Of a stretch of DNA of 64,000 nt, positions 1 through 64,000 are shown piece by piece. The notes under the pieces were generated by a model. That model was not told the DNA's origin and searched no databases. It saw nothing but the letters and a program-made list of their open reading frames with translations. Position 1 is the first letter of the stretch, and the number at the start of each line of letters is the position of its first letter. The stretch lies in the IMG/VR virus record IMGVR_UViG_3300014835_000015, positions 4,477 through 68,476 of that record, one strand, 5' to 3'. The stretch is from a virus. The position numbers and the translations under genes are program-made.

Positions 1-2
1 TT

Positions 3-3000
3 TTGTTGGTTCTTAACTGGATCTTTAAATGCTTCTTGAATAGGCTTTAATTCGCTCTGTAAGGCATCAAATTTCGTGTTTACAGCATCAGGTAATAAAG
101 CATCAATCTTTGTCCCAAACGCAGCTAAAACAGCAATTTTGAAGTATTGGTGTAAAGGATTATCAGATGACTTATCTACGATTCTGGTCATACCTTCAGG
201 TACAAAATACCATCTCATCCACTTGTTACTTTGTGGACCTCCAGTCATGTGTTCTCTACCCTGTTTAGCTAACCAGTTAAAGAAATAGATACTACCTGTT
301 TTCTTAGCTGATTCTTCACCATCTTTTACTTCTTGAATATCATTAGATATTTGTCTATCTTTACCTTCTGCACCTTTAGAATTAACCTCTATAGATTTCC
401 ATGTTAGTGGCTTACCCGTACCAATAGCTCTAACAAAATTTTCTATTTGAGATAACTCATGTTTAGCTACCTTAGTATTAGTAGAATAAGCAATGTTAGA
501 GTATCTAAATAAAGCTTCTTTCTCGGTTAAAGTATATTTAGTAGCTGTAGCTTTCCATGTATCTCCAAGACGTTTAAAGAACACTTCTTTAGAATATGGT
601 TTAGTATTAGGTTTTTGTTTATTAAACTCAGTACCTAAAATTTCATCTAACTCTTTACTTATTTTCTTGGTTTCATCTAATAAAGCAATAATATCTTCAG
701 CTACTTGGGGATATTTTTCATCTTCATATTCTTGTGTAGCAATACGAACAAAGTATGTTCCACCATTAAGTTTAGAATCAATATTATCTTGTGTAATTAT
801 AGAGTCAGTAAGTTCATTAACAGTATCTTCATTTAGTGAAGGAAAATATACTGCCATATCTTTTTGTTGTACAAAATGTCTTTCTAAGTATCCTGCTTCA
901 ATTCCTGCATTAAGTATTTGTAACCCAACAGATGCTTCTAATTTACGTTGAGTAAGAATATTTTTAGATTTTATTCCGAGTAATGCTACTGCTTGCGCTC
1001 CAACAGAGTTAGCTTGATAGGTCATACCAACACCTACTGTACTGAACATTCCTTGCATTACAGCATCTACACGTTCATCAGCATCTCTTCCAAAGATAGA
1101 ATTAATCATCTGGTTAGCATTAAAAGCTGAACCAGTAGATGAATTAATAAATGATAGAAGGGATAAAGCAAATGCTGATACTACATTATCGTTTAACTTT
1201 TTATCTTGATGTAGTAATACTAAAGGATCAGCAGTAATATCGTTTGTTTTTTCAAAGTTTATTTTATCTAAAAGAATACCTTTAAATTGTTTTACAAATT
1301 CTTTTAGCTTAGGTACTTCATCTGTATTAGTAAAATACTTTTCAGGTTTAGAAAACAGTCTATCAAGTACATTAGGTACTTTATTAAATATATTTCCTTT
1401 AGCTACTGTTAGATAATCACTAAATCTTCTCTGTACAGTTAATTCACCTTCCTTTAATGCACCTTTATATACTTGTTTACCGTTTCTAAGAACTTGTTTA
1501 CCGTTTTTATCTAATAAAGGTGTACCATTTTCTACAGAAGCATATTCTGTATTATCTTGTAAACCGAGATTACCAAATGATTGCATTAGATAATAAGGTC
1601 TTAAAGAATTTATAATATTAGGTATTAAACCGTATTTACTATCTACATCAAAGTCTTCTTCGTAATTAATTGCAATATCTTGAAGTACGTTAAATGCTTC
1701 TTTAGAAGAGAATCCTTTATTAACTAATTGTTTAAGTAATCCTTTAATCCAGCCTAACTGTTTTACTTCAGTAAATGGAAAGTATTCTTCGGTTACAAAT
1801 TGAAAGTATGTTTCAGCATCTTTAGGTGGTTTAGCTACATCAGTTAAATTAACTTTAGTTTTTACTTCTTCTTTTGGTGTAGCAACAGCAGCTTCTTCTA
1901 AATCAACTTTGTATGTTGTATCCTTAAAAGATAGTTCTTTTACTAATTCAGGAAAGTTATTAGTAAAAAACTCTTGATACTTACTAGGTAAATTACCTTT
2001 AAATTCATTTAAGATTGTTGCTAATTTTTTAATAGAGTTTTCAGATTCAGAAATTTTATTTAATAGCTTCTGAATAGCTTCTTGTTGGACATCAAAACCA
2101 TGATTATATAGTTTAGAATTCATCGTTTTACGTTTAGGAGAGGAAGTATATTCTTTCAGCTTTTGTTGTAAATCTTCTAATTTAGTAAGTAAACCAGGGT
2201 ACTTTAATATTTGAGTGTCTATTTTAGTCTCAGAAGATTTAAGCATACCTTCCTCATCCAAAGATACCTCTGTAGGCTCTGTAGATGCTGTTACAGGCGT
2301 TTCCTCTTCTGAGGTAATAACTTCTTCAGTATTAGTTGTTTCGTTGCTTGTAGGAGATTCTATGTCATCAGGAATATTATCATTAAATGGGATATCCTCA
2401 GGCACAGTAGATAAATCTACTTCACCTTCATTTGGATTATAGGGTCTATCTTTTGAGGGTACATGATCGTCGTCTTGATTTACATTCGTTGAATTTAGAA
2501 CATTCTCATCAGTCTGAGAGGTACTTTCAGGTGTAGAAGTTACTTGTGGTGTAATACCAAAATGAATATCAATTTGTTTTTGAATATTATCTAAAGCTGT
2601 TTTCATAATATTAGCTTCAGAAGATATTTCATTAGCTAATCCTTGAATACCCTGAGAATGTGATTTACCTGTAGTATGAACCAAAGGTATATAATCAAAT
2701 GAAAATCCTTCTATAGGTTGATGTTGTGATAACTCCTGTTCTATACCTTTAATTTCACTTGGTTTAGCCTTAGCTAATTTTTGTGCTAATCTAGCTTTCT
2801 CAATATGGTATGAAACCCATTTAGTATATCTATTTTTTGCAGTATTAACTGCTTTAATAGAACCACCATTATTAAGTACATTAGTTATAATTTTTAGATG
2901 ATCAGTAATACTAAGTTTTTCTGCTCTAGTTCCTTTACCACCAACAGCTATTTCATTACCTACTTCTGACGTAGTTTTATCGTTACGTTTATTAGGATAC

Positions 3001-5732
3001 TTCTTTTCATGTTCCGTAGCTTGTTTAAAGAATTCTGTTTGTGTTTGTATCTGTTGTTTAGTTTCATCATCTAAGTTTTTATTGTTATTAATTACTATAG
3101 GTTGTGAACCAAATGTAGGTAATATCTTTCTATGTATCTCTTCTAATGAATCCTTTGGTTCAATAGTAATAGTACCTTTATTAGTAACTAAACCATTGAT
3201 AGTATTTAATGCTTGTTTAACTGTTCTTTCAGTAGCAGGAGTAATATCTACTTTATCTGAATATACTTTAGAGATAGTTTTAGTTAATGCTGATATGCCA
3301 GTATTCTTTTGTTCTTCTGTACCTTTAATATCTTCAACATGACTAGATAGTAATAGTAAATCATGGTTTAAATCTAAAGATTCACCTCTTGTAATAGCAG
3401 AAAATACTTCAGAAGATGCTTTAGGTAAATGTTTAGTTTCAATACCAGTTTTAGCTAATACATAAGGATCATTAACTGTATTACTTTCAGCATACTTATC
3501 TGCTTTAGCAGTAGAAAGATACTTAAGAGTATTTAATGTACCTTCATCTTTAGTTCTTCCAATATCATTAAATATCGAACCAGTATTAGGTGATACAGTA
3601 TCTGTTGTATTTCCAACAAGATTAGCTTGAATATCTTCTATTGTAGTATCAGGATTATTAACTATAGATTCGTATTCAGGTACTTGTGTCCAATTGTATA
3701 ACTCTGATTCTGCATCAACTTGTTTAAGAATTGCATCATGTTCAGGTGATTCCATACCATTTCTAGCTATGTTAATAGCTGAAGCCATGTCTCTTTTTTC
3801 AGATAGAGTACCATCATGAGGATAATCTTTAATACCTTGGTTTATGACTTCTTGTCTATTGTCATCGGTAATAGTATCAACCTTAGTTTTATAATCATCT
3901 ATACTTGGCTTAGAAGGTGTCAAATCTTCTGTTTTAGGCACATCTACAGCCTCACTAAGTGTTGGTTCAACTGAAGGTGTTTTACGAGCTTGTAGAGCAG
4001 ATTTAGATGAATCTAGTATTGCTCCAGGAGTAGTCATTCCAGCTCCCATAGCAGCACCTAATACTGTACCTTCACCACCTGCTGAACCAACTCCTTCTTC
4101 TATTGGTTTACCAGTAGCTAAGTTAAGATAAGCTTGTTCTCCCATTGATTGAAGATTTTCTTCTATTAAACCTTCTGTAAATGCTGATTTACCTACTGAT
4201 TTAATACCAGTTCCTAGTGTTCTTTGTGGTGAAACAATATCAGCAATAGCATCACCAAAATGAGTACCTGTAAACTTGCTAATAGCTGCTGTAGTAAGAG
4301 CTGTAGCCACAATAGGTAAACCATATTCATTAAGAGTTTTACCTTGTTTTTGAGCTTGTTCTGCTGATGAACTAGCAGACTGAATACCTTCAAAATTAGC
4401 ACCATGACTAATTAAAGCTTTCTTAGATGCTTCAGATGATAGTGCTTCTTTACCTGCTAGTTTACCTGCTTCAGTAATAACTCCATTCTCTATGCCACCA
4501 GGAATAGTTTTAGCAGCATTAGTTACAATAGATTTAGCAAGATTAGCAGATGAACCAAGGATAGCTACCATAGGAAGTAAATTCTCAGGAACAGCTTCAT
4601 TAAATAAATACCTTGGATTAGATACTAAAGCTACTGCTGCATCTCCCCATTGTTCCATTTGATTGAAACCTTTATCTACAATACCTTCTGGTTTAAAACC
4701 ACTTGCTTCATGTTCTCTTTGTGTTTGAGATGCTCTTAATTCTTTAGCTTCTCTTGAAGCTTTAGTAGCAGGATCTTCATATAAATCTCTTAAGAAATTA
4801 CCTGTTCTTTCAAAATCAGGAGATAAATTTTTGAGGGTATCTTTAGCATTATCATCAATAGGTAATGTATCAATAGTATTAGTAGCAAACTTGCCTAGAG
4901 CATTATCTAAAGGTGTTTGTATTGCATCTGGAATAATAGCATCTCTTACCATAGTAGATGCACCTTTAAGCATTCCACCAGCAATAACACTACCACCTAA
5001 ACCAAATGCTCCTAAAGCTGTCTTAGCTGATCCAAGGACATTATCTAGTAAAGTAGGTTGTTGTAAATCATTCTTTAATTTACCTAATGAGTTAAATCTT
5101 GAATTGTAATCTACATTATTTTCAGGTGTATTAAGTGAGTCAATAATATTTGAACCAGATGAATCATATACATCAGCTATTTGTCGTTTACTCAACTTAC
5201 CATCATAAAGAGTTGGATCTTGTTTTAAGTCACCTAATTCAAGAGTATTTTGACCTAAGAGTTTAGCCTTAAGTAACTCTTTACCTTTCTCACCTTGAGC
5301 ATAAATATCTTGGTTTGTAATTTCATTAGGATTAGTCTTAGTCCAAGGAAACCATGAATCTTCATTACGAGTAGTAGCTAAAGCTTCTCGTTGCTTATTC
5401 ATCTTAGATACTGCTCTTTCAGAAGTTAAATCTTGACCTTCATGATAAGTTTCATAGGTATCTAATGATTGTCCTTGACCTGCATGTAATCTTAGTTTTA
5501 ATGGTTCAGTAACACCATTGGCTACTTCTACTGTACTAGGTAATATATCTACTGTATCTCCATCACTGTGTTCCCAATCTATCTTATTTTGGGTTAAGTC
5601 AATAGTAGATCTACCAAACTCATTACGTTTAGCGATTACAGTATCAAGTAAACTCTTTACCTTCTCAGTTGATTTAGTATTAGAATCATTGTAAGTAGTT
5701 CCTGAGTATGTAGTACCAGAGTAAGTAGTCAT
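3..5732 (-). CDS. Virion-encapsulated RNA polymerase (N4 gp50-like), N-terminal ~1910 aa, truncated by window start
   Basis: ATG at 5732 after an AAGGAAA RBS; the frame at the window start matches the start frame. Manual translation near 180-300 gives YFFNWLAKQGREHMTGGPQSNKWMR, matching the N4 vRNAP xxGR..PQS.K..R motif. No Cys noticed in manual translation (an N4 vRNAP trait). Position matches N4 synteny. Confidence 0.9.
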   Translation of the reverse strand, partial: MTTYSGTTYSGTTYNDSNTKSTEKVKSLLDTVIAKRNEFGRSTIDLTQNKIDWEHSDGDTVDILPSTVEVANGVTEPLKLRLHAGQGQSLDTYETYHEGQDLTSERAVSKMNKQREALATTRNEDSWFPWTKTNPNEITNQDIYAQGEKGKELLKAKLLGQNTLELGDLKQDPTLYDGKLSKRQIADVYDSSGSNIIDSLNTPENNVDYNSRFNSLGKLKNDLQQPTLLDNVLGSAKTALGAFGLGGSVIAGGMLKGASTMVRDAIIPDAIQTPLDNALGKFATNTIDTLPIDDNAKDTLKNLSPDFERTGNFLRDLYEDPATKASREAKELRASQTQREHEASGFKPEGIVDKGFNQMEQWGDAAVALVSNPRYLFNEAVPENLLPMVAILGSSANLAKSIVTNAAKTIPGGIENGVITEAGKLAGKEALSSEASKKALISHGANFEGIQSASSSAEQAQKQGKTLNEYGLPIVATALTTAAISKFTGTHFGDAIADIVSPQRTLGTGIKSVGKSAFTEGLIEENLQSMGEQAYLNLATGKPIEEGVGSAGGEGTVLGAAMGAGMTTPGAILDSSKSALQARKTPSVEPTLSEAVDVPKTEDLTPSKPSIDDYKTKVDTITDDNRQEVINQGIKDYPHDGTLSEKRDMASAINIARNGMESPEHDAILKQVDAESELYNWTQVPEYESIVNNPDTTIEDIQANLVGNTTDTVSPNTGSIFNDIGRTKDEGTLNTLKYLSTAKADKYAESNTVNDPYVLAKTGIETKHLPKASSEVFSAITRGESLDLNHDLLLLSSHVEDIKGTEEQKNTGISALTKTISKVYSDKVDITPATERTVKQALNTINGLVTNKGTITIEPKDSLEEIHRKILPTFGSQPIVINNNKNLDDETKQQIQTQTEFFKQATEHEKKYPNKRNDKTTSEVGNEIAVGGKGTRAEKLSITDHLKIITNVLNNGGSIKAVNTAKNRYTKWVSYHIEKARLAQKLAKAKPSEIKGIEQELSQHQPIEGFSFDYIPLVHTTGKSHSQGIQGLANEISSEANIMKTALDNIQKQIDIHFGITPQVTSTPESTSQTDENVLNSTNVNQDDDHVPSKDRPYNPNEGEVDLSTVPEDIPFNDNIPDDIESPTSNETTNTEEVITSEEETPVTASTEPTEVSLDEEGMLKSSETKIDTQILKYPGLLTKLEDLQQKLKEYTSSPKRKTMNSKLYNHGFDVQQEAIQKLLNKISESENSIKKLATILNEFKGNLPSKYQEFFTNNFPELVKELSFKDTTYKVDLEEAAVATPKEEVKTKVNLTDVAKPPKDAETYFQFVTEEYFPFTEVKQLGWIKGLLKQLVNKGFSSKEAFNVLQDIAINYEEDFDVDSKYGLIPNIINSLRPYYLMQSFGNLGLQDNTEYASVENGTPLLDKNGKQVLRNGKQVYKGALKEGELTVQRRFSDYLTVAKGNIFNKVPNVLDRLFSKPEKYFTNTDEVPKLKEFVKQFKGILLDKINFEKTNDITADPLVLLHQDKKLNDNVVSAFALSLLSFINSSTGSAFNANQMINSIFGRDADERVDAVMQGMFSTVGVGMTYQANSVGAQAVALLGIKSKNILTQRKLEASVGLQILNAGIEAGYLERHFVQQKDMAVYFPSLNEDTVNELTDSIITQDNIDSKLNGGTYFVRIATQEYEDEKYPQVAEDIIALLDETKKISKELDEILGTEFNKQKPNTKPYSKEVFFKRLGDTWKATATKYTLTEKEALFRYSNIAYSTNTKVAKHELSQIENFVRAIGTGKPLTWKSIEVNSKGAEGKDRQISNDIQEVKDGEESAKKTGSIYFFNWLAKQGREHMTGGPQSNKWMRWYFVPEGMTRIVDKSSDNPLHQYFKIAVLAAFGTKIDALLPDAVNTKFDALQSELKPIQEAFKDPVKNQQ

Positions 5733-5744
5733 TGGTTTCCTTAT

Positions 5745-6599
5745 TTATTTTAATTGTCTTCTTAACATCTCTGCATTTATTTGTCTTGCAGAAGGTCTTC
5801 TATCTTTAAAAATATTATAACCTAATCCACCAATACCACCAACAACACCACCAATACCATATCCAGGTAAAGCTCCAATACCTGCTGTAGGGATACCTCC
5901 AATAGCTGCACCAGCTAAAGCAGTACCACTAGCACCTACAGAAATATCTTTACCTAAATCACCCCAACTCCAAGCATTATCACTTGCTACAGAAGCTAAA
6001 GAATCTTCAAATATACCTGCTGCTTTAGGATCATCCGCATTAGCTCTACGTTGAGCATTTATGAATGTAGCATCAGCAGGAGAATATTGTTCTGAGGTTT
6101 GTTTTGCAGTTTCTCTAATATCTTTATACTCCTCTCTTTGATCCTTTTTACTATCAAAAGCATTCTTTAATTCAGCTACTTTTAAATCAGTATCAGCTTT
6201 TAATTGAGCATCAGCAGTAGGTAAAGTTCCTTTAGTTTGTAATTCTTTACTTTGTAACATTCCTTTAAATGCTTCTACTGGATCAATACCTTGAGATAAT
6301 GCTTGTTGTTGAAAGATACCTGGGTTTACGTTACCATTTTTAGTATTAGCTAACATAAGATTACCTAAAGCTTTTGAATTCTCAATACCTCTTAGTCTTT
6401 CTTGTTCCTTTTGATATATTGGAGTATCTTTTTGTGCTTCCATTTCTGCTCCTCTTTTATTTACCCAAGCATCTAAAGGAGTCATCTGTTGTTGCTGAGG
6501 ATTTCTTCTACCAAAGATAGATTTATTCTCTTGGTTTATAAGTGCATTATTATTTGCAACAGTTTGTTCATTTAATCTTTGTAACTCATCTGGACTCAT
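5745..6599 (-). CDS. Putative internal virion/ejection protein (position of N4 gp51/52)
   Basis: 284 aa, Q/N-rich, Cys-free, Gly-rich hydrophobic C-terminal segment; directly upstream of vRNAP. Confidence 0.5.
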   Translation of the reverse strand: MSPDELQRLNEQTVANNNALINQENKSIFGRRNPQQQQMTPLDAWVNKRGAEMEAQKDTPIYQKEQERLRGIENSKALGNLMLANTKNGNVNPGIFQQQALSQGIDPVEAFKGMLQSKELQTKGTLPTADAQLKADTDLKVAELKNAFDSKKDQREEYKDIRETAKQTSEQYSPADATFINAQRRANADDPKAAGIFEDSLASVASDNAWSWGDLGKDISVGASGTALAGAAIGGIPTAGIGALPGYGIGGVVGGIGGLGYNIFKDRRPSARQINAEMLRRQLK

Positions 6600-6600
6600 C

Positions 6601-7422
6601 TTAGTACCTTCTTAAGAGTGGATCTTGGTTAGAAGCATCAAAACGTAATTTATCTTGCCAAGATAACTTATCATTTGAAAATTGATTTTGACCTATAGGA
6701 GATTTGTATTGTGGAGATTGTACTTGCTCTCCTTGATACATCTGAGGTTTAGATTGCATATTGTTAAAGTCTACAGAAGCACTTGTTGGTGTAGTATTGT
6801 ATTGTATTCCTGCTTGAGAGACAGATTTATTTGCTTCATAATCCATATCTCTATTATTCCCTCTTAGATTTCTTTTATAGAAATCAGAATTCTTATCTAC
6901 TTTACCGTTAACCAATGCAGCATCTCTTTCTTTACTCATTCCCGTAAACATACCTTCATAAGGATTAGTTGTATTACTAATTACAGGATTACCATTAATA
7001 TCTTTAGCTACGGATACACCGCCATATGTCTTCTGAGTAGGTTGTTCACCTAAGATATTCTTATTAGGTTGTTGAGGTGTATTAGATCCAACCACAGTAG
7101 GTTGAGTATATCCTGAAAGTATATTACTTTCTTGTTGATCTACTAAACTACTATCTTTAAAAGGTGAAGTTTGTGAGTTACCCTTATTAGTTATAGCAGG
7201 TGTGAAACTTTGTAATTGTGAGTAAATATCATTTTCTGTTGGTTTATTTAAAGGTGCATCTTGGAGTGAAAAAGCATCTTTAGAACCATAACTACTTATA
7301 GGATTTTGGTTTGTTTGTGTAGGTATTTCACTAAAAGGATCAAATGAAGTTCTAGGCATACCTTCATTTATTTTATATTGTTTAAGTGCTGTTTGTTTTG
7401 TTGTGAATGGTTTTCTAGTCAT
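6601..7422 (-). CDS. Putative internal virion protein
   Basis: Low-complexity S/T/N/Q/P-rich protein; probable start MTRKPF at 7422 after AAGGA (track start 7461 overlaps the upstream gene). Confidence 0.45.
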   Translation of the reverse strand: MTRKPFTTKQTALKQYKINEGMPRTSFDPFSEIPTQTNQNPISSYGSKDAFSLQDAPLNKPTENDIYSQLQSFTPAITNKGNSQTSPFKDSSLVDQQESNILSGYTQPTVVGSNTPQQPNKNILGEQPTQKTYGGVSVAKDINGNPVISNTTNPYEGMFTGMSKERDAALVNGKVDKNSDFYKRNLRGNNRDMDYEANKSVSQAGIQYNTTPTSASVDFNNMQSKPQMYQGEQVQSPQYKSPIGQNQFSNDKLSWQDKLRFDASNQDPLLRRY

Positions 7423-7438
7423 ACATAATTCCTTATAT

Positions 7439-10162
7439 TTAGTTGTCAAGAGTTCCATCAAATAACTTACTAAGCACTGAGTAGTTATTAATGAGTTGAT
7501 TTACAGAACTGGAAAATTTATCTTTTAATGAAGTATTCATTTTATCTAAGTTATTTAGAGACATAACGCTGTTTGGATTACTGTAAGCATTTAATTTAGG
7601 AAATATACCATAAGAATTATAAAATGACTTTAAGAATGTATTACTTTTTTCTTTATCTACTTCTTTATCTAAGATAGGTTTCATCATAGTATCTAAGACA
7701 AGTATTCTATTATCTTCTGTAAGATATTCATCTGAAAATTCATCTACTTGATTGTCAGATAATTTAGCTTGTAAAACTAAATTTGGTAAATTTTGGTATA
7801 CTTCCTCTTTATCAGAAATAGAGAAGTCTTTAATAAGATCTTCTGAGAATGGAATAATAATACCTGAGTAATCCTGTATTTTAGTAAATGAAAACTCTTT
7901 TGTTTCAAAATCACTGTCTAAAAAATTAGCAATACCTTCTACATTTACTTTACCTGATTCAGTAGTTATATTTACTTTTTGCTTATTCTCTACTAACTCA
8001 TCTAAATCCATACATACATAATCATTAGTAGTTAAGTCCCATACTTCATATTTAAGACCATAAATAGTTATCTCTTGTCCTTTATTATCAGAATCATTTG
8101 CAGATATAATTATCTCAGACATTGGAACTCTTTCAGGAGTTAGTAAGTCAGAAACAGTTCTTTCATTAGAGCGTTCACACGAGATAATATCTAAAACATA
8201 ATGCTCAGGAAAGTTAATATCTTCGGGTATCTTACTATTAATAATACAACTTGGTTTATCTACTAAATTAATCTCTTTCTTAGAAATATATAAGTAAGAA
8301 ATTCTTATTTTATATATAGAATTTACAAACCAAATTTCATTTAAAGGTATGTATGTATCTCTGTTATAGATTGTAGGTAACTCAGGTAAACTAATCTGAT
8401 ATATACCCATTGATAAATTAAATGCTAATTTGTTATCTTTAAATTTTGTTAGAGTATCTTCATATATTGATTTAGGTAAATTATCCTGTTTACTTAGAAA
8501 ATCAAAAAAGACAAATAAGTATTGTATCGCATAATTATTTTTAGTATTTAAAGGTATCCCCAAAAATATTGAAGAAATACTACATAACTTATCTGTTTCA
8601 AGTTCTTTTGTTGTGTAGGGGGATGCGTAAATATTATGTTGATTGGTGTGCTTATCAAAAAGATTTTTACATTCTTTGAATGTATATGTATTTGCTCGTA
8701 ACCCATACGGAATATTAGGTGGAAAATAATGAATGTTGTTTGTACTATTTTTATAACTAAAGATACTATCAGTATTGTTGAGAAACTCATAAAGAGCATT
8801 TTTTATAGTTGTGTCTTTAACTCTAGTAACATATTTAGTTATGTAATTGGGGTTTATTTTAATTATTTTCCTAATGTTAGACGCTATACCATAAACCTCA
8901 GAATATTCATTATTATATGCCCTCCAATCATGTCCATACAATACTTCATTAAACTTTAATAAATACCTTTCTCCGAAAGAATGTGTTAAATAAGTAATAT
9001 TAACTTTTTTAGCATTAAAAAACTTAGATAAATGTTCTTTAACATTAAGAATATTTATACCAACTAAATAAGATACTTTTAATAGGTTATCCTCTTGTTC
9101 TTTAGATAATTCAGATAACACTTGTATAGGTGAAATAAAATTATATTCTAATTCTTTTGTTGTATAAAAAGATTCAAGTTCAGTTACATATTTAGAACTT
9201 TTTCCCCATAGAATTAATCCACCTACATCTATTACTAATTGTTGTTTTGTAGAAACATAAATGTAAAAACAGATTCCAACAAGTTCGGGATATATTAAAC
9301 AGCTTCCACCTACAAACTCTTCAGGAGTTGAAACTATAGTGGGATTAAAACCCTTATCGACAGTATTCTTTGAAAGTAACCATTTACCTAAAAGTTCTGG
9401 TGTAAGTTTGTTTGTAACTCTCCTTACTTGAGCATCTGTAGGATATAATCTAACAGAAATATTTCGTGCGTAAAAATATGTGAATAAGTTCCCAAGCTCG
9501 TAATAATGAAAATGCTCTGAATAGTCTTTAGAAAAATCATATCTTTCCCTTGCTCCATCCTCACCGCTAAGAGTTAAATAGTAATCTATGCGTAAGGATA
9601 ATATAAAATACTTATGTAATTCTTTTTTAAGCACATCTAAGAATAGTAAATATTTTTTATATACATCATTGTAAATTTCTTTATCTTTGGTTTCAGATAA
9701 AAGTTTTACATATTCTTTTGATTCTATAGATAATTCTTTTAAAACATTGTATTGGTTATCAATTAAGGTTTTAGTATTGTCCCGATCAGGTCTGTATGAG
9801 TGTGGCAAGTATAATCTATTTTTAACTTCTGAAACAAATTCATTAACAGGTTCACTAACATAATCATTATATGTATTATCTTCGTTATCTTCTTTAATAT
9901 TTTTGCGTATCTCATCGTTAGCTAAATTAACTTCTTCTAACAATTTAGTTTTATCTAACAAAGATGTTTTGAAATATACTCTAAACTTATCTTCTTTAGG
10001 AATATCTTTAACTACTTTATCTATTTTATTTTTATAAGATGTAGCTACACCAAATACTAAACTACTTGATGTAGGTACTTCTGCAATACTTTTATATATA
10101 GCTTCTTTAAAAATATTAAAAGAGATACCATCATTAAGGTTAATTGAATATAGTTTCTTCAT
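7439..10162 (-). CDS. Large hypothetical protein in the N4 gp53 position
   Basis: ~907 aa ORF; probable start MKKLYS at 10162, 2 nt after the upstream TAG; assignment by size and synteny only. Confidence 0.5.
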   Translation of the reverse strand: MKKLYSINLNDGISFNIFKEAIYKSIAEVPTSSSLVFGVATSYKNKIDKVVKDIPKEDKFRVYFKTSLLDKTKLLEEVNLANDEIRKNIKEDNEDNTYNDYVSEPVNEFVSEVKNRLYLPHSYRPDRDNTKTLIDNQYNVLKELSIESKEYVKLLSETKDKEIYNDVYKKYLLFLDVLKKELHKYFILSLRIDYYLTLSGEDGARERYDFSKDYSEHFHYYELGNLFTYFYARNISVRLYPTDAQVRRVTNKLTPELLGKWLLSKNTVDKGFNPTIVSTPEEFVGGSCLIYPELVGICFYIYVSTKQQLVIDVGGLILWGKSSKYVTELESFYTTKELEYNFISPIQVLSELSKEQEDNLLKVSYLVGINILNVKEHLSKFFNAKKVNITYLTHSFGERYLLKFNEVLYGHDWRAYNNEYSEVYGIASNIRKIIKINPNYITKYVTRVKDTTIKNALYEFLNNTDSIFSYKNSTNNIHYFPPNIPYGLRANTYTFKECKNLFDKHTNQHNIYASPYTTKELETDKLCSISSIFLGIPLNTKNNYAIQYLFVFFDFLSKQDNLPKSIYEDTLTKFKDNKLAFNLSMGIYQISLPELPTIYNRDTYIPLNEIWFVNSIYKIRISYLYISKKEINLVDKPSCIINSKIPEDINFPEHYVLDIISCERSNERTVSDLLTPERVPMSEIIISANDSDNKGQEITIYGLKYEVWDLTTNDYVCMDLDELVENKQKVNITTESGKVNVEGIANFLDSDFETKEFSFTKIQDYSGIIIPFSEDLIKDFSISDKEEVYQNLPNLVLQAKLSDNQVDEFSDEYLTEDNRILVLDTMMKPILDKEVDKEKSNTFLKSFYNSYGIFPKLNAYSNPNSVMSLNNLDKMNTSLKDKFSSSVNQLINNYSVLSKLFDGTLDN

Positions 10163-10164
10163 GT

Positions 10165-11721
10165 CTATATAACTTGGCTTTGTCCCCAAGAAATAAGACT
10201 ATTTCCTTGAGAGCTAATACGCGATTTATCACCCTCTGTTGTGCTAGAAACCATTTCTGCACTAAAAAAATTTAACCCAGCTTTAACTACTTCAAACGCA
10301 GTTTTATATTTATCTGGGTTTCTTAGAGCTGCGGTTGTTTGTGCTTTTATTAGAAGTAAGTTAGCCTCTAAAGTTTTATATTCAACTAACTTTTGTTTTA
10401 AATCTTCTGCACCTAACTTTAGTTCAAGTTTTAATTTATCTAATTCTACAACTTTTTGTAATCCATCTTTTACTAAGTTATCGTTCATAACCTGTTCTTT
10501 AAAGATATTCTTATCTAAGAGTAAAAGTTCTTTATCTGCTTGTACTATTTTTAATTCAATTAATTGTAATTGTTTAGGTAATAACTGAACTTCACCTAAT
10601 AGTTTAAGTGTTTCAGCCTCTATCTGTTTACCTTCTAAAATTAACTTATCTTTAGTTACAAGTAAATTATCTCTTTCTTGTTGAGTTAATAAACTATCAA
10701 CATCTGTTTTATACTTTTGAGAATCGAGTAAAGCACCTTCTTTAGGAATATTTACTAACTTAGCATTAAGAGTAGATACTTCTGCAATAGCAGATAATAC
10801 TTGTTGTTGTTTAACTAATATATCTTGTGTAGCTTCATCTATCTTCTTATTAATAAGTAAAATATCTGCTGTAGATTTTTCTACTTGAGAATCTAATACT
10901 GCACCTTCCTTTGGTATATTAAGTAACTTAGCATTTAGTGTAGCTACTTCGGCAGTAGATTTTAATACTTCTTGTTGTTTGTTAAGAACTTCTTGTGTAG
11001 CAGATAAGACGTTTTGTTGCTTAACTAATATGTCTTGAGTAGCTTCTTCAATCTGTTTATCAATTAGTTGAATATCAGAAGTTAGTTTAAGAACTTGTTT
11101 ATCTAGTAATACTCCTTCTTTAGGTATGTTTAATACTTCTGCATTAATCTTAGCTATTTCTGCTGTGGAGTGAAGTATTTGAGAGTCTACTAATTGTCCT
11201 TGTTTACCTAGATTTAATACTTCAGCTTGTGATTTGAGTACAGCTTGAGTTTCATTTAATACTTGTTGGTCTAATAAATTACCCTCTTTAGGTACATTCA
11301 AGAGTTTAGCATTTATCATACTAATTTCTGCTGTACTATGAAGAATCTGTGAATCTATCAATTCTCCTTGTTTACCAAGATTAATTACTTCTGCTGCTGA
11401 CTTAAGAACTTCTTGTTGAGCATTAAGAACTTGTTGATCTATTAACAATCCTTGTTTAGGTATGTTAAGACCTTCAGCAATAACATTATCTGTTTCAGCT
11501 TCAACTTTTAATACTTGTGCAGCAGTTAATGCTCTTTGATCTGCACCCAATACAAGAATAATTACTTCATGTAAAGTAGTAGCTAATGCAGCATTATATA
11601 CAGCTACTGCTTCTGAACCTTTAATTCTATTTTCAGCAAAGACAACATCTAATTTATCCTTAATGTTAGCCATTAATGGATCAAAAATTAATGTTACCTC
11701 ACTAGCTACTACTGTTGTCAT
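10165..11721 (-). CDS. Structural protein, N4 gp54-like, with expanded heptad repeats
   Basis: N-terminus FDPLMANIKDKLDVVFAENRIKGSEAVAVY resembles the gp54 family; internal NIPKEGxLLDxQV repeats. Confidence 0.7.
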   Translation of the reverse strand: MTTVVASEVTLIFDPLMANIKDKLDVVFAENRIKGSEAVAVYNAALATTLHEVIILVLGADQRALTAAQVLKVEAETDNVIAEGLNIPKQGLLIDQQVLNAQQEVLKSAAEVINLGKQGELIDSQILHSTAEISMINAKLLNVPKEGNLLDQQVLNETQAVLKSQAEVLNLGKQGQLVDSQILHSTAEIAKINAEVLNIPKEGVLLDKQVLKLTSDIQLIDKQIEEATQDILVKQQNVLSATQEVLNKQQEVLKSTAEVATLNAKLLNIPKEGAVLDSQVEKSTADILLINKKIDEATQDILVKQQQVLSAIAEVSTLNAKLVNIPKEGALLDSQKYKTDVDSLLTQQERDNLLVTKDKLILEGKQIEAETLKLLGEVQLLPKQLQLIELKIVQADKELLLLDKNIFKEQVMNDNLVKDGLQKVVELDKLKLELKLGAEDLKQKLVEYKTLEANLLLIKAQTTAALRNPDKYKTAFEVVKAGLNFFSAEMVSSTTEGDKSRISSQGNSLISWGQSQVI

Positions 11722-11725
11722 TTGT

Positions 11726-12295
11726 TTATGCCTCTTCGTTTAAACGATTAGTGATTGACTGTTCATGAGCCAAGTCTTTTAATTCTTGTTCTGTTAAATT
11801 AGGAAGAATTTGAATAGAGTATTCCTTCATTGGTTTGGTTTTGTTGATGTCTTGTCCTTGAGCATCTTTAACTTTGTAGTGATGAACATATCTTTTCTCT
11901 TCCATCATATCTACTAAGATTTTAGGTACATGCCAAGCATCAGCATTGAAAGGTACATACTTAGAAATCATACCTATATACGCATTACCTGCTGTAAATA
12001 TGTCACCTTCCATAGCTGCTTTAGTAGGATTCATGCAAGCTACTCTTACTCGAATTAATCTTTCAGATTCCTTTTTAAGTCTTGCTTTCTTTTGTCCTAA
12101 AGTTTCTACATATTGAGACATATCTGAATCATTACCTTTAGCTGGTTCTTCATCTAAGTCTAATGCACTTTTAACTTTAGAGCGTAATTTGTCTAAGCCA
12201 ATAGAAGGATGATATGTAATACCCATTCTATCTGCTCTATCTTTAAGCAGTTGTAATTCTTCTTGTTCTGCTGTTAATTGTACTTCATTTGTCAT
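11726..12295 (-). CDS. N4 gp55-like protein
   Basis: LIRVRVACMNP..EGDIFTAGNAYIG..KYVPF..WHVP motif; synteny. Confidence 0.75.
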   Translation of the reverse strand: MTNEVQLTAEQEELQLLKDRADRMGITYHPSIGLDKLRSKVKSALDLDEEPAKGNDSDMSQYVETLGQKKARLKKESERLIRVRVACMNPTKAAMEGDIFTAGNAYIGMISKYVPFNADAWHVPKILVDMMEEKRYVHHYKVKDAQGQDINKTKPMKEYSIQILPNLTEQELKDLAHEQSITNRLNEEA

Positions 12296-12433
12296 GGTTT
12301 AATTCTCTTATTAATTATGTAGGTCATTCCTACGGCAATGGATACGAATATCCTGACTATCATAAACATCAACAGAAAGGCATCAAATCTTCGATTCTAG
12401 GCACTTTCTCTGTTGAGCTATAACTTTGTATTA

Positions 12434-13048
12434 CTAGGTTAAATATCTCCATAAATAACCTTTATAAGGAGTATTATCTAACTTCAGTATTCTATTTAAA
12501 CTGGTTTGACTTACATAGTCTAACAATAATGAAGCCTCTTTAACAGAATCAAATGATTTAACAAATGTTCCATCTAAATTAAATTGAGCAATAGGTAAAC
12601 TATGCGCTCTAATTGTGTTCTCTGATTTAGAAATCCATCTACAATTTGAGATTGAATAATTTTTTTCTGGATCAATCCTATCTAATGAGTATCCTTCAAC
12701 ATAAGAAGATCCCATCTGTAAATAGAATATTTTAAAATCTTCCCACATTGGGGAATATGTTATACCTTTTTCACCATAATACTTGTATCCAACATGTTTA
12801 GAGTTTCTACATCTTTCTTTCATACCACCCCAAGTATGGTAGATTTGTGTATTGTGCATTCCATGCCCAAATCCTGCAACAGTTCTACACTTAACTGCAC
12901 CACAACTTTTAGCTCTCATACCTATTGTAATTTCTTTTTTAACTGCTTCCTTACATGAAGGACAGTGAAATAAAGCATAACTACATAATTTAGTTTTTCC
13001 AGATTTTGTGATATGTGTTTCTGTTGGTAATTTTTGTAACTGTTTCAT
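12434..13048 (-). mobile_element. Free-standing HNH-type homing endonuclease with NUMOD1-like C-terminus
   Basis: WGGMKERC..YYGEKGI..SLDRIDPEKNYSISNCRW; C-terminal PIAQFNLDGTFVKSFDSVKEA. Confidence 0.8.
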
Positions 13049-13051
13049 AAA

Positions 13052-13106
13052 TATACTGCCTCTTAATTAAAAGAGACAGTATACGCTTTACTTTTATATT
13101 TGTAAA
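13052..13106 (-). promoter_or_regulatory. Sigma70-like promoter overlapping an RBS-sequestering hairpin of the homing endonuclease
   Basis: Minus strand TTTACA-17 nt-TATACT; 13-bp hairpin TATACTGTCTCTT/AAGAGGCAGTATA covers the AAGAGG RBS. Confidence 0.6.
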
Positions 13107-13136
13107 CCCATATAAAAGTTTACCGTCCCTTTAATA

Positions 13137-14558
13137 TCAATACTCAGCAACTGTGTATAAACAGGCGATACGTTCAGCTCTCAAAACCATAAAACCATAA
13201 TAAAATTGAATGGAAGTGAAGCCCGTAGTACCATAAGGGTCACGAGCATAACTCTCAGGTGAACCAGGTTTAGCTGTATAGATGTTGAACTTACTACCTT
13301 TACCAGCACCACCAGATTTAAAGCTGATAGTAGTAAATGATTTATCACCAACAACTAACATTGGATATACATCATATTTACCACCAGTTTGTCTATAACC
13401 AGCGTTATTAGTAACAGTAGCACCAACACCAGCAAAGTGTTGCATTTCCATTACTACGATGATTCTAAAGCAATCAATTGAACCAAGTTCATCTTTTTCA
13501 GGTGTAGTAGCTGCACCATATTGACGTACTTCAATCAATGCTTTGTTACCAAAGTTATCAACCATACGTTTCAATGTAGGTACTAATGCAGGAGATACAT
13601 AAATGAATCTAGCAGCATTAATAGTACGAGTATCTACCATACGCGAACCTTCAATAACAGTAGTATCTCTAGGAGTACGATTGTTATCTAAAGTAACAGC
13701 AAGACGAACAAAGTCATCATACGTTACTAATGATACAGCACCAGTTTCGCCTGAGATAGTAGCTTTAGAAGTAGCATCACCACCAAAAGTTACAACACCA
13801 GCAGAGTTCAATAAATCCATTTGAATCATGTCTTCTTGTAACTCATTTGCACCAAAGATCATCTCACGATGCAAGTGCATATCCAACTCAGCATCAGTAT
13901 CAAAGTCTAAGGATTCTTGAGTCCATTGACGATAGAAACCGTACTTAGCAAAAGTACCTTCTAACTCAATACGTCTAAAACCAACTCTGTTTACATAACC
14001 ACCTGTTTCACTTAATACAGGTAATTTACCAGACATATAACCTACGTCTTTAGAGCTACCATATAAGTTACCTCCACCATTAACAGAAGCATGTTCAGAA
14101 ATAGTCCAACCTAAAACAAGTAAAGCAGCTTTAGTAGTAGCATAGTCAGTATTAAATACACCTAATTTTTTAAAGATGTCTACTGCTTTAGCTTTAGCAT
14201 TAGTAATTGCTGTAGCATCAACTGTAGCATGATTACCTACTGCCCAGTAAGATACCCACTCATTACCTGTATTTTTCAATGCAGGGTCTTTAATCTCAAT
14301 AGTAGATTCAAAGCTAGTAGTTAAACCAGCAGCATCAATACCTTGATCGTTAATGTTAATATCAGCAAGCATTGGCATGATGTGATATTGTTTAATTTTC
14401 TTACCTAAGTTCTTAGGCATTTCTAAGGTAGATGCTAACTTAGAGAATACTTGAACTTTAGCAGCTTCTTGTAATACTGTTTTGTTATAGTAATCGGTAC
14501 GAATTTGAGTACCAACGGAACTATTAGCTCCAGTACCATATACTTGTGGATCAGCCAT
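13137..14558 (-). CDS. Major capsid protein (N4 gp56-like)
   Basis: QIRTDYY, MPKNLGKKIKQYH, GNLYGSSKD, LPVLSETGGYVNRVGF, DPYGTTGFTSIQFYYG motifs. Confidence 0.95.
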   Translation of the reverse strand: MADPQVYGTGANSSVGTQIRTDYYNKTVLQEAAKVQVFSKLASTLEMPKNLGKKIKQYHIMPMLADININDQGIDAAGLTTSFESTIEIKDPALKNTGNEWVSYWAVGNHATVDATAITNAKAKAVDIFKKLGVFNTDYATTKAALLVLGWTISEHASVNGGGNLYGSSKDVGYMSGKLPVLSETGGYVNRVGFRRIELEGTFAKYGFYRQWTQESLDFDTDAELDMHLHREMIFGANELQEDMIQMDLLNSAGVVTFGGDATSKATISGETGAVSLVTYDDFVRLAVTLDNNRTPRDTTVIEGSRMVDTRTINAARFIYVSPALVPTLKRMVDNFGNKALIEVRQYGAATTPEKDELGSIDCFRIIVVMEMQHFAGVGATVTNNAGYRQTGGKYDVYPMLVVGDKSFTTISFKSGGAGKGSKFNIYTAKPGSPESYARDPYGTTGFTSIQFYYGFMVLRAERIACLYTVAEY

Positions 14559-14569
14559 TGTGTTATTCC

Positions 14570-15550
14570 TTATCTAAATAATGATTTATCTAATTTAGCA
14601 AAATCTTCATCTGACATAGCCATGATGTCTAAATTGCTTAAATCAGTAGTTTTTTTACTTGGAGCAGTTCTAGTAATACTAGCTGCTTGTTTCTTTTGTT
14701 TGTTATCTTGTATTGGTTTAGTTGGTTGTACAGCTTGCTGTATGACTGGTTCTAGCTTGGTAGTATTAAAACCACCATTGGCTTGAATGTAATCTCCTAC
14801 AGTTCTATAAGCATCTAAATCAGATACACCATTAAGTCTTCCTAACATTCTTTGAGTAGCAACTTCTTTAGCAATGGTGTCATAAATTCCATTACCGATT
14901 TGCTCATTCAATACAGTTATTGTTTGAGGATTAGCACTTAAGTATTCCTTGGATTGATGATCCCATTCTGAACCAAGAATCTTTACTGTAGTATCAAATT
15001 GAGGAGTATGTTGGATAGAATCCAGTACATCATTCAACTCAATTGCTTTATCATCTACTTGGTAGTTACTTGGTTTATAGTTTACTTCTTCAGAAGTATC
15101 TATATCTAATGGATCAATACCACTTTCTTTTAATAACTTTTGTATAGCTTGTGGATTCTTATTCTTAAGGTCAATCAAGTAACTAAGTTGTTCCGCATCT
15201 AACAAATCATTCTGTTTTAACATCTCTCCAATTTTACGAAGAGGTTTAATCTCTGTTGTCTTCCGTTGATAATCAGCTCCCATTTGCATAAGCTGAATAG
15301 CATCATCAATACTATTAACTTGTACTTCTTTTCCATTGGCTTTAAATGGAGCTGTAATACGCTCATATTCAGCCTTATAATCTATTTCTATAGATTCATC
15401 AGTATCTTCTGTAGAAACGTCTGTATCAGCCTTTAAGGTGTCTTCTTGAGTGTTTTCTAAACTTGCATCAGCAAACTCTTCATCAGACATATTAAGGAAG
15501 TCTTGTTCCTGTGGAACATCTTCAACTTGAATATCTAGTAATTCACTCAT
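14570..15550 (-). CDS. N4 gp57-like protein (scaffold/tape-measure annotation)
   Basis: FLNMSDEEF, APFKANGKEV, LMQMGADY, MSDEDF C-terminus; synteny. Confidence 0.8.
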   Translation of the reverse strand: MSELLDIQVEDVPQEQDFLNMSDEEFADASLENTQEDTLKADTDVSTEDTDESIEIDYKAEYERITAPFKANGKEVQVNSIDDAIQLMQMGADYQRKTTEIKPLRKIGEMLKQNDLLDAEQLSYLIDLKNKNPQAIQKLLKESGIDPLDIDTSEEVNYKPSNYQVDDKAIELNDVLDSIQHTPQFDTTVKILGSEWDHQSKEYLSANPQTITVLNEQIGNGIYDTIAKEVATQRMLGRLNGVSDLDAYRTVGDYIQANGGFNTTKLEPVIQQAVQPTKPIQDNKQKKQAASITRTAPSKKTTDLSNLDIMAMSDEDFAKLDKSLFR

Positions 15551-15900
15551 TAGATTTCTTCCTCTTCATCATCTTTATACTCTTCAGGATTATCCAAGTA
15601 TTCTTGACACATTTGAATAGTTTTATCTGCTAACTGTCCTCGTTGCATAATAGTCTTAAAGAATTGATCCAATGCACCAATAGCCATGAAGTCATTAAGC
15701 ATCTGAGCTTGAATCTTAGGATCTTGTAATTGAACATTAGCTCTAAGCATAGTAATTCTTACAGGTTCTTTCTCGAAGTATTCATCCTGAAAGAGACTCT
15801 TAAAGTCTTTATTATTTAAAAGTTTATTTAATGAATCTCTTAAACCAGCTTCTCTTTTAGCAGTCTTTAATTGTTCTTTAACTTGTTTCTCTTGTGTCAT
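15550..15900 (-). CDS. N4 gp58-like protein
   Basis: LNKLLNNKDFKSLFQDEYF motif; synteny. Confidence 0.6.
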   Translation of the reverse strand: MTQEKQVKEQLKTAKREAGLRDSLNKLLNNKDFKSLFQDEYFEKEPVRITMLRANVQLQDPKIQAQMLNDFMAIGALDQFFKTIMQRGQLADKTIQMCQEYLDNPEEYKDDEEEEI

Positions 15901-15931
15901 TTCTTGTGTCCTCTTATGAGATTTTTAATAA

Positions 15932-16303
15932 TTAAGCACTTAACATACTAACCCATTTACCTACAGCAATATCTGTAAGTAAACGTGATTTACCAGCAGC
16001 AATAGCTACACCTGTAGCAGTAGCAACAGCATTGATTGTATCTGTACCATCACCAAACAATTGTAATGATGTAGCACTAGAATTGTGTACTAAATGTTGT
16101 ACACCTGAACCAACTGCTAATGGTAGTTTAATTGAATCAGCAGCAGTAGCTACAGTAGCAACTTCATGGGTTGTTTTACTTGGATTTAAAGCTAATGCAG
16201 CAGCTTGTGTTCCACCAGCATGAGCAGTAATACCTTTTTCAATATTATCTACTCCGTTTTGTTTTTGCTTTAAAGCAATACTTTGTCTTGTTTCTTCAGT
16301 CAT
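15932..16303 (-). CDS. Small Ala/Thr-rich virion protein (decoration-like)
   Basis: GITAHAGGTQAAA..VATVATAADSIKLP; head module. Confidence 0.45.
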   Translation of the reverse strand: MTEETRQSIALKQKQNGVDNIEKGITAHAGGTQAAALALNPSKTTHEVATVATAADSIKLPLAVGSGVQHLVHNSSATSLQLFGDGTDTINAVATATGVAIAAGKSRLLTDIAVGKWVSMLSA

Positions 16304-16312
16304 TTTAATTCC

Positions 16313-16369
16313 TTAACACTTTTTAGATTTGCCTGGTTTAGGCATTGGTTTAGAAGGTTTATCTTTCAT
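16313..16369 (-). CDS. 18-aa basic micropeptide MKDKPSKPMPKPGKSKKC
   Basis: GGAG RBS, ATG and TAA, fills the intergenic gap; below the track cutoff. Confidence 0.45.
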   Translation of the reverse strand: MKDKPSKPMPKPGKSKKC

Positions 16370-16396
16370 TACTTAACTCCTGGTTTAGGTTTAGCT

Positions 16397-16615
16397 TTAT
16401 GAACAAAGTTGTACATATTCAAAGTTTTGTATACGTTCTCTAAGAACTTCGTAATATAAATCCATATAAGTATATTGTAATTTTAATCGTACTTGTTCTG
16501 AATTAGGTAGTTCTGCGTATAAAATATTGCCAAAAAATTTATGTAAAGCTATTTTTTTAGTATTTAATTCTTCTGCTTCATCTACTACACGTTGTTGATG
16601 TGGTAAGTAATCCAT
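16397..16615 (-). CDS. crAss001_48-like small phage protein
   Basis: PHQQRVVDEAEEL...LQYTYMDLYYEVLRERI pattern. Confidence 0.6.
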   Translation of the reverse strand: MDYLPHQQRVVDEAEELNTKKIALHKFFGNILYAELPNSEQVRLKLQYTYMDLYYEVLRERIQNFEYVQLCS

Positions 16616-16617
16616 AA

Positions 16618-18873
16618 TTATTTTCCTTTAGAAGGTTGTGGTTTAGCTTTAATCTGATCCATACTTGAAGCATGGTCTAATACTCTATTCTGTAAATTCA
16701 TTTGATGTTCTTGGTTCATCTTATCTTTTTCTAAACCATGATTCATTAAATCTTTATCTACCGCTTGTTGATGTTTAACTTGTTCTAAAGCAATATTACC
16801 TTGTGCTTGTGCTTGTACTGTCTCTATAGCTCTTTGATGAGATACACCTGACTCATCATTAACAAAATCAAGACTTGTCTTATCAGCAAGTTCATTCATT
16901 TGTTTAGCTCTAGCTTGTTCTGTAGCTATCTTAGCATACTCTAATTGAGTCTGTGCTTGATGTTCTGCTACCTTAGCTTGAATCTCTTGCATTTGAGCTT
17001 GTATGAGCTGTATTTGAGCTTCTACTAATGGATCTGGTTGTGGAGGTTCAGGTACATATTTCTCAATCTTCTTAGCTAAGTCTGGCATCTTTCTTAGTTT
17101 AGCAATCTCTACAAGAATCATTTGACTGAAATCTTGTGGCATTGTATTACCCATTGTTTGAAGCATAAAGCTTAACTCTTGAGCTTTTTGTTCATCTGCC
17201 TCAGCAGTAGATATAGTTAAACTAATATCAATATTACCTGCTAAATCATCTCTTCTAACAGTAACAAATTCTTCATTAGTAATTCTAATTACTTCTTCTT
17301 CAGATAAGAATTCAGAATTCATAGATATAAACTTTCTACCTATCTGAACAATACCTTGAGCCAATCTTCTTAATATACCTAATTCTCTTTTAGATGCTGC
17401 ATCTAATGCACCACGAACACCTACAGCAACATTACCTAAAGATTGACCACCAATACCTTGTGAGAATGATTTAACTCCTGTAATAGATTCTGCTTCCATA
17501 TTCTGCATGTTAATCATGTACTGTGCAGATTGGGGAATCTCTGGATATACAGCCATGTGAAATGCTTCACTAGGATGTCTTCCAGGATTGAATTCATAAT
17601 CCTTACCTTGCTCAAACTTCCTCTTATTAACAACGTCTAAAGCATCTTTACTAATACCTTGTTGAGCATTAGCACTTCTACCCATAATGTCAATCATACC
17701 TCTAGTTACTGCACCAATAATCTTTTGATTATCTTCTAATAGTTCACCATCAGGTTCACCATATACAGCTTTACGAATAGGTAAGTATTGTACTATTACA
17801 AAAGGAAGTTTCTTATCAGGAAAAGGATTCTCTTCTTGTCTAATAATTTGATTACCAACCCAAGTAACTACAATTGGTTTAACTACACCAGAACCATCAA
17901 TATCCCAATATCCCCAATACTCATAAGCTACTATTTTCTGTCTTGGTTTATCTTTAAAACTAAAAGAGTATTGTTCTCTATAGTAATTATCTTGGCTTAG
18001 ATTAGTTGTAGTATCTGTTTCAATTAAATCTAAATCAGAATAGATTCCATCTTTCTCTAATTCAGATTTTGATGTTTCAAATCTAAAAATAATGAATTGA
18101 GCTTTATCTGTGTTACCTCTACATGAAGGATCAATAATAACATCATTGTAATTACAGACTTCAACTGTAGGACAGTTCTTAGTTACTTTAGTTTTAGTCT
18201 CAATGTGTGAACCTGCATTTTGAGGAAACATAGGAGTACCATACTGCATACTCATATCTAAAGCTTGTTGAAACTCTTGAGGAACTGTTTGACTAAAGTT
18301 TATTGGGTCATCTTGTTTACCTTGAGCCAAGGCTTGTAATTTCTGTATATAGGCTGGGTCTTGTGAAGGAATGAATTGGAAGTCTTGTACTTCTTCTTCT
18401 ACTACCTCTTCTTCATAATCCCATCCAGTACGAACAACTACAGTACCTTCATCTACAGCAGTTCTAACATATTCATCAATGAACTTTGTTTTATCTATCT
18501 TTGTATTGAACTGGTTGTTTATTACTAATCCATTTTGTACAGCAGCTTTCTTATCTTCAAAGGTAATTGGGTCAGTGTTAAACAAATCATCTGTACTTAA
18601 GAATGGTTCTGATAAAGCAGCATATCTCCACTCTGCTTGTTTACGAATAAGTTTAGGTACTATATTACTTCTCGACTTACCATTGTCTATCTTAGCTGTA
18701 CCAGTAATATTTAAGTTATCTAACCAAACATTTACTTTTACTTTATGTCTATCATGATCTGATTGTGCTGTAGTCAAATCTGTCTTTAAATCATCTAACT
18801 TAGGTGGATTCTTCCACTTAGCTAGTTTAGATTCTTCTTGAACTTCAACATCATCATCGCTATCTATAATCAT
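16618..18873 (-). CDS. Portal protein (N4 gp59-like)
   Basis: IVPKLIRKQAEWRYAALSEPFLS, EYWGYWDIDG, NMEAESITGVKSFSQG, ALDAASKRELGILRRL. Confidence 0.95.
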   Translation of the reverse strand: MIIDSDDDVEVQEESKLAKWKNPPKLDDLKTDLTTAQSDHDRHKVKVNVWLDNLNITGTAKIDNGKSRSNIVPKLIRKQAEWRYAALSEPFLSTDDLFNTDPITFEDKKAAVQNGLVINNQFNTKIDKTKFIDEYVRTAVDEGTVVVRTGWDYEEEVVEEEVQDFQFIPSQDPAYIQKLQALAQGKQDDPINFSQTVPQEFQQALDMSMQYGTPMFPQNAGSHIETKTKVTKNCPTVEVCNYNDVIIDPSCRGNTDKAQFIIFRFETSKSELEKDGIYSDLDLIETDTTTNLSQDNYYREQYSFSFKDKPRQKIVAYEYWGYWDIDGSGVVKPIVVTWVGNQIIRQEENPFPDKKLPFVIVQYLPIRKAVYGEPDGELLEDNQKIIGAVTRGMIDIMGRSANAQQGISKDALDVVNKRKFEQGKDYEFNPGRHPSEAFHMAVYPEIPQSAQYMINMQNMEAESITGVKSFSQGIGGQSLGNVAVGVRGALDAASKRELGILRRLAQGIVQIGRKFISMNSEFLSEEEVIRITNEEFVTVRRDDLAGNIDISLTISTAEADEQKAQELSFMLQTMGNTMPQDFSQMILVEIAKLRKMPDLAKKIEKYVPEPPQPDPLVEAQIQLIQAQMQEIQAKVAEHQAQTQLEYAKIATEQARAKQMNELADKTSLDFVNDESGVSHQRAIETVQAQAQGNIALEQVKHQQAVDKDLMNHGLEKDKMNQEHQMNLQNRVLDHASSMDQIKAKPQPSKGK

Positions 18874-18876
18874 ATC

Positions 18877-19947
18877 TTAGTTACTTATTGTAATAAATGG
18901 TTGATGAATAAAGTAATTAACAATATATTCTTTAATAATTGGTTCTTCCTGTATCGTATTATATTTAAGTAATGGAAGACTACTTATGTTAACATTTTCA
19001 GTAAGCAGTAGGTGTTCTACAGATCCATACACAGAATTTATATTTTCATAAGAATAATTATATTCTCTAATTTCTTTAGTTGTTTCGTTACTTTCAGTAA
19101 TAAATAAAGTTTCGTTAATTATAGCTCCCATAAAAGCTATTAATAATTCTTTTTCTTTAATAAGTTCATAACTGCTTATAGTATTTTCTAATTTTTCAAT
19201 ACTAACACTATTCTCATATATGGTGCAACCAATTTGAGATGTAAGCTTTTCTTTATTTAAACTTACTTCTAAAATATTGTTACCCTTAGTTTGTAAAACT
19301 ATAGGACTGTGTATTGTATCTCCAGCACTATACAACAATACAGTAAGCACATATTGGCATAGTGTTCTTGGTTTATTAAGAGTATATACTTCAACATCGT
19401 TTATATAAAACCTAACAATATAATCTTCTACTTGAATAGCATAAGAATCATTTATGCTATGAAAGTTACCTATCAAACTTTTAAATACACCAAACGAATA
19501 AATACTTACTTCACCATTATTATATAGAAAACTGTAAGCAACATTACTTGGATTAATTTTAGAATAACATAAAGCTATATCTGATACACCTCCAAATATT
19601 CCAACAGAGTACATTGAAATACGGAAAAATATTTTACCTACATTAGTAAAAAAATCTCTCGATATTGCTTGTGCTTCCCAATCTAAAGATAAAAGTGAGA
19701 TGTTGCTAGCTTTAGATATATTAGCAAGTTGTGCTTTAGAGTTTACATAAAGATTTTGTGAACCATAACCTAAATCTGTATTGGATAATACTGGTACATC
19801 ATCTACATCTTGTGAAATTATAGGATACAAGAGTGTATTATTATTCTTTTTATACTTGTGTAAAGTTTTAGATTTACTAAAACTAAATCTATTTTCAACT
19901 TTAGTAATCTCTCCATTAGCTAAGAATTCTTTAGTGAGATTTACCAT
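18877..19947 (-). CDS. Putative tail-associated protein, beta-sandwich-like core
   Basis: 356 aa, beta-rich central region; tail module position. Confidence 0.4.
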   Translation of the reverse strand: MVNLTKEFLANGEITKVENRFSFSKSKTLHKYKKNNNTLLYPIISQDVDDVPVLSNTDLGYGSQNLYVNSKAQLANISKASNISLLSLDWEAQAISRDFFTNVGKIFFRISMYSVGIFGGVSDIALCYSKINPSNVAYSFLYNNGEVSIYSFGVFKSLIGNFHSINDSYAIQVEDYIVRFYINDVEVYTLNKPRTLCQYVLTVLLYSAGDTIHSPIVLQTKGNNILEVSLNKEKLTSQIGCTIYENSVSIEKLENTISSYELIKEKELLIAFMGAIINETLFITESNETTKEIREYNYSYENINSVYGSVEHLLLTENVNISSLPLLKYNTIQEEPIIKEYIVNYFIHQPFITISN

Positions 19948-20741
19948 TCTAATACCCCTCTTGTATTTAACCAGTATGGTGGAGTATATGGTGTATTAGG
20001 TATTATATTACTTCCAGAATGCCCCCAAATTGTTCTAAATAACCCATCACTTCCTTTATAACCTACGGTAGCTACACCTACCAACAAATCACTATATTCT
20101 GTGATGGATAAAACATTTGTATCTGACGAACTCTCTGTTGTAAAAGCAACAGTCTCAACTGTGTAACTTGATGCACCTCCCGCTAAAGCAACTGCGGTAT
20201 CTAACATTAACTCATCGAGTTTAAAATCTGCGTCATTAGCTTTAATAGTAAAACGGTCTTCTAAAAATGTTTCGTTTAAATCATTACTCCCTGTAAGTAC
20301 ACCATCTACATATACGAAAGTTGTTGAACCACATTTTTCAATACTTATAGCATACTGTACATCCTGCCATAGCTTAAAAGTTGGTAATATATAGTTTTGA
20401 ACTGAACTATCCCAAACATCAAGACCATATTCACTGAATGTAATAATAATTCCTTGATACTTTATACAGTTAAGTGATCCCCAACCAAAGGCGGATGCTT
20501 TAAATCTAAATCTTAATGTATAATCACCTGAAGAATGTATAGCAACATTATTTATACTGTACTGTGACTCACCAACACTTTGCCCTTGAAAATTTCCACA
20601 CGCTACTCCAAAGACTGCATCTGATGGTGATAACGAAATTCTATTTAAATAATTTGTCCCTATAAGATTGTTTGAACTAGAGTCATGTATAATAGTTTCA
20701 TTAGATGAGTTATCAAAATGTAATAATAATGCGATAGCCAT
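19941..20741 (-). CDS. Concanavalin A/LamG-like domain virion protein
   Basis: LLLHFDN..IHDSSSNN..FGVACGNF..TFVYVDGVL..LDELML pattern. Confidence 0.65.
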   Translation of the reverse strand: MAIALLLHFDNSSNETIIHDSSSNNLIGTNYLNRISLSPSDAVFGVACGNFQGQSVGESQYSINNVAIHSSGDYTLRFRFKASAFGWGSLNCIKYQGIIITFSEYGLDVWDSSVQNYILPTFKLWQDVQYAISIEKCGSTTFVYVDGVLTGSNDLNETFLEDRFTIKANDADFKLDELMLDTAVALAGGASSYTVETVAFTTESSSDTNVLSITEYSDLLVGVATVGYKGSDGLFRTIWGHSGSNIIPNTPYTPPYWLNTRGVLEW

Positions 20742-20805
20742 TGAAAATCCTTTAATACGTTATAATATAAAATAAGGCAGATTATCATTGCCTATTAAGT
20801 TTATA

Positions 20806-21174
20806 TTATGCAGAATGAGTAATTGTAGCTGATTTTATATTCACAACAGTAACACCTAAAATAAAATCTGTTGTACTTAAAATTAGCTCAGTACCCTCAC
20901 TACCAACAGATATATTTGTATATACATCAACACCTCCAACTGACTTTCTAACTCTAGCTACTGTTGCTATACCTGAAGCGTCTGCTAAATTATCATATAT
21001 TGGTGTGGTAAGTGTTAATACGCCATCAACAACATTTCCAATAGGATTTGCAAGAGGAATTGTTGCTAATATAGTTGACATACCTATAGTACCTATTTCT
21101 AGTATTGCCGAAGTACCTGCAAAAATAACATCCGCTTGCATTCGTACATTTTTTAATTCAAGTGATCTATTCAT
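20806..21174 (-). CDS. Small virion structural protein
   Basis: 122 aa; shares ADASGIATVARV / LANGSPTFYRV and GSEG / GVVGAE patterns with the neighbour at 21192. Confidence 0.5.
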   Translation of the reverse strand: MNRSLELKNVRMQADVIFAGTSAILEIGTIGMSTILATIPLANPIGNVVDGVLTLTTPIYDNLADASGIATVARVRKSVGGVDVYTNISVGSEGTELILSTTDFILGVTVVNIKSATITHSA

Positions 21175-21191
21175 AAATATTTTTTTTTTTT

Positions 21192-21620
21192 TTAAAAAGA
21201 GTATGCTACATTTTGTAGAGGATATACTTGTCCTAGAACCATAGGAAAGAATGAACTATCTAATACAGATTCAGCACCTACAACCCCACATGTACCTTGT
21301 GATCTATATAATCCAGTATTTGCTGAAGTAGCAGAATCTGCTAATCTATGTACTCTATAGAATGTAGGTGATCCATTAGCCAAACAAGTAGCAGACATTG
21401 ATTCTGCAATATTTCTTTGACATATACCTCCTACAGAAGAAGAAAATGTACCACCAGTAACACCATCATTATTTACTGTAAACTTTGCTAGTAATGTTCC
21501 TGTAACAATATCACTGGGTGATACAGGAACAGGACCATTAAAGTAAGATACAGCAAATAAATTTAAATTTGTTTTAATTGCAGCATCTGCTGCAACATTT
21601 TTTAATGAATCAGAAAGCAT
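21192..21620 (-). CDS. Small virion structural protein
   Basis: 142 aa; GTLLAKFT..ATCLANGSPTFYRV. Confidence 0.5.
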   Translation of the reverse strand: MLSDSLKNVAADAAIKTNLNLFAVSYFNGPVPVSPSDIVTGTLLAKFTVNNDGVTGGTFSSSVGGICQRNIAESMSATCLANGSPTFYRVHRLADSATSANTGLYRSQGTCGVVGAESVLDSSFFPMVLGQVYPLQNVAYSF

Positions 21621-22750
21621 TAAGAATATCCTTGTAATGTTATAGAAATATCTGCTATAGATAAATCTTGTATTGTTGGAAATACAAGTTCTATAGAGTC
21701 ATCTTTTGTTATTGTTTGTGTGCTTGAAGAGGTAAACACACCTACATTTGTTATATTTGTAAATAATAAATTGCCTATAGTTATACCATTTTTAGTAATT
21801 AATACATTTACATCTGCTAACGGTCTTTGACTACATCTTGCAACACTTCCTTCAAAATTAGTTTTAAAGAATACCGTATATGTTGTAGAAAAATAACCTA
21901 GTAATTGATTACTTATAGGCACACCCTGAACGAATGTTCCAAATTGTGTTGGTTTTACTACTCTTAAAATACTAGGAATAATTATCCAATTAGATTCTGT
22001 TTGTCCTGGTGTAGTTATTAAAGCTCTAATGCTATCACCCTCAACTACAACAATTGATCCTAGAGTACCTGGAACAGATATTATCCATGTATCTCCTTGT
22101 ACTACATCTGTACTTGGAAACAAGTTGGTTGAAGCTGAGTATTGTCCTTTATCCTTAAAAACAGTTGTAAGTACGCTATCTGTATAGTCTTTAGCAGTAT
22201 TAAGTGTATCAGTATCTGCACTAGCTTGTAATGTACTTACAGGTTTATTAATATCGCTTGTATTATCTACATTAGCAATTCCAGTAACGTTTACTTTAGG
22301 AATCTGAACATAAGGTAGAGTATTCCATGTAGCTGAACCATTACCAATTTTATATAATAATGTATTTGATTCAAAACCAATCTCATTTAATAATAGAATT
22401 GGGTTGTTTATAACCCATGCAGCAGAGGAATCTATTCTTGGTTTAACGGTGTCTACTTTAGTAGCACTATTACCTCCAGATATATTACCTGAGAAAGCAT
22501 GAGTTATAACAGATTCCCAAGACAATCCATTCCAAACAAAAAAAGATTTAGAAACAGTGTTCCAATAAAGAGAACCTTCTACAATAGTAACTGGTTCAAC
22601 AGAAAATGCTCCTAAATACTTTTCATTAAATCCACTTGTACTTGCTGCAATGGATGCGTTATGTGCGCTATTACTAGCACTTAAAGCATCTTGAGCAGCA
22701 TGTATTGCACTAGCTTCAGCTAATACAGCATATTCACTAGCTGTAGTCAT
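21620..22750 (-). CDS. Tail fibre-like protein with an Mtd_N/hyaluronidase-type motif
   Basis: WVINNPILLLNEIGFESNTLLYKIGNGSATWNTLPY; NVDNTSDINKPVST repeat. Confidence 0.65.
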   Translation of the reverse strand: MTTASEYAVLAEASAIHAAQDALSASNSAHNASIAASTSGFNEKYLGAFSVEPVTIVEGSLYWNTVSKSFFVWNGLSWESVITHAFSGNISGGNSATKVDTVKPRIDSSAAWVINNPILLLNEIGFESNTLLYKIGNGSATWNTLPYVQIPKVNVTGIANVDNTSDINKPVSTLQASADTDTLNTAKDYTDSVLTTVFKDKGQYSASTNLFPSTDVVQGDTWIISVPGTLGSIVVVEGDSIRALITTPGQTESNWIIIPSILRVVKPTQFGTFVQGVPISNQLLGYFSTTYTVFFKTNFEGSVARCSQRPLADVNVLITKNGITIGNLLFTNITNVGVFTSSSTQTITKDDSIELVFPTIQDLSIADISITLQGYS

Positions 22751-23373
22751 TATACAAATCCTCTTTCATTAAATTTATTATTAAATCCAAATGAATTAAC
22801 AAATGTTCCTGATTCATTAAGGGAATCAACTCCTACTCTATATGCTTTAAATGCAGTCATAGTATCTGCATGACTTGCACCTAATGCTTGTTGAAAACCT
22901 AAATAGGTTACATACAACATAAGTACAGAGTTATACTGACTTGCTAAAGGTAGCTTACTTGATAAGTTACTTATCTGAGCTGGTGTTGCTTTATAGTCAA
23001 GTGTTAATGGTTGTCCTGTAATAGGGTAAGGAGCAGTAAATACTAAATTATCTGATATAAAGATACTGTTACAACTTCCCTTTACATTCACACCTACTTC
23101 AAAGGAATCAATTCTAGGAACAATCTTTCCTTGTAAGTCTCTCCAATACATTCCAGGAGTAACAATGGAATACATAGATTCAAAGTCATTAGGTAAATCA
23201 TACTCAGTAACTGAATCTGAAAGAGTAACTACTTCTGTTTTACTTAGTAAATCAAATTCATCTGAGATAGTTTGAATAGCTAAGTTAGTATAAGAAATGA
23301 TAGATTCTTGTGTAACTGATGTTTGATGTAAAGAACCATCTTGTACTAGTGTAACAAATTCAGATAATAACAT
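22750..23373 (-). CDS. Head-tail adaptor (N4 gp67-like)
   Basis: IISYTNLAIQTISDEF..YNSVLMLYVTY..FNERGFV; directly downstream of terminase. Confidence 0.6.
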   Translation of the reverse strand: MLLSEFVTLVQDGSLHQTSVTQESIISYTNLAIQTISDEFDLLSKTEVVTLSDSVTEYDLPNDFESMYSIVTPGMYWRDLQGKIVPRIDSFEVGVNVKGSCNSIFISDNLVFTAPYPITGQPLTLDYKATPAQISNLSSKLPLASQYNSVLMLYVTYLGFQQALGASHADTMTAFKAYRVGVDSLNESGTFVNSFGFNNKFNERGFV

Positions 23374-23382
23374 TTAGATTCC

Positions 23383-24963
23383 TTAAACAATATATGAGCT
23401 AATGTAATTTCTTTCTTCAGGTATGTCAAGTTCCCAGATAGGATTGTGTATATTATTTTTAACAGGGATATCTTCACTTGGTTTCCATGCAGTTAATGAA
23501 CCAAGCATACTAATAGTATCTATAAAGTCATCGTGTTTAGATTTGAATCCTCCAGCACTAGCTAATCTTAATTCATCCAAAGCTTCTACTATTGTTGGAT
23601 CTAGTTTCATTTCTTCTGGGAAGAATATCTTATGAGTTTTAAACCAAGGAACAACAATATTAAATCTTTGCATTTTATTAGTATTAGGTCTAATTCCAGG
23701 TTTAGATGAATTGTTATCACTAGCTATAGTAAACCATATATTTCTATTCATCATTTCTCCTTCAATCCATTGAATGAATCCTCCTTGTTGTCCTGTAACT
23801 TCTATACCTACTTGTTGTGGTTTATACATTTGAGACAATCTAAAGAGTTCATCTACATTCTTTTCCATAGTTTGTTTCTTACATATACCATCTACCCAGA
23901 ACCAATCCCCATTAGCATTATATGCCCATACAGAGATAACGCTAAAGTCAGCAGAAGTCTTTTCACTTGTGGCAAAGTCAGTAGTAATATAGAAGTTAAA
24001 TATTCCTTTATTCTTTAATACTGATTCTCTTTTAAACCATCTAATATCTGAATCAGTAATAAGTCTATCTTCATCACTCATAATTCTTAACATTAACTCT
24101 TGGTTAAAGGTATCTATTTTACCTGCTTTAAGTGCTTTAGTATATTTCTCTTGAACGTATTCATAAGTAAACCTATCTTCCCATGCACCATTAAATTCTT
24201 CTTGAGTACAGGGAAATTGTTCACATACAGGAAATACATTTACTTTCCATGCACCTGATTCTACTGCTTTATATAAAGGATCTCTTGAATTAAATGGTGT
24301 ACCATTCCAAACTACTTTTCTTCTAGTAGGATGTAAAGCATAATCAATAGCTTTATATACAGTATCTTCAATACTTGCAATAACTGTTACTGACCTAGCA
24401 TCTTCATCTGAAACCAAGTCATCTAATATTGCTAAGTAAGGTCTCTGACCCATCTCCTTAGCTCCACGAACACCTGTCTTAGCTCCATATCCTTTGAATA
24501 CAGTCATTACTCCATCAGCATTAATAAATTCCCATCTAACATCTGTAAATCTTGTAGAAGGTATGTATTCTTGTAAGAAGGAACTATTCTGCCACCTATA
24601 CTCAAGGTTCTTTCTCATGTTCTTAACACCATTTTCAATGGAATCTGATACATAAAGACCTAAAGGTATTTTACCAAAGTTAGGTATTGAACCATAAGTA
24701 CCAATATAAAGAATAAGATACTCTGCCATTAAGGTAGTCTTAGCACTACCTCTAAATAGCATATTAATAATATCTGTTTCTTTACCTTGGATTGTATCTA
24801 ACATCTTAAAATGAATTACAGGAGTTTTATGTTCTTCTCCCGATTCACCATTAACAAGTTTAATAAAATTAATAAATTCAAGTGCAAATAAAGAAGGTAC
24901 ATAAGAAGTATCTTCTTTATATGAAATGTTGTTTAAATGTTCTACAACTGTTTTAGAATTCAT
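23383..24963 (-). CDS. terL: Terminase large subunit (N4 gp68-like)
   Basis: FRGSAKTT Walker A, ILDDLVSDE Walker B, TDFATSEK..D and KHDDFIDTISML nuclease motifs. Confidence 0.95.
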   Translation of the reverse strand: MNSKTVVEHLNNISYKEDTSYVPSLFALEFINFIKLVNGESGEEHKTPVIHFKMLDTIQGKETDIINMLFRGSAKTTLMAEYLILYIGTYGSIPNFGKIPLGLYVSDSIENGVKNMRKNLEYRWQNSSFLQEYIPSTRFTDVRWEFINADGVMTVFKGYGAKTGVRGAKEMGQRPYLAILDDLVSDEDARSVTVIASIEDTVYKAIDYALHPTRRKVVWNGTPFNSRDPLYKAVESGAWKVNVFPVCEQFPCTQEEFNGAWEDRFTYEYVQEKYTKALKAGKIDTFNQELMLRIMSDEDRLITDSDIRWFKRESVLKNKGIFNFYITTDFATSEKTSADFSVISVWAYNANGDWFWVDGICKKQTMEKNVDELFRLSQMYKPQQVGIEVTGQQGGFIQWIEGEMMNRNIWFTIASDNNSSKPGIRPNTNKMQRFNIVVPWFKTHKIFFPEEMKLDPTIVEALDELRLASAGGFKSKHDDFIDTISMLGSLTAWKPSEDIPVKNNIHNPIWELDIPEERNYISSYIV

Positions 24964-25306
24964 TGTTTCTTATAGATACCACACGTTTTTCAATTGCAAT
25001 ATGTAACTCATGTAGAGTAGATGTTAATTTATCAAGAGTAGTAGATACCTCTACTCTATGAGACTCTATTAATCTTTCTATTCTATTACTGTGTTCTATA
25101 TGAATTTTATCTACTTGATCTGTGTGATCTTTATTAATTTTATCTATTCTTAAATTATTTTCAGTATCTTTAATATCTTGAAGTTTTGTAATCTCAAAAT
25201 ACTTAATAATAAACCATGAAAAGCCTAGTAAGAGAACTGTCAGCATACCTAAAGATAATTGATAACCATCTTTCGCTTCTGCAATTAATTGTATTGGATC
25301 AGGCAT
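24953..25306 (-). CDS. Single-TM plus coiled-coil protein (holin/antiholin-like)
   Basis: Probable start MPDPIQ at 25306 after GAGGT; TM segment LSLGMLTVLLLGFSWFII. Confidence 0.45.
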   Translation of the reverse strand: MPDPIQLIAEAKDGYQLSLGMLTVLLLGFSWFIIKYFEITKLQDIKDTENNLRIDKINKDHTDQVDKIHIEHSNRIERLIESHRVEVSTTLDKLTSTLHELHIAIEKRVVSIRNNEF

Positions 25307-25474
25307 ACTGTATAACACCTCTGTTGTTGATAGTAAAATCCATGCACTCGCACAAATAACCATCAGGCAAGCGGATTTCATTATGCTCACATTCCCAGCC
25401 TGAATAATAGCCAGTGGCAAAGCGTGAAAGTGCTGCAATGCCATAAATAATTAATTGTATTGGCATGGTTTTTC

Positions 25475-26698
25475 CTAGGTTTTAATGTATTTCTTGGTTG
25501 TTGCCGTAAAACTGGCAAAAACAGTGGTTGCCGTAGTTTCGCCGCCTGCAATAAAAAACCTGTCGCTACCCAGTAAAACAGATGCAGAAGAATAACGGGC
25601 TATTGGCAAATCAGTACCTGCTATATACGACAAAGTATTATTAGTGATTGTGATAAATACCGTAGTCACTAGACCAGACCCTCCAGCAAGAAAAACACGC
25701 CCGTCACTTAATAGCACAGCAATAGGTTCGTTGCGCGCCGCTGGTAAAGCCTCCGCAGCGGTCGATACGATTGAATTTCCGCTGATTGATAATAGCAGTG
25801 TGTTAGTGGAACCCCCCGAAGCCAATAGAAAAATGCGGCTATCATTTAATAATATTGCTTTATGTGAGGAGACTGAGATAGGCAAATCAGTCCCCGCCGA
25901 ATACGTTATTGCATTTCCACTGATTGTAAGAAACAGCGTGACTAATGAGGTAGTCCCAGCAACTTGACCGCCTATCAATAAAATTCTATTGTCTACCAAT
26001 AGTGTCGCGGTATGATAATTGCGGGTTGCAGGTAGAGATGTTCCAGTTGCATACGTTATTGTATTGCCACTGATTGTAAGAAATAGCGTACTGGTAGAAG
26101 TCACCCCACTAACAAAACCGCCTGTCAATAAAATTCTATTGTCTCCCAATAAAGTCGCTGTATGGTAGCGGCGCGTAGCTGGCAAATCAGTCCCTGCTGC
26201 AAATGCAATGGAATTGTCGCTAATTGTAAGAAACAGCGTGCTTACTGACGCTACCCCCGCAACTAAGCCACCTAGCAACAACACTCTATTGTCTCCCAAT
26301 AAAGTCGCTGTACACGCACTCCGCGTAGCGGTTAAATTAGTACCAGCGGCGTAACCTTTAAAATCTAATAGCCCAGAAACAGACAACGGTACATTAAACG
26401 TAGTCGAACCATCGCCCACACCAAATTTAGTACCAATAATCGCAAACAGCGCGGCGTAAGTTGTGCGCGATACCGCCTGACCGTTGAGGGCAAGTGCATT
26501 GTTTGGTGTCCCATAAGAGTCAATTACATCCCCTGACTTTAAAGACATATCATCAAGCATCGCTACCGTGCCACTCTTGTCAGGAAACGTCCATGTCCGC
26601 GCCGCTGTTGTTGCATTTGCAACCGTATTAACAAATGTTTCCGCTGTATTCCTTAGCTTTAAAATAGTAACCTCTAAGAACTCACCTAGAAACTGCAT
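25475..26698 (-). CDS. Tail-collar domain plus six-blade kelch beta-propeller (candidate receptor-binding protein)
   Basis: NGQAVSRTTYAALFAIIGTKFGVGDGSTTFNVP collar motif; six GTxLPxxRxxHTATLLxDNRILLxGG repeats. Confidence 0.8.
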   Translation of the reverse strand: MQFLGEFLEVTILKLRNTAETFVNTVANATTAARTWTFPDKSGTVAMLDDMSLKSGDVIDSYGTPNNALALNGQAVSRTTYAALFAIIGTKFGVGDGSTTFNVPLSVSGLLDFKGYAAGTNLTATRSACTATLLGDNRVLLLGGLVAGVASVSTLFLTISDNSIAFAAGTDLPATRRYHTATLLGDNRILLTGGFVSGVTSTSTLFLTISGNTITYATGTSLPATRNYHTATLLVDNRILLIGGQVAGTTSLVTLFLTISGNAITYSAGTDLPISVSSHKAILLNDSRIFLLASGGSTNTLLLSISGNSIVSTAAEALPAARNEPIAVLLSDGRVFLAGGSGLVTTVFITITNNTLSYIAGTDLPIARYSSASVLLGSDRFFIAGGETTATTVFASFTATTKKYIKT

Positions 26699-26702
26699 AA
26701 CG

Positions 26703-27491
26703 TTAACCTAAAATTGCTACGTTAAATTGATTTGTTGTTGGTGCTGCGGCAAATTTAACCGTCACGCTGTTAGTCGTGGTTAGCTCAATATCTGCTTGGA
26801 CAATGTCATGCGGACTGGCTACACGACTGAGCGTCACTGCAAGCTGTTTAGTGCCTAGATTATGCGTGACAGTGTATGACGTGGCTGAACCATCACCGAT
26901 AGTTGTATTGTATTTAAGAGGTTTTCCTGACCATGTTTTTAACTTGAGCGGCGTTACAATCCGTAAATCGTCCGTGCCAGTGTCGGTCTCTGCCTGTGTT
27001 GCTAACTCAGCAATCCCCGCTATAGCTTCACTAGCTAAGGGTGCGGACGTTCCAAATGAAGAAAATACAACATTACCCACACCTAATGTGAAATTAACTA
27101 ATGACTGTCTAAAAGTCGCACCTGCACTTGTGCCTTCTTCAACGGTAAGTGTTGCTTGTTCTAACTCGATAGCGGTATTAGCATCTAATGAGCGAGTCAT
27201 AGCAACAGCCGCATCGTTCCAGATATAAATACCGTTGTCAGGGACTATTGTTTGTGCCATGACTAATACGCGGTCATTAGTTGCCATTGTGATACCATCA
27301 ATGGTGCTACCTGTCGATAACAAATTGATATTTGCTTGAGTAGCAACGCGTGCAGAATCTTTCCAGTTAATGCCCTCTACTGCTGAGTTAAGTTGTGCGA
27401 CAGTGACAGCATCTTGATCTGCTGTACCATTCACCAGATTAACTATCTTTGCTACATTGTTAAAATCTAAATTTGCTAATTGTTGTGTCAT
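26703..27491 (-). CDS. Tail/virion structural protein
   Basis: SARVATQANINL..IDGITMATNDRVLV..NGIYIW; GDGSATSYTVTHNLG. Confidence 0.6.
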   Translation of the reverse strand: MTQQLANLDFNNVAKIVNLVNGTADQDAVTVAQLNSAVEGINWKDSARVATQANINLLSTGSTIDGITMATNDRVLVMAQTIVPDNGIYIWNDAAVAMTRSLDANTAIELEQATLTVEEGTSAGATFRQSLVNFTLGVGNVVFSSFGTSAPLASEAIAGIAELATQAETDTGTDDLRIVTPLKLKTWSGKPLKYNTTIGDGSATSYTVTHNLGTKQLAVTLSRVASPHDIVQADIELTTTNSVTVKFAAAPTTNQFNVAILG

Positions 27492-27504
27492 AAATGTTCC
27501 TAGT

Positions 27505-27849
27505 TTAGTTACATTGAGCTGTACCTGCCGTTGCTACGACTAGATACACGATTGCTTGATTAAGTGAGGTGTGAATAATTTGTCCATTAAATTCAATACC
27601 ACCAATGGTTAGTAAAACGATAGATGGGTGATTGTTAAGATTATGATTAATTGTCCACGTTAATGCGGGAGATGCTTGATTATGTGAATATCTACTTAAA
27701 GTATCACCACTATCGCCTTTAATACCTGCTTTTAATACAACAACAGGATACCGTATATTAGAAGATATTACTTGTATGGATATTATATTTCCTCCACCAA
27801 CTATATATACTGGAGTATCTATAGGCAGGGTAATTATAAATTTAGCCAT
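27505..27849 (-). CDS. Small tail-associated protein
   Basis: HNQASPALTWTINHNLN motif. Confidence 0.5.
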   Translation of the reverse strand: MAKFIITLPIDTPVYIVGGGNIISIQVISSNIRYPVVVLKAGIKGDSGDTLSRYSHNQASPALTWTINHNLNNHPSIVLLTIGGIEFNGQIIHTSLNQAIVYLVVATAGTAQCN

Positions 27850-28162
27850 GTGTTATAGCTCTTTCAACTATAATTTCTGACGTAGCAGATATTGATGTAA
27901 TTCCATTTTCTATTTGCATTAAATCCCAGTACAACTTACCAACCTTCCAATCTAAAGTAGATGTAGGAGATTCAATTCTAAACGTGCCTAAGCCAGCATT
28001 TATAATAGATAATGTTAATTGTTCAATTAAATTTTGTGAAGAATCTCTAATTTGACTTGAAAGAGTAATACCTACTAAAGATTTAGGTGTAGTACCGTCA
28101 TCTTCAGTATATTGTCCATCAAGAATAAAGGATTCACCTTGTTTAATAGTTACTGTAGTCAT
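27842..28162 (-). CDS. BppU_N-like small structural protein
   Basis: TIKQGESF..SLVGITLSSQIRD..YWDLMQ. Confidence 0.5.
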   Translation of the reverse strand: MTTVTIKQGESFILDGQYTEDDGTTPKSLVGITLSSQIRDSSQNLIEQLTLSIINAGLGTFRIESPTSTLDWKVGKLYWDLMQIENGITSISATSEIIVERAITHG

Positions 28163-28200
28163 TAGGTTGTACCATAAAATAAAAGTAGACTAACACAACA

Positions 28201-28908
28201 TTAGACATCTGTAAACTCTCCTTCAATAATAGAAATTGTTGAGTGAGCTACTTCCTTAGCAGAAGTAATACCTAACTCTATATTTCTATGTTGTAATGCA
28301 GCTAACTCTAACATATATTGCTTTATCTCTTGCAATTTACTATCTTCTTTTAAACCAACATTAATTTCTATTTTAGTATCTTCTGGGGGTTTAAGATGAG
28401 TCATAACAGCATTAGCTGCATCACATCTAACTTTAGGGCTAACCTTCTTTAAAGGGTCAGTCTCCATCATTAATTCAACTAAAACATTTAATGCTTTCTG
28501 ATGATACTCCTGATTCAATATATGAAAAGGAGTAAGAGTTTGAGCCATAATAGCTTGAACTAATTTACCCTTAACAAACATAGCAACATAACTACTAATA
28601 TCTTTAGCAGAAGTATTCTCTTCAATAAACCATTGATGCTTATCAGGGAATGTCTTTAAATAAGCAGATACATTACTCTCACTCATCATTCTATTACTAA
28701 CATACCTAACAGCATTAATATAGTCGGTAGTTTTAAATCTACCTTCATTCATTACTGAAGTATAACTAAGTAAGTTATCTCTATATACTTTACCTAATAT
28801 AGGATCAGTAATATTAGAATTAATATCGTCTACAATATCTTGAGTAAGAGTGCTTCTAGTATTCTTAGGTAATACATCTCTAAATTGTTCTAAGGTTATT
28901 ACATTCAT
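28201..28908 (-). CDS. N4 gp69-like protein (proposed small terminase)
   Basis: LLSYTSVMNEGRFKTTDYINAVRYVS, AYLKTFPDK, VRCDAANAVMTHLKPPE. Confidence 0.85.
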   Translation of the reverse strand: MNVITLEQFRDVLPKNTRSTLTQDIVDDINSNITDPILGKVYRDNLLSYTSVMNEGRFKTTDYINAVRYVSNRMMSESNVSAYLKTFPDKHQWFIEENTSAKDISSYVAMFVKGKLVQAIMAQTLTPFHILNQEYHQKALNVLVELMMETDPLKKVSPKVRCDAANAVMTHLKPPEDTKIEINVGLKEDSKLQEIKQYMLELAALQHRNIELGITSAKEVAHSTISIIEGEFTDV

Positions 28909-29387
28909 TCACCCAACTCTTTATCAATAAGTAAAATACCACAAGAATCATCACTAACTAAACCAAGTCTTGCTAACCAATCACCATACTCACCAATAGC
29001 TTTAACTTGAATCTCTACAAATTGTTGTAAGTGAATCATAGTAGGAGTCTCTACTTGTTTATACCATTTGTTGTATAAATCTCCCAATTGATATTCTGCT
29101 TTATAAGCAATAGTAAGAGCTTGTTCCAAAGAACTAACTTCTTTAGTTTGTTCTGTAATTGCAGGTACACAAGCATTCTTACCTCTACTATTTAAAAATT
29201 CAACATGTAAACCATAATGCTTTAATTCATCATTGGCTTCATTATTAAAGAACTTACTAGCTCCAAAGTAACCTAAACCAAGGCATTGAATAGAAAGATT
29301 CCTATACATGTTACTTGCTGTAAGTTCTTGAAGACATGCTTCTTCAATAACTGTTAAATCAACTTGTTTAATAATACTTCTTTTCAT
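28905..29387 (-). CDS. ftn: Ferritin (non-haem) with ferroxidase residues
   Basis: QELTASNMY, NEANDELKH, AYKAE, IQVKAIGEYGD, LIDKEL align to ferritin helices A-E. Confidence 0.85.
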   Translation of the reverse strand: MKRSIIKQVDLTVIEEACLQELTASNMYRNLSIQCLGLGYFGASKFFNNEANDELKHYGLHVEFLNSRGKNACVPAITEQTKEVSSLEQALTIAYKAEYQLGDLYNKWYKQVETPTMIHLQQFVEIQVKAIGEYGDWLARLGLVSDDSCGILLIDKELGE

Positions 29388-29800
29388 TTATTTGTTGATC
29401 CTTTCATCTTATCAAAACTCCTATATGCACCTAAACCAAGTATTCCTAATAACACTTGTAATGTAATTTCTGTATTAATAACAGGAAATGTACCAATATA
29501 CTTAAAAACTACTGTAGCTATAAACCTAATAAAAGGTTCTAAAATACTTACATAAGCTAAACTAATACCACATACCCATCCTATAAATGGTCTCCAACCA
29601 GATACAAATAATTTAGTATTACCTGCTTCCAACTTATTAACATCAATTTGAGCTAAGATTAAAGCATACTCATTTTGCATTTCAGTTAATGCTTGAGTCA
29701 TCTTATCATGCTCAACTGTAGTAGCATCAGGAGCAAACTTATTAACAACAGTAGTAATCAAATTACTACCAGCAGTTATTGCATCATCAATTCCAAACAT
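29384..29800 (-). CDS. Holin, 3TM gene-transfer-release type
   Basis: AQIDVNKLEA..FVSGWRPFIGWVCG..LLGILGLGAYRSFDK. Confidence 0.8.
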   Translation of the reverse strand: MFGIDDAITAGSNLITTVVNKFAPDATTVEHDKMTQALTEMQNEYALILAQIDVNKLEAGNTKLFVSGWRPFIGWVCGISLAYVSILEPFIRFIATVVFKYIGTFPVINTEITLQVLLGILGLGAYRSFDKMKGSTNK

Positions 29801-29929
29801 AATTACCTCTATATTACCTTACTGGCTTTCAGCCAGTAAAAGCGACCACTGTAAAGTAATAAGAATTCTGTACAAGAACACTTACTACATTCTCTTTTAG
29901 TTTGATTAGTGTTAAACCAAATATGTTAC

Positions 29930-30130
29930 TTACACATAAGTTATTTTATCTTTTAAAGGATGTAAACAATATCTTATTTGATTTACAATCTCAGGGTATT
30001 CTTTTATTTCTTCAGGTAATAGTACCTCAATAGGTCTTTCATTATTATGTTTAATACCTTTAAACATTGTATGTTTTCCTTTGTATGGAAACTCTTGTCT
30101 GTACCCATCAGAATAAATAAAAATAATCAT
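29930..30130 (-). CDS. Hypothetical protein
   Basis: 66-aa ORF, ATGA-coupled to the upstream ORF. Confidence 0.5.
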   Translation of the reverse strand: MIIFIYSDGYRQEFPYKGKHTMFKGIKHNNERPIEVLLPEEIKEYPEIVNQIRYCLHPLKDKITYV

Positions 30131-30300
30131 TTGTCTGCTAACCCATTACCTTCTTTCTCAACCTCTTGAGCCAAGGTGATTAATTGTTGTAATGCTAATT
30201 GAAACAAAGGAGTATTTAATTCTTCATATTTAACATGATTACCTGTCTTACTCCATTGAAGATGATTACTACAAACTATAATTGCTTTATCAGTGTTCAT
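30127..30300 (-). CDS. Hypothetical protein (57 aa)
   Basis: MNTDKAIIVC..LADK; overlaps the lysozyme stop; below the track cutoff. Confidence 0.45.
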   Translation of the reverse strand: MNTDKAIIVCSNHLQWSKTGNHVKYEELNTPLFQLALQQLITLAQEVEKEGNGLADK

Positions 30301-30760
30301 TAAATAATTCCCATTCTGCTTGTCTTCTTTTAGTTAAACCATTAACTTCTTTATGATTTACTTTATTCCACTTAGCAAATTCCACACCTACATCAAAATC
30401 ACCATCATTAATTTTTCTTAATAGTGTAGAAGCTTTAAATGCACCAATACCAACATTATAAATAAAACTAACTAATGCTCCTCTTTGATTTTCTGTAAGT
30501 TTAGTTCTGATAAAGGCAGTTACAGCATCTTCATATTTAACTAAAGTTAAATTAAATAATTCTAATGCTTCTTCTTCTGTTATTGGTTTATCTGAAAGTT
30601 TAACTTTAGTACCATCTAGATACATAGTTGAGCCAATACCAATAGTAGGTACACCAGCAGAACATAAATAAGGTTTAAGTCTAATACCTTCAAAATGTTT
30701 AATTAATTCAATTGCTTTTTGATTTATCATCATTAATCTCTTATCATTTAGTGTAGACAT
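30290..30760 (-). CDS. Endolysin, GH24 (T4-like/RrrD) lysozyme
   Basis: FEGIRLKPYLCSAGVPTIGIG (E-x8-C-x5-T triad), QRGALVSFIYNVG, GLTKRRQAE. Confidence 0.9.
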   Translation of the reverse strand: MSTLNDKRLMMINQKAIELIKHFEGIRLKPYLCSAGVPTIGIGSTMYLDGTKVKLSDKPITEEEALELFNLTLVKYEDAVTAFIRTKLTENQRGALVSFIYNVGIGAFKASTLLRKINDGDFDVGVEFAKWNKVNHKEVNGLTKRRQAEWELFNEH

Positions 30761-31156
30761 AGTATAGAACTAAAAAGAAGAGATAGTCCAATATTTTTTG
30801 AAAAACAAAAAGTTTTCAGAAAAAATAAAAATTATGTACTAACTCAAAAGTTTTACAAAATAAAATAAATTGTGTATGAATCCATTACACTAGGTAGATA
30901 GAATGTTATTAAGAGACCACCCCCCGTATTAAAGTCTTAATCATGTATTTGAAAACATACCCCTACCTTCATATAAGCTCATAGCTCAACGATACACACT
31001 CACTGTGAGTCATTACATTGCTCATGTCTTATCGTTGCTTATACGTCATCCTCGTAGCATATAGAGCTATATATGAAGAGCATTTAATGTAGTAGATACA
31101 ATCATGTGTCTCATCATACGTCATGAGTATGATGCTTAATCCAATTGGAGAGTGTT

Positions 31157-31480
31157 ATGTCTGCATTTACAAAAGAACTACTTACTGCTGTAAGCCAATC
31201 AGTATCACTGTTACCTTTAGTAACTACTGCTACTGGACAGGTTATCGTCAAAACTGCTAGTGCAGCAGTTAATGGTATAACAGCTATTGATGAAGGGTTT
31301 GCATACGGAGCAGACTATATGACTGACATCCGTAAGGATCAGCTTGCTTTATTAGCATTGAAACAAGACTATCGTGATGTCATTGAAACCAAAGCTAAAG
31401 CTGCTGTTGTAGCTGGTGATGAAGATTCAATACTTGCTGCATACAAAAAGATGCAATCTGCATTCGAGGACATCGACTAA
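31157..31480 (+). CDS. First early protein (positional analogue of N4 gp1)
   Basis: ATG at 31157 after GGAGAG; 107 aa; own promoter motif and terminator. Confidence 0.6.
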   Translation: MSAFTKELLTAVSQSVSLLPLVTTATGQVIVKTASAAVNGITAIDEGFAYGADYMTDIRKDQLALLALKQDYRDVIETKAKAAVVAGDEDSILAAYKKMQSAFEDID

Positions 31481-31487
31481 TAACATT

Positions 31488-31509
31488 GACTCAAGGATGA
31501 GTCTCTTTT
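31488..31509 (+). terminator. Intrinsic terminator
   Basis: GACTC-AAGGAT-GAGTC followed by TCTTTT. Confidence 0.55.
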
Positions 31510-31536
31510 AATAACAATAACTAAAGGTGAAGTGTC

Positions 31537-31659
31537 ATGACATACAAAGTAAATACCGATGGAACAATCGAAGTCATCAGCTATGATGAAGAAGAGTTAT
31601 CACTGGAAAGTGGTAATGAATGGTTATCAACTTGGAATGAGGAACATTCTGAAGATTAA
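31537..31659 (+). CDS. 40-aa acidic early microprotein
   Basis: MTYKVNTDGTIEVISYDEEELSLESGNEWLSTWNEEHSED; AAGGTG RBS. Confidence 0.6.
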   Translation: MTYKVNTDGTIEVISYDEEELSLESGNEWLSTWNEEHSED

Positions 31660-31666
31660 ACAATAT

Positions 31667-31696
31667 AGCTACTCTTCGGAGTAGCTTATGTTTTTC
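31667..31696 (+). terminator. Intrinsic terminator with cUUCGg loop
   Basis: AGCTACTC-TTCG-GAGTAGCT then T-rich tail. Confidence 0.7.
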
Positions 31697-31755
31697 ATTT
31701 AAAGCATTTAATGTAATAGAGTAATATTGCTCTATTCCCTGATCAGGAGAGTGTT

Positions 31756-31926
31756 ATGAACCAAGATGAATTAGCTTATCTGCAAGCTTATGAAGCAGAG
31801 AATCAAGTATTCTGGGATGCAGTTGAGTCTATTGACGATGCTGTATGGAATGCTAAATTAGATGATCTTGACCCTAAGATTATCTATCATGATTCAAAAG
31901 GTAACTTATTACCTCGCTGGATGTAA
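31756..31926 (+). CDS. 56-aa acidic early microprotein
   Basis: MNQDELAYLQAYEAENQVFWDAVESIDDAV...; AGGAG RBS. Confidence 0.65.
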   Translation: MNQDELAYLQAYEAENQVFWDAVESIDDAVWNAKLDDLDPKIIYHDSKGNLLPRWM

Positions 31927-32122
31927 CAAAAAAGACTCATTCCTTAATTGGTTTGAGTCTTATTGTTTATCATAAAGCTACACATAAAGCACACAGCAGA
32001 GATAGACAAGTATGAACACTAGAAACAGATAGTCATATAAATATAGACACACTTAGTGTATTTATATATAATACCCTTAAAAGCATTATAATTAACTATA
32101 AAATAACTGTCAAGGAATATTC

Positions 32123-32749
32123 ATGTCTACAAACAACTTTAAAGAAACACCTAGAATTAGAGCTAATAACAAAGCTAAAGTATATGGCATAGGAGTTAAT
32201 GATTCTCCTTATGTAGTTCAATACCTAGAAGAAGGTAAGACTATTACATGTCCATACTTTACAAGATGGAAGAGAATGTTAGAAAGATGTTATTCCCCAA
32301 ATTCTATATCAGAATATCAAACCTATACAAAGACTAAAGTCTGTGATGAATGGTTAATATTTACTAACTTTCGTAATTGGATGATTACTCAACAATGGGA
32401 AGGTAATCATTTAGATAAAGACATCATTGGTGATGGAACTTTATATAGTCCTGAAACTTGTAAATTTATTCCTCAAAGTTTAAATAATTTACTTATGTTA
32501 AACCAAGCTTCAAGAGGAATATATCCTGTAGGTGTTAGTTACATTACTAGAGAAAGGAAATATAGAGCATCTATTTGTATAAACTCAGTTAGAAAAGATA
32601 TTGGTATGTATAAGACAGTAGAAGAAGCTGTTTTTAACTACATAAGAGTTAAGAAAGAACACTTACTTTCTGTTGCTAACTTACAAACAGATATTGATTT
32701 AAAAAATGGATTAATAAAGTTTGCTAACAGTATTACTGTTGATAGTTAA
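32123..32749 (+). mobile_element. HNH-type homing endonuclease
   Basis: VYGIGVND..WKRMLERCY..VCDEWL..LDKDI..YSPETC; paralogue of 42132. Confidence 0.75.
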
Positions 32750-32878
32750 ACACTAATGTAATGTTATAACATAACACTTACAATGTATAAACATAAAAGC
32801 ATTCTATGTAATAGAACTTCTTAGAAGTATCTTTCAATGTGGTGTTCCACCACTCAAATACATTATTGGAGAATTACT

Positions 32879-33454
32879 ATGGAACTCTATTGCTTAACAT
32901 TTCCGAACAACAAAAAATATATTGGTATTACATCTAAAACTGTACAACAAAGATTTAATGCTCATTGTGCAATAAAAGAAAGTAGACGTAATGCTTGTCA
33001 ACATGCTATCCATAAGTTTGGTAAAGAAAATATACTTCTAACTACTTTAGCTATAACAAATAGTTGGGAACTATTGTGTTTAGCAGAAATTGAAGTCATT
33101 GAAAAGTATAATACCTTTGGTTCAGAAGGTTACAATCTAACTATTGGTAGTGAAGGTTACTGTATAAACTCAACTAAAACCAGTAAAGATTACTCAGAAA
33201 CGTACAGATTATCTAACTCTGAATATATTAAAAAATATACTGAGAAATATAAAGAACAAAAGAAACTTTACGATATTCAATATATTGCTAAAAATAAAGA
33301 AGTAATGAAACAAAAAGCTAAAGTAAAGTTAGCTAACAAAATAGCTTCTATGTCTGAAGAAGAATTACTTATAAAGAAACAAAAGAAAATTGCTTATGAT
33401 TTAGTATACAAAGAAAGAAGATCTTTATTAAGAAAACTTAGTAAACAAAGATAG
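32879..33454 (+). mobile_element. GIY-YIG homing endonuclease
   Basis: LYCLTFPNNKKYIGIT..RFNAH..E..IEKYNT..GYN; probable ATG at 32879. Confidence 0.8.
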
Positions 33455-33557
33455 TCTATTGTGGTTGTTACCAACCACTTTAAACACACTTGGTTTAAAA
33501 GCTTAAAAGCATTTTATGTGTTGGAATAATCCACTAACAATTATAAAGGTGAATAAT

Positions 33558-33815
33558 ATGCACGTTGATTACATCGTAAAACAACTTAACAAATCTGATA
33601 ATACTTTACTTGTTAAAGTAACAAACCAACTTAACTTGAAAGCAAAGCAAACTGCTTTTAATGCTTCATCTGTTAAATCTTGCCCTTTAATGCCTGAAAG
33701 TGTTAAAGAAAGTATTACTCAAGAAGCTAATGATTCAGCAATAATCTTAGAACATTTCTTAGGTACTATGCAGATGTTTCAAAACATGTTAAACAAGGAG
33801 AACTCTAATGATTAA
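33558..33815 (+). CDS. Hypothetical early protein
   Basis: Probable start MHVDY after AAGGTG. Confidence 0.55.
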   Translation: MHVDYIVKQLNKSDNTLLVKVTNQLNLKAKQTAFNASSVKSCPLMPESVKESITQEANDSAIILEHFLGTMQMFQNMLNKENSND

Positions 33816-34185
33816 GATAGTAAAAGTATATGACAAACAAGTCGTAGGAACTCACAGAGAATACTGTGGTAGACCTGGTAAAGGTGAATTAGGATTATTA
33901 GGTAACTCATTCGCTGCTAATGTAACTCACTCAAATAGAGATGAAGTATGTGATAAATTTCATGAATACTTTCACTCTAACATCCCTCAACGTGCAAAAG
34001 AACTTGTTGAAATAGCTAAAACTCAAGATATTGAATTAGCTTGTTTCTGTCAATCACCCCATGATGTTGTTAAGAAAAGATGTCATACCGAAACAATTAA
34101 AGCTTATATAGAATCTCAACTTAATAAACCAGTAATGACCTATGTTAATGGTGATTGGGTTGATGCTAGAACACTTATAATGTAA
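33808..34185 (+). CDS. DUF4326 family protein
   Basis: YCGRPG..LGNSF..RDEVCDKF..LACFC..CH motifs. Confidence 0.75.
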   Translation: MIKIVKVYDKQVVGTHREYCGRPGKGELGLLGNSFAANVTHSNRDEVCDKFHEYFHSNIPQRAKELVEIAKTQDIELACFCQSPHDVVKKRCHTETIKAYIESQLNKPVMTYVNGDWVDARTLIM

Positions 34186-34285
34186 TTAGCGAAAGAGAAC
34201 GAAGTCATTAAGACGGAGTTCTCTGAGCGTTAAAGGGCATTTTATGTAGAAGACAATTGTGTCTTAATTTATTGGAGTATGTGTT

Positions 34286-34678
34286 ATGAAAGTATTAGTT
34301 GCTGGTGGTAGAGACTTTGATGATTATGATCGTCTTAAGTCTGATTTAGATACTCTTAAACCAACTACTATTATTAGTGGTATGGCTAGAGGAGCTGATA
34401 GTTTAGGGGCTATATATGCTTCTAAACATTGTGGATTACAAACATTTCCTGCTGATTGGAATCGTTATGGTAAAAGTGCAGGTTACAAACGTAATCAACA
34501 AATGCTTGATGAAGGTAAACCAAACTTAGTATTAATCTATTGGGATGGTACTTCTAAAGGTACTGGTCACATGGTTGATATTGCTAAGAAAGCTGGTATC
34601 AAAACTGTAATTAAATATTATGGTGTTGATGCTCATAACTTAAACCAAGCTCATGAAATAGAACAATCATCTTACTAA
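34286..34678 (+). CDS. DUF2493/YspA SLOG-family protein
   Basis: VLVAGGRDF..IISGMARGAD..PADW..AGYKRNQQML..SKGTGHMV. Confidence 0.85.
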   Translation: MKVLVAGGRDFDDYDRLKSDLDTLKPTTIISGMARGADSLGAIYASKHCGLQTFPADWNRYGKSAGYKRNQQMLDEGKPNLVLIYWDGTSKGTGHMVDIAKKAGIKTVIKYYGVDAHNLNQAHEIEQSSY

Positions 34679-34688
34679 GGGGAATACT

Positions 34689-34853
34689 ATGTACGCATTA
34701 CAAACACTATATGATGAGTTTATTACCACAATTGATGGTAGAGGTTACTATACCTCAAATGTCTCATCTGAAAATGCTCTAACTTGGGACACATTAGAAG
34801 AAGCACAAGCTGTTGCTGATTGCTTTGATAATGTTGCTGTTGTAGAACTTTAA
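34689..34853 (+). CDS. 54-aa acidic hypothetical protein
   Basis: AAGGG RBS; MYALQTLYDEF..VVEL; below the track cutoff. Confidence 0.5.
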   Translation: MYALQTLYDEFITTIDGRGYYTSNVSSENALTWDTLEEAQAVADCFDNVAVVEL

Positions 34854-35064
34854 CATAACATAGCTCAAGGATGAGCTTTAAAGGAGTATTTATGTGGAAA
34901 GTAAACGAGAATCTCATTATCCATTGCGATAATAAACCACCTCCATTTGAACCAAGAAATATATGGATACTCATCCCTCTCTTGATTCTACTGGTTTACT
35001 TAATGTTCAAACACCTTCATTAAGACACCAAATATTTGATTTAAGACACTTTAGGAGAAAACCT

Positions 35065-35229
35065 ATGTCGTATTATAAGAACAAACAAATTGAAGCTGAG
35101 GATGAAAGAATTGTCCTCTTTGCTGAACAAAAAGCTATTCTTAAAGCTTACATAGCTGAACAAAAAGCTCAACAAGAAGCACAAGCTAATATGTACTCGT
35201 ATACTCTTAAAGAGTTTGGTTTACTCTAA
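35065..35229 (+). CDS. Hypothetical protein
   Basis: AGGAG RBS supports MSYYKN rather than the track start at 34963. Confidence 0.5.
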   Translation: MSYYKNKQIEAEDERIVLFAEQKAILKAYIAEQKAQQEAQANMYSYTLKEFGLL

Positions 35230-35453
35230 TGCAGTGTGAAAAGGTGAGAAGTGATTTAAGATCACGTTATGGTACAAGATTACCTACGCAACAGTGTAGT
35301 AAGAATGCTGTAATAGAGGCATCTGATGGAAGAAATCTTTGTAGTAAGTGTTTTAATACTTGGTATAAAAAGAACTATCCTGAAGATACTAAAACTATTA
35401 AAGATTCTTACAAAACCACTCCTGCTAACTATTTTAGGTTTATAAAAGACTAA
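35229..35453 (+). CDS. Small Cys-containing (Zn-binding-like) protein
   Basis: QC..QC..LCSKC. Confidence 0.5.
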   Translation: MQCEKVRSDLRSRYGTRLPTQQCSKNAVIEASDGRNLCSKCFNTWYKKNYPEDTKTIKDSYKTTPANYFRFIKD

Positions 35454-35555
35454 TTATAAAACACCAGTTATCTATTAGCTGGTGTTTACTTAAGCTTAAA
35501 AGCATTTTATGTAGTGGAATAATATCGTTCCTATTAATTATAAAAGGTGAATATC

Positions 35556-35915
35556 ATGGCTTATACAGAACAAGCTCCATCAGTAGCTAACACAAACACT
35601 GCAAAACAAGCTTTCATTAACAGTGAAGCTGGTGATCAATTAGGCTTCTTCAGTCTTTCAAATCACATAAACGAAAATCAATTTCAACGTGTATTGGTTG
35701 CGTTAAATGACCCTGAAAAACAACGTAAATTAAGAGTTGTTGAAGGCAAAAACAAGAATGGTAAGGCTTATGCAACAGTCAGAAATCCTTCTGATGTTGT
35801 ATTAGGTATCTTATCTGGATACTCTGCATCAACAATTCTTGCAATTGGTGTTGGAACAGCAATATTCCATGATGCAACTCCTATTGAAGATGTAACTGAC
35901 ATCTTGAACTTCTAA
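35556..35915 (+). CDS. Hypothetical protein in its own promoter-terminator cassette
   Basis: AAGGTG RBS; promoter motif at 35497; terminator at 35922. Confidence 0.65.
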   Translation: MAYTEQAPSVANTNTAKQAFINSEAGDQLGFFSLSNHINENQFQRVLVALNDPEKQRKLRVVEGKNKNGKAYATVRNPSDVVLGILSGYSASTILAIGVGTAIFHDATPIEDVTDILNF

Positions 35916-35921
35916 ACTATT

Positions 35922-35950
35922 GGACTCCTTAATTGGAGTCCTTTGTTTTT
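35922..35950 (+). terminator. Intrinsic terminator
   Basis: GGACTC-CTTAATTG-GAGTCC-TTTGTTTTT. Confidence 0.7.
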
Positions 35951-36145
35951 CTTATATCAGCAAAGTGGCTTTCAGCCACTTTACTCCCAAAGCCTAATAT
36001 GGTGTGTTATTCACTTCTTATTAGATAGTCCTTTTTATTAAGTTTAAAAGCATTTTATGTGTTGGTAAAACTCGTTACCACTCAACCACTTGTTTTAAAA
36101 ACTTTTGTGTGTTGAAAAATTACTTTAACTTTTGTGAGGTGTGTT

Positions 36146-36379
36146 ATGTCTGTAGCTGTATTGAAATTAGAAGATGAAACTCTTGTTGCTTTTAACTTAA
36201 ACATGGTTTCTCGTATGGATATGAATAAAGATGAGTTTTACTTTATTCATGAAGGTGTGCTGTACACAACGTCAGATAATAAAGGTTCATCAAGAAGATT
36301 AAGATTACATCCTTCTACATTAGAAGAAGGAAACATATATAGCCCTAAAGCTATGTTTGATAAATTCTGTAATCTTTAA
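36146..36379 (+). CDS. Hypothetical protein
   Basis: GAGGT RBS; ORF track. Confidence 0.55.
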   Translation: MSVAVLKLEDETLVAFNLNMVSRMDMNKDEFYFIHEGVLYTTSDNKGSSRRLRLHPSTLEEGNIYSPKAMFDKFCNL

Positions 36380-36390
36380 GGAGTTAAACC

Positions 36391-36984
36391 ATGAGTTATT
36401 CATCTGATAAAAATACTATTCCTGATAGTAAAGTTCCTGCATTTAGAGATGAGTTTGAATTCCTCTCTAATATGTATTCTTGTAAAGTTCAAGAATTTTC
36501 TTGTGTTGAATCTTACTTTCAAGCTATGAAATGTCCAGATAGAGCTAATGAATTCATTGATTTAAACGGTTATCAAGCTAAAACTCTTGGAAGAAAGGTT
36601 AAGCTTAGAGCTAACTGGAATGATGAAAGAATCTTAGTTATGAGAAGTATCTTATTCTTGAAATTTCAAGGTGAATTACTTGAAAGACTTCAAGCAATTG
36701 AAGGGGAAATAGTTGAGAGAAATACTTGGAATGATACATTCTGGGGGATGTGTAATGGTAAAGGAGAAAACCATTTAGGCAAATTATTGATGGAAGTTAG
36801 AGATGCTGAAGTAAGACCATTCATTCATGACTTAGAACAAGCTAGAGAAGCTAAGAAAGACTTTGAAGAAGATGGTTATGGTATTTATGTAGATTGGCTT
36901 AATTCTCTTGTTTTAGAGAAAGATGGTACAACATACATAGGTATGATAATACCTGTAACTTATGAGGTATGGCAAACATTGTAA
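36391..36984 (+). CDS. NADAR (YbiA/DUF1768) family hydrolase with C-terminal extension
   Basis: FLSN, ESYFQAMK, AKTLGR, WNDERILVM, ERNTWNDTFWG, GENHLGKLLMEVR. Confidence 0.9.
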   Translation: MSYSSDKNTIPDSKVPAFRDEFEFLSNMYSCKVQEFSCVESYFQAMKCPDRANEFIDLNGYQAKTLGRKVKLRANWNDERILVMRSILFLKFQGELLERLQAIEGEIVERNTWNDTFWGMCNGKGENHLGKLLMEVRDAEVRPFIHDLEQAREAKKDFEEDGYGIYVDWLNSLVLEKDGTTYIGMIIPVTYEVWQTL

Positions 36985-37038
36985 TTGATAGATAGTGGTC
37001 TAACGACCACTACTTTCCACTAATTAGGAGCATTTATC

Positions 37039-37230
37039 ATGGCAAGACCGTTAATACAAATGGCATTAGATTCATTAGATTTCGATGTCAAACCTCAGAC
37101 AGAACCATTCTATTTATATGTTTTTGACGATTTCTTGTGTCCTACAATAGATTATAAAAAGACTCCTATTCCTAAACCAAGTAAGAATATGTATCAAACA
37201 AAACGTGGTAAGTGGATTAACTGTAAATAA
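37039..37230 (+). CDS. Hypothetical protein
   Basis: AGGAG RBS; 63 aa. Confidence 0.5.
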   Translation: MARPLIQMALDSLDFDVKPQTEPFYLYVFDDFLCPTIDYKKTPIPKPSKNMYQTKRGKWINCK

Positions 37231-37246
37231 CTTTTGGAGATAACTA

Positions 37247-38164
37247 ATGTTAGATAGATTAGCTCAGATAGTCAACGAGGATTTGTATAGTAAGAAGCAT
37301 GTCAGAAGACTTGTCAGGGAAGATATTGAACGTAACTTAGATGGAAAGATTACCCAATGTAAACAGTTACTCGCAGACTTCCTTGCACAAGAATACTTAT
37401 ATTCAAGAGGTGCAAGAATCACTCATCTATGTGATCATTTGTATAATGGTTACATATCAGGTGATGAGATAGTCCTAGATGTTTTAGTAGCTTGTCTTGG
37501 TTCAGAATCACAGTCTATACAAGCTGTGTGTGGTGCTATTTATCCATCTCTTAAATACTTGGAGGATATTAATGGTGTAAAGATGGTAGCAGATATATTG
37601 TTTGTTCTGTGTGAATCAGACTTATATGACATCTATCATAATACACAGAAAGAGTTATGTATTAGAAGTGTGTACAAGCTTGAACCAATAACATTACAGG
37701 CTATTAATAGAACTAAGTTTCTACCACCAATGTTATGTAAACCAAACAAAGTTGTTAGTAATAATGACTGTGGTTTCATTACATTCAAAGAACATTGTGT
37801 CTTAAAAAGACATAATCATCATGATTTACCAATTTCACTTGATGTATTAAATATCCAGAATGCAATAGAACTTTGTTTAGACCCATTCGTACTTGAGTTC
37901 GAGAAAGAGTTTAAGATGAAGGATGAATACAAAGATAAAACTGTACTTCAGTTAAAAGAAATTCAAGATCAGTTTGAATTACAGAAAACTGAGACTTATG
38001 CTTTGTACGAAGATTTATTAGATAGAGTGTTTCATCTACTACACAGGAATGATTCTCGCGGAAGACTTTATTCAAGTGGATATAGTATTAACTACCAATC
38101 ATCCGAGTATGATAAAGCGATGATTAATATAACAAAAAAAGAATTTATTGAGGTGACACAATGA
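37247..38164 (+). CDS. RNA polymerase II subunit 1 (N4 gp15-like)
   Basis: FLPPMLCKP, CVLKRHNHH, LDVLNIQN, NDSRGRLYSSGYSINYQS. Confidence 0.9.
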   Translation: MLDRLAQIVNEDLYSKKHVRRLVREDIERNLDGKITQCKQLLADFLAQEYLYSRGARITHLCDHLYNGYISGDEIVLDVLVACLGSESQSIQAVCGAIYPSLKYLEDINGVKMVADILFVLCESDLYDIYHNTQKELCIRSVYKLEPITLQAINRTKFLPPMLCKPNKVVSNNDCGFITFKEHCVLKRHNHHDLPISLDVLNIQNAIELCLDPFVLEFEKEFKMKDEYKDKTVLQLKEIQDQFELQKTETYALYEDLLDRVFHLLHRNDSRGRLYSSGYSINYQSSEYDKAMINITKKEFIEVTQ

Positions 38165-38310
38165 GTATTACATCTTTAATGAATTTACTTAGTATATTTT
38201 CTGAAGGTTTAAAATCCTTAGAACTTATGCCTAAACAAGTTCGTGAAACAGAAAAAAGAAGAATTATTAACAAGCTTGAGTTATTACTTGAGCAAGTTAA
38301 AGAACTATAA
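38161..38310 (+). CDS. 49-aa hypothetical protein between the RNAP subunits
   Basis: ATGA overlap with the RNAP1 stop; GAGGT RBS. Confidence 0.5.
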   Translation: MSITSLMNLLSIFSEGLKSLELMPKQVRETEKRRIINKLELLLEQVKEL

Positions 38311-38335
38311 CAATAACTTAAAAAGGTGAATTACT

Positions 38336-39343
38336 ATGCAACCAATAACTCCGTATGAATACCTCCTAATAGATGTAGCAAGTCAAGTAGGATTGGATAA
38401 AGAAACGTGGGGAGATAGAATTGAATGGACTAGAGACAATATGTCTCAGCTTGAAGATGGTATAGCTATAGCAAAGAAACCGTTATTGTTTGCTAAGGCT
38501 GTTAATGCACTTCGTATGGTACAGAGAGGAGAAGAAACTAATCATGTAATAGGTCTTGATGCTAGTGCATCGGGAATAAGTATTGCTGGTTTGTTAGTTG
38601 GTTGTGAGAAAACCCTGATTCAAACCAATCTAATAAATACTGGTAAGGTACAGGATGTGTATTCTAATCTTACACAGGAGATGAATAATCATTTAGATAC
38701 TGAAATTCAGGTAGCTAGAGATGATGCTAAATCAGCCTTAATGAAAGGAGGAATCTATGGTTCTACAAGAATACCAAAAGAATTGTTTGGTGAAGGTACA
38801 CCTGAACTAACTCAGTTTTATGCTGCACAACAAGAAATAGTTCCATGTACTGTTGAGATAGCTAAAGACTTAAAGTCTGCTTGGAATACTAAGAAAGGTG
38901 ATTATACATGGACATTGTGGGATGGACATACAGCTAGAGTATTAGCTCATGAAGCAGAGAATACATCTCTTCGTATAAGAGATATTCACGGAACTAAGAG
39001 TTCATTCACTTATGAGTATATGAAACAAGGTGTACTTACCGATTATAGCATTCCTATCATTGCAAATATTGTACAAAGTTGTGATGCCTGTATTTGTAGA
39101 GAGTTAATCAGAAGATGTTATAAGAGTGGTTTTAATATATTAACCATTCATGATGCTTTCTACTGTCATCCAAACAATGTACATGTAATGCGACAACATT
39201 ACTTAGACATCTGTATCTCTCTTTATAAGATGAATTACTTGTCTAACATCATCTCAGAACTATTGGGTCGTAAGGTGATTTATAAACAATGGGATACTAA
39301 TTTAGAAGGTAAAATGAGAGACGCTGAATATTTCCTATCTTAA
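38336..39343 (+). CDS. RNA polymerase II subunit 2 (N4 gp16-like)
   Basis: YLLIDVASQVGLDKETW, motif A GLDASASG, motif B RDDAK..IYGS, motif C IHDAFYCHPN. Confidence 0.92.
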   Translation: MQPITPYEYLLIDVASQVGLDKETWGDRIEWTRDNMSQLEDGIAIAKKPLLFAKAVNALRMVQRGEETNHVIGLDASASGISIAGLLVGCEKTLIQTNLINTGKVQDVYSNLTQEMNNHLDTEIQVARDDAKSALMKGGIYGSTRIPKELFGEGTPELTQFYAAQQEIVPCTVEIAKDLKSAWNTKKGDYTWTLWDGHTARVLAHEAENTSLRIRDIHGTKSSFTYEYMKQGVLTDYSIPIIANIVQSCDACICRELIRRCYKSGFNILTIHDAFYCHPNNVHVMRQHYLDICISLYKMNYLSNIISELLGRKVIYKQWDTNLEGKMRDAEYFLS

Positions 39344-39350
39344 ACAAACA

Positions 39351-39387
39351 GAACTTCTTACTTAATTGTAGGAAGTTCCTATTTTTT
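39351..39387 (+). terminator. Intrinsic terminator after RNAP2
   Basis: GAACTTCTTA-CTTAATTG-TAGGAAGTTC then T-rich tail. Confidence 0.7.
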
Positions 39388-39530
39388 CTAAACCTAAATA
39401 CTATTATCTGAAAAACACAGAATTCGTACTATGTCATACCTAAGCTTTAATGAGCTATTTGAGGTACTTATCAGTCTTATACTATAAAGTGTCTTAAATG
39501 AGCTTGTAGGAACTGTAAGAGGTATATTTA

Positions 39531-39740
39531 ATGCTACCCATAAACAAATATTTAGCATGGAAAACTAACAACACTATTACCATACTAGACCCAAGAGGAA
39601 TTATTCTATTAGATGATACAGAGGAAGACTTTCATGAGGGTAATGGTTATTACTGTGTTGCATGTAATAAACCATTAGTAGGTAAGAACCAGAAGAAATT
39701 CTGCTCACTCGGCTGTGTTGGGAGAGGAAGGATACGTTAA
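39531..39740 (+). CDS. Small protein with a C-x2-C..C-x3-C Zn motif
   Basis: CVACNKPLVGKNQKKFCSLGC. Confidence 0.5.
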   Translation: MLPINKYLAWKTNNTITILDPRGIILLDDTEEDFHEGNGYYCVACNKPLVGKNQKKFCSLGCVGRGRIR

Positions 39741-39924
39741 TGTGGCGTTACCGCCACTACTACCCACATATAGCAACCATAAGACTGTAGTGTCAGAGCG
39801 AACTTGTGAGCGATAGACACAGATAGTCGTTGGTTGCGTTAAAGTAAAATTCTTTTAAAAACACTCTAAAAATAATAGAAGAGAGGAATCAGTTAAGTCT
39901 TTGATTTACATGGTTTAATTCAGT

Positions 39925-40082
39925 TTTACATTCATTACCACATAACTTCTATTCATCACTGTGATGAATAGATATGGTTCATTTGATGAATAACTGACAT
40001 TCATCATAAAAAAGTACAAAAAAATAATGTACAATTAAGTATTCATCATTTATAATGAATCTTTATTTAACTTAGAGATGAA
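39925..40082. repeat. Cluster of ATTCATCA/TGATGAAT sites, including an 11-bp perfect inverted repeat
   Basis: CTATTCATCAC-T-GTGATGAATAG at 39949-39971; further copies near 39984, 39999, 40041 and partial ones near 40056, 40077. Confidence 0.75.
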
Positions 40083-40084
40083 TT

Positions 40085-40582
40085 ATGACAACAAGTCTAT
40101 ATCAAACAACAGACACGCATATTGATACTGGTACAGGAGAGATTAAAGCAATAATATCTCATTCAGTAAGGAAAATAGAAAATGAAGATTCTTTTGTGAA
40201 AAAATATGTATCAAGACTAAGTACGATTAAAGGTGTTCCTTTAAGTGGTAGAGATGTTTTAGACTGTTTCCTAGGCATTATGAACTACGATGGTATTGTA
40301 GATTTAAGTACAGCTACTAAACAGGAGATTTGTGAACATTTGTCTATTACAGGTGTTGGCTTTGCTAATAATATTACTAAGTTAATAAAAGCAGACTTAA
40401 TTACTAGAGTAGGTAAAGGAAGATACTTAGTAAATCCACACTATTTTGCAAAAGGTTGCTGGTCAGATGTTCGCAAACAACGTATTGATTACATTGAATT
40501 ATCAATGAAATTTACTTCTAAAGGAGAAGAAATATCTGTAAATACAGTAATGAAAGAAGAGTTAGAAGATGATATAACTTAA
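40085..40582 (+). CDS. RepL-like winged-helix replication/maintenance protein
   Basis: IDTGTGEI..FVKKY..MNYDG..ITKLIKADLI..GRYLVNPHYFAKG. Confidence 0.7.
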   Translation: MTTSLYQTTDTHIDTGTGEIKAIISHSVRKIENEDSFVKKYVSRLSTIKGVPLSGRDVLDCFLGIMNYDGIVDLSTATKQEICEHLSITGVGFANNITKLIKADLITRVGKGRYLVNPHYFAKGCWSDVRKQRIDYIELSMKFTSKGEEISVNTVMKEELEDDIT

Positions 40583-40626
40583 TGTGGTGTTCCACCACTG
40601 GTTTACCACAAATAAAAGGATTACTT

Positions 40627-40773
40627 ATGAAATCAAATGAAATGGTAGAAGTTCCAAAAGAATGTTATGAAGAATTATTAGAGACTGAAAGAAAGTATCT
40701 TTTACTTAAAGAAGAACATAGAAAGTTTCTTCTTGTATTAGAGGAATATAAAAAAACATTTTTAGCGGGTTAA
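40627..40773 (+). CDS. Hypothetical protein
   Basis: AAGGA RBS supports MKSNEM. Confidence 0.5.
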   Translation: MKSNEMVEVPKECYEELLETERKYLLLKEEHRKFLLVLEEYKKTFLAG

Positions 40774-40775
40774 AT

Positions 40776-40985
40776 ATGAAACTTGGAGACGAGTCTATTT
40801 GCTACCAACACCATCAAGCAGAAACTATACTTGAGAATTTACTTAAGCATCCTGTATTTAATTACACTACACATGGTAATAATCTTAAAGAAGCTATTGA
40901 ATGGATTACAAAAGCAAATAATAGTGCTGTAAGAATGGAAAATAAACTTAAGGAGTATAAAGAAAGTGAAAGAACAAGAAGCTAA
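40776..40985 (+). CDS. Hypothetical protein
   Basis: ORF track, in operon context. Confidence 0.5.
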   Translation: MKLGDESICYQHHQAETILENLLKHPVFNYTTHGNNLKEAIEWITKANNSAVRMENKLKEYKESERTRS

Positions 40986-41274
40986 AGAATTAGAGTTGTT
41001 TACTCAATGGTGGAATAAAGAGGGTAATTTTGGTGAGGAACAACCTCAACATATACGTCATTGGATACTAGCTATTGCTGAACAGACTTGGTTTGCTAGA
41101 TCTAAATTAGATAAGGATAACAGTGAAAAAGAAATCAACTTGTAACGAATGCACATTCTTTAAAACATTAGGTGATACAGGAGTTAAAAGGGTATGTTAT
41201 TTGTTTTTGAATAATAACTCTTCTGTATCGCCTAGTTGTAAAGAATTTAAATCAATAACTATTAAGAAAATAAA

Positions 41275-41943
41275 ATGACTTATAAAGTAGAAGATAAATT
41301 TGAAGTAATAGCATCAGATATGTTTTCTTTAAATGTAGGAGATACAGGTAGTTTAGTAAGTATTTTAGAAGATTCTTTTTATGTACATTTTAATATAAAC
41401 CATGTTTTAAAGACATTTGCAGTTAATTTTGATTTATGTATATCTGGTTATCCACAAACAAAACTTAAAATAATTCGTGAGGAAAGTAAAATGAATGAAA
41501 TAAATATTGAAGTACCTGAAGGCTATGTAATTGATGAAGCTAATTCATCTTTTACCCGTATTGTATTTAAAAGAAAGGAAAAGAATAAAGTTACTTGTTG
41601 GGAAGATTTACCTAATGTAATAGGATACTTTGTTGATACAGGTGCTAATGTGTGTCAAACAATGTTCCAATACAAAAATGTATTTGCTACTAAAGAACAA
41701 GCAGAAGCATCTATTGCTTTAGCTATGCTTAGTCAGTTAATGAAAGATGTTAATGATGATTGGATTCCTGATTGGACTAATCGTCTTACAGAAAAGTATT
41801 CTATTAGATTTGTAGCAGAAGAAGTAACCATAAGAGCGTGGAGTGTAGAACAATGTTTCTTAGCATTTCCATCAGAAGAAATTAGAGATACGTTTTTAAA
41901 GAACCATAAAGAATTAATTATGAAAGCTAGACCTTTACTTTAA
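41275..41943 (+). CDS. Conserved-type phage hypothetical protein
   Basis: EIEVPEGYVID..VFATKEQAEASIALAMLSQL..WIPDW..FLAFPSEEIRDTF. Confidence 0.65.
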   Translation: MTYKVEDKFEVIASDMFSLNVGDTGSLVSILEDSFYVHFNINHVLKTFAVNFDLCISGYPQTKLKIIREESKMNEINIEVPEGYVIDEANSSFTRIVFKRKEKNKVTCWEDLPNVIGYFVDTGANVCQTMFQYKNVFATKEQAEASIALAMLSQLMKDVNDDWIPDWTNRLTEKYSIRFVAEEVTIRAWSVEQCFLAFPSEEIRDTFLKNHKELIMKARPLL

Positions 41944-41951
41944 GGAATTAT

Positions 41952-42008
41952 ATGAATAATCCATTACAGACAAGAAGTGATGTAATTGTAAGACGTACTA
42001 TGTTATAG
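41952..42008 (+). pseudogene. Possible relic 5' stub of a second class II RNR gene
   Basis: AAGGA RBS; MNNPLQTRSDVIVRRT resembles the TRAxIxxRRTY N-terminus of monomeric RTPR-type RNRs (from recall). Confidence 0.4.
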
Positions 42009-42131
42009 TGTATCTGTGATTCGAGTCACATAAAAAGAAATTAAACAAAGCTATATATCAAAATCATGGGGTTATTTTCTTACCCACTCGAACATGATTA
42101 GGTGTATAGCTTTTTTTATAAGATAAAGAAA

Positions 42132-42761
42132 ATGACTAAATTTGTTGAAACACCTGTAACAAACAGAAGCTTAGCTCAACGCAAATTAGTATTTGGTAAA
42201 GGTATTAATGATGCTAATTATTTATTATCTTATAAAGTAGATAATAAAACACAATCATGTCCTTATTATGTAGTCTGGAAAAGCATGTTAAGAAGATGTT
42301 ATTCTCCATTGTTCCATATAAAACAATCTACATATATAGACTGTTCTGTTTGTAATTCTTGGCTTACATTTAGTAACTTTAAATCTTGGATGATGTTACA
42401 GGATTGGGTAGGGAAACAGTTAGATAAGGATATTTTAGAAAAAGGTAATAAAGAATATTCACCCGAAAATTGTATTTTTGTTACATCTCAGCTAAACGTT
42501 TTATTAAAAGATACTCAGAAAGTTCAAGGTGATTATGGATTAGGGGTTTACTGGAATACTGAAAAAAGAAAATTTAAAGCATCGTATAGAAACAGGGGTA
42601 TAGAGAAATTTTTAGGATATTTTGTGTTAGAAAAAGATGCTATACAGGCATATTGTTTTAATAAAGCTAAATATATTAAAGAAATTGCAGAAGAACAATC
42701 CGAATTAAAACTAAAGAATGCTTTAATAAATAGAGCAAATGATTTACTTTTAACTATTTAA
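42132..42761 (+). mobile_element. HNH-type homing endonuclease upstream of nrdJ
   Basis: VFGKGINDA..WKSMLRRCY..VCNSWL..LDKDIL..YSPENC. Confidence 0.78.
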
Positions 42762-42780
42762 ATTTATTAAGGAGAAACTA

Positions 42781-44643
42781 TTGAATCAATTACAACAGTA
42801 CATTCATCAATCTAAATATGCTAGATGGGATGAAAAAAAAGGTAGAAGAGAAACTTGGGAAGAAACAATTTCTCGTTATATGAATACTTGGAAAGATAAT
42901 CTTACACAAGATGAATTGTATCTTTTAAAAGATGCTATTCATGAGATGGAAGTAATGCCTTCTATGCGAGCTATGATGACTGCTGGTAAGGCTTTAGAGA
43001 ATAATAATATAGCAGGTTACAACTGTGCTTATATGCACGTTGATAGCCCTTATGCTTTTGATGAAGCACTATATATTCTTATGCACGGTACAGGACTAGG
43101 ATTTAGTGTTGAAAGACAATTTATTACTAATTTACCATCTATACCACATTCCTTTGAAAGAGTAGAAACAACAATTATTGTTGAGGATTCTAAAGAAGGC
43201 TGGCAATCAGCATTTAGACAATTAATCTCTGGATTATATTCAGGTGTTATTTATAAATGGGATGTTTCTAAAGTTCGTAAAGCAGGAGAAAGACTTAAAA
43301 CATTTGGTGGTAGAGCATCTGGTTCAGGTGCATTAACAGACCTATTTACTTTTACAGTAGAAATGTTTACTTCCTCTAAAGGTAGAAAATTAACATCTTA
43401 TAGTTGTCATTCCCTTATGTGTAAGATAGCTGAAATTGTCGTTGTAGGAGGTGTTAGACGTTCAGCATTAATGAGTCTATCTAATCTATCAGATCAACGT
43501 ATGAGAGATGCTAAGAGTGGTTCTTGGTGGATTGAGAACAGTCATTTTGCATTAGCTAATAATTCAGTAGCATATACTGAAAAACCTGAAGTATTATCAT
43601 TCATGGATGAATGGAGAAGTCTTGTTGCTTCTCGTTCAGGAGAAAGAGGAATATTCAATAGACAAGCTATTGTTAATCTTTTACCTGAAAGAAGAAAAGA
43701 AAGAAATTATTTAGATTATGGTACTAACCCATGTTCCGAGATAGCTTTAGAATCACAAGAGTTCTGTAATTTGACTGAGGTCATTGCTAGATCATCAGAT
43801 ACCATTGAAACACTTAAAGAAAAAGTAAGATTAGCAACTATTCTAGGTTGTTTACAATCTACTCTCACTAATTTTAAAAACCTTAGACCTGAGTGGAAAC
43901 AAAAATGTGAAGAAGAAAGATTGCTTGGAGTAAGTATTACAGGTGTATTTGATTGTCCTATGCTTTATGAATTAGCCACCTTAGACACTGTTCTTGGTCT
44001 ATTAAAGCAAGTAGCAATAGATACAGCTAAAGAATGGAGTGATAGATTAAACATCAATATGCCTATGGCTATCTGTTGTATCAAGCCAAGCGGTACAGTA
44101 TCTCTTTTATGTGATACTGCATCTGGGTTACATGCAAGACATAATCCATATTACATTAGAACTGTAAGAGGAGATAACAAAGATCCTTTAACTAAGTTAA
44201 TGAAAGCTAGTGGTGTAGTAAATGAACCCTGTTTATCTAAACCAGATTCTACTACTATATTTAGTTTTGCTATGAAATCTCCTGAAGGAGCTATTTGTAG
44301 AAATGATTTAACAGCACTTCATCAACTCGAAATATGGAAGACTTATCAACTACATTGGTGTGAACATAAACCTTCTGTAACAGTCTCTGTAGCTGAAGAT
44401 GAGTGGGTTGAAGTAGGTGCATGGGTATGGAAAAACTTTGATATTTTATCAGGTATTTCCTTTTTACCTAGAAGTGAACATTCATATCAACAAGCTCCAT
44501 TACAAGATTGTTCTGAAGAAGACTATGCTAATTTCATTAGTGCAGATATTCATTGGGAACAGTTATCTGATTTTGAATTAGAAGACTCAACTACATCATC
44601 AAGAGATTACGCTTGTGTTGGTGGATCTTGTGAATTAGTTTAA
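42781..44643 (+). CDS. nrdJ: Class II (adenosylcobalamin-dependent) ribonucleotide reductase
   Basis: TTG start after AAGGAG; PSMRAMM, GYNCAY, VVVGGVRRSA, TNPCSEI, IKPSGTVS, C-terminal CVGGSCE; no small subunit nearby. Confidence 0.92.
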   Translation: MNQLQQYIHQSKYARWDEKKGRRETWEETISRYMNTWKDNLTQDELYLLKDAIHEMEVMPSMRAMMTAGKALENNNIAGYNCAYMHVDSPYAFDEALYILMHGTGLGFSVERQFITNLPSIPHSFERVETTIIVEDSKEGWQSAFRQLISGLYSGVIYKWDVSKVRKAGERLKTFGGRASGSGALTDLFTFTVEMFTSSKGRKLTSYSCHSLMCKIAEIVVVGGVRRSALMSLSNLSDQRMRDAKSGSWWIENSHFALANNSVAYTEKPEVLSFMDEWRSLVASRSGERGIFNRQAIVNLLPERRKERNYLDYGTNPCSEIALESQEFCNLTEVIARSSDTIETLKEKVRLATILGCLQSTLTNFKNLRPEWKQKCEEERLLGVSITGVFDCPMLYELATLDTVLGLLKQVAIDTAKEWSDRLNINMPMAICCIKPSGTVSLLCDTASGLHARHNPYYIRTVRGDNKDPLTKLMKASGVVNEPCLSKPDSTTIFSFAMKSPEGAICRNDLTALHQLEIWKTYQLHWCEHKPSVTVSVAEDEWVEVGAWVWKNFDILSGISFLPRSEHSYQQAPLQDCSEEDYANFISADIHWEQLSDFELEDSTTSSRDYACVGGSCELV

Positions 44644-44678
44644 ATAATGTGGTGTACCACCACTAACATCCAACAAAC

Positions 44679-44706
44679 AAAACTCCTAATAAATAGGAGT
44701 TTTTCA
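44679..44706 (+). terminator. Intrinsic terminator after nrdJ
   Basis: AAAACTCCTA-ATAAA-TAGGAGTTTT. Confidence 0.65.
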
Positions 44707-44750
44707 TTTCTATGGCTTCATAAACCATATCATTTATAAAGAGAATTAAC

Positions 44751-44987
44751 TTGAAAGGAACATATCAAATACAAATTAAAGGTACTTCAGTTGATGTTGA
44801 AGTAACAGAATTTTATCCATTTGTAAAAGGAAATACAGATGCAGCATTTGAGTTTAGTTATCCAGATGAGGAAATGGAATTTGAATATAGAGTTGATAGT
44901 GGTAATACTTTGTTAGATTTGATATTAACAGAAGATTACTATGAAGCAATATATGAACAATTAAAGACACAATTGGAACAATTATGA
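44751..44987 (+). CDS. Acidic hypothetical protein
   Basis: 78 aa, E/D-rich. Confidence 0.5.
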   Translation: MKGTYQIQIKGTSVDVEVTEFYPFVKGNTDAAFEFSYPDEEMEFEYRVDSGNTLLDLILTEDYYEAIYEQLKTQLEQL

Positions 44988-45871
44988 TTAAAGCATATTC
45001 AGGATATAACCAGTTATTACATGCTTGGATTTACGGTAACAATACATTTGAGGGACATACTCCAGGCAATAGAATGTTTGCAGAAGGTAATGACTTATAC
45101 AGCTACCGTTATGGAGCAATGATAGCTAAGAAATTAGATAATCAAACCATATTAGTAGATACAAGAAGTTTCTCTAATACGACCAGTAAACAACAGACTC
45201 TATTAGGAAGAGCTATTCCAAGTAATTGGAATGTTATTTATGTAGATGACCCTTCACAAACACCAAGAGTATTAATACAAAGAAGTATTGGTTTAATTAA
45301 GGATACTTTAGATAAAATACCAAAAGCTATTAGTAGAAAATTAGAACATCTTCAAACAGCAAATCATGAAAGAAAGAATATACACGAGTTAATTAACTTA
45401 TATCCAGAGCAATGTTCTTTAGCTGATTTTAGATGGTTAGAGAATCCTTTCCTACCAATAGATTACATTCCTAACTATGCTGAATGGCAAACCAAGGAAA
45501 ATGATAAAGCTAATAAACGTATTCTTAAACAACAAAAAGAAGATGAGTTTAGAGCATTAAAAGGTGAAGAGCAATTAGCTCTATGGTTAAACTTTGAGTC
45601 TAATTCTTGTTATTCATATCGAGGTTTAACAAGACTTAGATATAGAGAGGATACTGAAGAAGTGCAAACAACTCAAGATATTACAATTCACAAGAGTAAA
45701 GTAAAAAGAATATATGATGCTTTACTTAAGAATGAATCTTTACTCGGTGAGAAAATAGACAATACATATCCTATTACTTCTAACGCTAATAACATATTAG
45801 TGATTGGATGTCATAGATTTGATATTAACAGGTTAATGGAATTTGGTTCAAAGATATTTAAAGATGAATAA
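44984..45871 (+). CDS. Phage hypothetical protein
   Basis: 295 aa; C-terminal VQTTQ...LVIGCHRF. Confidence 0.65.
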   Translation: MIKAYSGYNQLLHAWIYGNNTFEGHTPGNRMFAEGNDLYSYRYGAMIAKKLDNQTILVDTRSFSNTTSKQQTLLGRAIPSNWNVIYVDDPSQTPRVLIQRSIGLIKDTLDKIPKAISRKLEHLQTANHERKNIHELINLYPEQCSLADFRWLENPFLPIDYIPNYAEWQTKENDKANKRILKQQKEDEFRALKGEEQLALWLNFESNSCYSYRGLTRLRYREDTEEVQTTQDITIHKSKVKRIYDALLKNESLLGEKIDNTYPITSNANNILVIGCHRFDINRLMEFGSKIFKDE

Positions 45872-46031
45872 GTATATTTGTTATTACAAAAATGAAACCA
45901 CAGAAATAGAAGCAAATTCACAGTATGAAGCTTACAAGAAAGCACATTTGTTTTGGAAAGTTCCTAAGAATAAGCACCACATGGTTTCTGTATTGTTAGC
46001 AAACATTGTACATAATCCAAACATAGTATGA
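45843..46031 (+). CDS. Hypothetical protein
   Basis: ORF track; probable start MNKYIC. Confidence 0.5.
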   Translation: MVQRYLKMNKYICYYKNETTEIEANSQYEAYKKAHLFWKVPKNKHHMVSVLLANIVHNPNIV

Positions 46032-46219
46032 AAAGAGTATTCATCGACCAGTACAATCAAGTACACAGAGCTAAAAATGTAAAAAAGTTACAAAGTAATT
46101 TAGGAGGAAAGTATATAAGGATGTATCAAGATAGTAAAGACAGTACTACATATCATATTGGATATGTAGTTGGTAATTTATGGTGTACTGAATATATTGA
46201 AAAGAGGGTAAAACAATGA
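46028..46219 (+). CDS. Small phage hypothetical protein
   Basis: FIDQY..KMY/RMYQD..HIGYVVG pattern; ATGA coupling. Confidence 0.55.
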   Translation: MKRVFIDQYNQVHRAKNVKKLQSNLGGKYIRMYQDSKDSTTYHIGYVVGNLWCTEYIEKRVKQ

Positions 46220-46584
46220 AACAAATAAAGTTTAGAGCTTGGAATTCTAAAACACAAGAAATGACTTCTGACTTTAAATCAGAAGATTATTCAATAAATA
46301 CTTTCTTTAATAATTTCCCCTTTCCTGTTATGCAGTTTACAGGTTTAAAAGATAAAAATGGTAAAGAAATCTTTGAAGGTGATTTATATCACACAGTTCA
46401 CTCTACCAAAACATACACTATCTTTTCTAAATATGGTGCATTTTGTGGCGGATTATCTTTAGAATCCTGTGTACCTTTAGCTTGGATGATATGTGAAGAA
46501 GAAAATGAAATTATTCCAGATGATGAAATATTTTCTTTAATTGAAGTTATAGGTAATATATATGAAACACCTATTACATCATAA
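46216..46584 (+). CDS. YopX family protein
   Basis: IKFRAW..MQFTGLKDKNGKEIFEGD..EVIGNIYE. Confidence 0.9.
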   Translation: MKQIKFRAWNSKTQEMTSDFKSEDYSINTFFNNFPFPVMQFTGLKDKNGKEIFEGDLYHTVHSTKTYTIFSKYGAFCGGLSLESCVPLAWMICEEENEIIPDDEIFSLIEVIGNIYETPITS

Positions 46585-48118
46585 TTCAACTGAGAAGCTT
46601 AAAATAGCTCTATTGGTTAAAGAAACATCTCTTTCATTACCTGAGATTAGAAAACACTATTTAGACCCTCTCACGGCTCTAGGATTAGATGTTTCAACTA
46701 CTATTTCATTCAGCCTTAAAGGAGATAAACCAACTGCTTCTCAAGCTAAGGCATATCTAGGTAATTTATTACCTGCATTACAATCATTAAGTATAGATAC
46801 CTTATTGGTAGCAGATGGAACTTACTTCAAATACCTAACAGGTGTAACTAAAATAGATCCACATTTAGGCTATGTCTTACCTTGTAAGATTAAGAGATAT
46901 GAACACATAAATTGTATCTTATCTTTAAACCATAAAGCTTTATTCTTCGATCCAAGTAAACAAAGCAGAATTGATTTATCACTATCCACTTTAGCTAATT
47001 ATGTACTTGGTACTCATAAAGAAATAGGTAGTGATATAGTTCACAGTGAAGTTTATCCTGACACGGTAGAAGAGATAACCTTATGGTTGGATAGATTACA
47101 TCAGTATGATGCTTTAACAGTGGATATTGAAGCATTCTCGTTACAGTTTAATGAAGCAGGAATAGGTACAATTGCATTTGCTTGGGATGAACATAATGGT
47201 ATTGCTTTTTGTGTAGATTACTTCAGTGTTCCTTATACGATGTTTCACCCTTTTTATGGTACACAGTTAGATAACAGAGATATTAAAAAACTGCTTATTA
47301 AATTCTTTGAATCTTATAAAGGAAAACTCATATACCACAGTGTAGGATATGATGCTAAGGTTCTTCTTTACGAATTATTTATGAATAACTTACTAGACCA
47401 AAAAGGATTACTTTATGGTTTAGAAATAATGACTAAAAGTATTGATGATACAAAGCTCATTACATATTTAGCTACTAATTCATGTGCAGGTAATACATTA
47501 GGTCTTAAACCAAACACTCATGAATATACTGGTAATTATGCTCAAGAAGATATTAAAGATATTAGGTTAATACCTAAACAAGATTTGCTGAGATATAACC
47601 TCACAGACTGTTTAGCAACATGGTATCTTTATAAAAAGAACTATCCAATAATGGTAGCTGATAATCAACTTGATATTTATAACACTATCTTTATTCCTTC
47701 TGTAAAAGTAATTCTTCAGATGGAACTAACGGGTATGTGTTTAGATATGAACCAAGTTCTTAAAGCAGAACAAGAGTTAGTAGCTATTAAAGATATTCAG
47801 TTATTACAAATTAAGGATAATCCTTTAATTATTCAACTTGAAAAAGACTTAACATACAGAGCATGGATAAAAGATTTTGAGGATAGACAAGCTAAAGCTA
47901 AATATCCTGAAAAGATTAAAATGAAAGAAAAAATGAAACCAGTTATATTCAATCCAGGTTCACCTAAACAGTTAATTGAATTGGTTTACAATCAATTAGG
48001 TTTTGAAATTACTGATAGAACAGATACATTAGAACCTGCTACAGGTGGACATGTAATTAAAAAGCTGTTATACTCTTTTATGTCACAAAATAACATAACA
48101 GAGGAAGATATACGATGA
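46562..48118 (+). CDS. DNA polymerase (family A, N4 gp39-like), N-terminal fragment with 3'-5' exonuclease and start of thumb
   Basis: TVDIEAFSL (ExoI), YHSVGYD (ExoII), DDTKLITYLATNSCAGNTLGLK, YNLTDCLATW (ExoIII), FNPGSPKQL. Confidence 0.92.
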   Translation: MKHLLHHNSTEKLKIALLVKETSLSLPEIRKHYLDPLTALGLDVSTTISFSLKGDKPTASQAKAYLGNLLPALQSLSIDTLLVADGTYFKYLTGVTKIDPHLGYVLPCKIKRYEHINCILSLNHKALFFDPSKQSRIDLSLSTLANYVLGTHKEIGSDIVHSEVYPDTVEEITLWLDRLHQYDALTVDIEAFSLQFNEAGIGTIAFAWDEHNGIAFCVDYFSVPYTMFHPFYGTQLDNRDIKKLLIKFFESYKGKLIYHSVGYDAKVLLYELFMNNLLDQKGLLYGLEIMTKSIDDTKLITYLATNSCAGNTLGLKPNTHEYTGNYAQEDIKDIRLIPKQDLLRYNLTDCLATWYLYKKNYPIMVADNQLDIYNTIFIPSVKVILQMELTGMCLDMNQVLKAEQELVAIKDIQLLQIKDNPLIIQLEKDLTYRAWIKDFEDRQAKAKYPEKIKMKEKMKPVIFNPGSPKQLIELVYNQLGFEITDRTDTLEPATGGHVIKKLLYSFMSQNNITEEDIR

Positions 48119-48798
48119 GAATTTTAAAAGATTTAACAGGAATTGTAGTTGGAAAATTAACCGTAATTCAAGAAGTTGAAAGAAAAATATCACCTACAAG
48201 AAGTATTCGACAATGGGAATGTAAGTGTGAGTGTGGTAATACCTGTATTGTAGTACATACACACTTACAATCAAAGCATACCTTAAGTTGTGGATGTCAT
48301 AAAATAGAACAAATTATTGCCAGAAGTACAACACATGGATGCTCTGTAAAAGATAAAGATCATCTCTATACTTGTTGGTTAAGTATGCGAGCTAGATGTA
48401 ATAACCCCAACACGATCAATTACGATAAGTATGGTGGAAGAGGTATTAAAGTATGTGATGAATGGGAAGAATCTTTCATATCTTTTAAAAAGTGGGCAGA
48501 TAACTGTGGATATTCTAAAGAATTAACAATTGATAGAATAAATAATAATTTAGGATATTTTCCAGATAATTGTAGATGGACTACAGCTACTATACAAGCA
48601 CGAAATCAAAGAAAAAGTAAAAATAGGTCATCTAAATTTATGGGAGTTACAGCTTTTAAAGAAAAATGGCAAGCAGCTATTCGTATTAACTATAAAGCAA
48701 TACATTTAGGTACTTTTAATACCGAAGAAGATGCTGCTAGATTTAGAGATAATTATATTATTTCCAATAATTTAGAGGGTTTTACCCTTAATTTTTAA
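48115..48798 (+). mobile_element. HNH-AP2 homing endonuclease inserted in the DNA polymerase gene
   Basis: YGGRGIKVCDEW..TIDRINNNLGYFPDNCRW; AP2-like WQAAI..HLGTFNTEEDAA. Confidence 0.88.
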
Positions 48799-48858
48799 TA
48801 ACAGAAGATTCTCTTAAAATTAGATGAATCATTACAACAATTATTTGAGGAATAGAAA

Positions 48859-49035
48859 ATGAAAAAAGTTACTGTTAAAAGATTACAAGATTTACTAACA
48901 TCTTTAGTAGAACAAAAGGTTATTAATGAAGATGATGAATTAATGATCTCTTGTTATGAAACCCTATGTACCATAGATGAAGATCATTGTAAAAAAGTAC
49001 AAATAGATATTAATGATAATTTAGAGGTGTCATAA
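48859..49035 (+). CDS. 58-aa hypothetical protein within the pol interruption
   Basis: GAGG RBS; MKKVTVKRLQ..LEVS. Confidence 0.5.
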   Translation: MKKVTVKRLQDLLTSLVEQKVINEDDELMISCYETLCTIDEDHCKKVQIDINDNLEVS

Positions 49036-49257
49036 ATGAAACATAAAGAAATATTTCAAAAACTTGTAGATAATGTTATCTATAATGAAGAACAGAGTTA
49101 TTATGAATATCTTTCAGAAGAATTTCCTGAGATTGATGAAGAAGATTACTTTGATATTAATACTTATGGAAGAGAAGATATGAACCATGTATATGCTTAT
49201 GCTTTACAATGTAGAGATTACTTACTGGAGAATCCTGTTAGTGAGTTAAGTACATAA
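49036..49257 (+). CDS. Acidic 73-aa hypothetical protein within the pol interruption
   Basis: ORF track; stop overlaps the next ATG. Confidence 0.55.
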   Translation: MKHKEIFQKLVDNVIYNEEQSYYEYLSEEFPEIDEEDYFDINTYGREDMNHVYAYALQCRDYLLENPVSELST

Positions 49258-49766
49258 TGACAAAACAAGAAGCAATAGAAATTGCTAAACTTCTGAAAGC
49301 ACTCATCGAATTATCAGCAGTCGAGAAAATCTTATCTACATTCATATCTGCATTTAAAGAGAAGTCAATCATAAAGGATAATGGCTATTACTATTTACAC
49401 GGAAGCTTCAATTTAGGTGGTACAAAGAGTATGAGATTATCTAGCTCTGATCCTAATCTTACTAACTTACCTAGTGGGTCAAAATATGGAAAACTAATCA
49501 AAACTTGCTTTGTTGCACCTAACAATTACATTTTTGCTGGAGCTGATTTTGATAGCCTTGAGGATAAAGTATCAGCTCTTACAACTAAAGACCCTAACAA
49601 ACTTAAAGTCTATGAAGACGGTTATTGTGGGCATTGTTTAAGAGCTTATGCTTACTTCAAAGAACATATGCCTGATATAGAGAATACGGTTGATGGTATT
49701 AACAGTATAGCAAAGCTATACAAGGGGTTGCGGCAGAGAAGTAAAGAACCTACTTTTCTGCTTTAG
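49257..49766 (+). CDS. DNA polymerase middle fragment (thumb, palm motif A, start of motif B), ending at an in-frame TAG
   Basis: LHGSFNLGGTKSMRLSSSDPNLTNLP, GADFDSLED (motif A), GHCLRA, RQRSKEPTFLL*. Confidence 0.9.
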   Translation: MTKQEAIEIAKLLKALIELSAVEKILSTFISAFKEKSIIKDNGYYYLHGSFNLGGTKSMRLSSSDPNLTNLPSGSKYGKLIKTCFVAPNNYIFAGADFDSLEDKVSALTTKDPNKLKVYEDGYCGHCLRAYAYFKEHMPDIENTVDGINSIAKLYKGLRQRSKEPTFLL

Positions 49767-50369
49767 CTAACCTATGGAGGAACTCATTTCGGATTAATAG
49801 ATACGGTTGGTTTACCAAAAGAAACAGCATTATCTATTGAAAATAACTACCATACCTTATACGCAGTGTCTGATGAATGGGTAGCTGATAAAATAGAGCA
49901 AGCAACGAATACAGGTTATGTAGAATTAGCATTCGGAGGAAGGCTTAGAACACCCATATTGAAGCAAACCATATTAGGTAACAGAAATACCCCTTATGAA
50001 GCTAAACAAGAAAGCAGAACAGCAGGTAATGCTCTAGGTCAGTCGTATGGAATGATGTGCAATAGAGCAGCTATTGAAATGCAACAAAGAGTATTAGCTT
50101 CAAAATATGCTTTAGATATTAAACCAGTATGTATGATTCATGATGCCCTGTATTTCCTTATTAAAGACACTGTAGGCTGCGTAGCATGGTTTAATAAGAA
50201 CTTAACTGAATGTATGGCTTGGCAAGAATTAGAAGCAATACAGCATGATACTGTAAAGATTTCAGCTAGTGTAGACTTATTCTACCCTAACTGGAGTACA
50301 TCTATTGGTTTACCAAATAACTCAACAATGAAACAAATACTTGATATTTGTAAAAAGGAATACAAATGA
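49767..50369 (+). CDS. DNA polymerase C-terminal segment, in frame after the TAG
   Basis: LTYGG (rest of motif B), RTAGNALGQS, MIHDALYF (motif C); no convincing independent start. Confidence 0.85.
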   Translation, partial: LTYGGTHFGLIDTVGLPKETALSIENNYHTLYAVSDEWVADKIEQATNTGYVELAFGGRLRTPILKQTILGNRNTPYEAKQESRTAGNALGQSYGMMCNRAAIEMQQRVLASKYALDIKPVCMIHDALYFLIKDTVGCVAWFNKNLTECMAWQELEAIQHDTVKISASVDLFYPNWSTSIGLPNNSTMKQILDICKKEYK

Positions 50370-50626
50370 AGAGATTTAGTCACACATGGTTTAATGGAAT
50401 GATTGAAGTTCCAAATGGTGAGTATATAAAAGAAAAAGAAGCTTGTGTATATTTACAGCATTGGATAGATAATCAAACTAAGTTAGAAAAGGTCATTGAA
50501 GCTCAGTTACATGACTGGAAGGAGCTTCGTATAATATATGATGCTGAAAGAATACTTACTCTATTACTAACTGCTGGACTATTAGTCTCAGCATTCTTTA
50601 ACATTTTTCAATTTTTAATAAAATAA
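50366..50626 (+). CDS. Hypothetical protein with C-terminal TM segment
   Basis: ORF track; hydrophobic C-terminus. Confidence 0.5.
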   Translation: MKRFSHTWFNGMIEVPNGEYIKEKEACVYLQHWIDNQTKLEKVIEAQLHDWKELRIIYDAERILTLLLTAGLLVSAFFNIFQFLIK

Positions 50627-50627
50627 T

Positions 50628-50843
50628 ATGGAACATAAATTAAAAGGACTTGCCAACGAAATACAAGAACAAAAGAGCATCTTGGTAGACGTAGGACTAA
50701 TAATAGAATTTGGTTTACGAAATTATAGAGAATACCTTAAAACATTATTTTATGAACCAATGTCACTAAGAATGGGTAATTTCATTAGACAATTACACGA
50801 TATGTCTGATGAACAAATTGAACTTACACTACAAAAATTATGA
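50628..50843 (+). CDS. Hypothetical protein
   Basis: ORF track. Confidence 0.5.
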   Translation: MEHKLKGLANEIQEQKSILVDVGLIIEFGLRNYREYLKTLFYEPMSLRMGNFIRQLHDMSDEQIELTLQKL

Positions 50844-51031
50844 ATAAATCAACATTACTTTTAGTTAAAACTAATGCTCAATTACTTATTTCAAGAATTG
50901 ATAAAGTATTAGATGTAGTACCAGATCAACAACTTAAATGGAACTCGGGTTATCCAAAAGAAACTGCTTCACTAAGAAGAACTTCAATGGAACTTACAAG
51001 ATCTTTAGCTGACCTTAGACAAAATAAATAG
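50840..51031 (+). CDS. Small phage hypothetical protein
   Basis: SGYPKETASLRRTSMELTRSLADLR; ATGA coupling. Confidence 0.55.
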   Translation: MNKSTLLLVKTNAQLLISRIDKVLDVVPDQQLKWNSGYPKETASLRRTSMELTRSLADLRQNK

Positions 51032-51130
51032 AAAATGTAAATGTGGCTTTCGCCACTTTTACCCACAATAAAAAGGACTTTGATATGTTTTTAACAATAC
51101 TAACTTATTTATTAAGGAGATTTTTATGTA

Positions 51131-51365
51131 GCACTGCTAGGTTAAGCTGTTCCACAGCCTGTACACATAGTAAAATAATACAAGTTCGTAAGAGGTTAGT
51201 TGCTTTAAACCTCCTAAACCGTTTAGAAGAAATAGCAGTGTTTCGTTAGTATAGAGTCATGGCTCTAAGTAGAATAGCTTAATAACTACTTAAATTTGAA
51301 TTCCTGATAAAGAATTGTTAAACTTATTTCGTGTTTTCCCTACGAAGGGTAAAAAGGGATACTAA
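51131..51365 (+). ncRNA. Candidate structured ncRNA (two multibranch domains) upstream of the tRNA
   Basis: Closing stems GCACTGCTA/TAGCAGTGT (51131-51241) and TTAGTAT/ATACTAA (51246-51365) with several internal hairpins; follows a promoter-motif variant. Confidence 0.5.
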
Positions 51366-51370
51366 ATTTC

Positions 51371-51442
51371 ACTCCTCTAGCATAAAGGTTATGCACCCAC
51401 CTCATACTTGGAAAGATACAAGTTCGACTCTTGTGGGGAGTA
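51371..51442 (+). tRNA. tRNA with CAT anticodon (Met or Ile2), weak anticodon stem, no encoded CCA
   Basis: Acceptor ACTCCTC/GGGGAGT, D-arm GCAT/ATGC, loop CT-CAT-AC, T-arm ACAAG-TTCGACT-CTTGT. Confidence 0.75.
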
Positions 51443-51450
51443 TCAAACAT

Positions 51451-51621
51451 GGATAATACAAGAACTATTACTTAGATAAATACTTGCAACTATTTACTAA
51501 GATGTTTGATTGAAGGAATTCTTGTAGCATATTATATAATTTTTAAATCTTATTAGACAGAGCGAAACTGTAGAGTATAATTATATTTATGTCCTTGGTT
51601 CGATTCCAAGATTATCCACCA
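51451..51621 (+). ncRNA. 171-nt tRNA-like RNA with acceptor stem, T-arm and CCA but two elongated internal arms
   Basis: GGATAAT/ATTATCC-A-CCA; T-arm CTTGG-TTCGATT-CCAAG. Confidence 0.65.
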
Positions 51622-51677
51622 AACTATGTGAGATGCGCTCTCATAGTATTCACCGAAGAGGTTATCCTCTAAACTCA

Positions 51678-51712
51678 AACCTATACAGCTTACACTGTAT
51701 GGGTTCTTTTTT
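51678..51712 (+). terminator. Intrinsic terminator closing the ncRNA/tRNA unit
   Basis: AACCTATACAG-CTTACA-CTGTATGGGTT-CTTTTTT. Confidence 0.8.
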
Positions 51713-51935
51713 AAGTTCATTCATGAAATTTGCTTGGATTTTGACGATGAAAAGATACCTATAATTTTAGGTTAGGAGTAAGTGTACTTAAAAATGAATA
51801 AACAATATCAACCTTGGAATCTATATAACTGTCCTATACATTGGTTTAATACAGTTAAAATGAAAACATGTTCATGTAATAGAAATCCTAACTGTAAGCA
51901 ATGTCACGGTTTTGGATATAAAAGAGAAAATAAAA

Positions 51936-52118
51936 ATGAATCCATTTATTAATATACCATTAAATACCAAGAAAGTATTTGTTATGGGAATAGATCATTC
52001 AGGAACTGAAATTTATATTGCTGTAGATTCCTTAGATGAAACAGTAATTCAAACCAAAAAACAAGAATTACAACAATATCTACTTAATCAACCTTTACCA
52101 GAGAAAGACTATGCGTAA
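51936..52118 (+). CDS. Hypothetical protein
   Basis: Probable start MNPFIN. Confidence 0.5.
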   Translation: MNPFINIPLNTKKVFVMGIDHSGTEIYIAVDSLDETVIQTKKQELQQYLLNQPLPEKDYA

Positions 52119-52398
52119 AATTACTTTAGATGAATTAAATAATTTATTACTTACTAGACAAAGTTTTAAGTTTAAACCCACAAATAAAAAGATATTTAAA
52201 CTTATTGTTACATTATGTAGTATTCATGGTATTTGTTTTCCTTGTAAAACTACTTTTAAATATGCTTCTCAAAGAGATTTTGTTTCTATTGATACTTGGT
52301 GTAAAAGAGAAGATTATTTTATTGCTACACCAGTAATGGTAGAAGATCAGAATCAAGAAGAAATAGAATTAATTTTACCTACCGAGTTTCTAGTATGA
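52111..52398 (+). CDS. Hypothetical protein
   Basis: ORF track. Confidence 0.55.
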   Translation: MRKITLDELNNLLLTRQSFKFKPTNKKIFKLIVTLCSIHGICFPCKTTFKYASQRDFVSIDTWCKREDYFIATPVMVEDQNQEEIELILPTEFLV

Positions 52399-52616
52399 GT
52401 TTTGAAGATATGGTTGACTCTGATCAAGGTGCATCCTTTGAGCAATTACATTTAAAAATGACTTTAGATAATAGAGTTATGTGTTCAGGCTGGGATGGTA
52501 AGTCAAGAAGGTGTAAATCTTGTGGTAGAGAAATTGAAATAGAAAGATTAAAGTTAATTAATGCAACTCAGTGTAGAGCTTGTGTACAACCAGTAGATGA
52601 GGATGGGGATGAATAA
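52395..52616 (+). CDS. TraR/DksA-like C4 zinc-finger protein
   Basis: N-terminal DMVD; CKSCGREIEIERLKLINATQCRAC. Confidence 0.7.
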   Translation: MSFEDMVDSDQGASFEQLHLKMTLDNRVMCSGWDGKSRRCKSCGREIEIERLKLINATQCRACVQPVDEDGDE

Positions 52617-52998
52617 TAATTTTAAAGTAGGAGATTTTGTAAAATTAATAGATAAAAGTTGCTTTCCTAATTATCAAGGTAAACAAGAGGTAGTAAGTGT
52701 AGCTGGTACAGATTTATGTATTAAATATTGTGATAATCCTTGGTACTATAATAATTGGGAACTCTATGTAGAATCTGTTAAAAAGGATTTAGGTAAACAC
52801 TATAGATTTTCTTTTAAAGGATTGAAAATAGATGTTTACAGAATACTTGAAATATTCCAAATAACTAATCCTGCACAACAACATGCAATTAAGAAATTAC
52901 TTAGAGCAGGTAAATCAATTAAACCATTAAGCCAAGATATAGATGAAGTTATTCTTACTCTTGAAAGGTGGAAGGAAATGATTATAGAAAATGAATAA
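52597..52998 (+). CDS. Phage protein, DUF3310-like C-terminus
   Basis: KHY..IDVYRILEIF..QHAIKKLLRAGK..QDIDE. Confidence 0.55.
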   Translation: MRMGMNNNFKVGDFVKLIDKSCFPNYQGKQEVVSVAGTDLCIKYCDNPWYYNNWELYVESVKKDLGKHYRFSFKGLKIDVYRILEIFQITNPAQQHAIKKLLRAGKSIKPLSQDIDEVILTLERWKEMIIENE

Positions 52999-53359
52999 TT
53001 TACTATTTATATCATTATTACTTTTACCTTTTCATACACAAGCATTGACTAAATCAGAACAAGAATGTGCCAGTAAGAATATTTATTTTGAAGGTAGAAG
53101 TAATAAACAAGATTGGTTTAAAATTCTTCAAGTTGCTAACAATAGAAAACAACATCCAAAAAAGTATGGAGCTAAATCATCTCATTTATGTGATGTGGTT
53201 CATAGCTCACAATACACTACAGCTCGCTTTAAGCATATTAAAGAACCTAAAGTGTACAAAGAGATTACTTTGTTTGTATCACGTCATAAACAGCCTGTAC
53301 GATCCAATTTAACGTACTTTTCAGGACATCATAAATTACATTTTAGGAGTCACTTTTAA
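52991..53359 (+). CDS. SleB-like cell wall hydrolase (Hydrolase_2) with signal peptide
   Basis: ECASKNIYFEGR..VANNR..LCDVV..QY; hydrophobic N-terminus. Confidence 0.75.
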   Translation: MNNLLFISLLLLPFHTQALTKSEQECASKNIYFEGRSNKQDWFKILQVANNRKQHPKKYGAKSSHLCDVVHSSQYTTARFKHIKEPKVYKEITLFVSRHKQPVRSNLTYFSGHHKLHFRSHF

Positions 53360-53495
53360 ATGAATCAAGAAGATATTGTAGCAACAATTATTAAATTATC
53401 CTTTGTCGCACTGCTGATTACTGTTACAGCAGCGATGTTTTACACATCAATTGATACAACAAAAGATACTGTATGTATTCATAAAGAGAAAATAA

Positions 53496-54332
53496 ATGAA
53501 TAACACATCAGCAAGAGTAATAGCAGATTCTATTAATGAATCTGGAGACAGAGTAACAACTCTTGAATTGGAATATCCAAGAATCATTTTAGCCGAGTTT
53601 AATACGCATAGAATCTTCAGCAGAAACACTGCATCAAGTAGAGCTATACCAGTTAAAACTATGCTTAAAAATATCTGGAACAATATGTTTGTTCCTTGGT
53701 ATTGGGGAGCTAATCAATCAGGTATGCAAGCTAAAGTACAATTATCTAAACCAAGAAGCTTGATAGCTAATACTTTATGGAAGACAGGTGTATGTATTAA
53801 TTTACTTGGTTCATATCTTTTAAGCTCCATAGGAGTACACAAACAACTAGCAAACAGGAATACAGAATATGCGTCTTATATTAAGACTATTGTTACAAGC
53901 ACTGATTTTGATAATTTCATATCTTTGCGGTTACACCCAGATGCACAGCCTGAGATAGCTGATTTAGCTTATAAGATTAAAGTAGCTTTAGAGAATTCTA
54001 AACCAGTATTACTTAAAGAAGGTGAGTGGCATACTCCTTATGTAAACTCAACAAGAAATAATATTAGAAAATTAACTTACTATTTACCTTTTCCTAGAAT
54101 AGAGCAAGTAAACAAAGAACAAGCTAAAAAAGTATCTGTTAGTTGCTGCGCTCAAGTAAGTTATCGTAAATCAGATACATCAATTGATAAAGCTATTCGT
54201 ATTACAGATGCTTTATCTAAATCAAGACCTATTCATGCAAGTCCATTTGAACATGTATGTACACCTGGAATAGGACGAGGTAATTTAAAAGGATGGATTC
54301 AGTATCGTCAGGAGATTGAAGAATGCAGTTAA
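53496..54332 (+). CDS. thyX: Flavin-dependent thymidylate synthase-like protein
   Basis: PRIILAEFNTHRIFSRNTASSRAIP, HKQLANR, LRLHPDAQPEI, HASPFEH. Confidence 0.8.
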   Translation: MNNTSARVIADSINESGDRVTTLELEYPRIILAEFNTHRIFSRNTASSRAIPVKTMLKNIWNNMFVPWYWGANQSGMQAKVQLSKPRSLIANTLWKTGVCINLLGSYLLSSIGVHKQLANRNTEYASYIKTIVTSTDFDNFISLRLHPDAQPEIADLAYKIKVALENSKPVLLKEGEWHTPYVNSTRNNIRKLTYYLPFPRIEQVNKEQAKKVSVSCCAQVSYRKSDTSIDKAIRITDALSKSRPIHASPFEHVCTPGIGRGNLKGWIQYRQEIEECS

Positions 54333-54544
54333 GTGAACTAAATATTGGAGATACATTCTCTATCGAACAATATCATGATGAAGAGAACATGGTGGGAAAT
54401 TACTTAGTAATTAACCCTAATACAGATAACTTTAATATTACTCCTTTAGATGAATATTTTGATATGAGTAATTATTCGTTTGTTCTAAACTTAAATACCT
54501 CAACATTAGGTATCTTATTAAATACACAAGAGGTAACAGTATGA
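54323..54544 (+). CDS. Hypothetical protein
   Basis: ORF track. Confidence 0.5.
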   Translation: MQLSELNIGDTFSIEQYHDEENMVGNYLVINPNTDNFNITPLDEYFDMSNYSFVLNLNTSTLGILLNTQEVTV

Positions 54545-54936
54545 CAGATATGATTACAGACCAAACCAGTTTCATGTACTTAGGTAATCAGAGTACAACT
54601 ACTTTAAATAGAGAACAATTATGTTTATATTATTCACTGATTCAAGAAGAGTGTGTTGAATTAAAAGAAGCTTATTCTGGTGATTCCAATAGTGAAATTA
54701 TTAAAGAAGCTTGTGATGTACTTGTAGTAACACTTGGTTTACTTTTAAGTATGGGTATTGATGTTCATAAAGCTTGGCATTTAGTCCATAAAAACAATGT
54801 GTCTAAAGTCTCAAACCAAGATGCTATTGTAAAAGATGAAAATGGGAAAATACAAAAAAGTGAGGCTTCAAAATTATCTAAACTAAAAATGATGGCTGAT
54901 ATTCAAGGACTATTAAATGACAATAACTCAAGATAA
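54541..54936 (+). CDS. MazG-like/PRA-PH NTP pyrophosphohydrolase
   Basis: LIQEECVEL..KEACDVLVV..VHKNNVSK..DENGKIQK. Confidence 0.8.
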   Translation: MTDMITDQTSFMYLGNQSTTTLNREQLCLYYSLIQEECVELKEAYSGDSNSEIIKEACDVLVVTLGLLLSMGIDVHKAWHLVHKNNVSKVSNQDAIVKDENGKIQKSEASKLSKLKMMADIQGLLNDNNSR

Positions 54937-55135
54937 AACTTTAGAGTTTATATTCTGTGAACCTACTATTGATGGTTTATGGGACAGACTTATGCAAGAT
55001 AAACTTACAGAAGAAGATGTTGTATGGGAAGTATTTGAAAATAGACACGATTTAGAGTTAATTGCTATTGGTTTAGAAAATATGTTTAAAGAAGTATTTG
55101 GTTTAGGTTATCAACGTGCTTATGAGGGGGAGTAA
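54917..55135 (+). CDS. Hypothetical protein, tandem paralogue A
   Basis: QDKTLEFIFCEP..GLW..KLT. Confidence 0.55.
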   Translation: MTITQDKTLEFIFCEPTIDGLWDRLMQDKLTEEDVVWEVFENRHDLELIAIGLENMFKEVFGLGYQRAYEGE

Positions 55136-55380
55136 TGACATCATTAGCCCAAGATAAAGCATTACACATTATATTTTGTGAACCTATCTCTGAAGGTTTA
55201 TGGCTTAGAGTATTTAATAAAAAACTTACAGATAATGATGTTATATGTGATGATTTTCATTATGTAAACCATGATGCAATATCTTCCCTAGTAAAAGATT
55301 TATCTATTAACTTTCAAGAAATGTTTGATGCAGGTTATTTACAAGGGGTAAATTTAATGAAAGGACAGTCTGTTAAATGA
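55135..55380 (+). CDS. Hypothetical protein, tandem paralogue B
   Basis: QDKALHIIFCEP..GLW..KLT. Confidence 0.55.
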   Translation: MTSLAQDKALHIIFCEPISEGLWLRVFNKKLTDNDVICDDFHYVNHDAISSLVKDLSINFQEMFDAGYLQGVNLMKGQSVK

Positions 55381-56339
55381 CTTCATATACAAATAATGAG
55401 GGTATTCCTTTAGCATTATGTGTGTTATTCGTTAATGACCTTTACGATCATTCATCTGAATCTAACACAATTTCAGTTACTACCTTACTAGATTCTGTAA
55501 GACAAATAATCTTAAGCTTAAGAGCTACTGGTGAAGGTACTAAAGATGTATCTGATATGGTAGCTAGTGCATATGGAACAAGTTTGCATTCATCACTTGA
55601 AGCTGCTTGGCTTAATCCATATAAAGCTTTAGAAGAATTAGGTTATCCAGTATCTGTTGTAAATAAATTTATTGTAAATCCAAAAGAAGATTATGATTTA
55701 AAAGCATTAAACAACATTCCTGTTTATGTAGAACAAAGATCTATCAAACAAATAGCTGGGTGGAATATAAGTGGTAAGTTTGATTTAGTTATTGATGGAA
55801 GACTTAATGACTTAAAGAATAGAAAGGTATGGGCATATCTTAATTCATCTAATGATAAGAAGGATATTCTACAAGCTAGTATTTACAGATGGTTAAACCA
55901 AGATAAAGTAACAGAAGAAGATTTTAGTATTCTTTGGCTTTTTACGGATTACAACAGTCTTGAAGCATTAAAGAATCCTTTATATCCTAAACAAAGATGG
56001 TTAGAACAAAAGTTTAAGTTACTTAGTATTCAAGAAATAGAACAGTACCTTAATAATAAACTTGGTTTGATAAACCAGTATATTAATTCACCTGAATCAG
56101 AATTACCTTTATGTGACTCGGATGAATTATGGATGGGTAAATCTGTATTCAAGTATTACAAAGCTCAAGGACAAGCACGTTCTACTAAGAACTTTAATAA
56201 TGCTCATGATGCACATAAAGAAACATCTAAAGGTGGATATGTACTTGAGGTTAGAGGTAAAGCAGTTAGATGTGGATATTGCTCTGCATCTTCTGTCTGT
56301 AGTCAGTATAAGAGTCTTATAAACCAAGGTCTTATTTAA
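55377..56339 (+). CDS. PD-(D/E)XK exonuclease (N4 gp42-like)
   Basis: YTNNEGIPL, GTSLHSSLE, ISGKFDLV..DLK, RCGYCSASSVCSQY. Confidence 0.8.
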   Translation: MTSYTNNEGIPLALCVLFVNDLYDHSSESNTISVTTLLDSVRQIILSLRATGEGTKDVSDMVASAYGTSLHSSLEAAWLNPYKALEELGYPVSVVNKFIVNPKEDYDLKALNNIPVYVEQRSIKQIAGWNISGKFDLVIDGRLNDLKNRKVWAYLNSSNDKKDILQASIYRWLNQDKVTEEDFSILWLFTDYNSLEALKNPLYPKQRWLEQKFKLLSIQEIEQYLNNKLGLINQYINSPESELPLCDSDELWMGKSVFKYYKAQGQARSTKNFNNAHDAHKETSKGGYVLEVRGKAVRCGYCSASSVCSQYKSLINQGLI

Positions 56340-56346
56340 TAAATTT

Positions 56347-56423
56347 AAGCTAGTAGTTCAATGGTAGATCATCCTAATAGTAATTAGGTAGGAGTGTTAT
56401 TGGTTCAAATCCAATCCAGCTTA
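56347..56423 (+). tRNA. Degenerate tRNA/pseudo-tRNA with non-canonical anticodon loop
   Basis: AAGCTAG/CCAGCTT acceptor, GTTC-AATGGTA-GATC D-arm, ATTGG-TTCAAAT-CCAAT T-arm. Confidence 0.55.
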
Positions 56424-56476
56424 AACCTTTCATTGTGGCTTACGCCACTAATTTCCCAAACATAAGAGATAACAAT

Positions 56477-56803
56477 ATGTGGAATAAATTTATAGTATGG
56501 TTTTTAAAAGACAAACCATCTCATTTAGTAATACCAAGTAAACCTTATCGTAAATCAAGTGATACTACTAAACTTACACAAGGTATGTATGACTTTGTTA
56601 TTGAAATGAAAGCAGCACAAGAAGATCATAATGACTTCTATACTAACAAAGAACATGCTTATGAAACAACCGAAGAATTATGTGATTATCTAAATATGGT
56701 TTTTAACACTAACTTTGGTAGAAGTAAATTAACTCGTATCTGGACTGGCAAAGTTAATCGTAAAGATTTACCTGAAGGTATTAAATACGAAGTTCCCTTT
56801 TAA
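56477..56803 (+). CDS. Hypothetical protein
   Basis: Probable start MWNKF; DTTKLTQGMYDF. Confidence 0.55.
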   Translation: MWNKFIVWFLKDKPSHLVIPSKPYRKSSDTTKLTQGMYDFVIEMKAAQEDHNDFYTNKEHAYETTEELCDYLNMVFNTNFGRSKLTRIWTGKVNRKDLPEGIKYEVPF

Positions 56804-56815
56804 TGTAGGATAACA

Positions 56816-58966
56816 ATGATTGATCTTAAAGATAAACCTTATTTTCCTTTAGTAGAACAGATTGTAGATGCTATATGTGTACAAACACAGAATTCAGATA
56901 GACACTTCTTTAGAACAATGGTTAATTTCCATTTAGCCTTAATACCTTCAATGCTTAGAGTAAATATTAAATCTGATGATAGAGGTATAGTTCCAATTAA
57001 TGTATATGCTTTTGCATTTGCAGGGTCTGGATACTCTAAAGGACATAGTTTAGCCATTATTGAAGAACAAATATTAAATAAGTTTATGTCATTTTTCTTA
57101 GAGGATACCTTTCAAGTAATTGCAGAAAAGAATTTATTTGAATTAGCAACAAGACGTTCAATAAAGAAAGGAACTGAATTTGATGAAGAATTAAAAGAAG
57201 TAGAAAAAGAATATAGATCAGCAGGTAAGTTCTTATCTGTATATTCTGAAGGTACTGCACCAGCATTAAAGCAAATGAGAACTAAGTTATTACAAGGTAT
57301 TATTGGTTCACTAAATCTAGTAGTAGATGAGTTTGGTTCAAATATGTATTCTCTTGAAGACTTATTAGGTGTTTACCTCGAAGGTTATGATAAGGGAAGG
57401 ATGAAAGATAAGCTTATTAAGAACACTAAAGACAATACTCGTAATGAAGAAATTCAAGGATTTGTTCCTTGTAACTTATTAGCTTTTGGTACACCTGCAA
57501 GTATATTTGACGGAGGTAAAGTAGAAGAAAAATTTGATGGTTGGCAAAATGAAGGTTATGCAAGAAGAAGTTTCTTTGCATATTCTACTATTGTAAATAA
57601 AGAACATAAATTAACTGCAATTGAAGTCTTTAAATTACTAAAGAATTCTTTAGCTTGTGAAAAACTTAAAGAAATTTCAGAGTATCTTGGTACTCTTGCT
57701 GATGTAGCAAATTATAACAATACCATTTATTCTTCAGAAGAAGTAAGCATAACCATGATACAGTATAAAATGGATTGTGAAGATATTGCTTCTACTTATG
57801 GAGAACATGAAGGAGCTAAGAAAGCAGAGATGGAACATAGATATTTTAAAGCATCTAAGCTTATGGGTATGTATGCTTTTTTAGATAACTCTCATGAGAT
57901 TAAACTTAAACATCTTTATGCTGCAATAAAGTACACAGAAGATTCAGGAGAACATTTTCATAAAATGTTAGTTCGTGAAAAACCTTATGTACGTTTAGCT
58001 AAGTATCTAGCTTCTATTGATTCAGAAGTAACACAAGTTGATCTCATTGAAGCTAATGTACTTAAAGGAAGTGAATCTCAAAAAAGAGAGTTAATTACTT
58101 TAGCTACAGCTTATGGCTACAAGAACAATATTATCATTAAAACCATCTATCTTGATGGTATTCAATTCCTTAAAGGAGAATCATTAAAAGAAACCAACTT
58201 AGATAAACTTATCTTAGCTTGTTCTACTCAATTAGCAGATAACTATAACCCTGTAGTTAAGAATACTTCATGGAAAGATTTACATATTCTTACTCAAATG
58301 GATGGATATCATTGGATTAACCATCACATGATTGATAACTATAGATTAGAGAAGAATGCTATTCCTGGATTCAACATGGTTGTAATAGATGTAGATGGCG
58401 GTATTTCTCTTGCTACAGCTCAATTACTATTGAAGGAATACACTTACCTTATTTACACAACTAAACGTCATACAGACAAGGAAAATCGCTTTAGAATAGT
58501 GTTTCCTATAAGCCATGAGCTTAAATTAAATGCAGAAGACTTTACTGAATTTATGCAAAATATTTATGCTTGGCTTCCATTTAAAGTTGATGACCAGACT
58601 GCACAAAGAAGTAGAAAGTGGTTAAGCCATAAAGGAGAATATCAATACAATGAAGGTACTTTATTAGATGCACTTGGTTTCATCCCAAAGACAGCTAAAG
58701 AAAGTGAGCAAAAGAAATTCATTGCAGATACCCAATCCTTAAGTAATATGGAAAGATGGTTTACTCAAAAAGCAACTGAAGGTAATAGATCAAACCAGTT
58801 AATTAAATATGCACTTATGCTCGTTGATTCTGGTTTAAATGAAGATGTTATTCAATCCAAGGTACTTGAATTAAATAGTAAGTTACCTAACAAGTTGGAG
58901 GAAGTAGAAATTCATACAACAATTCTTAAAACAGTTTATAAGGCATTAGCCAAGAGAGATAATTAA
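56816..58966 (+). CDS. DNA primase (N4 gp43-like; P-loop N-terminus plus PriCT-like C-terminus)
   Basis: AGSGYSKGHS, VVDEFGS, GYARRSFF, VIDVDGG, YTTKRH..RFR, EGNRSNQLIKYA. Confidence 0.9.
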   Translation: MIDLKDKPYFPLVEQIVDAICVQTQNSDRHFFRTMVNFHLALIPSMLRVNIKSDDRGIVPINVYAFAFAGSGYSKGHSLAIIEEQILNKFMSFFLEDTFQVIAEKNLFELATRRSIKKGTEFDEELKEVEKEYRSAGKFLSVYSEGTAPALKQMRTKLLQGIIGSLNLVVDEFGSNMYSLEDLLGVYLEGYDKGRMKDKLIKNTKDNTRNEEIQGFVPCNLLAFGTPASIFDGGKVEEKFDGWQNEGYARRSFFAYSTIVNKEHKLTAIEVFKLLKNSLACEKLKEISEYLGTLADVANYNNTIYSSEEVSITMIQYKMDCEDIASTYGEHEGAKKAEMEHRYFKASKLMGMYAFLDNSHEIKLKHLYAAIKYTEDSGEHFHKMLVREKPYVRLAKYLASIDSEVTQVDLIEANVLKGSESQKRELITLATAYGYKNNIIIKTIYLDGIQFLKGESLKETNLDKLILACSTQLADNYNPVVKNTSWKDLHILTQMDGYHWINHHMIDNYRLEKNAIPGFNMVVIDVDGGISLATAQLLLKEYTYLIYTTKRHTDKENRFRIVFPISHELKLNAEDFTEFMQNIYAWLPFKVDDQTAQRSRKWLSHKGEYQYNEGTLLDALGFIPKTAKESEQKKFIADTQSLSNMERWFTQKATEGNRSNQLIKYALMLVDSGLNEDVIQSKVLELNSKLPNKLEEVEIHTTILKTVYKALAKRDN

Positions 58967-59169
58967 TGAAAGTAAAAGATTTACATTATCTAATATCACA
59001 AGCATTAATAAATACTCCTGAAATAGCAGAAATGAATATTAAGGTTGATGGTAATTTTGATAATACAAGGAAATTAGGGGTATTTAGAAAAGAAAAAACA
59101 GTTCTTATTTTAGAAGAAGAATCCTATCTTAAATCTAAAGGTATGGAAGTTTACTCTTATGAACTTTGA
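58966..59169 (+). CDS. Hypothetical protein
   Basis: ORF track. Confidence 0.5.
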   Translation: MKVKDLHYLISQALINTPEIAEMNIKVDGNFDNTRKLGVFRKEKTVLILEEESYLKSKGMEVYSYEL

Positions 59170-59327
59170 AATAACATATTACATTCAAGTAAAACAAACA
59201 GTTGTTGCCAATAACAAGAAAGAAGCTAAAGAAGTAATTCTTAATAACCCTTTCTTAGACATAATGGAAATAATAACCTTACCAGCAAGTATTCTTGTAG
59301 GTGAACCAAAGAAGATAAAGGAGAAAA

Positions 59328-59625
59328 ATGCAAAATAAAGTAATATTATTAAGTGGGAAGAGTTCAACTGGAAAAAGCGCAAGTTTACAGAATTTAAAGA
59401 ATCCTGAAGGTGTACTTTATCTTAATTGTGAAGCAGGAAAATCTACCCCATTCAACAACAAGTTTCAGGAAAGAGTAATTACTGATCCATTACATGTTCC
59501 AGGTTATATTGAAACTTGGGAAAAGAAAGAAGATATTCATACCATTGTAATTGATTCATTATCATTTATGATGGAACAGTATGAATCTCAGTATGTTATT
59601 CCTTCAACCAATACCATGAAAGCGT
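59328..59625 (+). CDS. AAA ATPase (N4 gp44/Sak4-like), exon 1
   Basis: SGKSSTGKS Walker A, YLNCEAGK, IVIDSLSF; splices to give NTMKA-WGNYSQFF. Confidence 0.85.
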
Positions 59626-60669
59626 TACACTAAACTTAGCGCAGCAAACAGAAATGTTTGTAAAAATAAACTAATTGAAATCAGGGGACATCCTACTATT
59701 AAGTTAAGGACAATCCTGAGTGAAGATTTTACATTAAATATATTTTTGTGTATAATATCCCCTTACAAACTAATTGAAGATATATAACATGAAAATAAGA
59801 TATGAACCAACTAAAGAAGATTTCGCAGGTAACTTTATTAAAGAAGTATTGCCTAGAAATGTGTGGGATATAAAACGTAATAACTATAGACCTATAAGAC
59901 AGGTAGAACTTCAATGTTTACATTGCTCTAGTAATTTTATTGTAGATTTAGGTAATGCAAAAAGAATTCAACAAAAAACTTGTAGTGCTTCTTGTAGTAG
60001 AAGATACACAGAACATTTTGATGGTGGAAATGAAAATCATCCACTATATCCAAGATGGTTATCTATGAAACAAAGAATTTTAAATCCAAACTGTAATAAT
60101 TTTAAAAATTATGGTGGAAGAAATCTTATTATAGATGATATTTTTTTAGAATTTATTCCTTATGCAGAATATATTATGCAATTGGAAAATTATAATTCTG
60201 AAACAGTGTCGCAGATTTCTATTGATAGAATAGATAACAATAAAGGGTATATTATTGGTAATTTAAGAATAACGAACCAAAGTGTTCAAAATGCTAACCA
60301 ACGATTTAGTGGAAAAGGTAATAATACCTATACAGGAGTTAGTTGGAGTAATTTCCATAAACGATGGGTAGCTAGTATATCTTTTAAAAAGAAAGTAGTT
60401 TTTACTAAAGTTTGTTTAACAGAGTATGAAGCCTTTATCGCAAGAAAAGAATTCATTATACAAAACAAATTACCACATACCGTCCAAGAGTGGATAATGT
60501 AAAATAACATGCAACGACTATCTCGAAAGAGAGTAGAGTCAAGTGACTCGAAGCGGTTAGTATCTAAACAGATAATGCTGTAGATAATGATATAGTCTAT
60601 TCTGAATAGTAATATTCAGCAGTTCATCAGAGAACGGGTATGAATTAACGAAGCATATCGAATATAAAG
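59626..60669 (+). mobile_element. Group I intron (IA2-like) carrying a homing endonuclease
   Basis: P1 GCGT/GCGC with U.G at the 5' splice site; P7 GACTA/TAGTC; P7.1 TCTC-GAAA-GAGA; P7.2; terminal G at 60669; removal restores the frame and a W-G motif. Confidence 0.9.
59789..60502 (+). CDS. Intron-encoded HNH-AP2 homing endonuclease
   Basis: LYPRWLSMKQR..YGGR..SIDRIDNNKGY..QNAN; AP2-like tail. Confidence 0.85.
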   Translation: MKIRYEPTKEDFAGNFIKEVLPRNVWDIKRNNYRPIRQVELQCLHCSSNFIVDLGNAKRIQQKTCSASCSRRYTEHFDGGNENHPLYPRWLSMKQRILNPNCNNFKNYGGRNLIIDDIFLEFIPYAEYIMQLENYNSETVSQISIDRIDNNKGYIIGNLRITNQSVQNANQRFSGKGNNTYTGVSWSNFHKRWVASISFKKKVVFTKVCLTEYEAFIARKEFIIQNKLPHTVQEWIM

Positions 60670-61088
60670 GGGGCAACTACAGTCAATTCTTTAAAACACT
60701 AATGCAAGACCAAGTAGCTAAGTCTACTAAGAACATCATCTTTATTACGCATACAATGGATGTAGTTAATGAAGCTGAAATGATTAATGAAACAATGGCT
60801 ACAGTTAAAGGAGCATTAAAAAACGTAGGATTAGAAGCGTTCTTCACAACAGTAATTAGTACCAAAAAACTTCCACTTACTAAACTTACCGCTTATCAAA
60901 ATCCATTATTAACTATTACAGATGACGATGAGATTCTTGGTTTTAAGTATGTATTTCAAACCAAGCTAACCAAGGATACGGTTAATGAAAGGATGCGATC
61001 ACATTTAGGTTTGTGGAATAGGGAAGAAACATTTATCAACAATGATGTTCAGCTAGTGCTGGACAGATTAAATCAATATTACAATTAA
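60670..61088 (+). CDS. AAA ATPase (N4 gp44-like), exon 2
   Basis: GNYSQFFKTLMQ..IIFITHT..VKGALKNVGLEAFF..RSHLGLW..FINND. Confidence 0.85.
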
Positions 61089-61097
61089 GGAAACAAC

Positions 61098-61802
61098 ATG
61101 GCATTAGTAGAATCAACAGGAACAACCGCAGTAGTAGAAAAAGATACATTAGGTGGTGGTAAATTTACTCTTGATAGTGGGGTATATGAAGTTACTATTA
61201 AGTCTATGTATCCAGTAAAGAACAAAGGTGGTAGTACATCTATGCAGTTAGTATTAGAAACTGCTGATAAGAAAACATTTAATCCATGTATTTACTTTAT
61301 GGATAAAGAAGGTTCTATGACTACAATCTCTAGTTGGGGAGATACTAAAGGTAAGAAAGTAGATACCATTGGTAAGCAACAATTAGATGCTATTTGTAAA
61401 ATGGCAGTAGGTAAATCTCTTGTTGAAGTATCAGCATCTGAAGAAAAGAAAACTGTTATTAAGCAGTTTACTAAAGATGAAAAGATTCAAGTTGATATGT
61501 TCATGGATGTGATTGGAGCTAAAGTAAAACTAGGTATCTTAGAAACTAAAGTGAATAAACAAGCTCAAGATTCTCAAGGTAAATACATGCCTATCAATGA
61601 AGAACGCATTGAGAACACTATCTCTAAAATCTTCTCTAATGAAGGCTTCACTAAAGAAGAGTTAGATAAGAAATTAACTACTCCTGTATTCATTGAAGCT
61701 TGGAAAGAGAAGTATGAAGGTAAACTTCAAGATAAGTTTAAAACTGTTGCTGGTGGAGCTGTAAGTGGTTCTCCTGTAGCTACTGAAAATAAATTTGAAT
61801 AA
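61098..61802 (+). CDS. ssb: Single-stranded DNA-binding protein (N4 gp45-like)
   Basis: EKDTLGGG..LDSGVY..IKSMY; synteny after gp44. Confidence 0.75.
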   Translation: MALVESTGTTAVVEKDTLGGGKFTLDSGVYEVTIKSMYPVKNKGGSTSMQLVLETADKKTFNPCIYFMDKEGSMTTISSWGDTKGKKVDTIGKQQLDAICKMAVGKSLVEVSASEEKKTVIKQFTKDEKIQVDMFMDVIGAKVKLGILETKVNKQAQDSQGKYMPINEERIENTISKIFSNEGFTKEELDKKLTTPVFIEAWKEKYEGKLQDKFKTVAGGAVSGSPVATENKFE

Positions 61803-61811
61803 GGAATTAAT

Positions 61812-61973
61812 ATGAGTGCTTCAATATCAAGCTGTACTTGTAAACATGAAGGGCAAGATGCTCTTCACGGTAAACAAGAAAGAGTAATGAACTATACATC
61901 TACTAAAGTAATAGATGGTAGTGTAGAAGTTCGTTGTACTGTATGTGGTAAAGAAAAAGTTATCAAACGATAA
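61812..61973 (+). CDS. 53-aa Cys/His-containing protein
   Basis: CTCKH..RCTVCG; AAGGA RBS. Confidence 0.55.
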   Translation: MSASISSCTCKHEGQDALHGKQERVMNYTSTKVIDGSVEVRCTVCGKEKVIKR

Positions 61974-62023
61974 GTTAGTTTACTTTTAATTTAAGAGGTC
62001 TTTATGACCTCTTAAGGAGTTTC

Positions 62024-62938
62024 ATGGAAGCAATAAATGTACTATCTTTATTTGATGGTATGTCTTGTGGAAGAATTGCTTTAGATAGAGCAAATATTCC
62101 AGTAAATACATATTTCTCATCTGAAATAGATAAGTATGCTATACAAATAGCAAACAAGAATTATCCACAAGATACACCGTTTAGATTAGGTGATGTAACA
62201 AAAATTGATTTAAGTACATTACCTAAAATAGATTTACTTATTGGAGGCAGTCCTTGTCAATCATTTAGTAGAGCAGGTAATGGTTCAGGTTTTGATGGTA
62301 AATCAAAACTATTCTGGGAATATGTAAAAACTCTTAAAGAAGTAAAACCAACATATTTCTTATTAGAAAATGTTGTAATGAAGAAAGAATGGGAAAATAT
62401 AATTACAGAAGCTTTAGGAGTTAAACCAATACTTATTAATAGTTCATTGGTTTCAGCTCAGAAGAGAGAACGATTGTATTGGACTAATATCCCTAATGTT
62501 ACCCAACCAAAAGATACAAATACTCTTTTAAAAGATATTTTAGAAGATAATGTACACCCTTCATTATTTAATCTTACTAAAGATGAGCTAGATTCTTTAG
62601 AATACTTATCCGATTGTATTAGAGTAAACCAAGCTACTAAATTAGGTTATGCTGAAGCTTATGAAGGGGATAGTATAAATCTTACAATACCTAAATCTAA
62701 GACAAGAAGAGGTAGAGTGGGTAATCAGAAATGTAATACATTATCAACATCACACAGCTATAAAGTAGTGTTACCTGGTTTAAAAATAAGAGGTTTATCT
62801 ATTACTGAATGTGAGAGATTACAAACAGTACCTGACGGATATACTACAGGAATTACTGAAACACAAAGATTAAAGATGTTAGGTAATGGTTGGACTATTG
62901 ATGTTATAGCACATATCTTAAGAGGTATTAATGTATGA
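62024..62938 (+). CDS. DNA (cytosine-5) methyltransferase
   Basis: LSLFDGMSCG (I), GGSPCQSFS (IV), LLENV (VI), AQKRERLYW (VIII), LGNGW (X). Confidence 0.92.
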   Translation: MEAINVLSLFDGMSCGRIALDRANIPVNTYFSSEIDKYAIQIANKNYPQDTPFRLGDVTKIDLSTLPKIDLLIGGSPCQSFSRAGNGSGFDGKSKLFWEYVKTLKEVKPTYFLLENVVMKKEWENIITEALGVKPILINSSLVSAQKRERLYWTNIPNVTQPKDTNTLLKDILEDNVHPSLFNLTKDELDSLEYLSDCIRVNQATKLGYAEAYEGDSINLTIPKSKTRRGRVGNQKCNTLSTSHSYKVVLPGLKIRGLSITECERLQTVPDGYTTGITETQRLKMLGNGWTIDVIAHILRGINV

Positions 62939-63314
62939 ACTAAATGTACCTCTTAGGGTAATGGTTGGCAAGAAATGGTTTCCATTGAATTTAGGAGATT
63001 ATAGAAACTCACATTACTTTACTTTAAATTCAGCAAAGAAAATCTTTGATATACAGATTCAAAACCAATTATGTTTATTACCTAAACTAACAAAGATTAA
63101 GGTACATTATGAGTTCTTTTATTCTGATAAACGTATTCATGATTTAAATAATAACATGTCGGTGGTATCTAAATTCTTTGAAGACAGCCTTGTTTTAGCA
63201 AAAGTAATACCAGATGATAATTATTTATTTATCATTGGCTCATCAAACTCATTCGGAGGAATATCAAAAGATAATCCGCGATGCCAAATAACCATAACAG
63301 AGGTAACATGGTAG
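62931..63314 (+). CDS. rusA: RusA-like Holliday junction resolvase
   Basis: DLNN..KFFEDSLV..IPDDN. Confidence 0.75.
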   Translation: MYELNVPLRVMVGKKWFPLNLGDYRNSHYFTLNSAKKIFDIQIQNQLCLLPKLTKIKVHYEFFYSDKRIHDLNNNMSVVSKFFEDSLVLAKVIPDDNYLFIIGSSNSFGGISKDNPRCQITITEVTW

Positions 63315-63484
63315 TAAAATTAGAAGATACACACTACAGTTCAGCAGAAGATAAAGCTGAGTTTATAACCCAAAGTATTCAAGAAACACTTGAAGAGTGT
63401 CTTGATGTAATACAACAGACAGAAGAAGTAATGCTAGAGTCATTAGTAAATTTCTGTTTAACAGGTAAATTTTTAGGAGAATAA
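63308..63484 (+). CDS. Acidic hypothetical protein
   Basis: GAGGT RBS supports MVVKLE. Confidence 0.45.
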   Translation: MVVKLEDTHYSSAEDKAEFITQSIQETLEECLDVIQQTEEVMLESLVNFCLTGKFLGE

Positions 63485-63485
63485 T

Positions 63486-63803
63486 ATGAAGCAAGAAGTT
63501 ACGCTTACAGAACAAGAAGTAAACCAAGCTCTTTTAGACTATGCAGCAAATCATGGTGTAAGATTTGAAGGTATGTCAGCAACAGTTGCTGTTGTAGCAG
63601 GTAGAGGTGAAAGAGGTGTATATGCAACTATTGCATTAGAACCTGAATCTTCTTTGAAATATCATAAAATTTCTGAAGAAGGTAAACTTACATCAGTAAA
63701 TACTCCAGAAGCATCTTTACCAGAATTAGAAGATGAAGGTGTACCTGTAGAAGTAGAACCAGCAGAAGACGATATTGATCCAGATACCCAAGTATTTAGT
63801 TAA
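63486..63803 (+). CDS. Conserved N4-like hypothetical protein
   Basis: VTLTEQEVNQALLDY..VAGRGERG; acidic tail; synteny. Confidence 0.6.
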   Translation: MKQEVTLTEQEVNQALLDYAANHGVRFEGMSATVAVVAGRGERGVYATIALEPESSLKYHKISEEGKLTSVNTPEASLPELEDEGVPVEVEPAEDDIDPDTQVFS

Positions 63804-63804
63804 T

Positions 63805-63969
63805 ATGAAGTTTAAAGACATTGTATTAGCTACGGTAATAGTAATCATTGGTTTCATTGTCTTAGCTTTAGGAGCAGTTATTATCCCTATCATGATAGGA
63901 ATAGGGGCAGTAATCATTATTGCATTAATGCTTGGTTCTACTGACGAAGATACAAATACCTCAGAATAA
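63805..63969 (+). CDS. Small membrane protein (position of N4 gp49)
   Basis: 54 aa, long hydrophobic stretch. Confidence 0.55.
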   Translation: MKFKDIVLATVIVIIGFIVLALGAVIIPIMIGIGAVIIIALMLGSTDEDTNTSE

Positions 63970-64000
63970 GCCATAAATTGAGCTAATGCACTTAACTGTA

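Follow-up and report, generated by a model that had tools for sequence, protein, structure and literature searches.

Dispersed GC-rich hairpins as probable phage RNA polymerase promoters in an uncultured N4-like phage

Introduction

What signal is carried by the short GC-rich hairpins that are scattered between the rightward genes of an uncultured N4-like phage, and which protein would read it? The phage is AT-rich and belongs to the Schitoviridae. Its genome is 74.3 kb long, and 64 kb of it form the window, by which we mean the whole stretch of DNA that was analysed. The kinship with N4 is based on the RNAPII subunits, the N4-type portal and primase, and a giant virion polymerase that matches the N4 mini-vRNAP. 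The relationship to cultured phages is distant, with an RNAPII identity of only ~40% to the closest cultured relatives and no match when 12 kb were searched by megablast against GenBank phages. The polymerase genes and the terminator next to them are as follows.

37247..38164, plus strand: RNAPII subunit, N4 gp15-like (phrog_2166, N4-like RNA polymerase, E 1e-56)
38336..39343, plus strand: RNAPII catalytic subunit, N4 gp16-like (phrog_2051, E 1.5e-92; PF00940 in relatives)
39351..39378, plus strand: strong terminator directly after the RNAPII genes
3..5732, minus strand: giant virion RNA polymerase, N-terminal 1910 aa, the ORF continuing past the window (>3402 aa)

The polymerase domain of the virion enzyme matches the N4 mini-vRNAP structure 2po4 (E 3e-9). 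Within the virion enzyme only this domain matched N4; the full-length protein gave no PDB, Pfam or PHROG match.

Anatomy of the hairpin family

The pattern GTGG-N(3-12)-CCAC has 10 matches in the window, compared with 1.12 expected and a maximum of 3 in 100 shuffles. Nine of the 10 are copies named in a preliminary description of this DNA, which had reported ten co-oriented GTGG..CCAC stem-loops. That statement holds for the nine but not for its remaining copy, at 29819, which has a CTGG..CCAG stem and is located among leftward lysis genes. These copies and one associated terminator are listed here.

32839..32853, plus strand: copy with a 6-bp stem and template loop GAA, ATG of a homing-endonuclease gene 25 nt downstream
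33461..33478, plus strand: copy with a 7-bp stem and template loop GTAA, stop codon 7 nt upstream
35965..35979, plus strand: copy with template loop GAA, a CCA box and a 6-bp stem that is extended to 9 bp by its flanks, 24 nt past the terminator at 35922-35941
36995..37010, plus strand: copy with template loop GTTA, the first ORF of the RNAPII operon 28 nt downstream
39742..39757, plus strand: copy with template loop GTAA, stop codon 2 nt upstream
40584..40598, plus strand: copy with template loop GAA, ATG 28 nt downstream
44649..44663, plus strand: copy with template loop GTA, 6 nt past the ribonucleotide reductase stop codon
44679..44703, plus strand: T-run hairpin resembling a terminator, starting 16 nt past the copy at 44649
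51043..51056, plus strand: copy with template loop GAAA, ATG 28 nt downstream
56435..56448, plus strand: copy with template loop GTAA, 11 nt past a tRNA-like gene
29819..29839, plus strand: outlier copy with a 9-bp stem, CTGG..CCAG core and TTC loop (GAA on the minus strand)

The nine GTGG..CCAC hairpins are all intergenic, share one orientation and lie in the rightward block of early and middle genes. They span 32839-56435, which is roughly 3–34% of the map when the point where the two gene blocks meet is taken as zero. A count of perfect GC-rich hairpins with a T..C loop over all 74.3 kb of the genome gave 11 on the plus strand and none on the minus strand, and a covariance-model scan of the genome returned no copies beyond the known set. 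The tenth pattern match, at 18804 inside the portal gene, is without the flanks of the family and looks like a chance occurrence.

The stems are 5–7 bp long, reaching up to 9 bp with flanking pairs; at least six perfect pairs are present in seven of the nine copies and five pairs in the other two. All loops are 3–4 nt long. On the template (minus) strand every loop reads G-N(1-2)-A, being GAA in three copies, GTA in one and four nucleotides long in five, with the first G and the last A constant. The pair closing the template loop is C..G in three of the nine copies (36995, 51043 and 56435) and G..C or T..A in the rest. All ten copies, 29819 included, have estimated nearest-neighbour folding energies of -5.2 to -9.6 kcal/mol as single-stranded DNA. 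A division into two classes by 3-nt and 4-nt loops was considered and rejected, as loop length switches at matching sites in relatives.

The surroundings of the hairpins are also regular. A CCA box is found 6–7 nt past the stem in seven of the nine copies, ~14–17 nt past the loop centre. In four copies the stem ends exactly 28 nt ahead of an ATG, and in a fifth the gap is 25 nt. On the upstream side, a stop codon lies 2–12 nt before six copies, a tRNA 11 nt before one and a terminator 24 nt before one. The stems and the minus-strand loops are as first described. On the coding strand a G within 12 nt past the stem is seen in only one of the nine copies (40584, at positions 2–3, which is not the expected start). 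Between the copy at 39742 and the ORF that comes next, at 40085-40582, there are 327 nt of repeat-containing non-coding DNA. The copy at 51043 heads a unit that contains a small ORF and tRNA-Met and is closed by a terminator at 51678. For the copy at 56435, the ATG 28 nt downstream belongs to the ORF that precedes the primase gene.

The outlier at 29819 is flanked by a 66-aa ORF and the holin gene in the leftward (minus-strand) lysis operon, and it is the single copy in the leftward half of the genome.

Conservation in relatives

The relatives of the phage carry hairpins at matching sites, and the two sides of the stem change together. The site matching 35965 shows four different stems in four genomes with conserved flanks. 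Compensating changes are found in five of six stem pairs. At the site matching 36995 there is a compensated change in relative L189 and one G.T pair in relative L122, and a hairpin copy directly ahead of the RNAPII operon is also present in L122, L123 and L189. The copy matching 44649 is identical in L005 and has one mismatch in L122, while the copy matching 40584 is degenerate in L005. The outlier 29819 has a counterpart in L005, L122, L123 and L189, located at the matching position and altered on both sides of the stem. All copies found in these four genomes keep G first and A last in the template loop. When T..C and G..A loops were counted over all 72 relative loci, the outcome was clear only in the close clade and in a few others. 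Both the genome-wide scan and the check in relatives had been suggested at the outset; the hairpins are kept in relatives.

A second motif, box A

A second motif, for which we will use the term "box A", is present on the same strand.

31079..36060, plus strand: zone with seven box A copies, each a 14-nt AT-rich box followed by a hairpin with a variable, compensating stem (copy starts 31079, 31702, 32797, 33507, 34233, 35500 and 36048)

Box A is found only in the leftmost 5 kb, to the left of the terminator at 39351, where it heads the first genes. One copy is within a few hundred bases of the likely genome end, from which the first GTGG hairpin is ~2 kb away. The terminator at 39351..39378 is likely the boundary of early and middle genes, on the basis that no box A copy is found to its right. 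Box A is conserved in L005, L122 and L123, and k-mer motif discovery in L123 and L124, which is noisy in AT-rich DNA, flagged a box A analogue. A scan of viral contigs with the 14-nt box gave single chance matches only. A host-promoter reading of the hairpins or of box A was dropped, sigma-70-like sites being rarer than in shuffled sequence.

A promoter reading of the hairpins

We propose with good confidence that the hairpins are promoters for a phage RNA polymerase, of whichever of the two classes. In underwound DNA the GC-rich stem would extrude on the template strand, and the G..A loop would close into a compact cap. The hairpin would then be recognised by a phage-encoded RNA polymerase of the single-subunit type, probably together with a single-stranded-DNA-binding cofactor. 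The RNA would start ~8–10 nt past the stem, at the conserved CCA box, and would begin with a ~19-nt leader carrying the ribosome-binding site. The explanation as a whole, in which the hairpins are template-strand promoters most likely read by RNAPII, is somewhat favoured. The hairpins would then be middle-class promoters, and the injected virion polymerase would be served at the left end by box A instead.

The choice of RNAPII specifically as the reader is an even call. It is favoured over the virion polymerase because box A, which stands ahead of the first genes, is confined to the leftmost 5 kb. It counts for RNAPII that five hairpin copies are placed among the replication genes, rightward of the RNAPII genes; the other four are in the early region. 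In N4, only ~500 bp of DNA enters before the vRNAP must begin transcribing, and this too was counted in favour of RNAPII. On the other hand, the structure of the hairpins is nearer to the virion-polymerase promoters of N4 than to its AT-rich RNAPII promoters, and one copy heads the RNAPII operon, an early operon for which an early promoter might be expected.

Further observations count against the proposed explanation. The expected start site has no G, unlike in N4 and LUZ7, and the C..G closing pair required in N4 is present in only three of the nine copies. The G.T pair in the L122 copy would be an A.C mismatch on the template strand, and the L005 copy matching 40584 is degenerate. Transcription from the copy at 44649 would run directly into the terminator 16 nt downstream. 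The preliminary description had correctly noted this terminator and taken it as an argument against a simple promoter role. We do not regard it as an objection because the same order is seen in phages LUZ7 and LIT1, where a GNA-loop hairpin is followed ~20 nt later by a terminator, just past the RNAPII genes.

A more elaborate version of the promoter reading is tentative, and we regard it as rather doubtful. Here the virion polymerase of this uncultured clade would have dropped GNA hairpins altogether, box A would drive the early genes, GNA and GNNA hairpins would belong to RNAPII only, and the copy at 29819 might hold back the endolysin gene through antisense RNA until late infection.

Alternative explanations

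The main competitor, which we consider unlikely, reverses the assignment, so that the hairpins would be promoters of the injected virion RNA polymerase spread over 24 kb and box A would be the RNAPII (middle) promoter or something else. A GNA-type template loop on a 5–7 bp stem is the hallmark of N4 vRNAP promoters, the RNAPII promoters of N4 are short and AT-rich like box A, and a hairpin directly heads the RNAPII operon in several relatives. However, a few injected molecules would have to transcribe all replication genes, leaving RNAPII with the leftmost 5 kb, and it is box A rather than the hairpin that comes within a few hundred bases of the likely genome end.

Of the options raised in the preliminary description, dispersed phage-polymerase promoters fit, while RNA processing, priming sites and injection checkpoints fit less well. 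It is improbable that the hairpins act in RNA, for instance by stabilising the 5' end, by marking a processing site, as a leader structure related to translation or by stopping the phage polymerases. Such a role would suit their position just past stop codons and the fixed 28 nt ahead of start codons. The G.T pair in one relative's copy would be tolerated only by the plus strand or RNA, and with box A at 32797 upstream the hairpin would lie within the transcript. The loop is asymmetric, however, with G..A on the template corresponding to U..C in RNA, and we know of no stable RNA loop of the U..C kind. The stems are without a following U-run and too short for RNase III, and an Rfam search returned only two tRNAs and no match to the hairpins. 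The RNA form of 29819 would moreover differ from the others because the DNA polarity is kept there while the local genes run in the opposite direction. More improbable still is a single-stranded-DNA signal, for example a primase or origin site in replication or an injection checkpoint in DNA entry. Stable DNA mini-hairpins can act as priming signals, and the copy at 39742 stands ahead of a repeat-rich non-coding stretch. Yet a signal of this type would leave unexplained the exact start-codon spacing, the CCA box, the restriction to gaps between rightward genes and the presence of only one copy in the leftward half of the genome.

Comparison with known systems

The stable DNA mini-hairpins that Hirao and colleagues reportedly described have a GNA or GNNA loop closed by a C..G pair on a stem of 2–3 bp. 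The hairpins of this phage share the loop with G first and A last, which permits a sheared G.A pair, and differ in their longer stems and variable closing pairs.

The N4 vRNAP promoters P1–P3, read by gp50, are template-strand hairpins with a G-R-A loop (PMC4496689), and their structure contains a sheared G.A pair in the loop (PMC4496689). The likeness extends to a template-strand DNA hairpin with a 5–7 bp stem, a loop with G first and A last, a coding-strand T past the stem, and a giant virion polymerase homologous to that of N4. By comparison with N4, 4-nt loops are common here and the central loop position is not restricted to purines, so that the 3-nt G-purine-A template loop is represented only by GAA in three of the nine copies. 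The C (5') and G (3') closing the template loop are limited to three copies as well. The template C at +1, four bases past the stem, from which RNA starts with G in N4, is lacking, and the putative start box is farther from the stem and without G.

The preliminary description had drawn its comparison with N4 alone, which has three such promoters, at the genome end. In LUZ7, mapping has already revealed dispersed hairpin promoters of two classes, with nine early start sites (most with a hairpin) and four middle ones (PMC9163698). The LUZ7 middle class is GC-rich, with a stem of at least 6 bp and a 3–4 nt loop ~15 bp before the start site, and transcription starts preferably at G (PMC9163698). 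The LUZ7 and LIT1 loci contain hairpins that fit both class descriptions. Our hairpins resemble the LUZ7 middle class in being GC-rich, with a ~6-bp stem and a 3–4 nt loop with G..A on the template. They also lie in the middle-gene region on the matching strand, in the orientation of the early and middle genes, with copies beyond the RNAPII genes, and the phage has a two-subunit RNAPII. They differ in stem sequence and loop letters (LUZ7 loops are TCC), and a model built from the clade gives only a borderline hit in LUZ7. There is no G at the expected start here, four copies are also found in the early region, and the early class appears to be box A, not a second GNA hairpin. A homolog of Drc, the single-stranded-DNA-binding cofactor of LUZ7, was not found by BLASTP of LUZ7-locus early ORFs against all ORFs here, a weak test in which only an RNAPII subunit matched. 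A cofactor unrelated to Drc is possible.

The hairpins offer a putative promoter map for a divergent, uncultured branch of N4-like phages, and suggest that promoters of this type are widespread in the family beyond the early region, where mapping has so far placed them in LUZ7 only. Their natural variants, with 3- and 4-nt loops, variable closing pairs and two-sided stem changes, can be used for probing what small polymerases recognise. If the two-class reading is true, evolution would have reassigned promoter types from one phage polymerase to the other. Most likely, the hairpins add a new case to a kind of signal that has already been mapped in N4 and LUZ7.

Genome organization

The virus record has a length of 74,313 bases and a G+C content of 31%, and the window corresponds to bases 4477–68476. 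Nine bases are common to both record ends (genome 1–9 = 74305–74313), and this identity points to a circularly permuted assembly. The window encodes an RNA polymerase with two subunits, of the N4 RNAPII type (genes 37247–38164 and 38336–39343), whose identity to the closest cultured phages is only ~40%, together with a portal, a primase, and a large terminase, all of families known from N4-like phages. A minus-strand ORF of >3402 aa, truncated by the record start, carries a polymerase domain matching the N4 mini virion polymerase (2po4, E 3e-9). Up to ~30760 the genes are late and structural and point leftward; from ~31150 on, they belong to the early and replication group and point rightward.

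Three homing/HNH endonuclease genes have been identified (32123–32749, 32879–33454, and 42132–42761). The second is flanked by the first two copies of the hairpin family treated below and, given these copies, may have arrived as an insertion. Across the whole genome, the 9-mer TAAACCAAG has 15 copies on one strand and 14 on the other, compared with ~0.5 expected per strand (for example, at 2766, 23640, 32499, and 62625). Of its reading frames, the two without its stop codon are both used, mostly along the local gene direction. It ranks first among the 9-mers of L122 as well, is found in L005 and L189 (all loci of close relatives), and is absent from more distant relatives.

The GTGG..CCAC hairpins

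The pattern GTGG-N(3–12)-CCAC has 10 matches in the window, against 1.1 expected. The match at 18804 lies inside the portal gene without the family flanks and looks like a chance hit. The preliminary description, made by a model from the sequence alone, listed ten co-oriented hairpins with G-N(1–2)-A loops on the minus strand; nine of these match the pattern, while the stem of the tenth, at 29819, is CTGG..CCAG. The whole genome contains 11 perfect GC-rich hairpins with a T..C loop on the plus strand and 0 on the minus strand.

All nine copies are intergenic and belong to the rightward block. Their loops on the minus (template) strand read GAA and GTAA (three each), and GTA, GTTA, and GAAA (one each), and each copy has a predicted single-stranded DNA fold, with energies of −5.2 to −9.6 kcal/mol. 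The coding-strand base right after the stem is always T, and a CCA box follows 6–7 nt 3' of the stem in 7/9 copies. The ATG of the following gene is exactly 28 nt 3' of the stem at 36995, 40584, 51043, and 56435, and 25 nt 3' of it at 32839. A transcript starting at the CCA box would have a leader of ~19 nt containing the ribosome-binding site. For two copies, the context includes a tRNA or tRNA-like gene:

51043, rightward block: hairpin heading a unit of a small ORF and tRNA-Met, which ends at terminator 51678
56435, rightward block: hairpin 11 nt 3' of the second tRNA-like gene (56346–56424)

The latter gene has an Rfam tRNA score of 41 bits, yet ARAGORN gives an irregular anticodon loop. 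Directly 3' of copy 39742, a 327-nt non-coding stretch (39758–40084) reaches the ORF 40085–40582. It contains a long-range inverted repeat as well as short words that recur, and may represent either an origin or a non-coding RNA transcribed from that hairpin as promoter.

Conservation in relatives

The preliminary description proposed scanning the genome and its relatives with a covariance model. Such a model, trained on 16 copies (stem 6 bp, loop 3 nt) and applied to this genome, picks up four family members outside its training set, misses one (33461), and finds no further copies above the chance hit at 18804. Among 72 viral loci gathered through RNAPII homologue alignment, the model-scored family is confined to the close clade (L005, L122, L123, and L189), and the sole borderline hit outside it is a LUZ7 hairpin.

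Within this clade, hairpins are present at matching sites and both stem arms change together. At the site matching 35965, the 5' arms are GTGGCT, GTGGAC, ACGGAC, and CAGGAC in four genomes, with the other arm complementary in each, and the terminator ahead of the hairpin and the box behind it are conserved. Ahead of the RNAPII operon, a T:A stem pair is replaced by C:G in L189. Changes on both sides are seen in 5/6 stem pairs, but this count draws on copies selected for being perfect hairpins, a selection bias that only the matching-site comparisons escape. Loop length changes at matching sites, and a division into 3-nt and 4-nt loop classes has therefore been ruled out. Some copies are absent or decayed in relatives.

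The element at 29819 has a 66-aa ORF on one side and the holin gene on the other, in the leftward operon and downstream of its endolysin gene. It is oriented like the rest of the family, so that, if it acted as a promoter, transcription from it would run antisense to the endolysin gene. All four relatives conserve it ~1 kb from the gene-block junction, and in this genome and L123 its stem resembles the other copies of the same genome. A DNA-level signal would account for this better than an RNA-level one.

Box A

A second motif, box A, consists of a 14-nt AT-rich box (consensus AAAGCATTTTATGT) followed at once by a hairpin with compensated stem variation. It has seven copies:

31079, rightward: box A
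31702, rightward: box A
32797, rightward: box A
33507, rightward: box A
34233, rightward: box A
35500, rightward: box A
36048, rightward: box A

The copies are limited to 31079–36060 (the leftmost 5 kb), left of the strong terminator at 39351, which stands 3' of the RNAPII genes. They lie 50–85 nt ahead of start codons and head the first small genes, each with a closing terminator; the likely genome end adjoins. L005 and L122 keep box A and L123 shares its core, in each case left of RNAPII. The GNA-type hairpins stand on both sides of RNAPII in each of the four genomes. Box A can be described as a second promoter-like family.

Hairpins of a third type, whose coding-strand loops are A/T-GGA, are observed at 31488–31503 and 34862–34877, and at L005:4930 and 6737. 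The hairpin at 31488 is terminator-like, with a T-run behind it, and that at 34862 immediately precedes a ribosome-binding site.

Candidate polymerases and comparison with N4, LUZ7, and LIT1

The GTGG..CCAC hairpins are probably promoters of a phage polymerase of one class or the other, and the chance that RNAPII reads them is about even. Position suggests an early role for box A and a middle one for the hairpins. In N4, the promoters of the virion polymerase are hairpins of the template strand whose loop is G-purine-A, and RNAPII works from short AT-rich promoters in single-stranded DNA, with gp2 as cofactor (PMC4496689). Judged against N4, the hairpin structure allows the opposite assignment to the positional one, and the RNAPII operon is itself directly headed by a hairpin; the virion polymerase is the less likely reader.

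In LUZ7, 5'-end mapping gave nine early start sites, the majority behind a hairpin, and four middle start sites preceded by GC-rich hairpins, which have stems of at least 6 bp and loops of 3–4 nt and lie ~15 bp ahead of the start (PMC9163698). The LUZ7 and LIT1 loci show hairpins fitting both the early and the middle description. In both phages, a GC-rich hairpin with a TCC loop lies 12 nt past the RNAPII gene (LUZ7, L173:8238–8300; LIT1, L188:8977–9045) with an intrinsic terminator ~20 nt further on. The terminator behind copy 44649 had been taken to argue against a simple promoter role, but the same order in LUZ7 and LIT1 provides a precedent, and the objection falls away.

Follow-up and report, generated by a model that had tools for sequence, protein, structure and literature searches.

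The window, a 64,000-nt stretch of IMG/VR virus record IMGVR_UViG_3300014835_000015 (positions 4,477 to 68,476), comes from an uncultured freshwater N4-like phage, and the record (100% complete by CheckV) contains a single family A DNA polymerase. This enzyme is encoded as an N-part and a C-part (Table 1), and the same split point is found in relatives L005–L009 and L016. The free-standing endonuclease gene within the split has four paralogues elsewhere in the genome and belongs to a different family from the endonuclease that is tied to the cassettes described below, while the 73-aa passenger ORF has a homologue in L005 (83% identical). The C-part frame (49257–50369) spans 370 codons and is open apart from one in-frame TAG, with Pfam DNA_pol_A matches flanking the stop on both sides (profile positions 73–199 and 218–360). 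Identity between the window and L005 falls from 90–95% to 50–60% across codons 141–220, a candidate co-conversion tract in which either lineage may be the converted one. No match to the polymerase region was found by megablast among GenBank phages.

Table 1. Features of the split polymerase locus (window coordinates)
Feature	Position	Strand	Remarks
DNA polymerase N-part (exonuclease + thumb, 518 aa)	46562..48118	+	Split point relative to the C-part common to closest relatives
Free-standing HNH endonuclease gene, phrog_374 type	48115..48798	+	E 1.3e-73; inside the polymerase split
Two small passenger ORFs (58 + 73 aa)	48859..49257	+	Between endonuclease gene and polymerase C-part
Polymerase C-part, coding segment 1 (169 codons, ...RQRSKEPTFLL)	49257..49763	+	Ends at the proposed take-off codon
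SD-like element AAGGGGTT	49722..49729	+	Codes cassette-type Y-K-G; Y-P in insert-free relatives
Hairpin, 12 bp, 7-nt loop	49732..49762	+	49732-49743 pairs with 49751-49762
Proposed take-off codon CTT (Leu)	49761..49763	+	
In-frame TAG	49764..49766	+	Proposed 3-nt coding gap, slow A-site codon
Proposed landing codon CTA (Leu)	49767..49769	+	Decoding would resume at ACC 49770
Polymerase C-part, coding segment 2 (TYGG..., motif C)	49770..50369	+	Runs to a TGA stop

The stop falls inside polymerase motif B, where positions 49755–49781 read TTT CTG CTT TAG CTA ACC TAT GGA GGA; the CUU-UAG-CUA described there in the sequence-only reading is thus present to the letter. In about 50 relatives whose motif is intact, the protein sequence at this point is PTF[A/L]LTY, and the window therefore has exactly two extra codons (6 bases). 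An uninterrupted relative can be aligned without gaps to the O-helix of the solved Pol I (RQKSKEPTFLLTYGGT against RQKAKVVNFALIYGGT), and the F-x3-Y spacing is constant across all relatives and Pol I. In the window, the R-x3-K-x3-F/Y-x3-Y-G spacing of the helix is reached only when 6 nt are skipped. The earlier observation that the downstream segment has no credible start covering YGG also holds, as the next in-frame ATG, GTG or TTG after the TAG is the GTG at 49866, 33 codons further on and beyond YGG.

Logan contigs of two runs, X1 (the probable source run; 48968–50877) and X2 (49674–49910), span the insert and show no differences from the window. The runs were assembled separately and come from two samples of one study, and their contig consensus sequences confirm that the DNA of the insert is real; a minority insert-free allele may nevertheless exist in the samples. 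The phage reaches a depth of 10–14x in one sample and is present in the second. An assembly artefact, listed earlier as an alternative, is made very unlikely by this exact agreement, even though the data are contig-level and both samples belong to one study, and the same layout is found in other phages from independent studies. The related idea that the 6 nt are removed from RNA or DNA by some other process fares no better: Rfam gave no group I intron signal in the window, and at 6 nt the insert falls far short of the length of a self-splicing intron. Artefact and removal together strike us as extremely unlikely.

The F-L-L-stop-L-T-Y layout is found in the window and in seven more diverged N4-like polymerases, a recurrence that argues against a chance insert. 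The window reads CTT TAG CTA across the gap, L212 reads CTT TAG CTT, L215 CTT TAA CTT, L221 CTC TGA CTT, L227 CTT TGA CTT, and both L228 and L209 CTG TGA CTA, while L078 has a 6-nt gap (AGG TAA) in CTC AGG TAA CTT. All three stop codons are thus used across the eight, and the flanks are always CUN leucine codons. The codon directly 3' of the take-off codon is a stop in the window and six relatives, and AGG followed by UAA in L078. The take-off/landing pairs in the seven relatives (CUU/CUU, CUC/CUU and CUG/CUA) include none that is incompatible with a single tRNA-Leu. With CUU/CUA the window has the poorest match of the eight, and a hop would need either a tRNA-Leu(UAG), with U34, that reads CUU, or a wobble mismatch at landing.

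Some 200 codons downstream of the stop are intact, and a pN of 0.23–0.41 against a pS of 0.65–0.92 among the hop-bearing sequences indicates purifying selection on this part. The genomes in the hop-bearing records are nearly complete, one of them with terminal repeats. The hop-bearing sequences do not form one clade: the tree has 6 changes, of which at least 2 are forced, and does not support a single origin of the hop. Some hop-bearing copies may be recent transfers and need not be viable. A tblastn search with the cassette C-part and endonuclease as queries found no cultured phage with the cassette.

Readthrough would be another way past the stop, with a suppressor or near-cognate tRNA reading UAG and two extra O-helix residues being tolerated. 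At 6 nt the insert keeps the frame, its UAG is followed by C, which makes for a weak termination context, and the phage encodes an odd tRNA at 56347–56423. This tRNA was considered as a suppressor and rejected: its anticodon loop is 6 nt long, it lacks a CUA anticodon, and four other gap-bearing genomes do not have it. An alternative genetic code with TAG as sense was likewise rejected: TAG terminates 10 of 77 ORFs and so acts as an ordinary stop elsewhere in the genome, backup stops follow in each of the three TAG-ended ORFs that were read through, and taking TAG as sense brings the ORFs no gain. The relatives speak against readthrough more broadly. All three stops occur at this position, no relative has a sense codon there, and a metagenome pattern that also permitted TGG at the stop position returned no TGG in polymerase context; nor were other +6 inserts in polymerase context found in IMG/VR. 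Readthrough would add three residues in L078 but two in its relative L221, in a helix with fixed F-x3-Y spacing. These two phages share 69% amino acid identity downstream of the stop and 78% between their endonucleases, yet their gaps are 6 and 3 nt. Furthermore, in sister cassettes at the same motif the gap measures 5 nt in L233, 40 nt in L039 and 41 nt in L231, and its take-off and landing codons match or nearly match. Since these lengths are not multiples of three, readthrough fails as an explanation for the whole family. For the window we regard it as quite improbable.

Upstream of the stop lie two further elements that distinguish the hop-bearing sequences (Table 1). An SD-like AAGGAGG or AAGGGG occurs in 8/8 hop sequences and 8/42 non-hop sequences (Fisher p 2.4e-5); the window's core, AAGGGG, which L227 shares, is one of the two weakest in the hop set. 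The hairpin, whose 3' arm takes in the first two bases of the take-off codon, has a calculated energy of −15.1 kcal/mol in the window and −11.8 to −17.2 across the hop set, compared to a mean of −6.5 in the 42 non-hop relatives (p 2e-5 for the difference). Its pairing is kept in 87.5% of cells, against 46–63% in slid controls, with 2 compensatory pairs. Support for the hairpin comes from this comparison with relatives, because the window's local fold by itself is no better than shuffles. We infer a stimulatory role for both elements. A further SD-like motif, GGAGGA downstream of the landing codon, was considered as a conserved element and set aside, as it is not conserved in relatives.

The same two elements could be taken instead for a bridged ribosome-binding site, in which case translation would stop at the TAG and restart just downstream, and the polymerase would consist of three pieces with an O-helix built from two polypeptides. 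With the hairpin looped out, the conserved SD-like element would stand ~5–7 nt from the post-stop codon, and this group has many polymerases that are divided into separate proteins. However, the post-stop codon is CUN in 8/8 sequences, which is no bacterial start codon, and the first ATG, GTG or TTG lies too far downstream to cover YGG, as noted above. The duplicated leucine codon would have no role, and a cut between L and T would part the F762-like and Y766-like residues of one helix. We hold such a restart to be highly improbable.

The relatives link the gap to a homing endonuclease. A NUMOD4/HNH_3 homing-endonuclease gene lies directly upstream in 5/7 of the other Leu-stop-Leu sequences, at 1655–2242 in the case of L078, and all five IMG/VR polymerase loci reached via the endonuclease (5/5) have a gap in motif B. 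An adjacent endonuclease gene, a split and a new start before the gap are found in L078, L209, L215, L221 and L228, and equally in L039, L231, L232, L233 and L248. The pair L039 and L041 are 99% identical and differ exactly by the endonuclease gene, a re-coded stretch and the 40-nt gap. No NUMOD4/HNH_3 (phrog_59) homologue was found in the window genome, where the gap stands at codon 169 of the C-part with no cassette endonuclease gene adjacent; on both counts the window looks like a cassette remnant. By analogy with T4 MobA and gene 60, the evidence points to a homing-endonuclease link in which the target site of the endonuclease is disrupted. The earlier suggestion that a hop limits or regulates polymerase output, by comparison, finds no support.

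Motif B is also a hot spot for other interruptions. In Acinetobacter phage nACB1 (GenBank OQ032511), polymerase motif B is interrupted by a group I intron that contains an HNH endonuclease gene, at the same insertion point within alignment ambiguity (TTT GCG T^TA ACA TAT). The nACB1 endonuclease is homologous to those of the cassettes, with 53% identity to the L039 enzyme and 33% to the L078 enzyme. L049 has +1 nt at the site, and other relatives have inserts of 5–41 nt. In nACB1 the interruption is removed by RNA splicing (Rfam Intron_gpI signal), whereas the window insert is 6 nt long and without intron signal. The 6-nt intron scar of the sequence-only reading came near to this, given the group I intron at the same site in nACB1.

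Such a hot spot could also produce an inactivating lesion, a scar of endonuclease or intron repair at which TAG would simply terminate, leaving a dead or truncated polymerase in a defective or helper-dependent variant. Several kinds of lesion (intron, +1 nt, 5–41 nt) do meet at the site, the inserts bear flanking repeats of 2–3 nt as microhomology-mediated repair could leave, the cassette endonuclease gene is missing from the window, and defective genomes do occur in metagenome assemblies. Against this, the stop between leucine codons, the hairpin and the SD-like element are kept in eight diverged sequences, and the downstream codons are intact and selected. The gene is also the sole family A polymerase of its record, the phage is well represented in one sample and recurs in a second, and sister records are complete genomes. 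A lesion is in our view unlikely.

The reading that we favour, and consider probable, is that peptidyl-tRNA-Leu hops from CUU to CUA over the UAG, and that the insert is an endonuclease-less relic of a homing-endonuclease bypass cassette. The six bases (CTT TAG or, equivalently, TAG CTA) would be a short untranslated insert in the O-helix, and the full-length C-part would be made by a short translational bypass. With peptidyl-tRNA-Leu on the take-off CUU and UAG in the A site, the tRNA would unpair, the mRNA would move by 6 nt, and pairing would be regained on the landing CUA. Nine nucleotides would thereby yield one leucine and the canonical ...KEPTFLLTYGG..., and the hop product would contain ...EPTFLLTYGGTHFGLIDTVGLPK. 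That CUU-UAG-CUA is decoded as one Leu, restoring F-L-L-T-Y-G, was already proposed in the sequence-only reading, and comparative evidence, with similar inserts in twelve related phages, now speaks for it, namely the layout, the hairpin, the SD-like element, the selection and the non-triplet sister gaps. We infer both the hop and its efficiency; polymerase supply could be very low, as unstimulated stop-hops are described as low-level.

A full cassette would consist of the NUMOD4/HNH_3 gene, a new start codon, ~40 re-coded polymerase codons, a stop-containing gap and a matching landing codon. Within the re-coded stretch would lie the SD-like AAGGAGG, together with a hairpin bordering on the take-off codon. 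The gap would break the DNA target of the endonuclease, the conserved coding sequence of motif B, and leave the protein unaltered. This self-immunity is probable by analogy, and is suggested by the association of endonuclease and gap (5/5 loci) and from the insertion site of the nACB1 intron. The window would have kept the gap, hairpin and SD-like element; the endonuclease gene and the local split would either have been lost or never have been acquired. A wider proposal, to which we give an even chance, is that N4-like phages carry diverse mobile micro-bypass cassettes at motif B with gaps of 3–41 nt. The shortest form, Leu-stop-Leu with 9 nt for one residue, would be the first natural conserved stop-hop, driven by the hairpin and with the SD-like element setting the landing register.

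The window's CUU-UAG-CUA may be identical to the classic stop-hop nonamer of E. coli reporters; the exact wording 'CUU UAG CUA' was not found in the literature searched. The synthetic stop-hops of Weiss et al. (1987) in E. coli reporters are described in PMC5009743 and 10.1101/2024.12.09.627546; they occur at a low level without stimulators, and according to the former, a 2016 recoding review, no natural in-frame stop-hop is known. As in the window, matched codons flank the stop, and 9 nt give one amino acid and a product two residues shorter than that of readthrough. In contrast to the synthetic sites, the layout here occurs in nature, is conserved in diverged phages and comes with a hairpin and an SD-like element that are conserved too.

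A second comparison is offered by the +1 frameshift site of prfB (RF2), CUU UGA C, which has an upstream SD-like stimulator. Both prfB and the polymerases would place a P-site tRNA-Leu on CUU before a stop in a weak, C-following context with an SD-like element upstream, and L227 reads CUU UGA CUU. However, prfB moves by +1 into a new frame, whereas the downstream frame here needs +6 (or +9).

The byps (bypass elements) of Magnusiomyces capitatus mitochondria, cited in 10.1101/2022.08.31.505936, are likewise short mobile elements inserted into essential genes. Their take-off and landing codons match, and the codon that follows take-off is slow to decode; L039 and L231, with their GC-rich hairpin gaps, are similar. 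The byps differ in being mitochondrial, in their length (27–55 nt) and in having no homing-endonuclease link.

A close parallel is T4 gene 60 with its MobA element (Huang 1988; Bonocora 2011; both as cited in Manning & Atkins 2022, 10.1101/2022.08.31.505936), where the cassette is reported to protect against nicking and the bypass to be retained after loss of the endonuclease. There, as in the N4-like cassettes, an HNH-type homing-endonuclease gene splits a gene that is essential and conserved, and the downstream ORF starts anew and meets, ~40 codons on, an untranslatable insert with a stop directly after the take-off codon. In both, the insert lies within the presumed target of the endonuclease, and the bypass can outlast the endonuclease gene. 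The differences are in the components. The host gene here is a family A DNA polymerase, interrupted at motif B, rather than a topoisomerase, and the endonuclease lineage is NUMOD4/HNH_3. The gap is 3 nt (6 in L078) compared to 50 in T4; it contains no take-off hairpin, the take-off codon standing instead in the 3' arm of the hairpin, and the SD-like element is upstream of the hairpin and not inside the gap. Lastly, take-off in the window would be at codon 169, with no adjacent endonuclease gene.

To our knowledge, natural programmed bypassing is known essentially from T4 gene 60, MobA relatives and one yeast mitochondrion. If the hop is true, the window would provide a rare natural case of a short stop-hop, so far documented only in engineered genes, and a minimal natural bypass (3-nt gap) with graded relatives (5, 6, 40 and 41 nt) in one motif, a series well suited to finding what drives take-off and landing. 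Genes of this kind get called as fragments or pseudogenes, which is a warning for annotation. The hop would also be an independent second case of a homing endonuclease travelling with a bypass element, and would support the view that bypassing evolved as self-immunity of selfish DNA. Should the reading of a cassette family prove true as well, ribosome hopping would offer homing endonucleases a general means of breaking the DNA target that they recognise while sparing the protein.

The window's polymerase, the only family A DNA polymerase in its 74,313-bp IMG/VR source record (CheckV completeness 100%; G+C of the window ~31%), most closely resembles the polymerases of N4-like phages (Schitoviridae) and is encoded in pieces, here termed N-part and C-part. 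In its closest relatives (loci L005-L009 and L016) the break falls at an identical position, so the division is an old one and presumably functional. Five phrog_374-type HNH paralogues, the copy in the polymerase split included, are present in the window genome; the phage is therefore rich in free-standing endonuclease genes. Metatranscriptome runs X10 and X11 each yielded one 210-nt contig with identical ends over the C-part start (depth of one of the two, 37.6), which might reflect a stable fragment of RNA or carried-over DNA. The window also has a tRNA-like gene of unusual form (Rfam tRNA, 41 bits; ARAGORN label 'Thr|Tyr (gt)'), whose anticodon arm has a 12-nt loop or, according to ARAGORN, a 6-nt loop TAGTAA with a long variable region; it lacks a CUA anticodon, and no copy turned up in four other phage genomes with gaps. 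Vibrio phage vB_VpaP-MS02 (L001) has a ~66-residue in-frame insertion in the polymerase fingers, absent from N4 and the window.

The sequence-only reading placed an amber codon inside motif B, and the sequence reads exactly so, with TTT CTG CTT TAG CTA ACC TAT GGA GGA at the only in-frame TAG of the C-part and Pfam DNA_pol_A matches on both sides of it. Exactly six bases are extra in the window, since about 50 relatives (GenBank and IMG/VR) read an intact PTF[A/L]LTY and the uninterrupted relative L008 aligns gap-free to the O-helix of solved Pol I; removing any one of several overlapping hexamers restores F-L-L-T-Y. Logan contigs from the probable source run and a second sample both cover the insert with 0 differences, a support at contig level from samples of a single study. 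The earliest in-frame ATG/GTG/TTG past the TAG lies at 49866, beyond the essential YGG. We rejected TAG as a sense codon: it is an ordinary terminator in the window genome, ending 10 of 77 long ORFs; further stops came after it in all three cases read through, and ORFs gained no length with TAG taken as sense.

Coordinates and junctions of the features discussed
Sequence	Feature	Position	Detail
Window	polymerase N-part	46562-48118	
Window	HNH gene, phrog_374 type	48115-48798	between N-part and C-part
Window	two small ORFs		between HNH gene and C-part
Window	polymerase C-part	49257-50369	one frame, single in-frame TAG
Window	in-frame TAG	49764-49766	take-off, gap, landing: CTT TAG CTA
Window	SD-like element	49722-49729	
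Window	hairpin	49732-49743 with 49751-49762	
Window	other phrog_374-type HNH genes	12434-13048 (-); ~32258-32632; ~42267-42647; ~59888-60472	
Window	metatranscriptome contigs	49164-49373	
Window	tRNA-like gene	56347-56423 (+)	
L212	take-off, gap, landing		CTT TAG CTT
L215	take-off, gap, landing		CTT TAA CTT
L221	take-off, gap, landing		CTC TGA CTT
L227	take-off, gap, landing		CTT TGA CTT
L228, L209	take-off, gap, landing		CTG TGA CTA
L078	take-off, gap, landing; found via endonuclease		CTC AGG TAA CTT
L231	motif-B gap, found via endonuclease	3165-3250	ACG, 38 nt with UUCG-capped hairpin, ACG TAT
L232	motif-B gap, found via endonuclease	about 3195-3215	ACG TAG CG TAT, 5-nt gap with stop
L233	motif-B gap, found via endonuclease	about 3185-3205	ACC TAG CT TAT, 5-nt gap with stop
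L248	motif-B gap, found via endonuclease	about 3330-3345	ACT TAA TT TTT, 5-nt gap with stop
L039	gap and hairpin	4702-4790	
L049	one extra T	5868-5900	ACC TTT C GCA CTT
L005	C-part	4001-5092	
L001	in-frame insertion	3259-3420	

The Leu-stop-Leu arrangement recurs. A pattern search returned L078, which reads TTC TTG CTC AGG TAA CTT ACC TAT, and a targeted scan of metagenome contigs gave six further polymerase sequences with F-L-L-stop-L-T-Y. Pairwise identity of the downstream protein among these hop sequences (the window and seven relatives) is just 41-69%. TAG, TAA and TGA all occur at the stop position; TGG, which the scan pattern permitted, was found there in no polymerase sequence. The flanking codons are CUN throughout, in pairs readable by one tRNA-Leu, and the gap is 6 nt in L078 and 3 nt in L221, although the two are fairly close relatives. 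Because stops and gap lengths vary and the flanks are always CUN, what is conserved is a stop flanked on both sides by matching Leu codons, and no particular residue, which is what a hop would need. Downstream of the stop all polymerase motifs are intact, with pN at 0.23-0.41 against a mostly saturated pS of 0.65-0.92. In a tree of this region the hop sequences are not grouped as a single clade, a scatter that fits a mobile cassette or repeated loss.

All eight hop sequences carry an SD-like AAGGAGG or AAGGGG 5' of the stop, coding for Y-K-E/G in place of the Y-P of insert-free relatives; its core is present in 8/8 of them versus 8/42 others (Fisher p 2.4e-5). A hairpin of 10-14 bp starts 2-3 bases 3' of this element in all eight, and in the window its 3' arm extends into the take-off codon. 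The eight fold at -11.8 to -17.2 kcal/mol, compared to a mean of -6.5 for 42 distinct insert-free relatives (Mann-Whitney p 2e-5). Pairing holds in 87.5% of cells in register versus 46-63% with the partner slid, and compensatory changes occur at two neighbouring pairs (CAA GAG/TTC TTG in most, CAG AGA or CAG AAG/TTT CTG in the rest). Once the hairpin is looped out, about 5-7 nt separate the SD-like element from the landing codon. We postulate that the hairpin, refolding behind the ribosome, could pull the mRNA forward, an action suggested for gene 60 (10.1101/2024.12.09.627546), and that anti-SD pairing with the SD-like element might then fix the landing register. Hops without stimulation should have low efficiency, and the CUU/CUA pair of the window is an imperfect match.

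Ribosomes probably hop over the UAG at the window site; the proposal that CUU-UAG-CUA is decoded as one Leu is well supported comparatively, by the recurrent layout, the hairpin and SD-like element, and pN below pS. Short stop-hops (9 nt to one residue) are documented in synthetic constructs only, and a 2016 review knew of no natural example (PMC5009743); our literature search found no paper on this polymerase motif-B site.

In L078, L209, L215, L221 and L228 a NUMOD4/HNH_3 endonuclease gene (54-78% identity among the five) lies immediately 5' of a freshly started C-part ORF, which begins M-x-I-E-E-I-T-Q-x-E-Y... and arrives at take-off near codon 37-43. L227 retains this ORF start together with the hop and lacks the endonuclease gene; the L212 contig is too short to judge. 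This architecture is like that of T4 gene 39/mobA/gene 60, where take-off at codon 46 adjoins UAG, the landing codon matches, and the 50-nt gap shields the DNA from MobA nicking (10.1101/2022.08.31.505936). No cultured phage with the cassette was found by tblastn with its C-part or endonuclease. An IMG/VR search with a cassette endonuclease returned five polymerase loci, with a motif-B gap in 5/5 and a hairpin ending 0-3 nt 5' to the take-off codon in all five; the records with L078, L231, L233 and L248 are genomes 90-100% complete, one with direct terminal repeats. In L232, L233 and L248 the landing triplet agrees with the take-off codon at 2/3 positions only, its third base following that of the take-off codon in L232 and L233.

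The polymerase was used to fetch 59 IMG/VR loci; in one of them, L039, ACT and ACA TAT are separated by a 40-nt insert that contains a strong hairpin. L039 shares 99% identity with L041 on both flanks and differs from it in exactly three respects: it has an HNH gene, the insert, and a downstream polymerase ORF whose 5' end is re-coded. The L039 and L231 gaps (40 and 41 nt) each contain a GC-rich hairpin (UUCG tetraloop in L231) between matched Thr codons (ACT/ACA and ACG/ACG), with z of -3.9 and -4.8 for the flanking stem-loops, and are much like the gene 60 bypass. Readthrough offers no rescue where the gap is 5, 40 or 41 nt long. In L049, another of the 59, the extra T would call for a +1 shift at UUU C; a sequencing error in the homopolymer is just as plausible. 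Both lesions fall within the same 12 nt as the window site, and the polymerase of Acinetobacter phage nACB1 is interrupted at the same Leu codon (TTT GCG T^TA ACA TAT), with a group I intron signal and an HNH gene within the interruption. Mobile DNA has a hot spot at this motif-B site.

No endonuclease of the cassette family is present in the window genome, and its polymerase is unsplit at the cassette position. The window carries the cassette-type Y-K-G, the hairpin and the gap, and matches L212 at 23/24 bases of the core ACT TTT CTG CTT TAG CTN ACC TAT. Its sister L005 lacks the hop; the L005 motif-B region is of the nACB1-like type (TYQGTWSTLVKN). The two C-parts form a mosaic, with 90-95% nucleotide identity at both ends and only 50-60% in codons 41-80 and 141-220, including around motif B, a pattern suggestive of recurrent gene conversion near the hot spot. 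We read the window as a putative cassette remnant that may have gained a short conversion tract without the endonuclease gene, or may have lost the gene and the split afterwards; likewise, some members of the MobA family have lost the endonuclease and kept the bypass (10.1101/2022.08.31.505936). We found no support for the earlier suggestion that the hop regulates polymerase output, and the link to homing endonucleases provides a better-grounded rationale.

Follow-up and report, generated by a model that had tools for sequence, protein, structure and literature searches.

An oversized tRNA-like element with an intact tRNA top half in the tRNA island of an N4-like phage

Introduction

What is encoded by a 171-nt stretch of phage DNA that begins and ends as a tRNA gene does, lies just downstream of a called tRNA gene, and holds two long segments in the place of the D-arm and the anticodon arm? 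An initial annotation, made from the letters of the DNA, had proposed a processed, possibly chargeable tRNA-like RNA that cannot decode normally and that could act as a decoy for anticodon nucleases or RelA or as a ribosome/EF-Tu modulator, and had also considered a tRNA with unusual introns. The window, i.e., the whole stretch of DNA analyzed (64,000 nt), is part of a complete virus record of 74,313 bp in IMG/VR. Taxonomically, the phage (31% G+C) is N4-like (Schitoviridae), with a primase 49% identical to those of Escherichia phage Pollock and other N4-like phages, and with genes for a family-A DNA polymerase split by an endonuclease, a ribonucleotide reductase, a thymidylate synthase, and an N4-type exonuclease. 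The source of this N4-like phage is freshwater.

Results and discussion

Genomic context of the element

The element is located within ~760 nt devoid of open reading frames (ORFs; window positions 51032-51793) that separate a 63-aa ORF from the next gene. Its parts and its immediate neighbors are the following:

51371-51442, plus strand: tRNA-Met(CAU), the upstream neighbor in the same non-coding unit (ARAGORN; Rfam tRNA, 48.1 bits)
51443-51450, plus strand: 8-nt spacer or 5′ leader which, together with base 51442, is complementary at 9 of 9 positions to 51502-51510 (inverted repeat I3)
51451-51457, plus strand: 5′ strand of the acceptor, GGATAAT, read in the sequence and the same as in the acceptor of real tRNA-Val(GAC) genes
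51458-51525, plus strand: arm 1 of the minimum-energy fold, with closing helix 51458-64/51519-25 and inner hairpin 51471-51501
51483-51490, plus strand: arm-1 loop CUUGCAAC, 8 nt (C-UUGCAA-C), on an 11-bp stem
51527-51592, plus strand: arm 2 of the minimum-energy fold, an AU-rich helix with tip hairpin ACAG-AGCGAAA-CUGU at 51557-51571
51594-51610, plus strand: canonical T-arm, made up of CTTGG (51594-98), TTCGATT (51599-605), and CCAAG (51606-10)
51611-51621, plus strand: 3′ strand of the acceptor, ATTATCC (51611-51617), discriminator A (51618), and encoded CCA (51619-51621), read in the sequence
51623-51714, plus strand: two small hairpins (51623-47 and 51657-70) and an intrinsic terminator (51678-51705 plus a T run), kept in relatives

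The two hairpins and the terminator, which is strong, form the end of the non-coding unit, and when the unit was folded as a whole, the minimum-energy structure retained a tRNA-like junction and had the terminator at its end. The arrangement is best explained as a dedicated non-coding transcription unit that comprises a conserved upstream structured RNA, tRNA-Met, the 171-nt element, the two hairpins, and the terminator. As an observation in its own right, the non-coding region of ~290 nt that makes up the first part of this unit (51060-51345) is strongly conserved in relatives (L002 5850-6101, L010 1045-1290, and L014 4410-4560), has 46 nt identical in L002, and has no Rfam match. In the phage genome, no genes for a CCA-adding enzyme, RtcB, or tRNA repair were found; with neither a CCA-adding enzyme nor RtcB, the genome gives no pointer to tRNA-centered biology, and we count this against the reading of the element that we favor below.

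The tRNA top half

Structurally, the acceptor strands GGATAAT (51451-57) and ATTATCC (51611-17) form Watson-Crick pairs at 7 of 7 positions, and they are joined by a discriminator base and by a 5-bp T-stem whose T-loop conforms to UUCRANY; the initial annotation had thus placed the 7-bp acceptor, the discriminator A, the encoded CCA, and the canonical T-arm correctly. A scan of the window for a canonical T-loop on a 5-bp T-stem, followed by CCA and provided with a 7/7 acceptor partner within 420 nt, returned this one site, against 0.017 expected per dinucleotide-shuffled window. The start of the element, described as 8 nt 3′ of the tRNA(CAU), also holds: tRNA-Met(CAU) ends at 51442 and the element begins at 51451, a gap that is ordinary inter-tRNA spacing. 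The view that the element is tRNA-derived, and that it is placed as a tRNA processed together with its cluster would be, is supported. The tRNA top half of the element is real. Moreover, the identical 171 nt recur in an independently made ENA assembly of this phage (L026; 99.98% identity over 6.2 kb), so that the element is no assembly artifact, and by the same identity this copy offers no variation for analysis.

Assignment to known RNA classes

Functionally, the proposal that the RNA could not decode normally is well founded, since the element has, at tRNA geometry, no 5-bp stem that ends in a 7-nt anticodon loop, and it drew no tRNA call from either of two programs: ARAGORN returned nothing, including under its intron, relaxed, and mitochondrial settings, and the Rfam tRNA model (RF00005) gave a partial match of 20.7 bits against a cut-off of 29, on 51575-51618 only (the last 44 nt). 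There is no D-arm carrying G18 G19 and no 5-bp anticodon stem topped by a 7-nt loop; segments of 68 nt and 66 nt stand in their place. A GG at 51515-16, in arm 1, lies where G18 G19 would fall and could conceivably stand in for them. The tip loop of arm 2, AGCGAAA, has no U33, and that of arm 1 has 8 nt; read as an anticodon arm, arm 1 would, with 7 + 11 bp and an internal loop, be about twice the normal length and present an 8-nt loop, so that the RNA is not expected to decode on the ribosome. A tmRNA was rejected as well, given that pair 3:70 is A-U, not the alanine-identity pair G3:U70, and that neither ARAGORN -m nor Rfam returned a tmRNA call. That the element goes uncalled shows that much of the content of phage tRNA islands escapes standard tRNA finders.

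The window holds a second odd tRNA at 56347-56423 (L002 10956-11036), directly 3′ of the exonuclease gene, with a score of 41 bits under the Rfam tRNA model and an abnormal anticodon region that forms either a 6-nt loop, UAGUAA, or, in the other register, a 12-nt loop. Its L002 counterpart has a 7-bp stem with an 11-nt loop, and UAGUAA is common to both. Separately, motif B of the DNA polymerase contains an in-frame TAG (window 49755-49781) and reads PTFLL*LTYGG, versus PTFLLTYDG or PTFALTYQG in relatives; the site, CUU-UAG-CUA, adds two codons, a stop among them, and the polymerase of L014 has another break, a frameshift, at the same spot. Neither RNA could be linked to this in-frame UAG: the element has no CUA anticodon loop, and L002, with a polymerase free of such a stop, also has the tRNA found at 56347.

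Folding of the interior

The two long replacement arms of the initial annotation fared less evenly. The minimum-energy fold of the element is indeed a four-way junction with both arms and with the tip loops CUUGCAAC and AGCGAAA, but the stability of its AU-rich interior is no better than that of shuffled sequences (z = 0.0 for element positions 8-143, −1.3 for arm 1, and −0.66 for arm 2), and the whole element has a z of about −1.8. The sole outlier in the interior is the 31-nt hairpin at 51471-51501, which reaches z = −6.3 yet only −5 kcal/mol. We thus regard the two long arms as a plausible drawing, a predicted and not a demonstrated structure that finds no support in the statistics or in comparison. 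From a thermodynamic perspective, the stretch 51442-51510, i.e., the leader plus part of arm 1, folds better than either arm (−11.4 kcal/mol, z = −3.55) and might provide an alternative precursor structure resembling the E2 RNAs described below; the fold of the whole unit favors the tRNA-like junction over this leader-closed hairpin.

Arm 2 also contains a sigma-70-like match (TAGACA-16-TATAAT, 51554-51581), and the promoter-like total of the region is not above that of shuffles. No antisense partner was found among the upstream RNA, tRNA-Met, the downstream hairpins, the tRNA at 56347, and the polymerase stop site (duplex energies all at absolute z <1), and TRF found no tandem duplication as a source of arm 1.

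Conservation and the tRNA island of related phages

No homolog of the element was found by blastn of 51300-51800 against 50,697 GenBank phage records, by exact 3′-end patterns in IMG/VR and JGI metagenomes, by flank patterns, by nhmmer and blastn in ~15 related loci, or in whole related virus records. The conservation that the initial annotation had itself called for was thus not found, and the closest relatives have other cargo in the slot. In the absence of a homolog there is no covariation and no sign of selection on the element. A degenerate version of the 3′-end pattern matched eight times in a genome scan, five of the matches being ordinary tRNA-Val(GAC) genes and the other three lying on L018, L020, and L022. 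The latter are bacterial MAG contigs, and their RNAs (L018 4464-4583, minus strand; L022 3216-3329, minus strand; L020 about 1400-1585, plus strand) have a T-arm-like hairpin and an ATTATCC-A-CCA end without a 5′ acceptor partner; two of the three are directly 3′ of a tRNA-Ile/tRNA-Ala pair, and one (Flavobacterium) is followed by a terminator.

In all relatives, both flanks of the cargo are conserved, namely the upstream structured region and the downstream hairpins with the terminator, the latter flank beginning at AACTATG, directly 3′ of the cargo CCA, and the cargo between them varies phage by phage. L002 has no tRNA-Met and encodes a 148-nt RNA with a 15-bp closing stem (z = −3.0); L010 has another tRNA-Met and a class-II-like tRNA; L011 and L031 carry tRNA-Pro, tRNA-Leu(UAG), tRNA-Gly, two uncalled CCA-bearing tRNA-like genes, and a long-stem RNA of 115 nt; in L029 and L014, several island members, tRNA-Met and the tRNA-Cys-like gene among them, are present as decayed copies. 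In L028, the exact slot of the 171-nt element is filled by a 102-nt tRNA-like RNA with normal D- and T-arms and a 12-bp “anticodon” arm, to which homology of the element is unsupported (z = 1.6). The tRNA-Pro(UGG) gene, intact in L031 (733-808), is split in L011 (2847-3370) in its variable loop, after ..GCGATAG, by an insert of ~435 nt that codes for a 139-aa ORF and is either an endonuclease insertion or an intron within a phage tRNA gene. The 139-aa protein has no Pfam match, and by eye it shows an HNH-type pattern, CxxC...DH...N...CxxCH. Judged from these comparisons, the island is a fast-reshuffling set of tRNAs, decaying tRNAs, and odd tRNA-like RNAs.

Long-stem RNAs of 115-148 nt, with AU-rich closing stems of 12-15 bp, occupy the slot immediately 5′ of the conserved AACTATG hairpins in L002 (6114-6261), L011 (3842-3960), and L029 (about 980-1095). 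They end in ACCA in L002 and L011 and in ACCT in L029, and by this last ending the CCA of long-stem RNAs is probably not functional. In a distant relative, L003, positions 196-289 encode an RNA of 94 nt that combines a canonical T-arm and ACCA with an acceptor of 7 bp and likewise goes uncalled by ARAGORN and Rfam.

Possible origin of the element

Several relatives carry an uncalled gene, here termed ‘c’:

L011 3470-3538, also in L031 and L033 and decayed in L029: gene ‘c’, tRNA-Cys(GCA)-like, 72 nt with CCA

Gene ‘c’ scores 27.5 bits with the Rfam tRNA model, just below the cut-off, and has a 4-nt D-loop, T-loop UUUGAUU, discriminator U, CCA, and anticodon loop UUGCAAG (anticodon GCA, Cys); in L029, its anticodon is GUA and its T-stem is broken. 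By synteny, the decayed tRNA-Met ortholog of L029 is followed by ‘c’ and the tRNA-Met of the window by the 171-nt element, and the hexamer UUGCAA of the arm-1 loop is the one found in the anticodon loop of ‘c’. In addition to this shared place and hexamer, both genes have an encoded CCA and their T-loops differ by one base, whereas the element is ~100 nt longer, has A and not U as its discriminator, and places its 8-nt loop on a stem of 11 bp. Four acceptor pairs and three T-stem pairs differ between the two by paired changes, which would be covariation if the genes are orthologous, and we do not regard covariation as proven. The similarity of the two genes is marginal, at z = 2.4 for a spliced version of the element and p = 0.02-0.10 for positions 40-77 against ‘c’ 5-42. 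By position, the element is the counterpart of ‘c’, and it is most likely a remodeled tRNA gene that carries extra RNA modules in a tRNA frame.

Bacterial tRNA-Val(GAC) genes (e.g., L021 and L023) provide another likeness, with the same GGAUAAU/AUUAUCC acceptor, A73, CCA, and a GUC before the T-stem, and differ in that the element has neither a D-arm nor a GAC anticodon arm. Recognition by ValRS depends on A35 and C36, so without that anticodon arm valine charging of the element is not expected.

A further conserved, structured RNA of ~120 nt, here ‘E2’, is encoded in the tRNA island of relatives (L010 1309-1426, L011 2600-2717, L014 4640-4754, L029 703-817, and L031 495-612). Its closing stem, of 13 bp, contains five compensatory columns, and the palindrome UUGCAA invariably lies in the loop of an inner hairpin. 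Rfam gave no match to this RNA, and the window phage lacks it. A descriptor of ACAAR, a UUGCAA-loop hairpin, and TTGAYT, which was designed post hoc, after the element had been seen, matches once in the E2 of each of these five relatives and in the window only at 51484, where 0.063 matches were expected. A covariance model of E2 (R1, alignment A3) gave no match on 51451-51621 at E ≤ 10, and the corresponding nhmmer search gave E = 96. We treat the link to E2 through UUGCAA as a lead only.

Interpretation and alternative explanations

We propose, and hold at about an even chance, that the element encodes a tRNA-like RNA specific to this lineage, which is oversized, does not decode, shares the build of T4 rnaC, and is cut out by RNase P. 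RNase P and 3′ maturation are known to need no more of a tRNA than its acceptor/T-arm minihelix with CCA, and a 171-nt RNA with a tRNA top half is consequently the expected product. Mechanistically, the non-coding unit would be transcribed as a single precursor, in which this minihelix with its encoded CCA would suffice for RNase P to cut at G51451 and in which 3′ trimming would stop at the CCA, leaving a stable RNA of ~171 nt with a normal tRNA top half, a Val-type acceptor, A73, and T-loop UUCGAUU. An over-long body with no usable anticodon arm would give this RNA no adaptor role on the ribosome, and the mature RNA may instead serve as a decoy for tRNA-binding host factors or as a scaffold. 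The intact and non-random top half, the spacing after tRNA-Met, the whole-unit fold, the identical second assembly, the layout shared with rnaC, the synteny and weak similarity with ‘c’, and the other uncalled CCA-bearing tRNA-like RNAs in the island of the relatives speak for this proposal. Against it, apart from the gene content of the phage, stand the missing homologs, the differing cargo in the slot of the nearest relatives, an interior no more stable than shuffled sequence, and the visible decay of island members such as the ‘c’ of L029, with its broken T-stem and changed anticodon.

The missing conservation and the weak fold of the interior leave a smaller but still appreciable chance that we are looking at a mere rearranged, dying tRNA gene, i.e., a Cys- or Val-like gene wrecked by recombination, endonuclease-driven insertion, and partial deletion, which would have no function of its own, although its transcription, and even its cleavage by RNase P, might persist. 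Such a relic would be at home in an island so plastic that tRNA-Met and tRNA-Cys-like copies have decayed in L029 and L014 and that the tRNA-Pro of L011 is split in its variable loop by the 139-aa ORF with the L031 gene intact; the orphan status of the element and its chance-level interior fit as well, and the junction before its T-arm (..TGTC/CTTGG) lies at the same place as the L011 insertion (..AG/GTC ATTGG). Random decay, however, should hurt stems as it did in L029, and here a 7/7 acceptor, a perfect T-arm, and CCA are kept with no parental body left; the lack of any trace of a parental D- or anticodon arm beside perfectly complementary acceptor strands thus argues against simple insertional decay. 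That the 171 nt are not one RNA at all we consider improbable: 51442-51510 would then form a hairpin domain of its own, closed by the leader and equivalent to a shortened E2, followed by a 3′ tRNA leftover, with the GGATAAT/ATTATCC pairing fortuitous or no more than an alternative fold. The 9/9 complementarity of 51442-50 and 51502-10, the z = −3.55 of the domain, which exceeds that of either arm, the stem, compensatory columns, and invariant UUGCAA loop of the relatives’ E2, and the descriptor that finds all five of these and the window at 51484 alone are all consistent with two separate pieces. The descriptor, though, was built with the element in view, both the covariance model and the profile HMM of E2 miss the element, the whole-unit fold prefers the tRNA-like junction, and a strict 7-mer complement at tRNA spacing has a chance of ~1e-3, as estimated from base composition.

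A working tRNA with one or two introns, spliced to a canonical adaptor, is very improbable. The interrupted tRNA-Pro of L011, with an insert that is only a candidate intron, shows that such interruptions occur in the group, and the suggestion of unusual introns had been part of the initial annotation, but it did not survive the search for them: ARAGORN in intron mode returned nothing, and exhaustive deletion, in which 1,624 variants covered every way to reach 70-98 nt by removal of one segment and a further 30,294 variants lacked two segments, yielded only weak calls of the ‘Tyr(AUA)/Ile/Asn’ type with bad D-arms and a UUAUAUU loop. A group I intron would need more than the ~100 nt of the insert, no Rfam intron family was matched, and we know of no bacterial mechanism for splicing such an intron-bearing tRNA. 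Something of a long shot is the idea that in this phage group the self-complementary tRNA-Cys hexamer UUGCAA is shown on three scaffolds (‘c’, E2, and the 171-nt RNA), the element being a natural tRNA scaffold that would present a decoy or sponge by means of RNase P processing and tRNA-like stability; its target would be a host reader of the tRNA-Cys anticodon loop (e.g., an anticodon nuclease), or it would form kissing contacts with the anticodon loops of tRNA-Cys or tRNA-Ala.

Phage tRNA islands repeatedly hold non-decoding RNAs with a tRNA top half, and one such RNA has seemingly formed recently at a tRNA-Cys-like site in an N4-like freshwater phage; by this seemingly recent formation, the element may show how such RNAs arise. 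If expressed, it would be a compact natural case of a tRNA frame used to process and stabilize foreign RNA modules.

Comparison with T4 species 1 RNA

To our knowledge, T4 species 1 RNA (rnaC) has stood unexplained for about 50 years. Together with species 2 RNA (rnaD), it is the closest known system to the element. The rnaC gene, at NC_000866 70908-71046, is annotated as “small, stable RNA; species 1 RNA” and adjoins tRNA-Arg in the tRNA cluster, and the legend to Fig. 1 of PMC2330249 has RNA species I and II drawn in the T4 tRNA region; beyond that paper and the record annotation, we found no open-access account of the structure of species 1 RNA. As folded here, rnaC shares with the element paired ends, two long arms, a T-arm flush with the 3′ strand, and a place in a phage tRNA cluster; it is oversized too (139 nt versus 171 nt), and neither RNA has an Rfam family. 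No sequence similarity between the two was detected by blastn against a phage collection containing T4. They differ in that rnaC folds far better than chance (z = −4.6), whereas the body of the element is AU-rich and weakly folded; the orphan status of the element, its encoded CCA, and its perfect acceptor are further differences. In layout, the element has all that marks the rnaC type, i.e., a tRNA cluster, paired ends, a flush T-arm, and a two-arm oversized body, the arms being without statistical support. By analogy, then, it is best filed as an orphan addition to a known, unexplained kind, the oversized tRNA-like RNAs of phage tRNA clusters, of which T4 species 1 RNA is the archetype.
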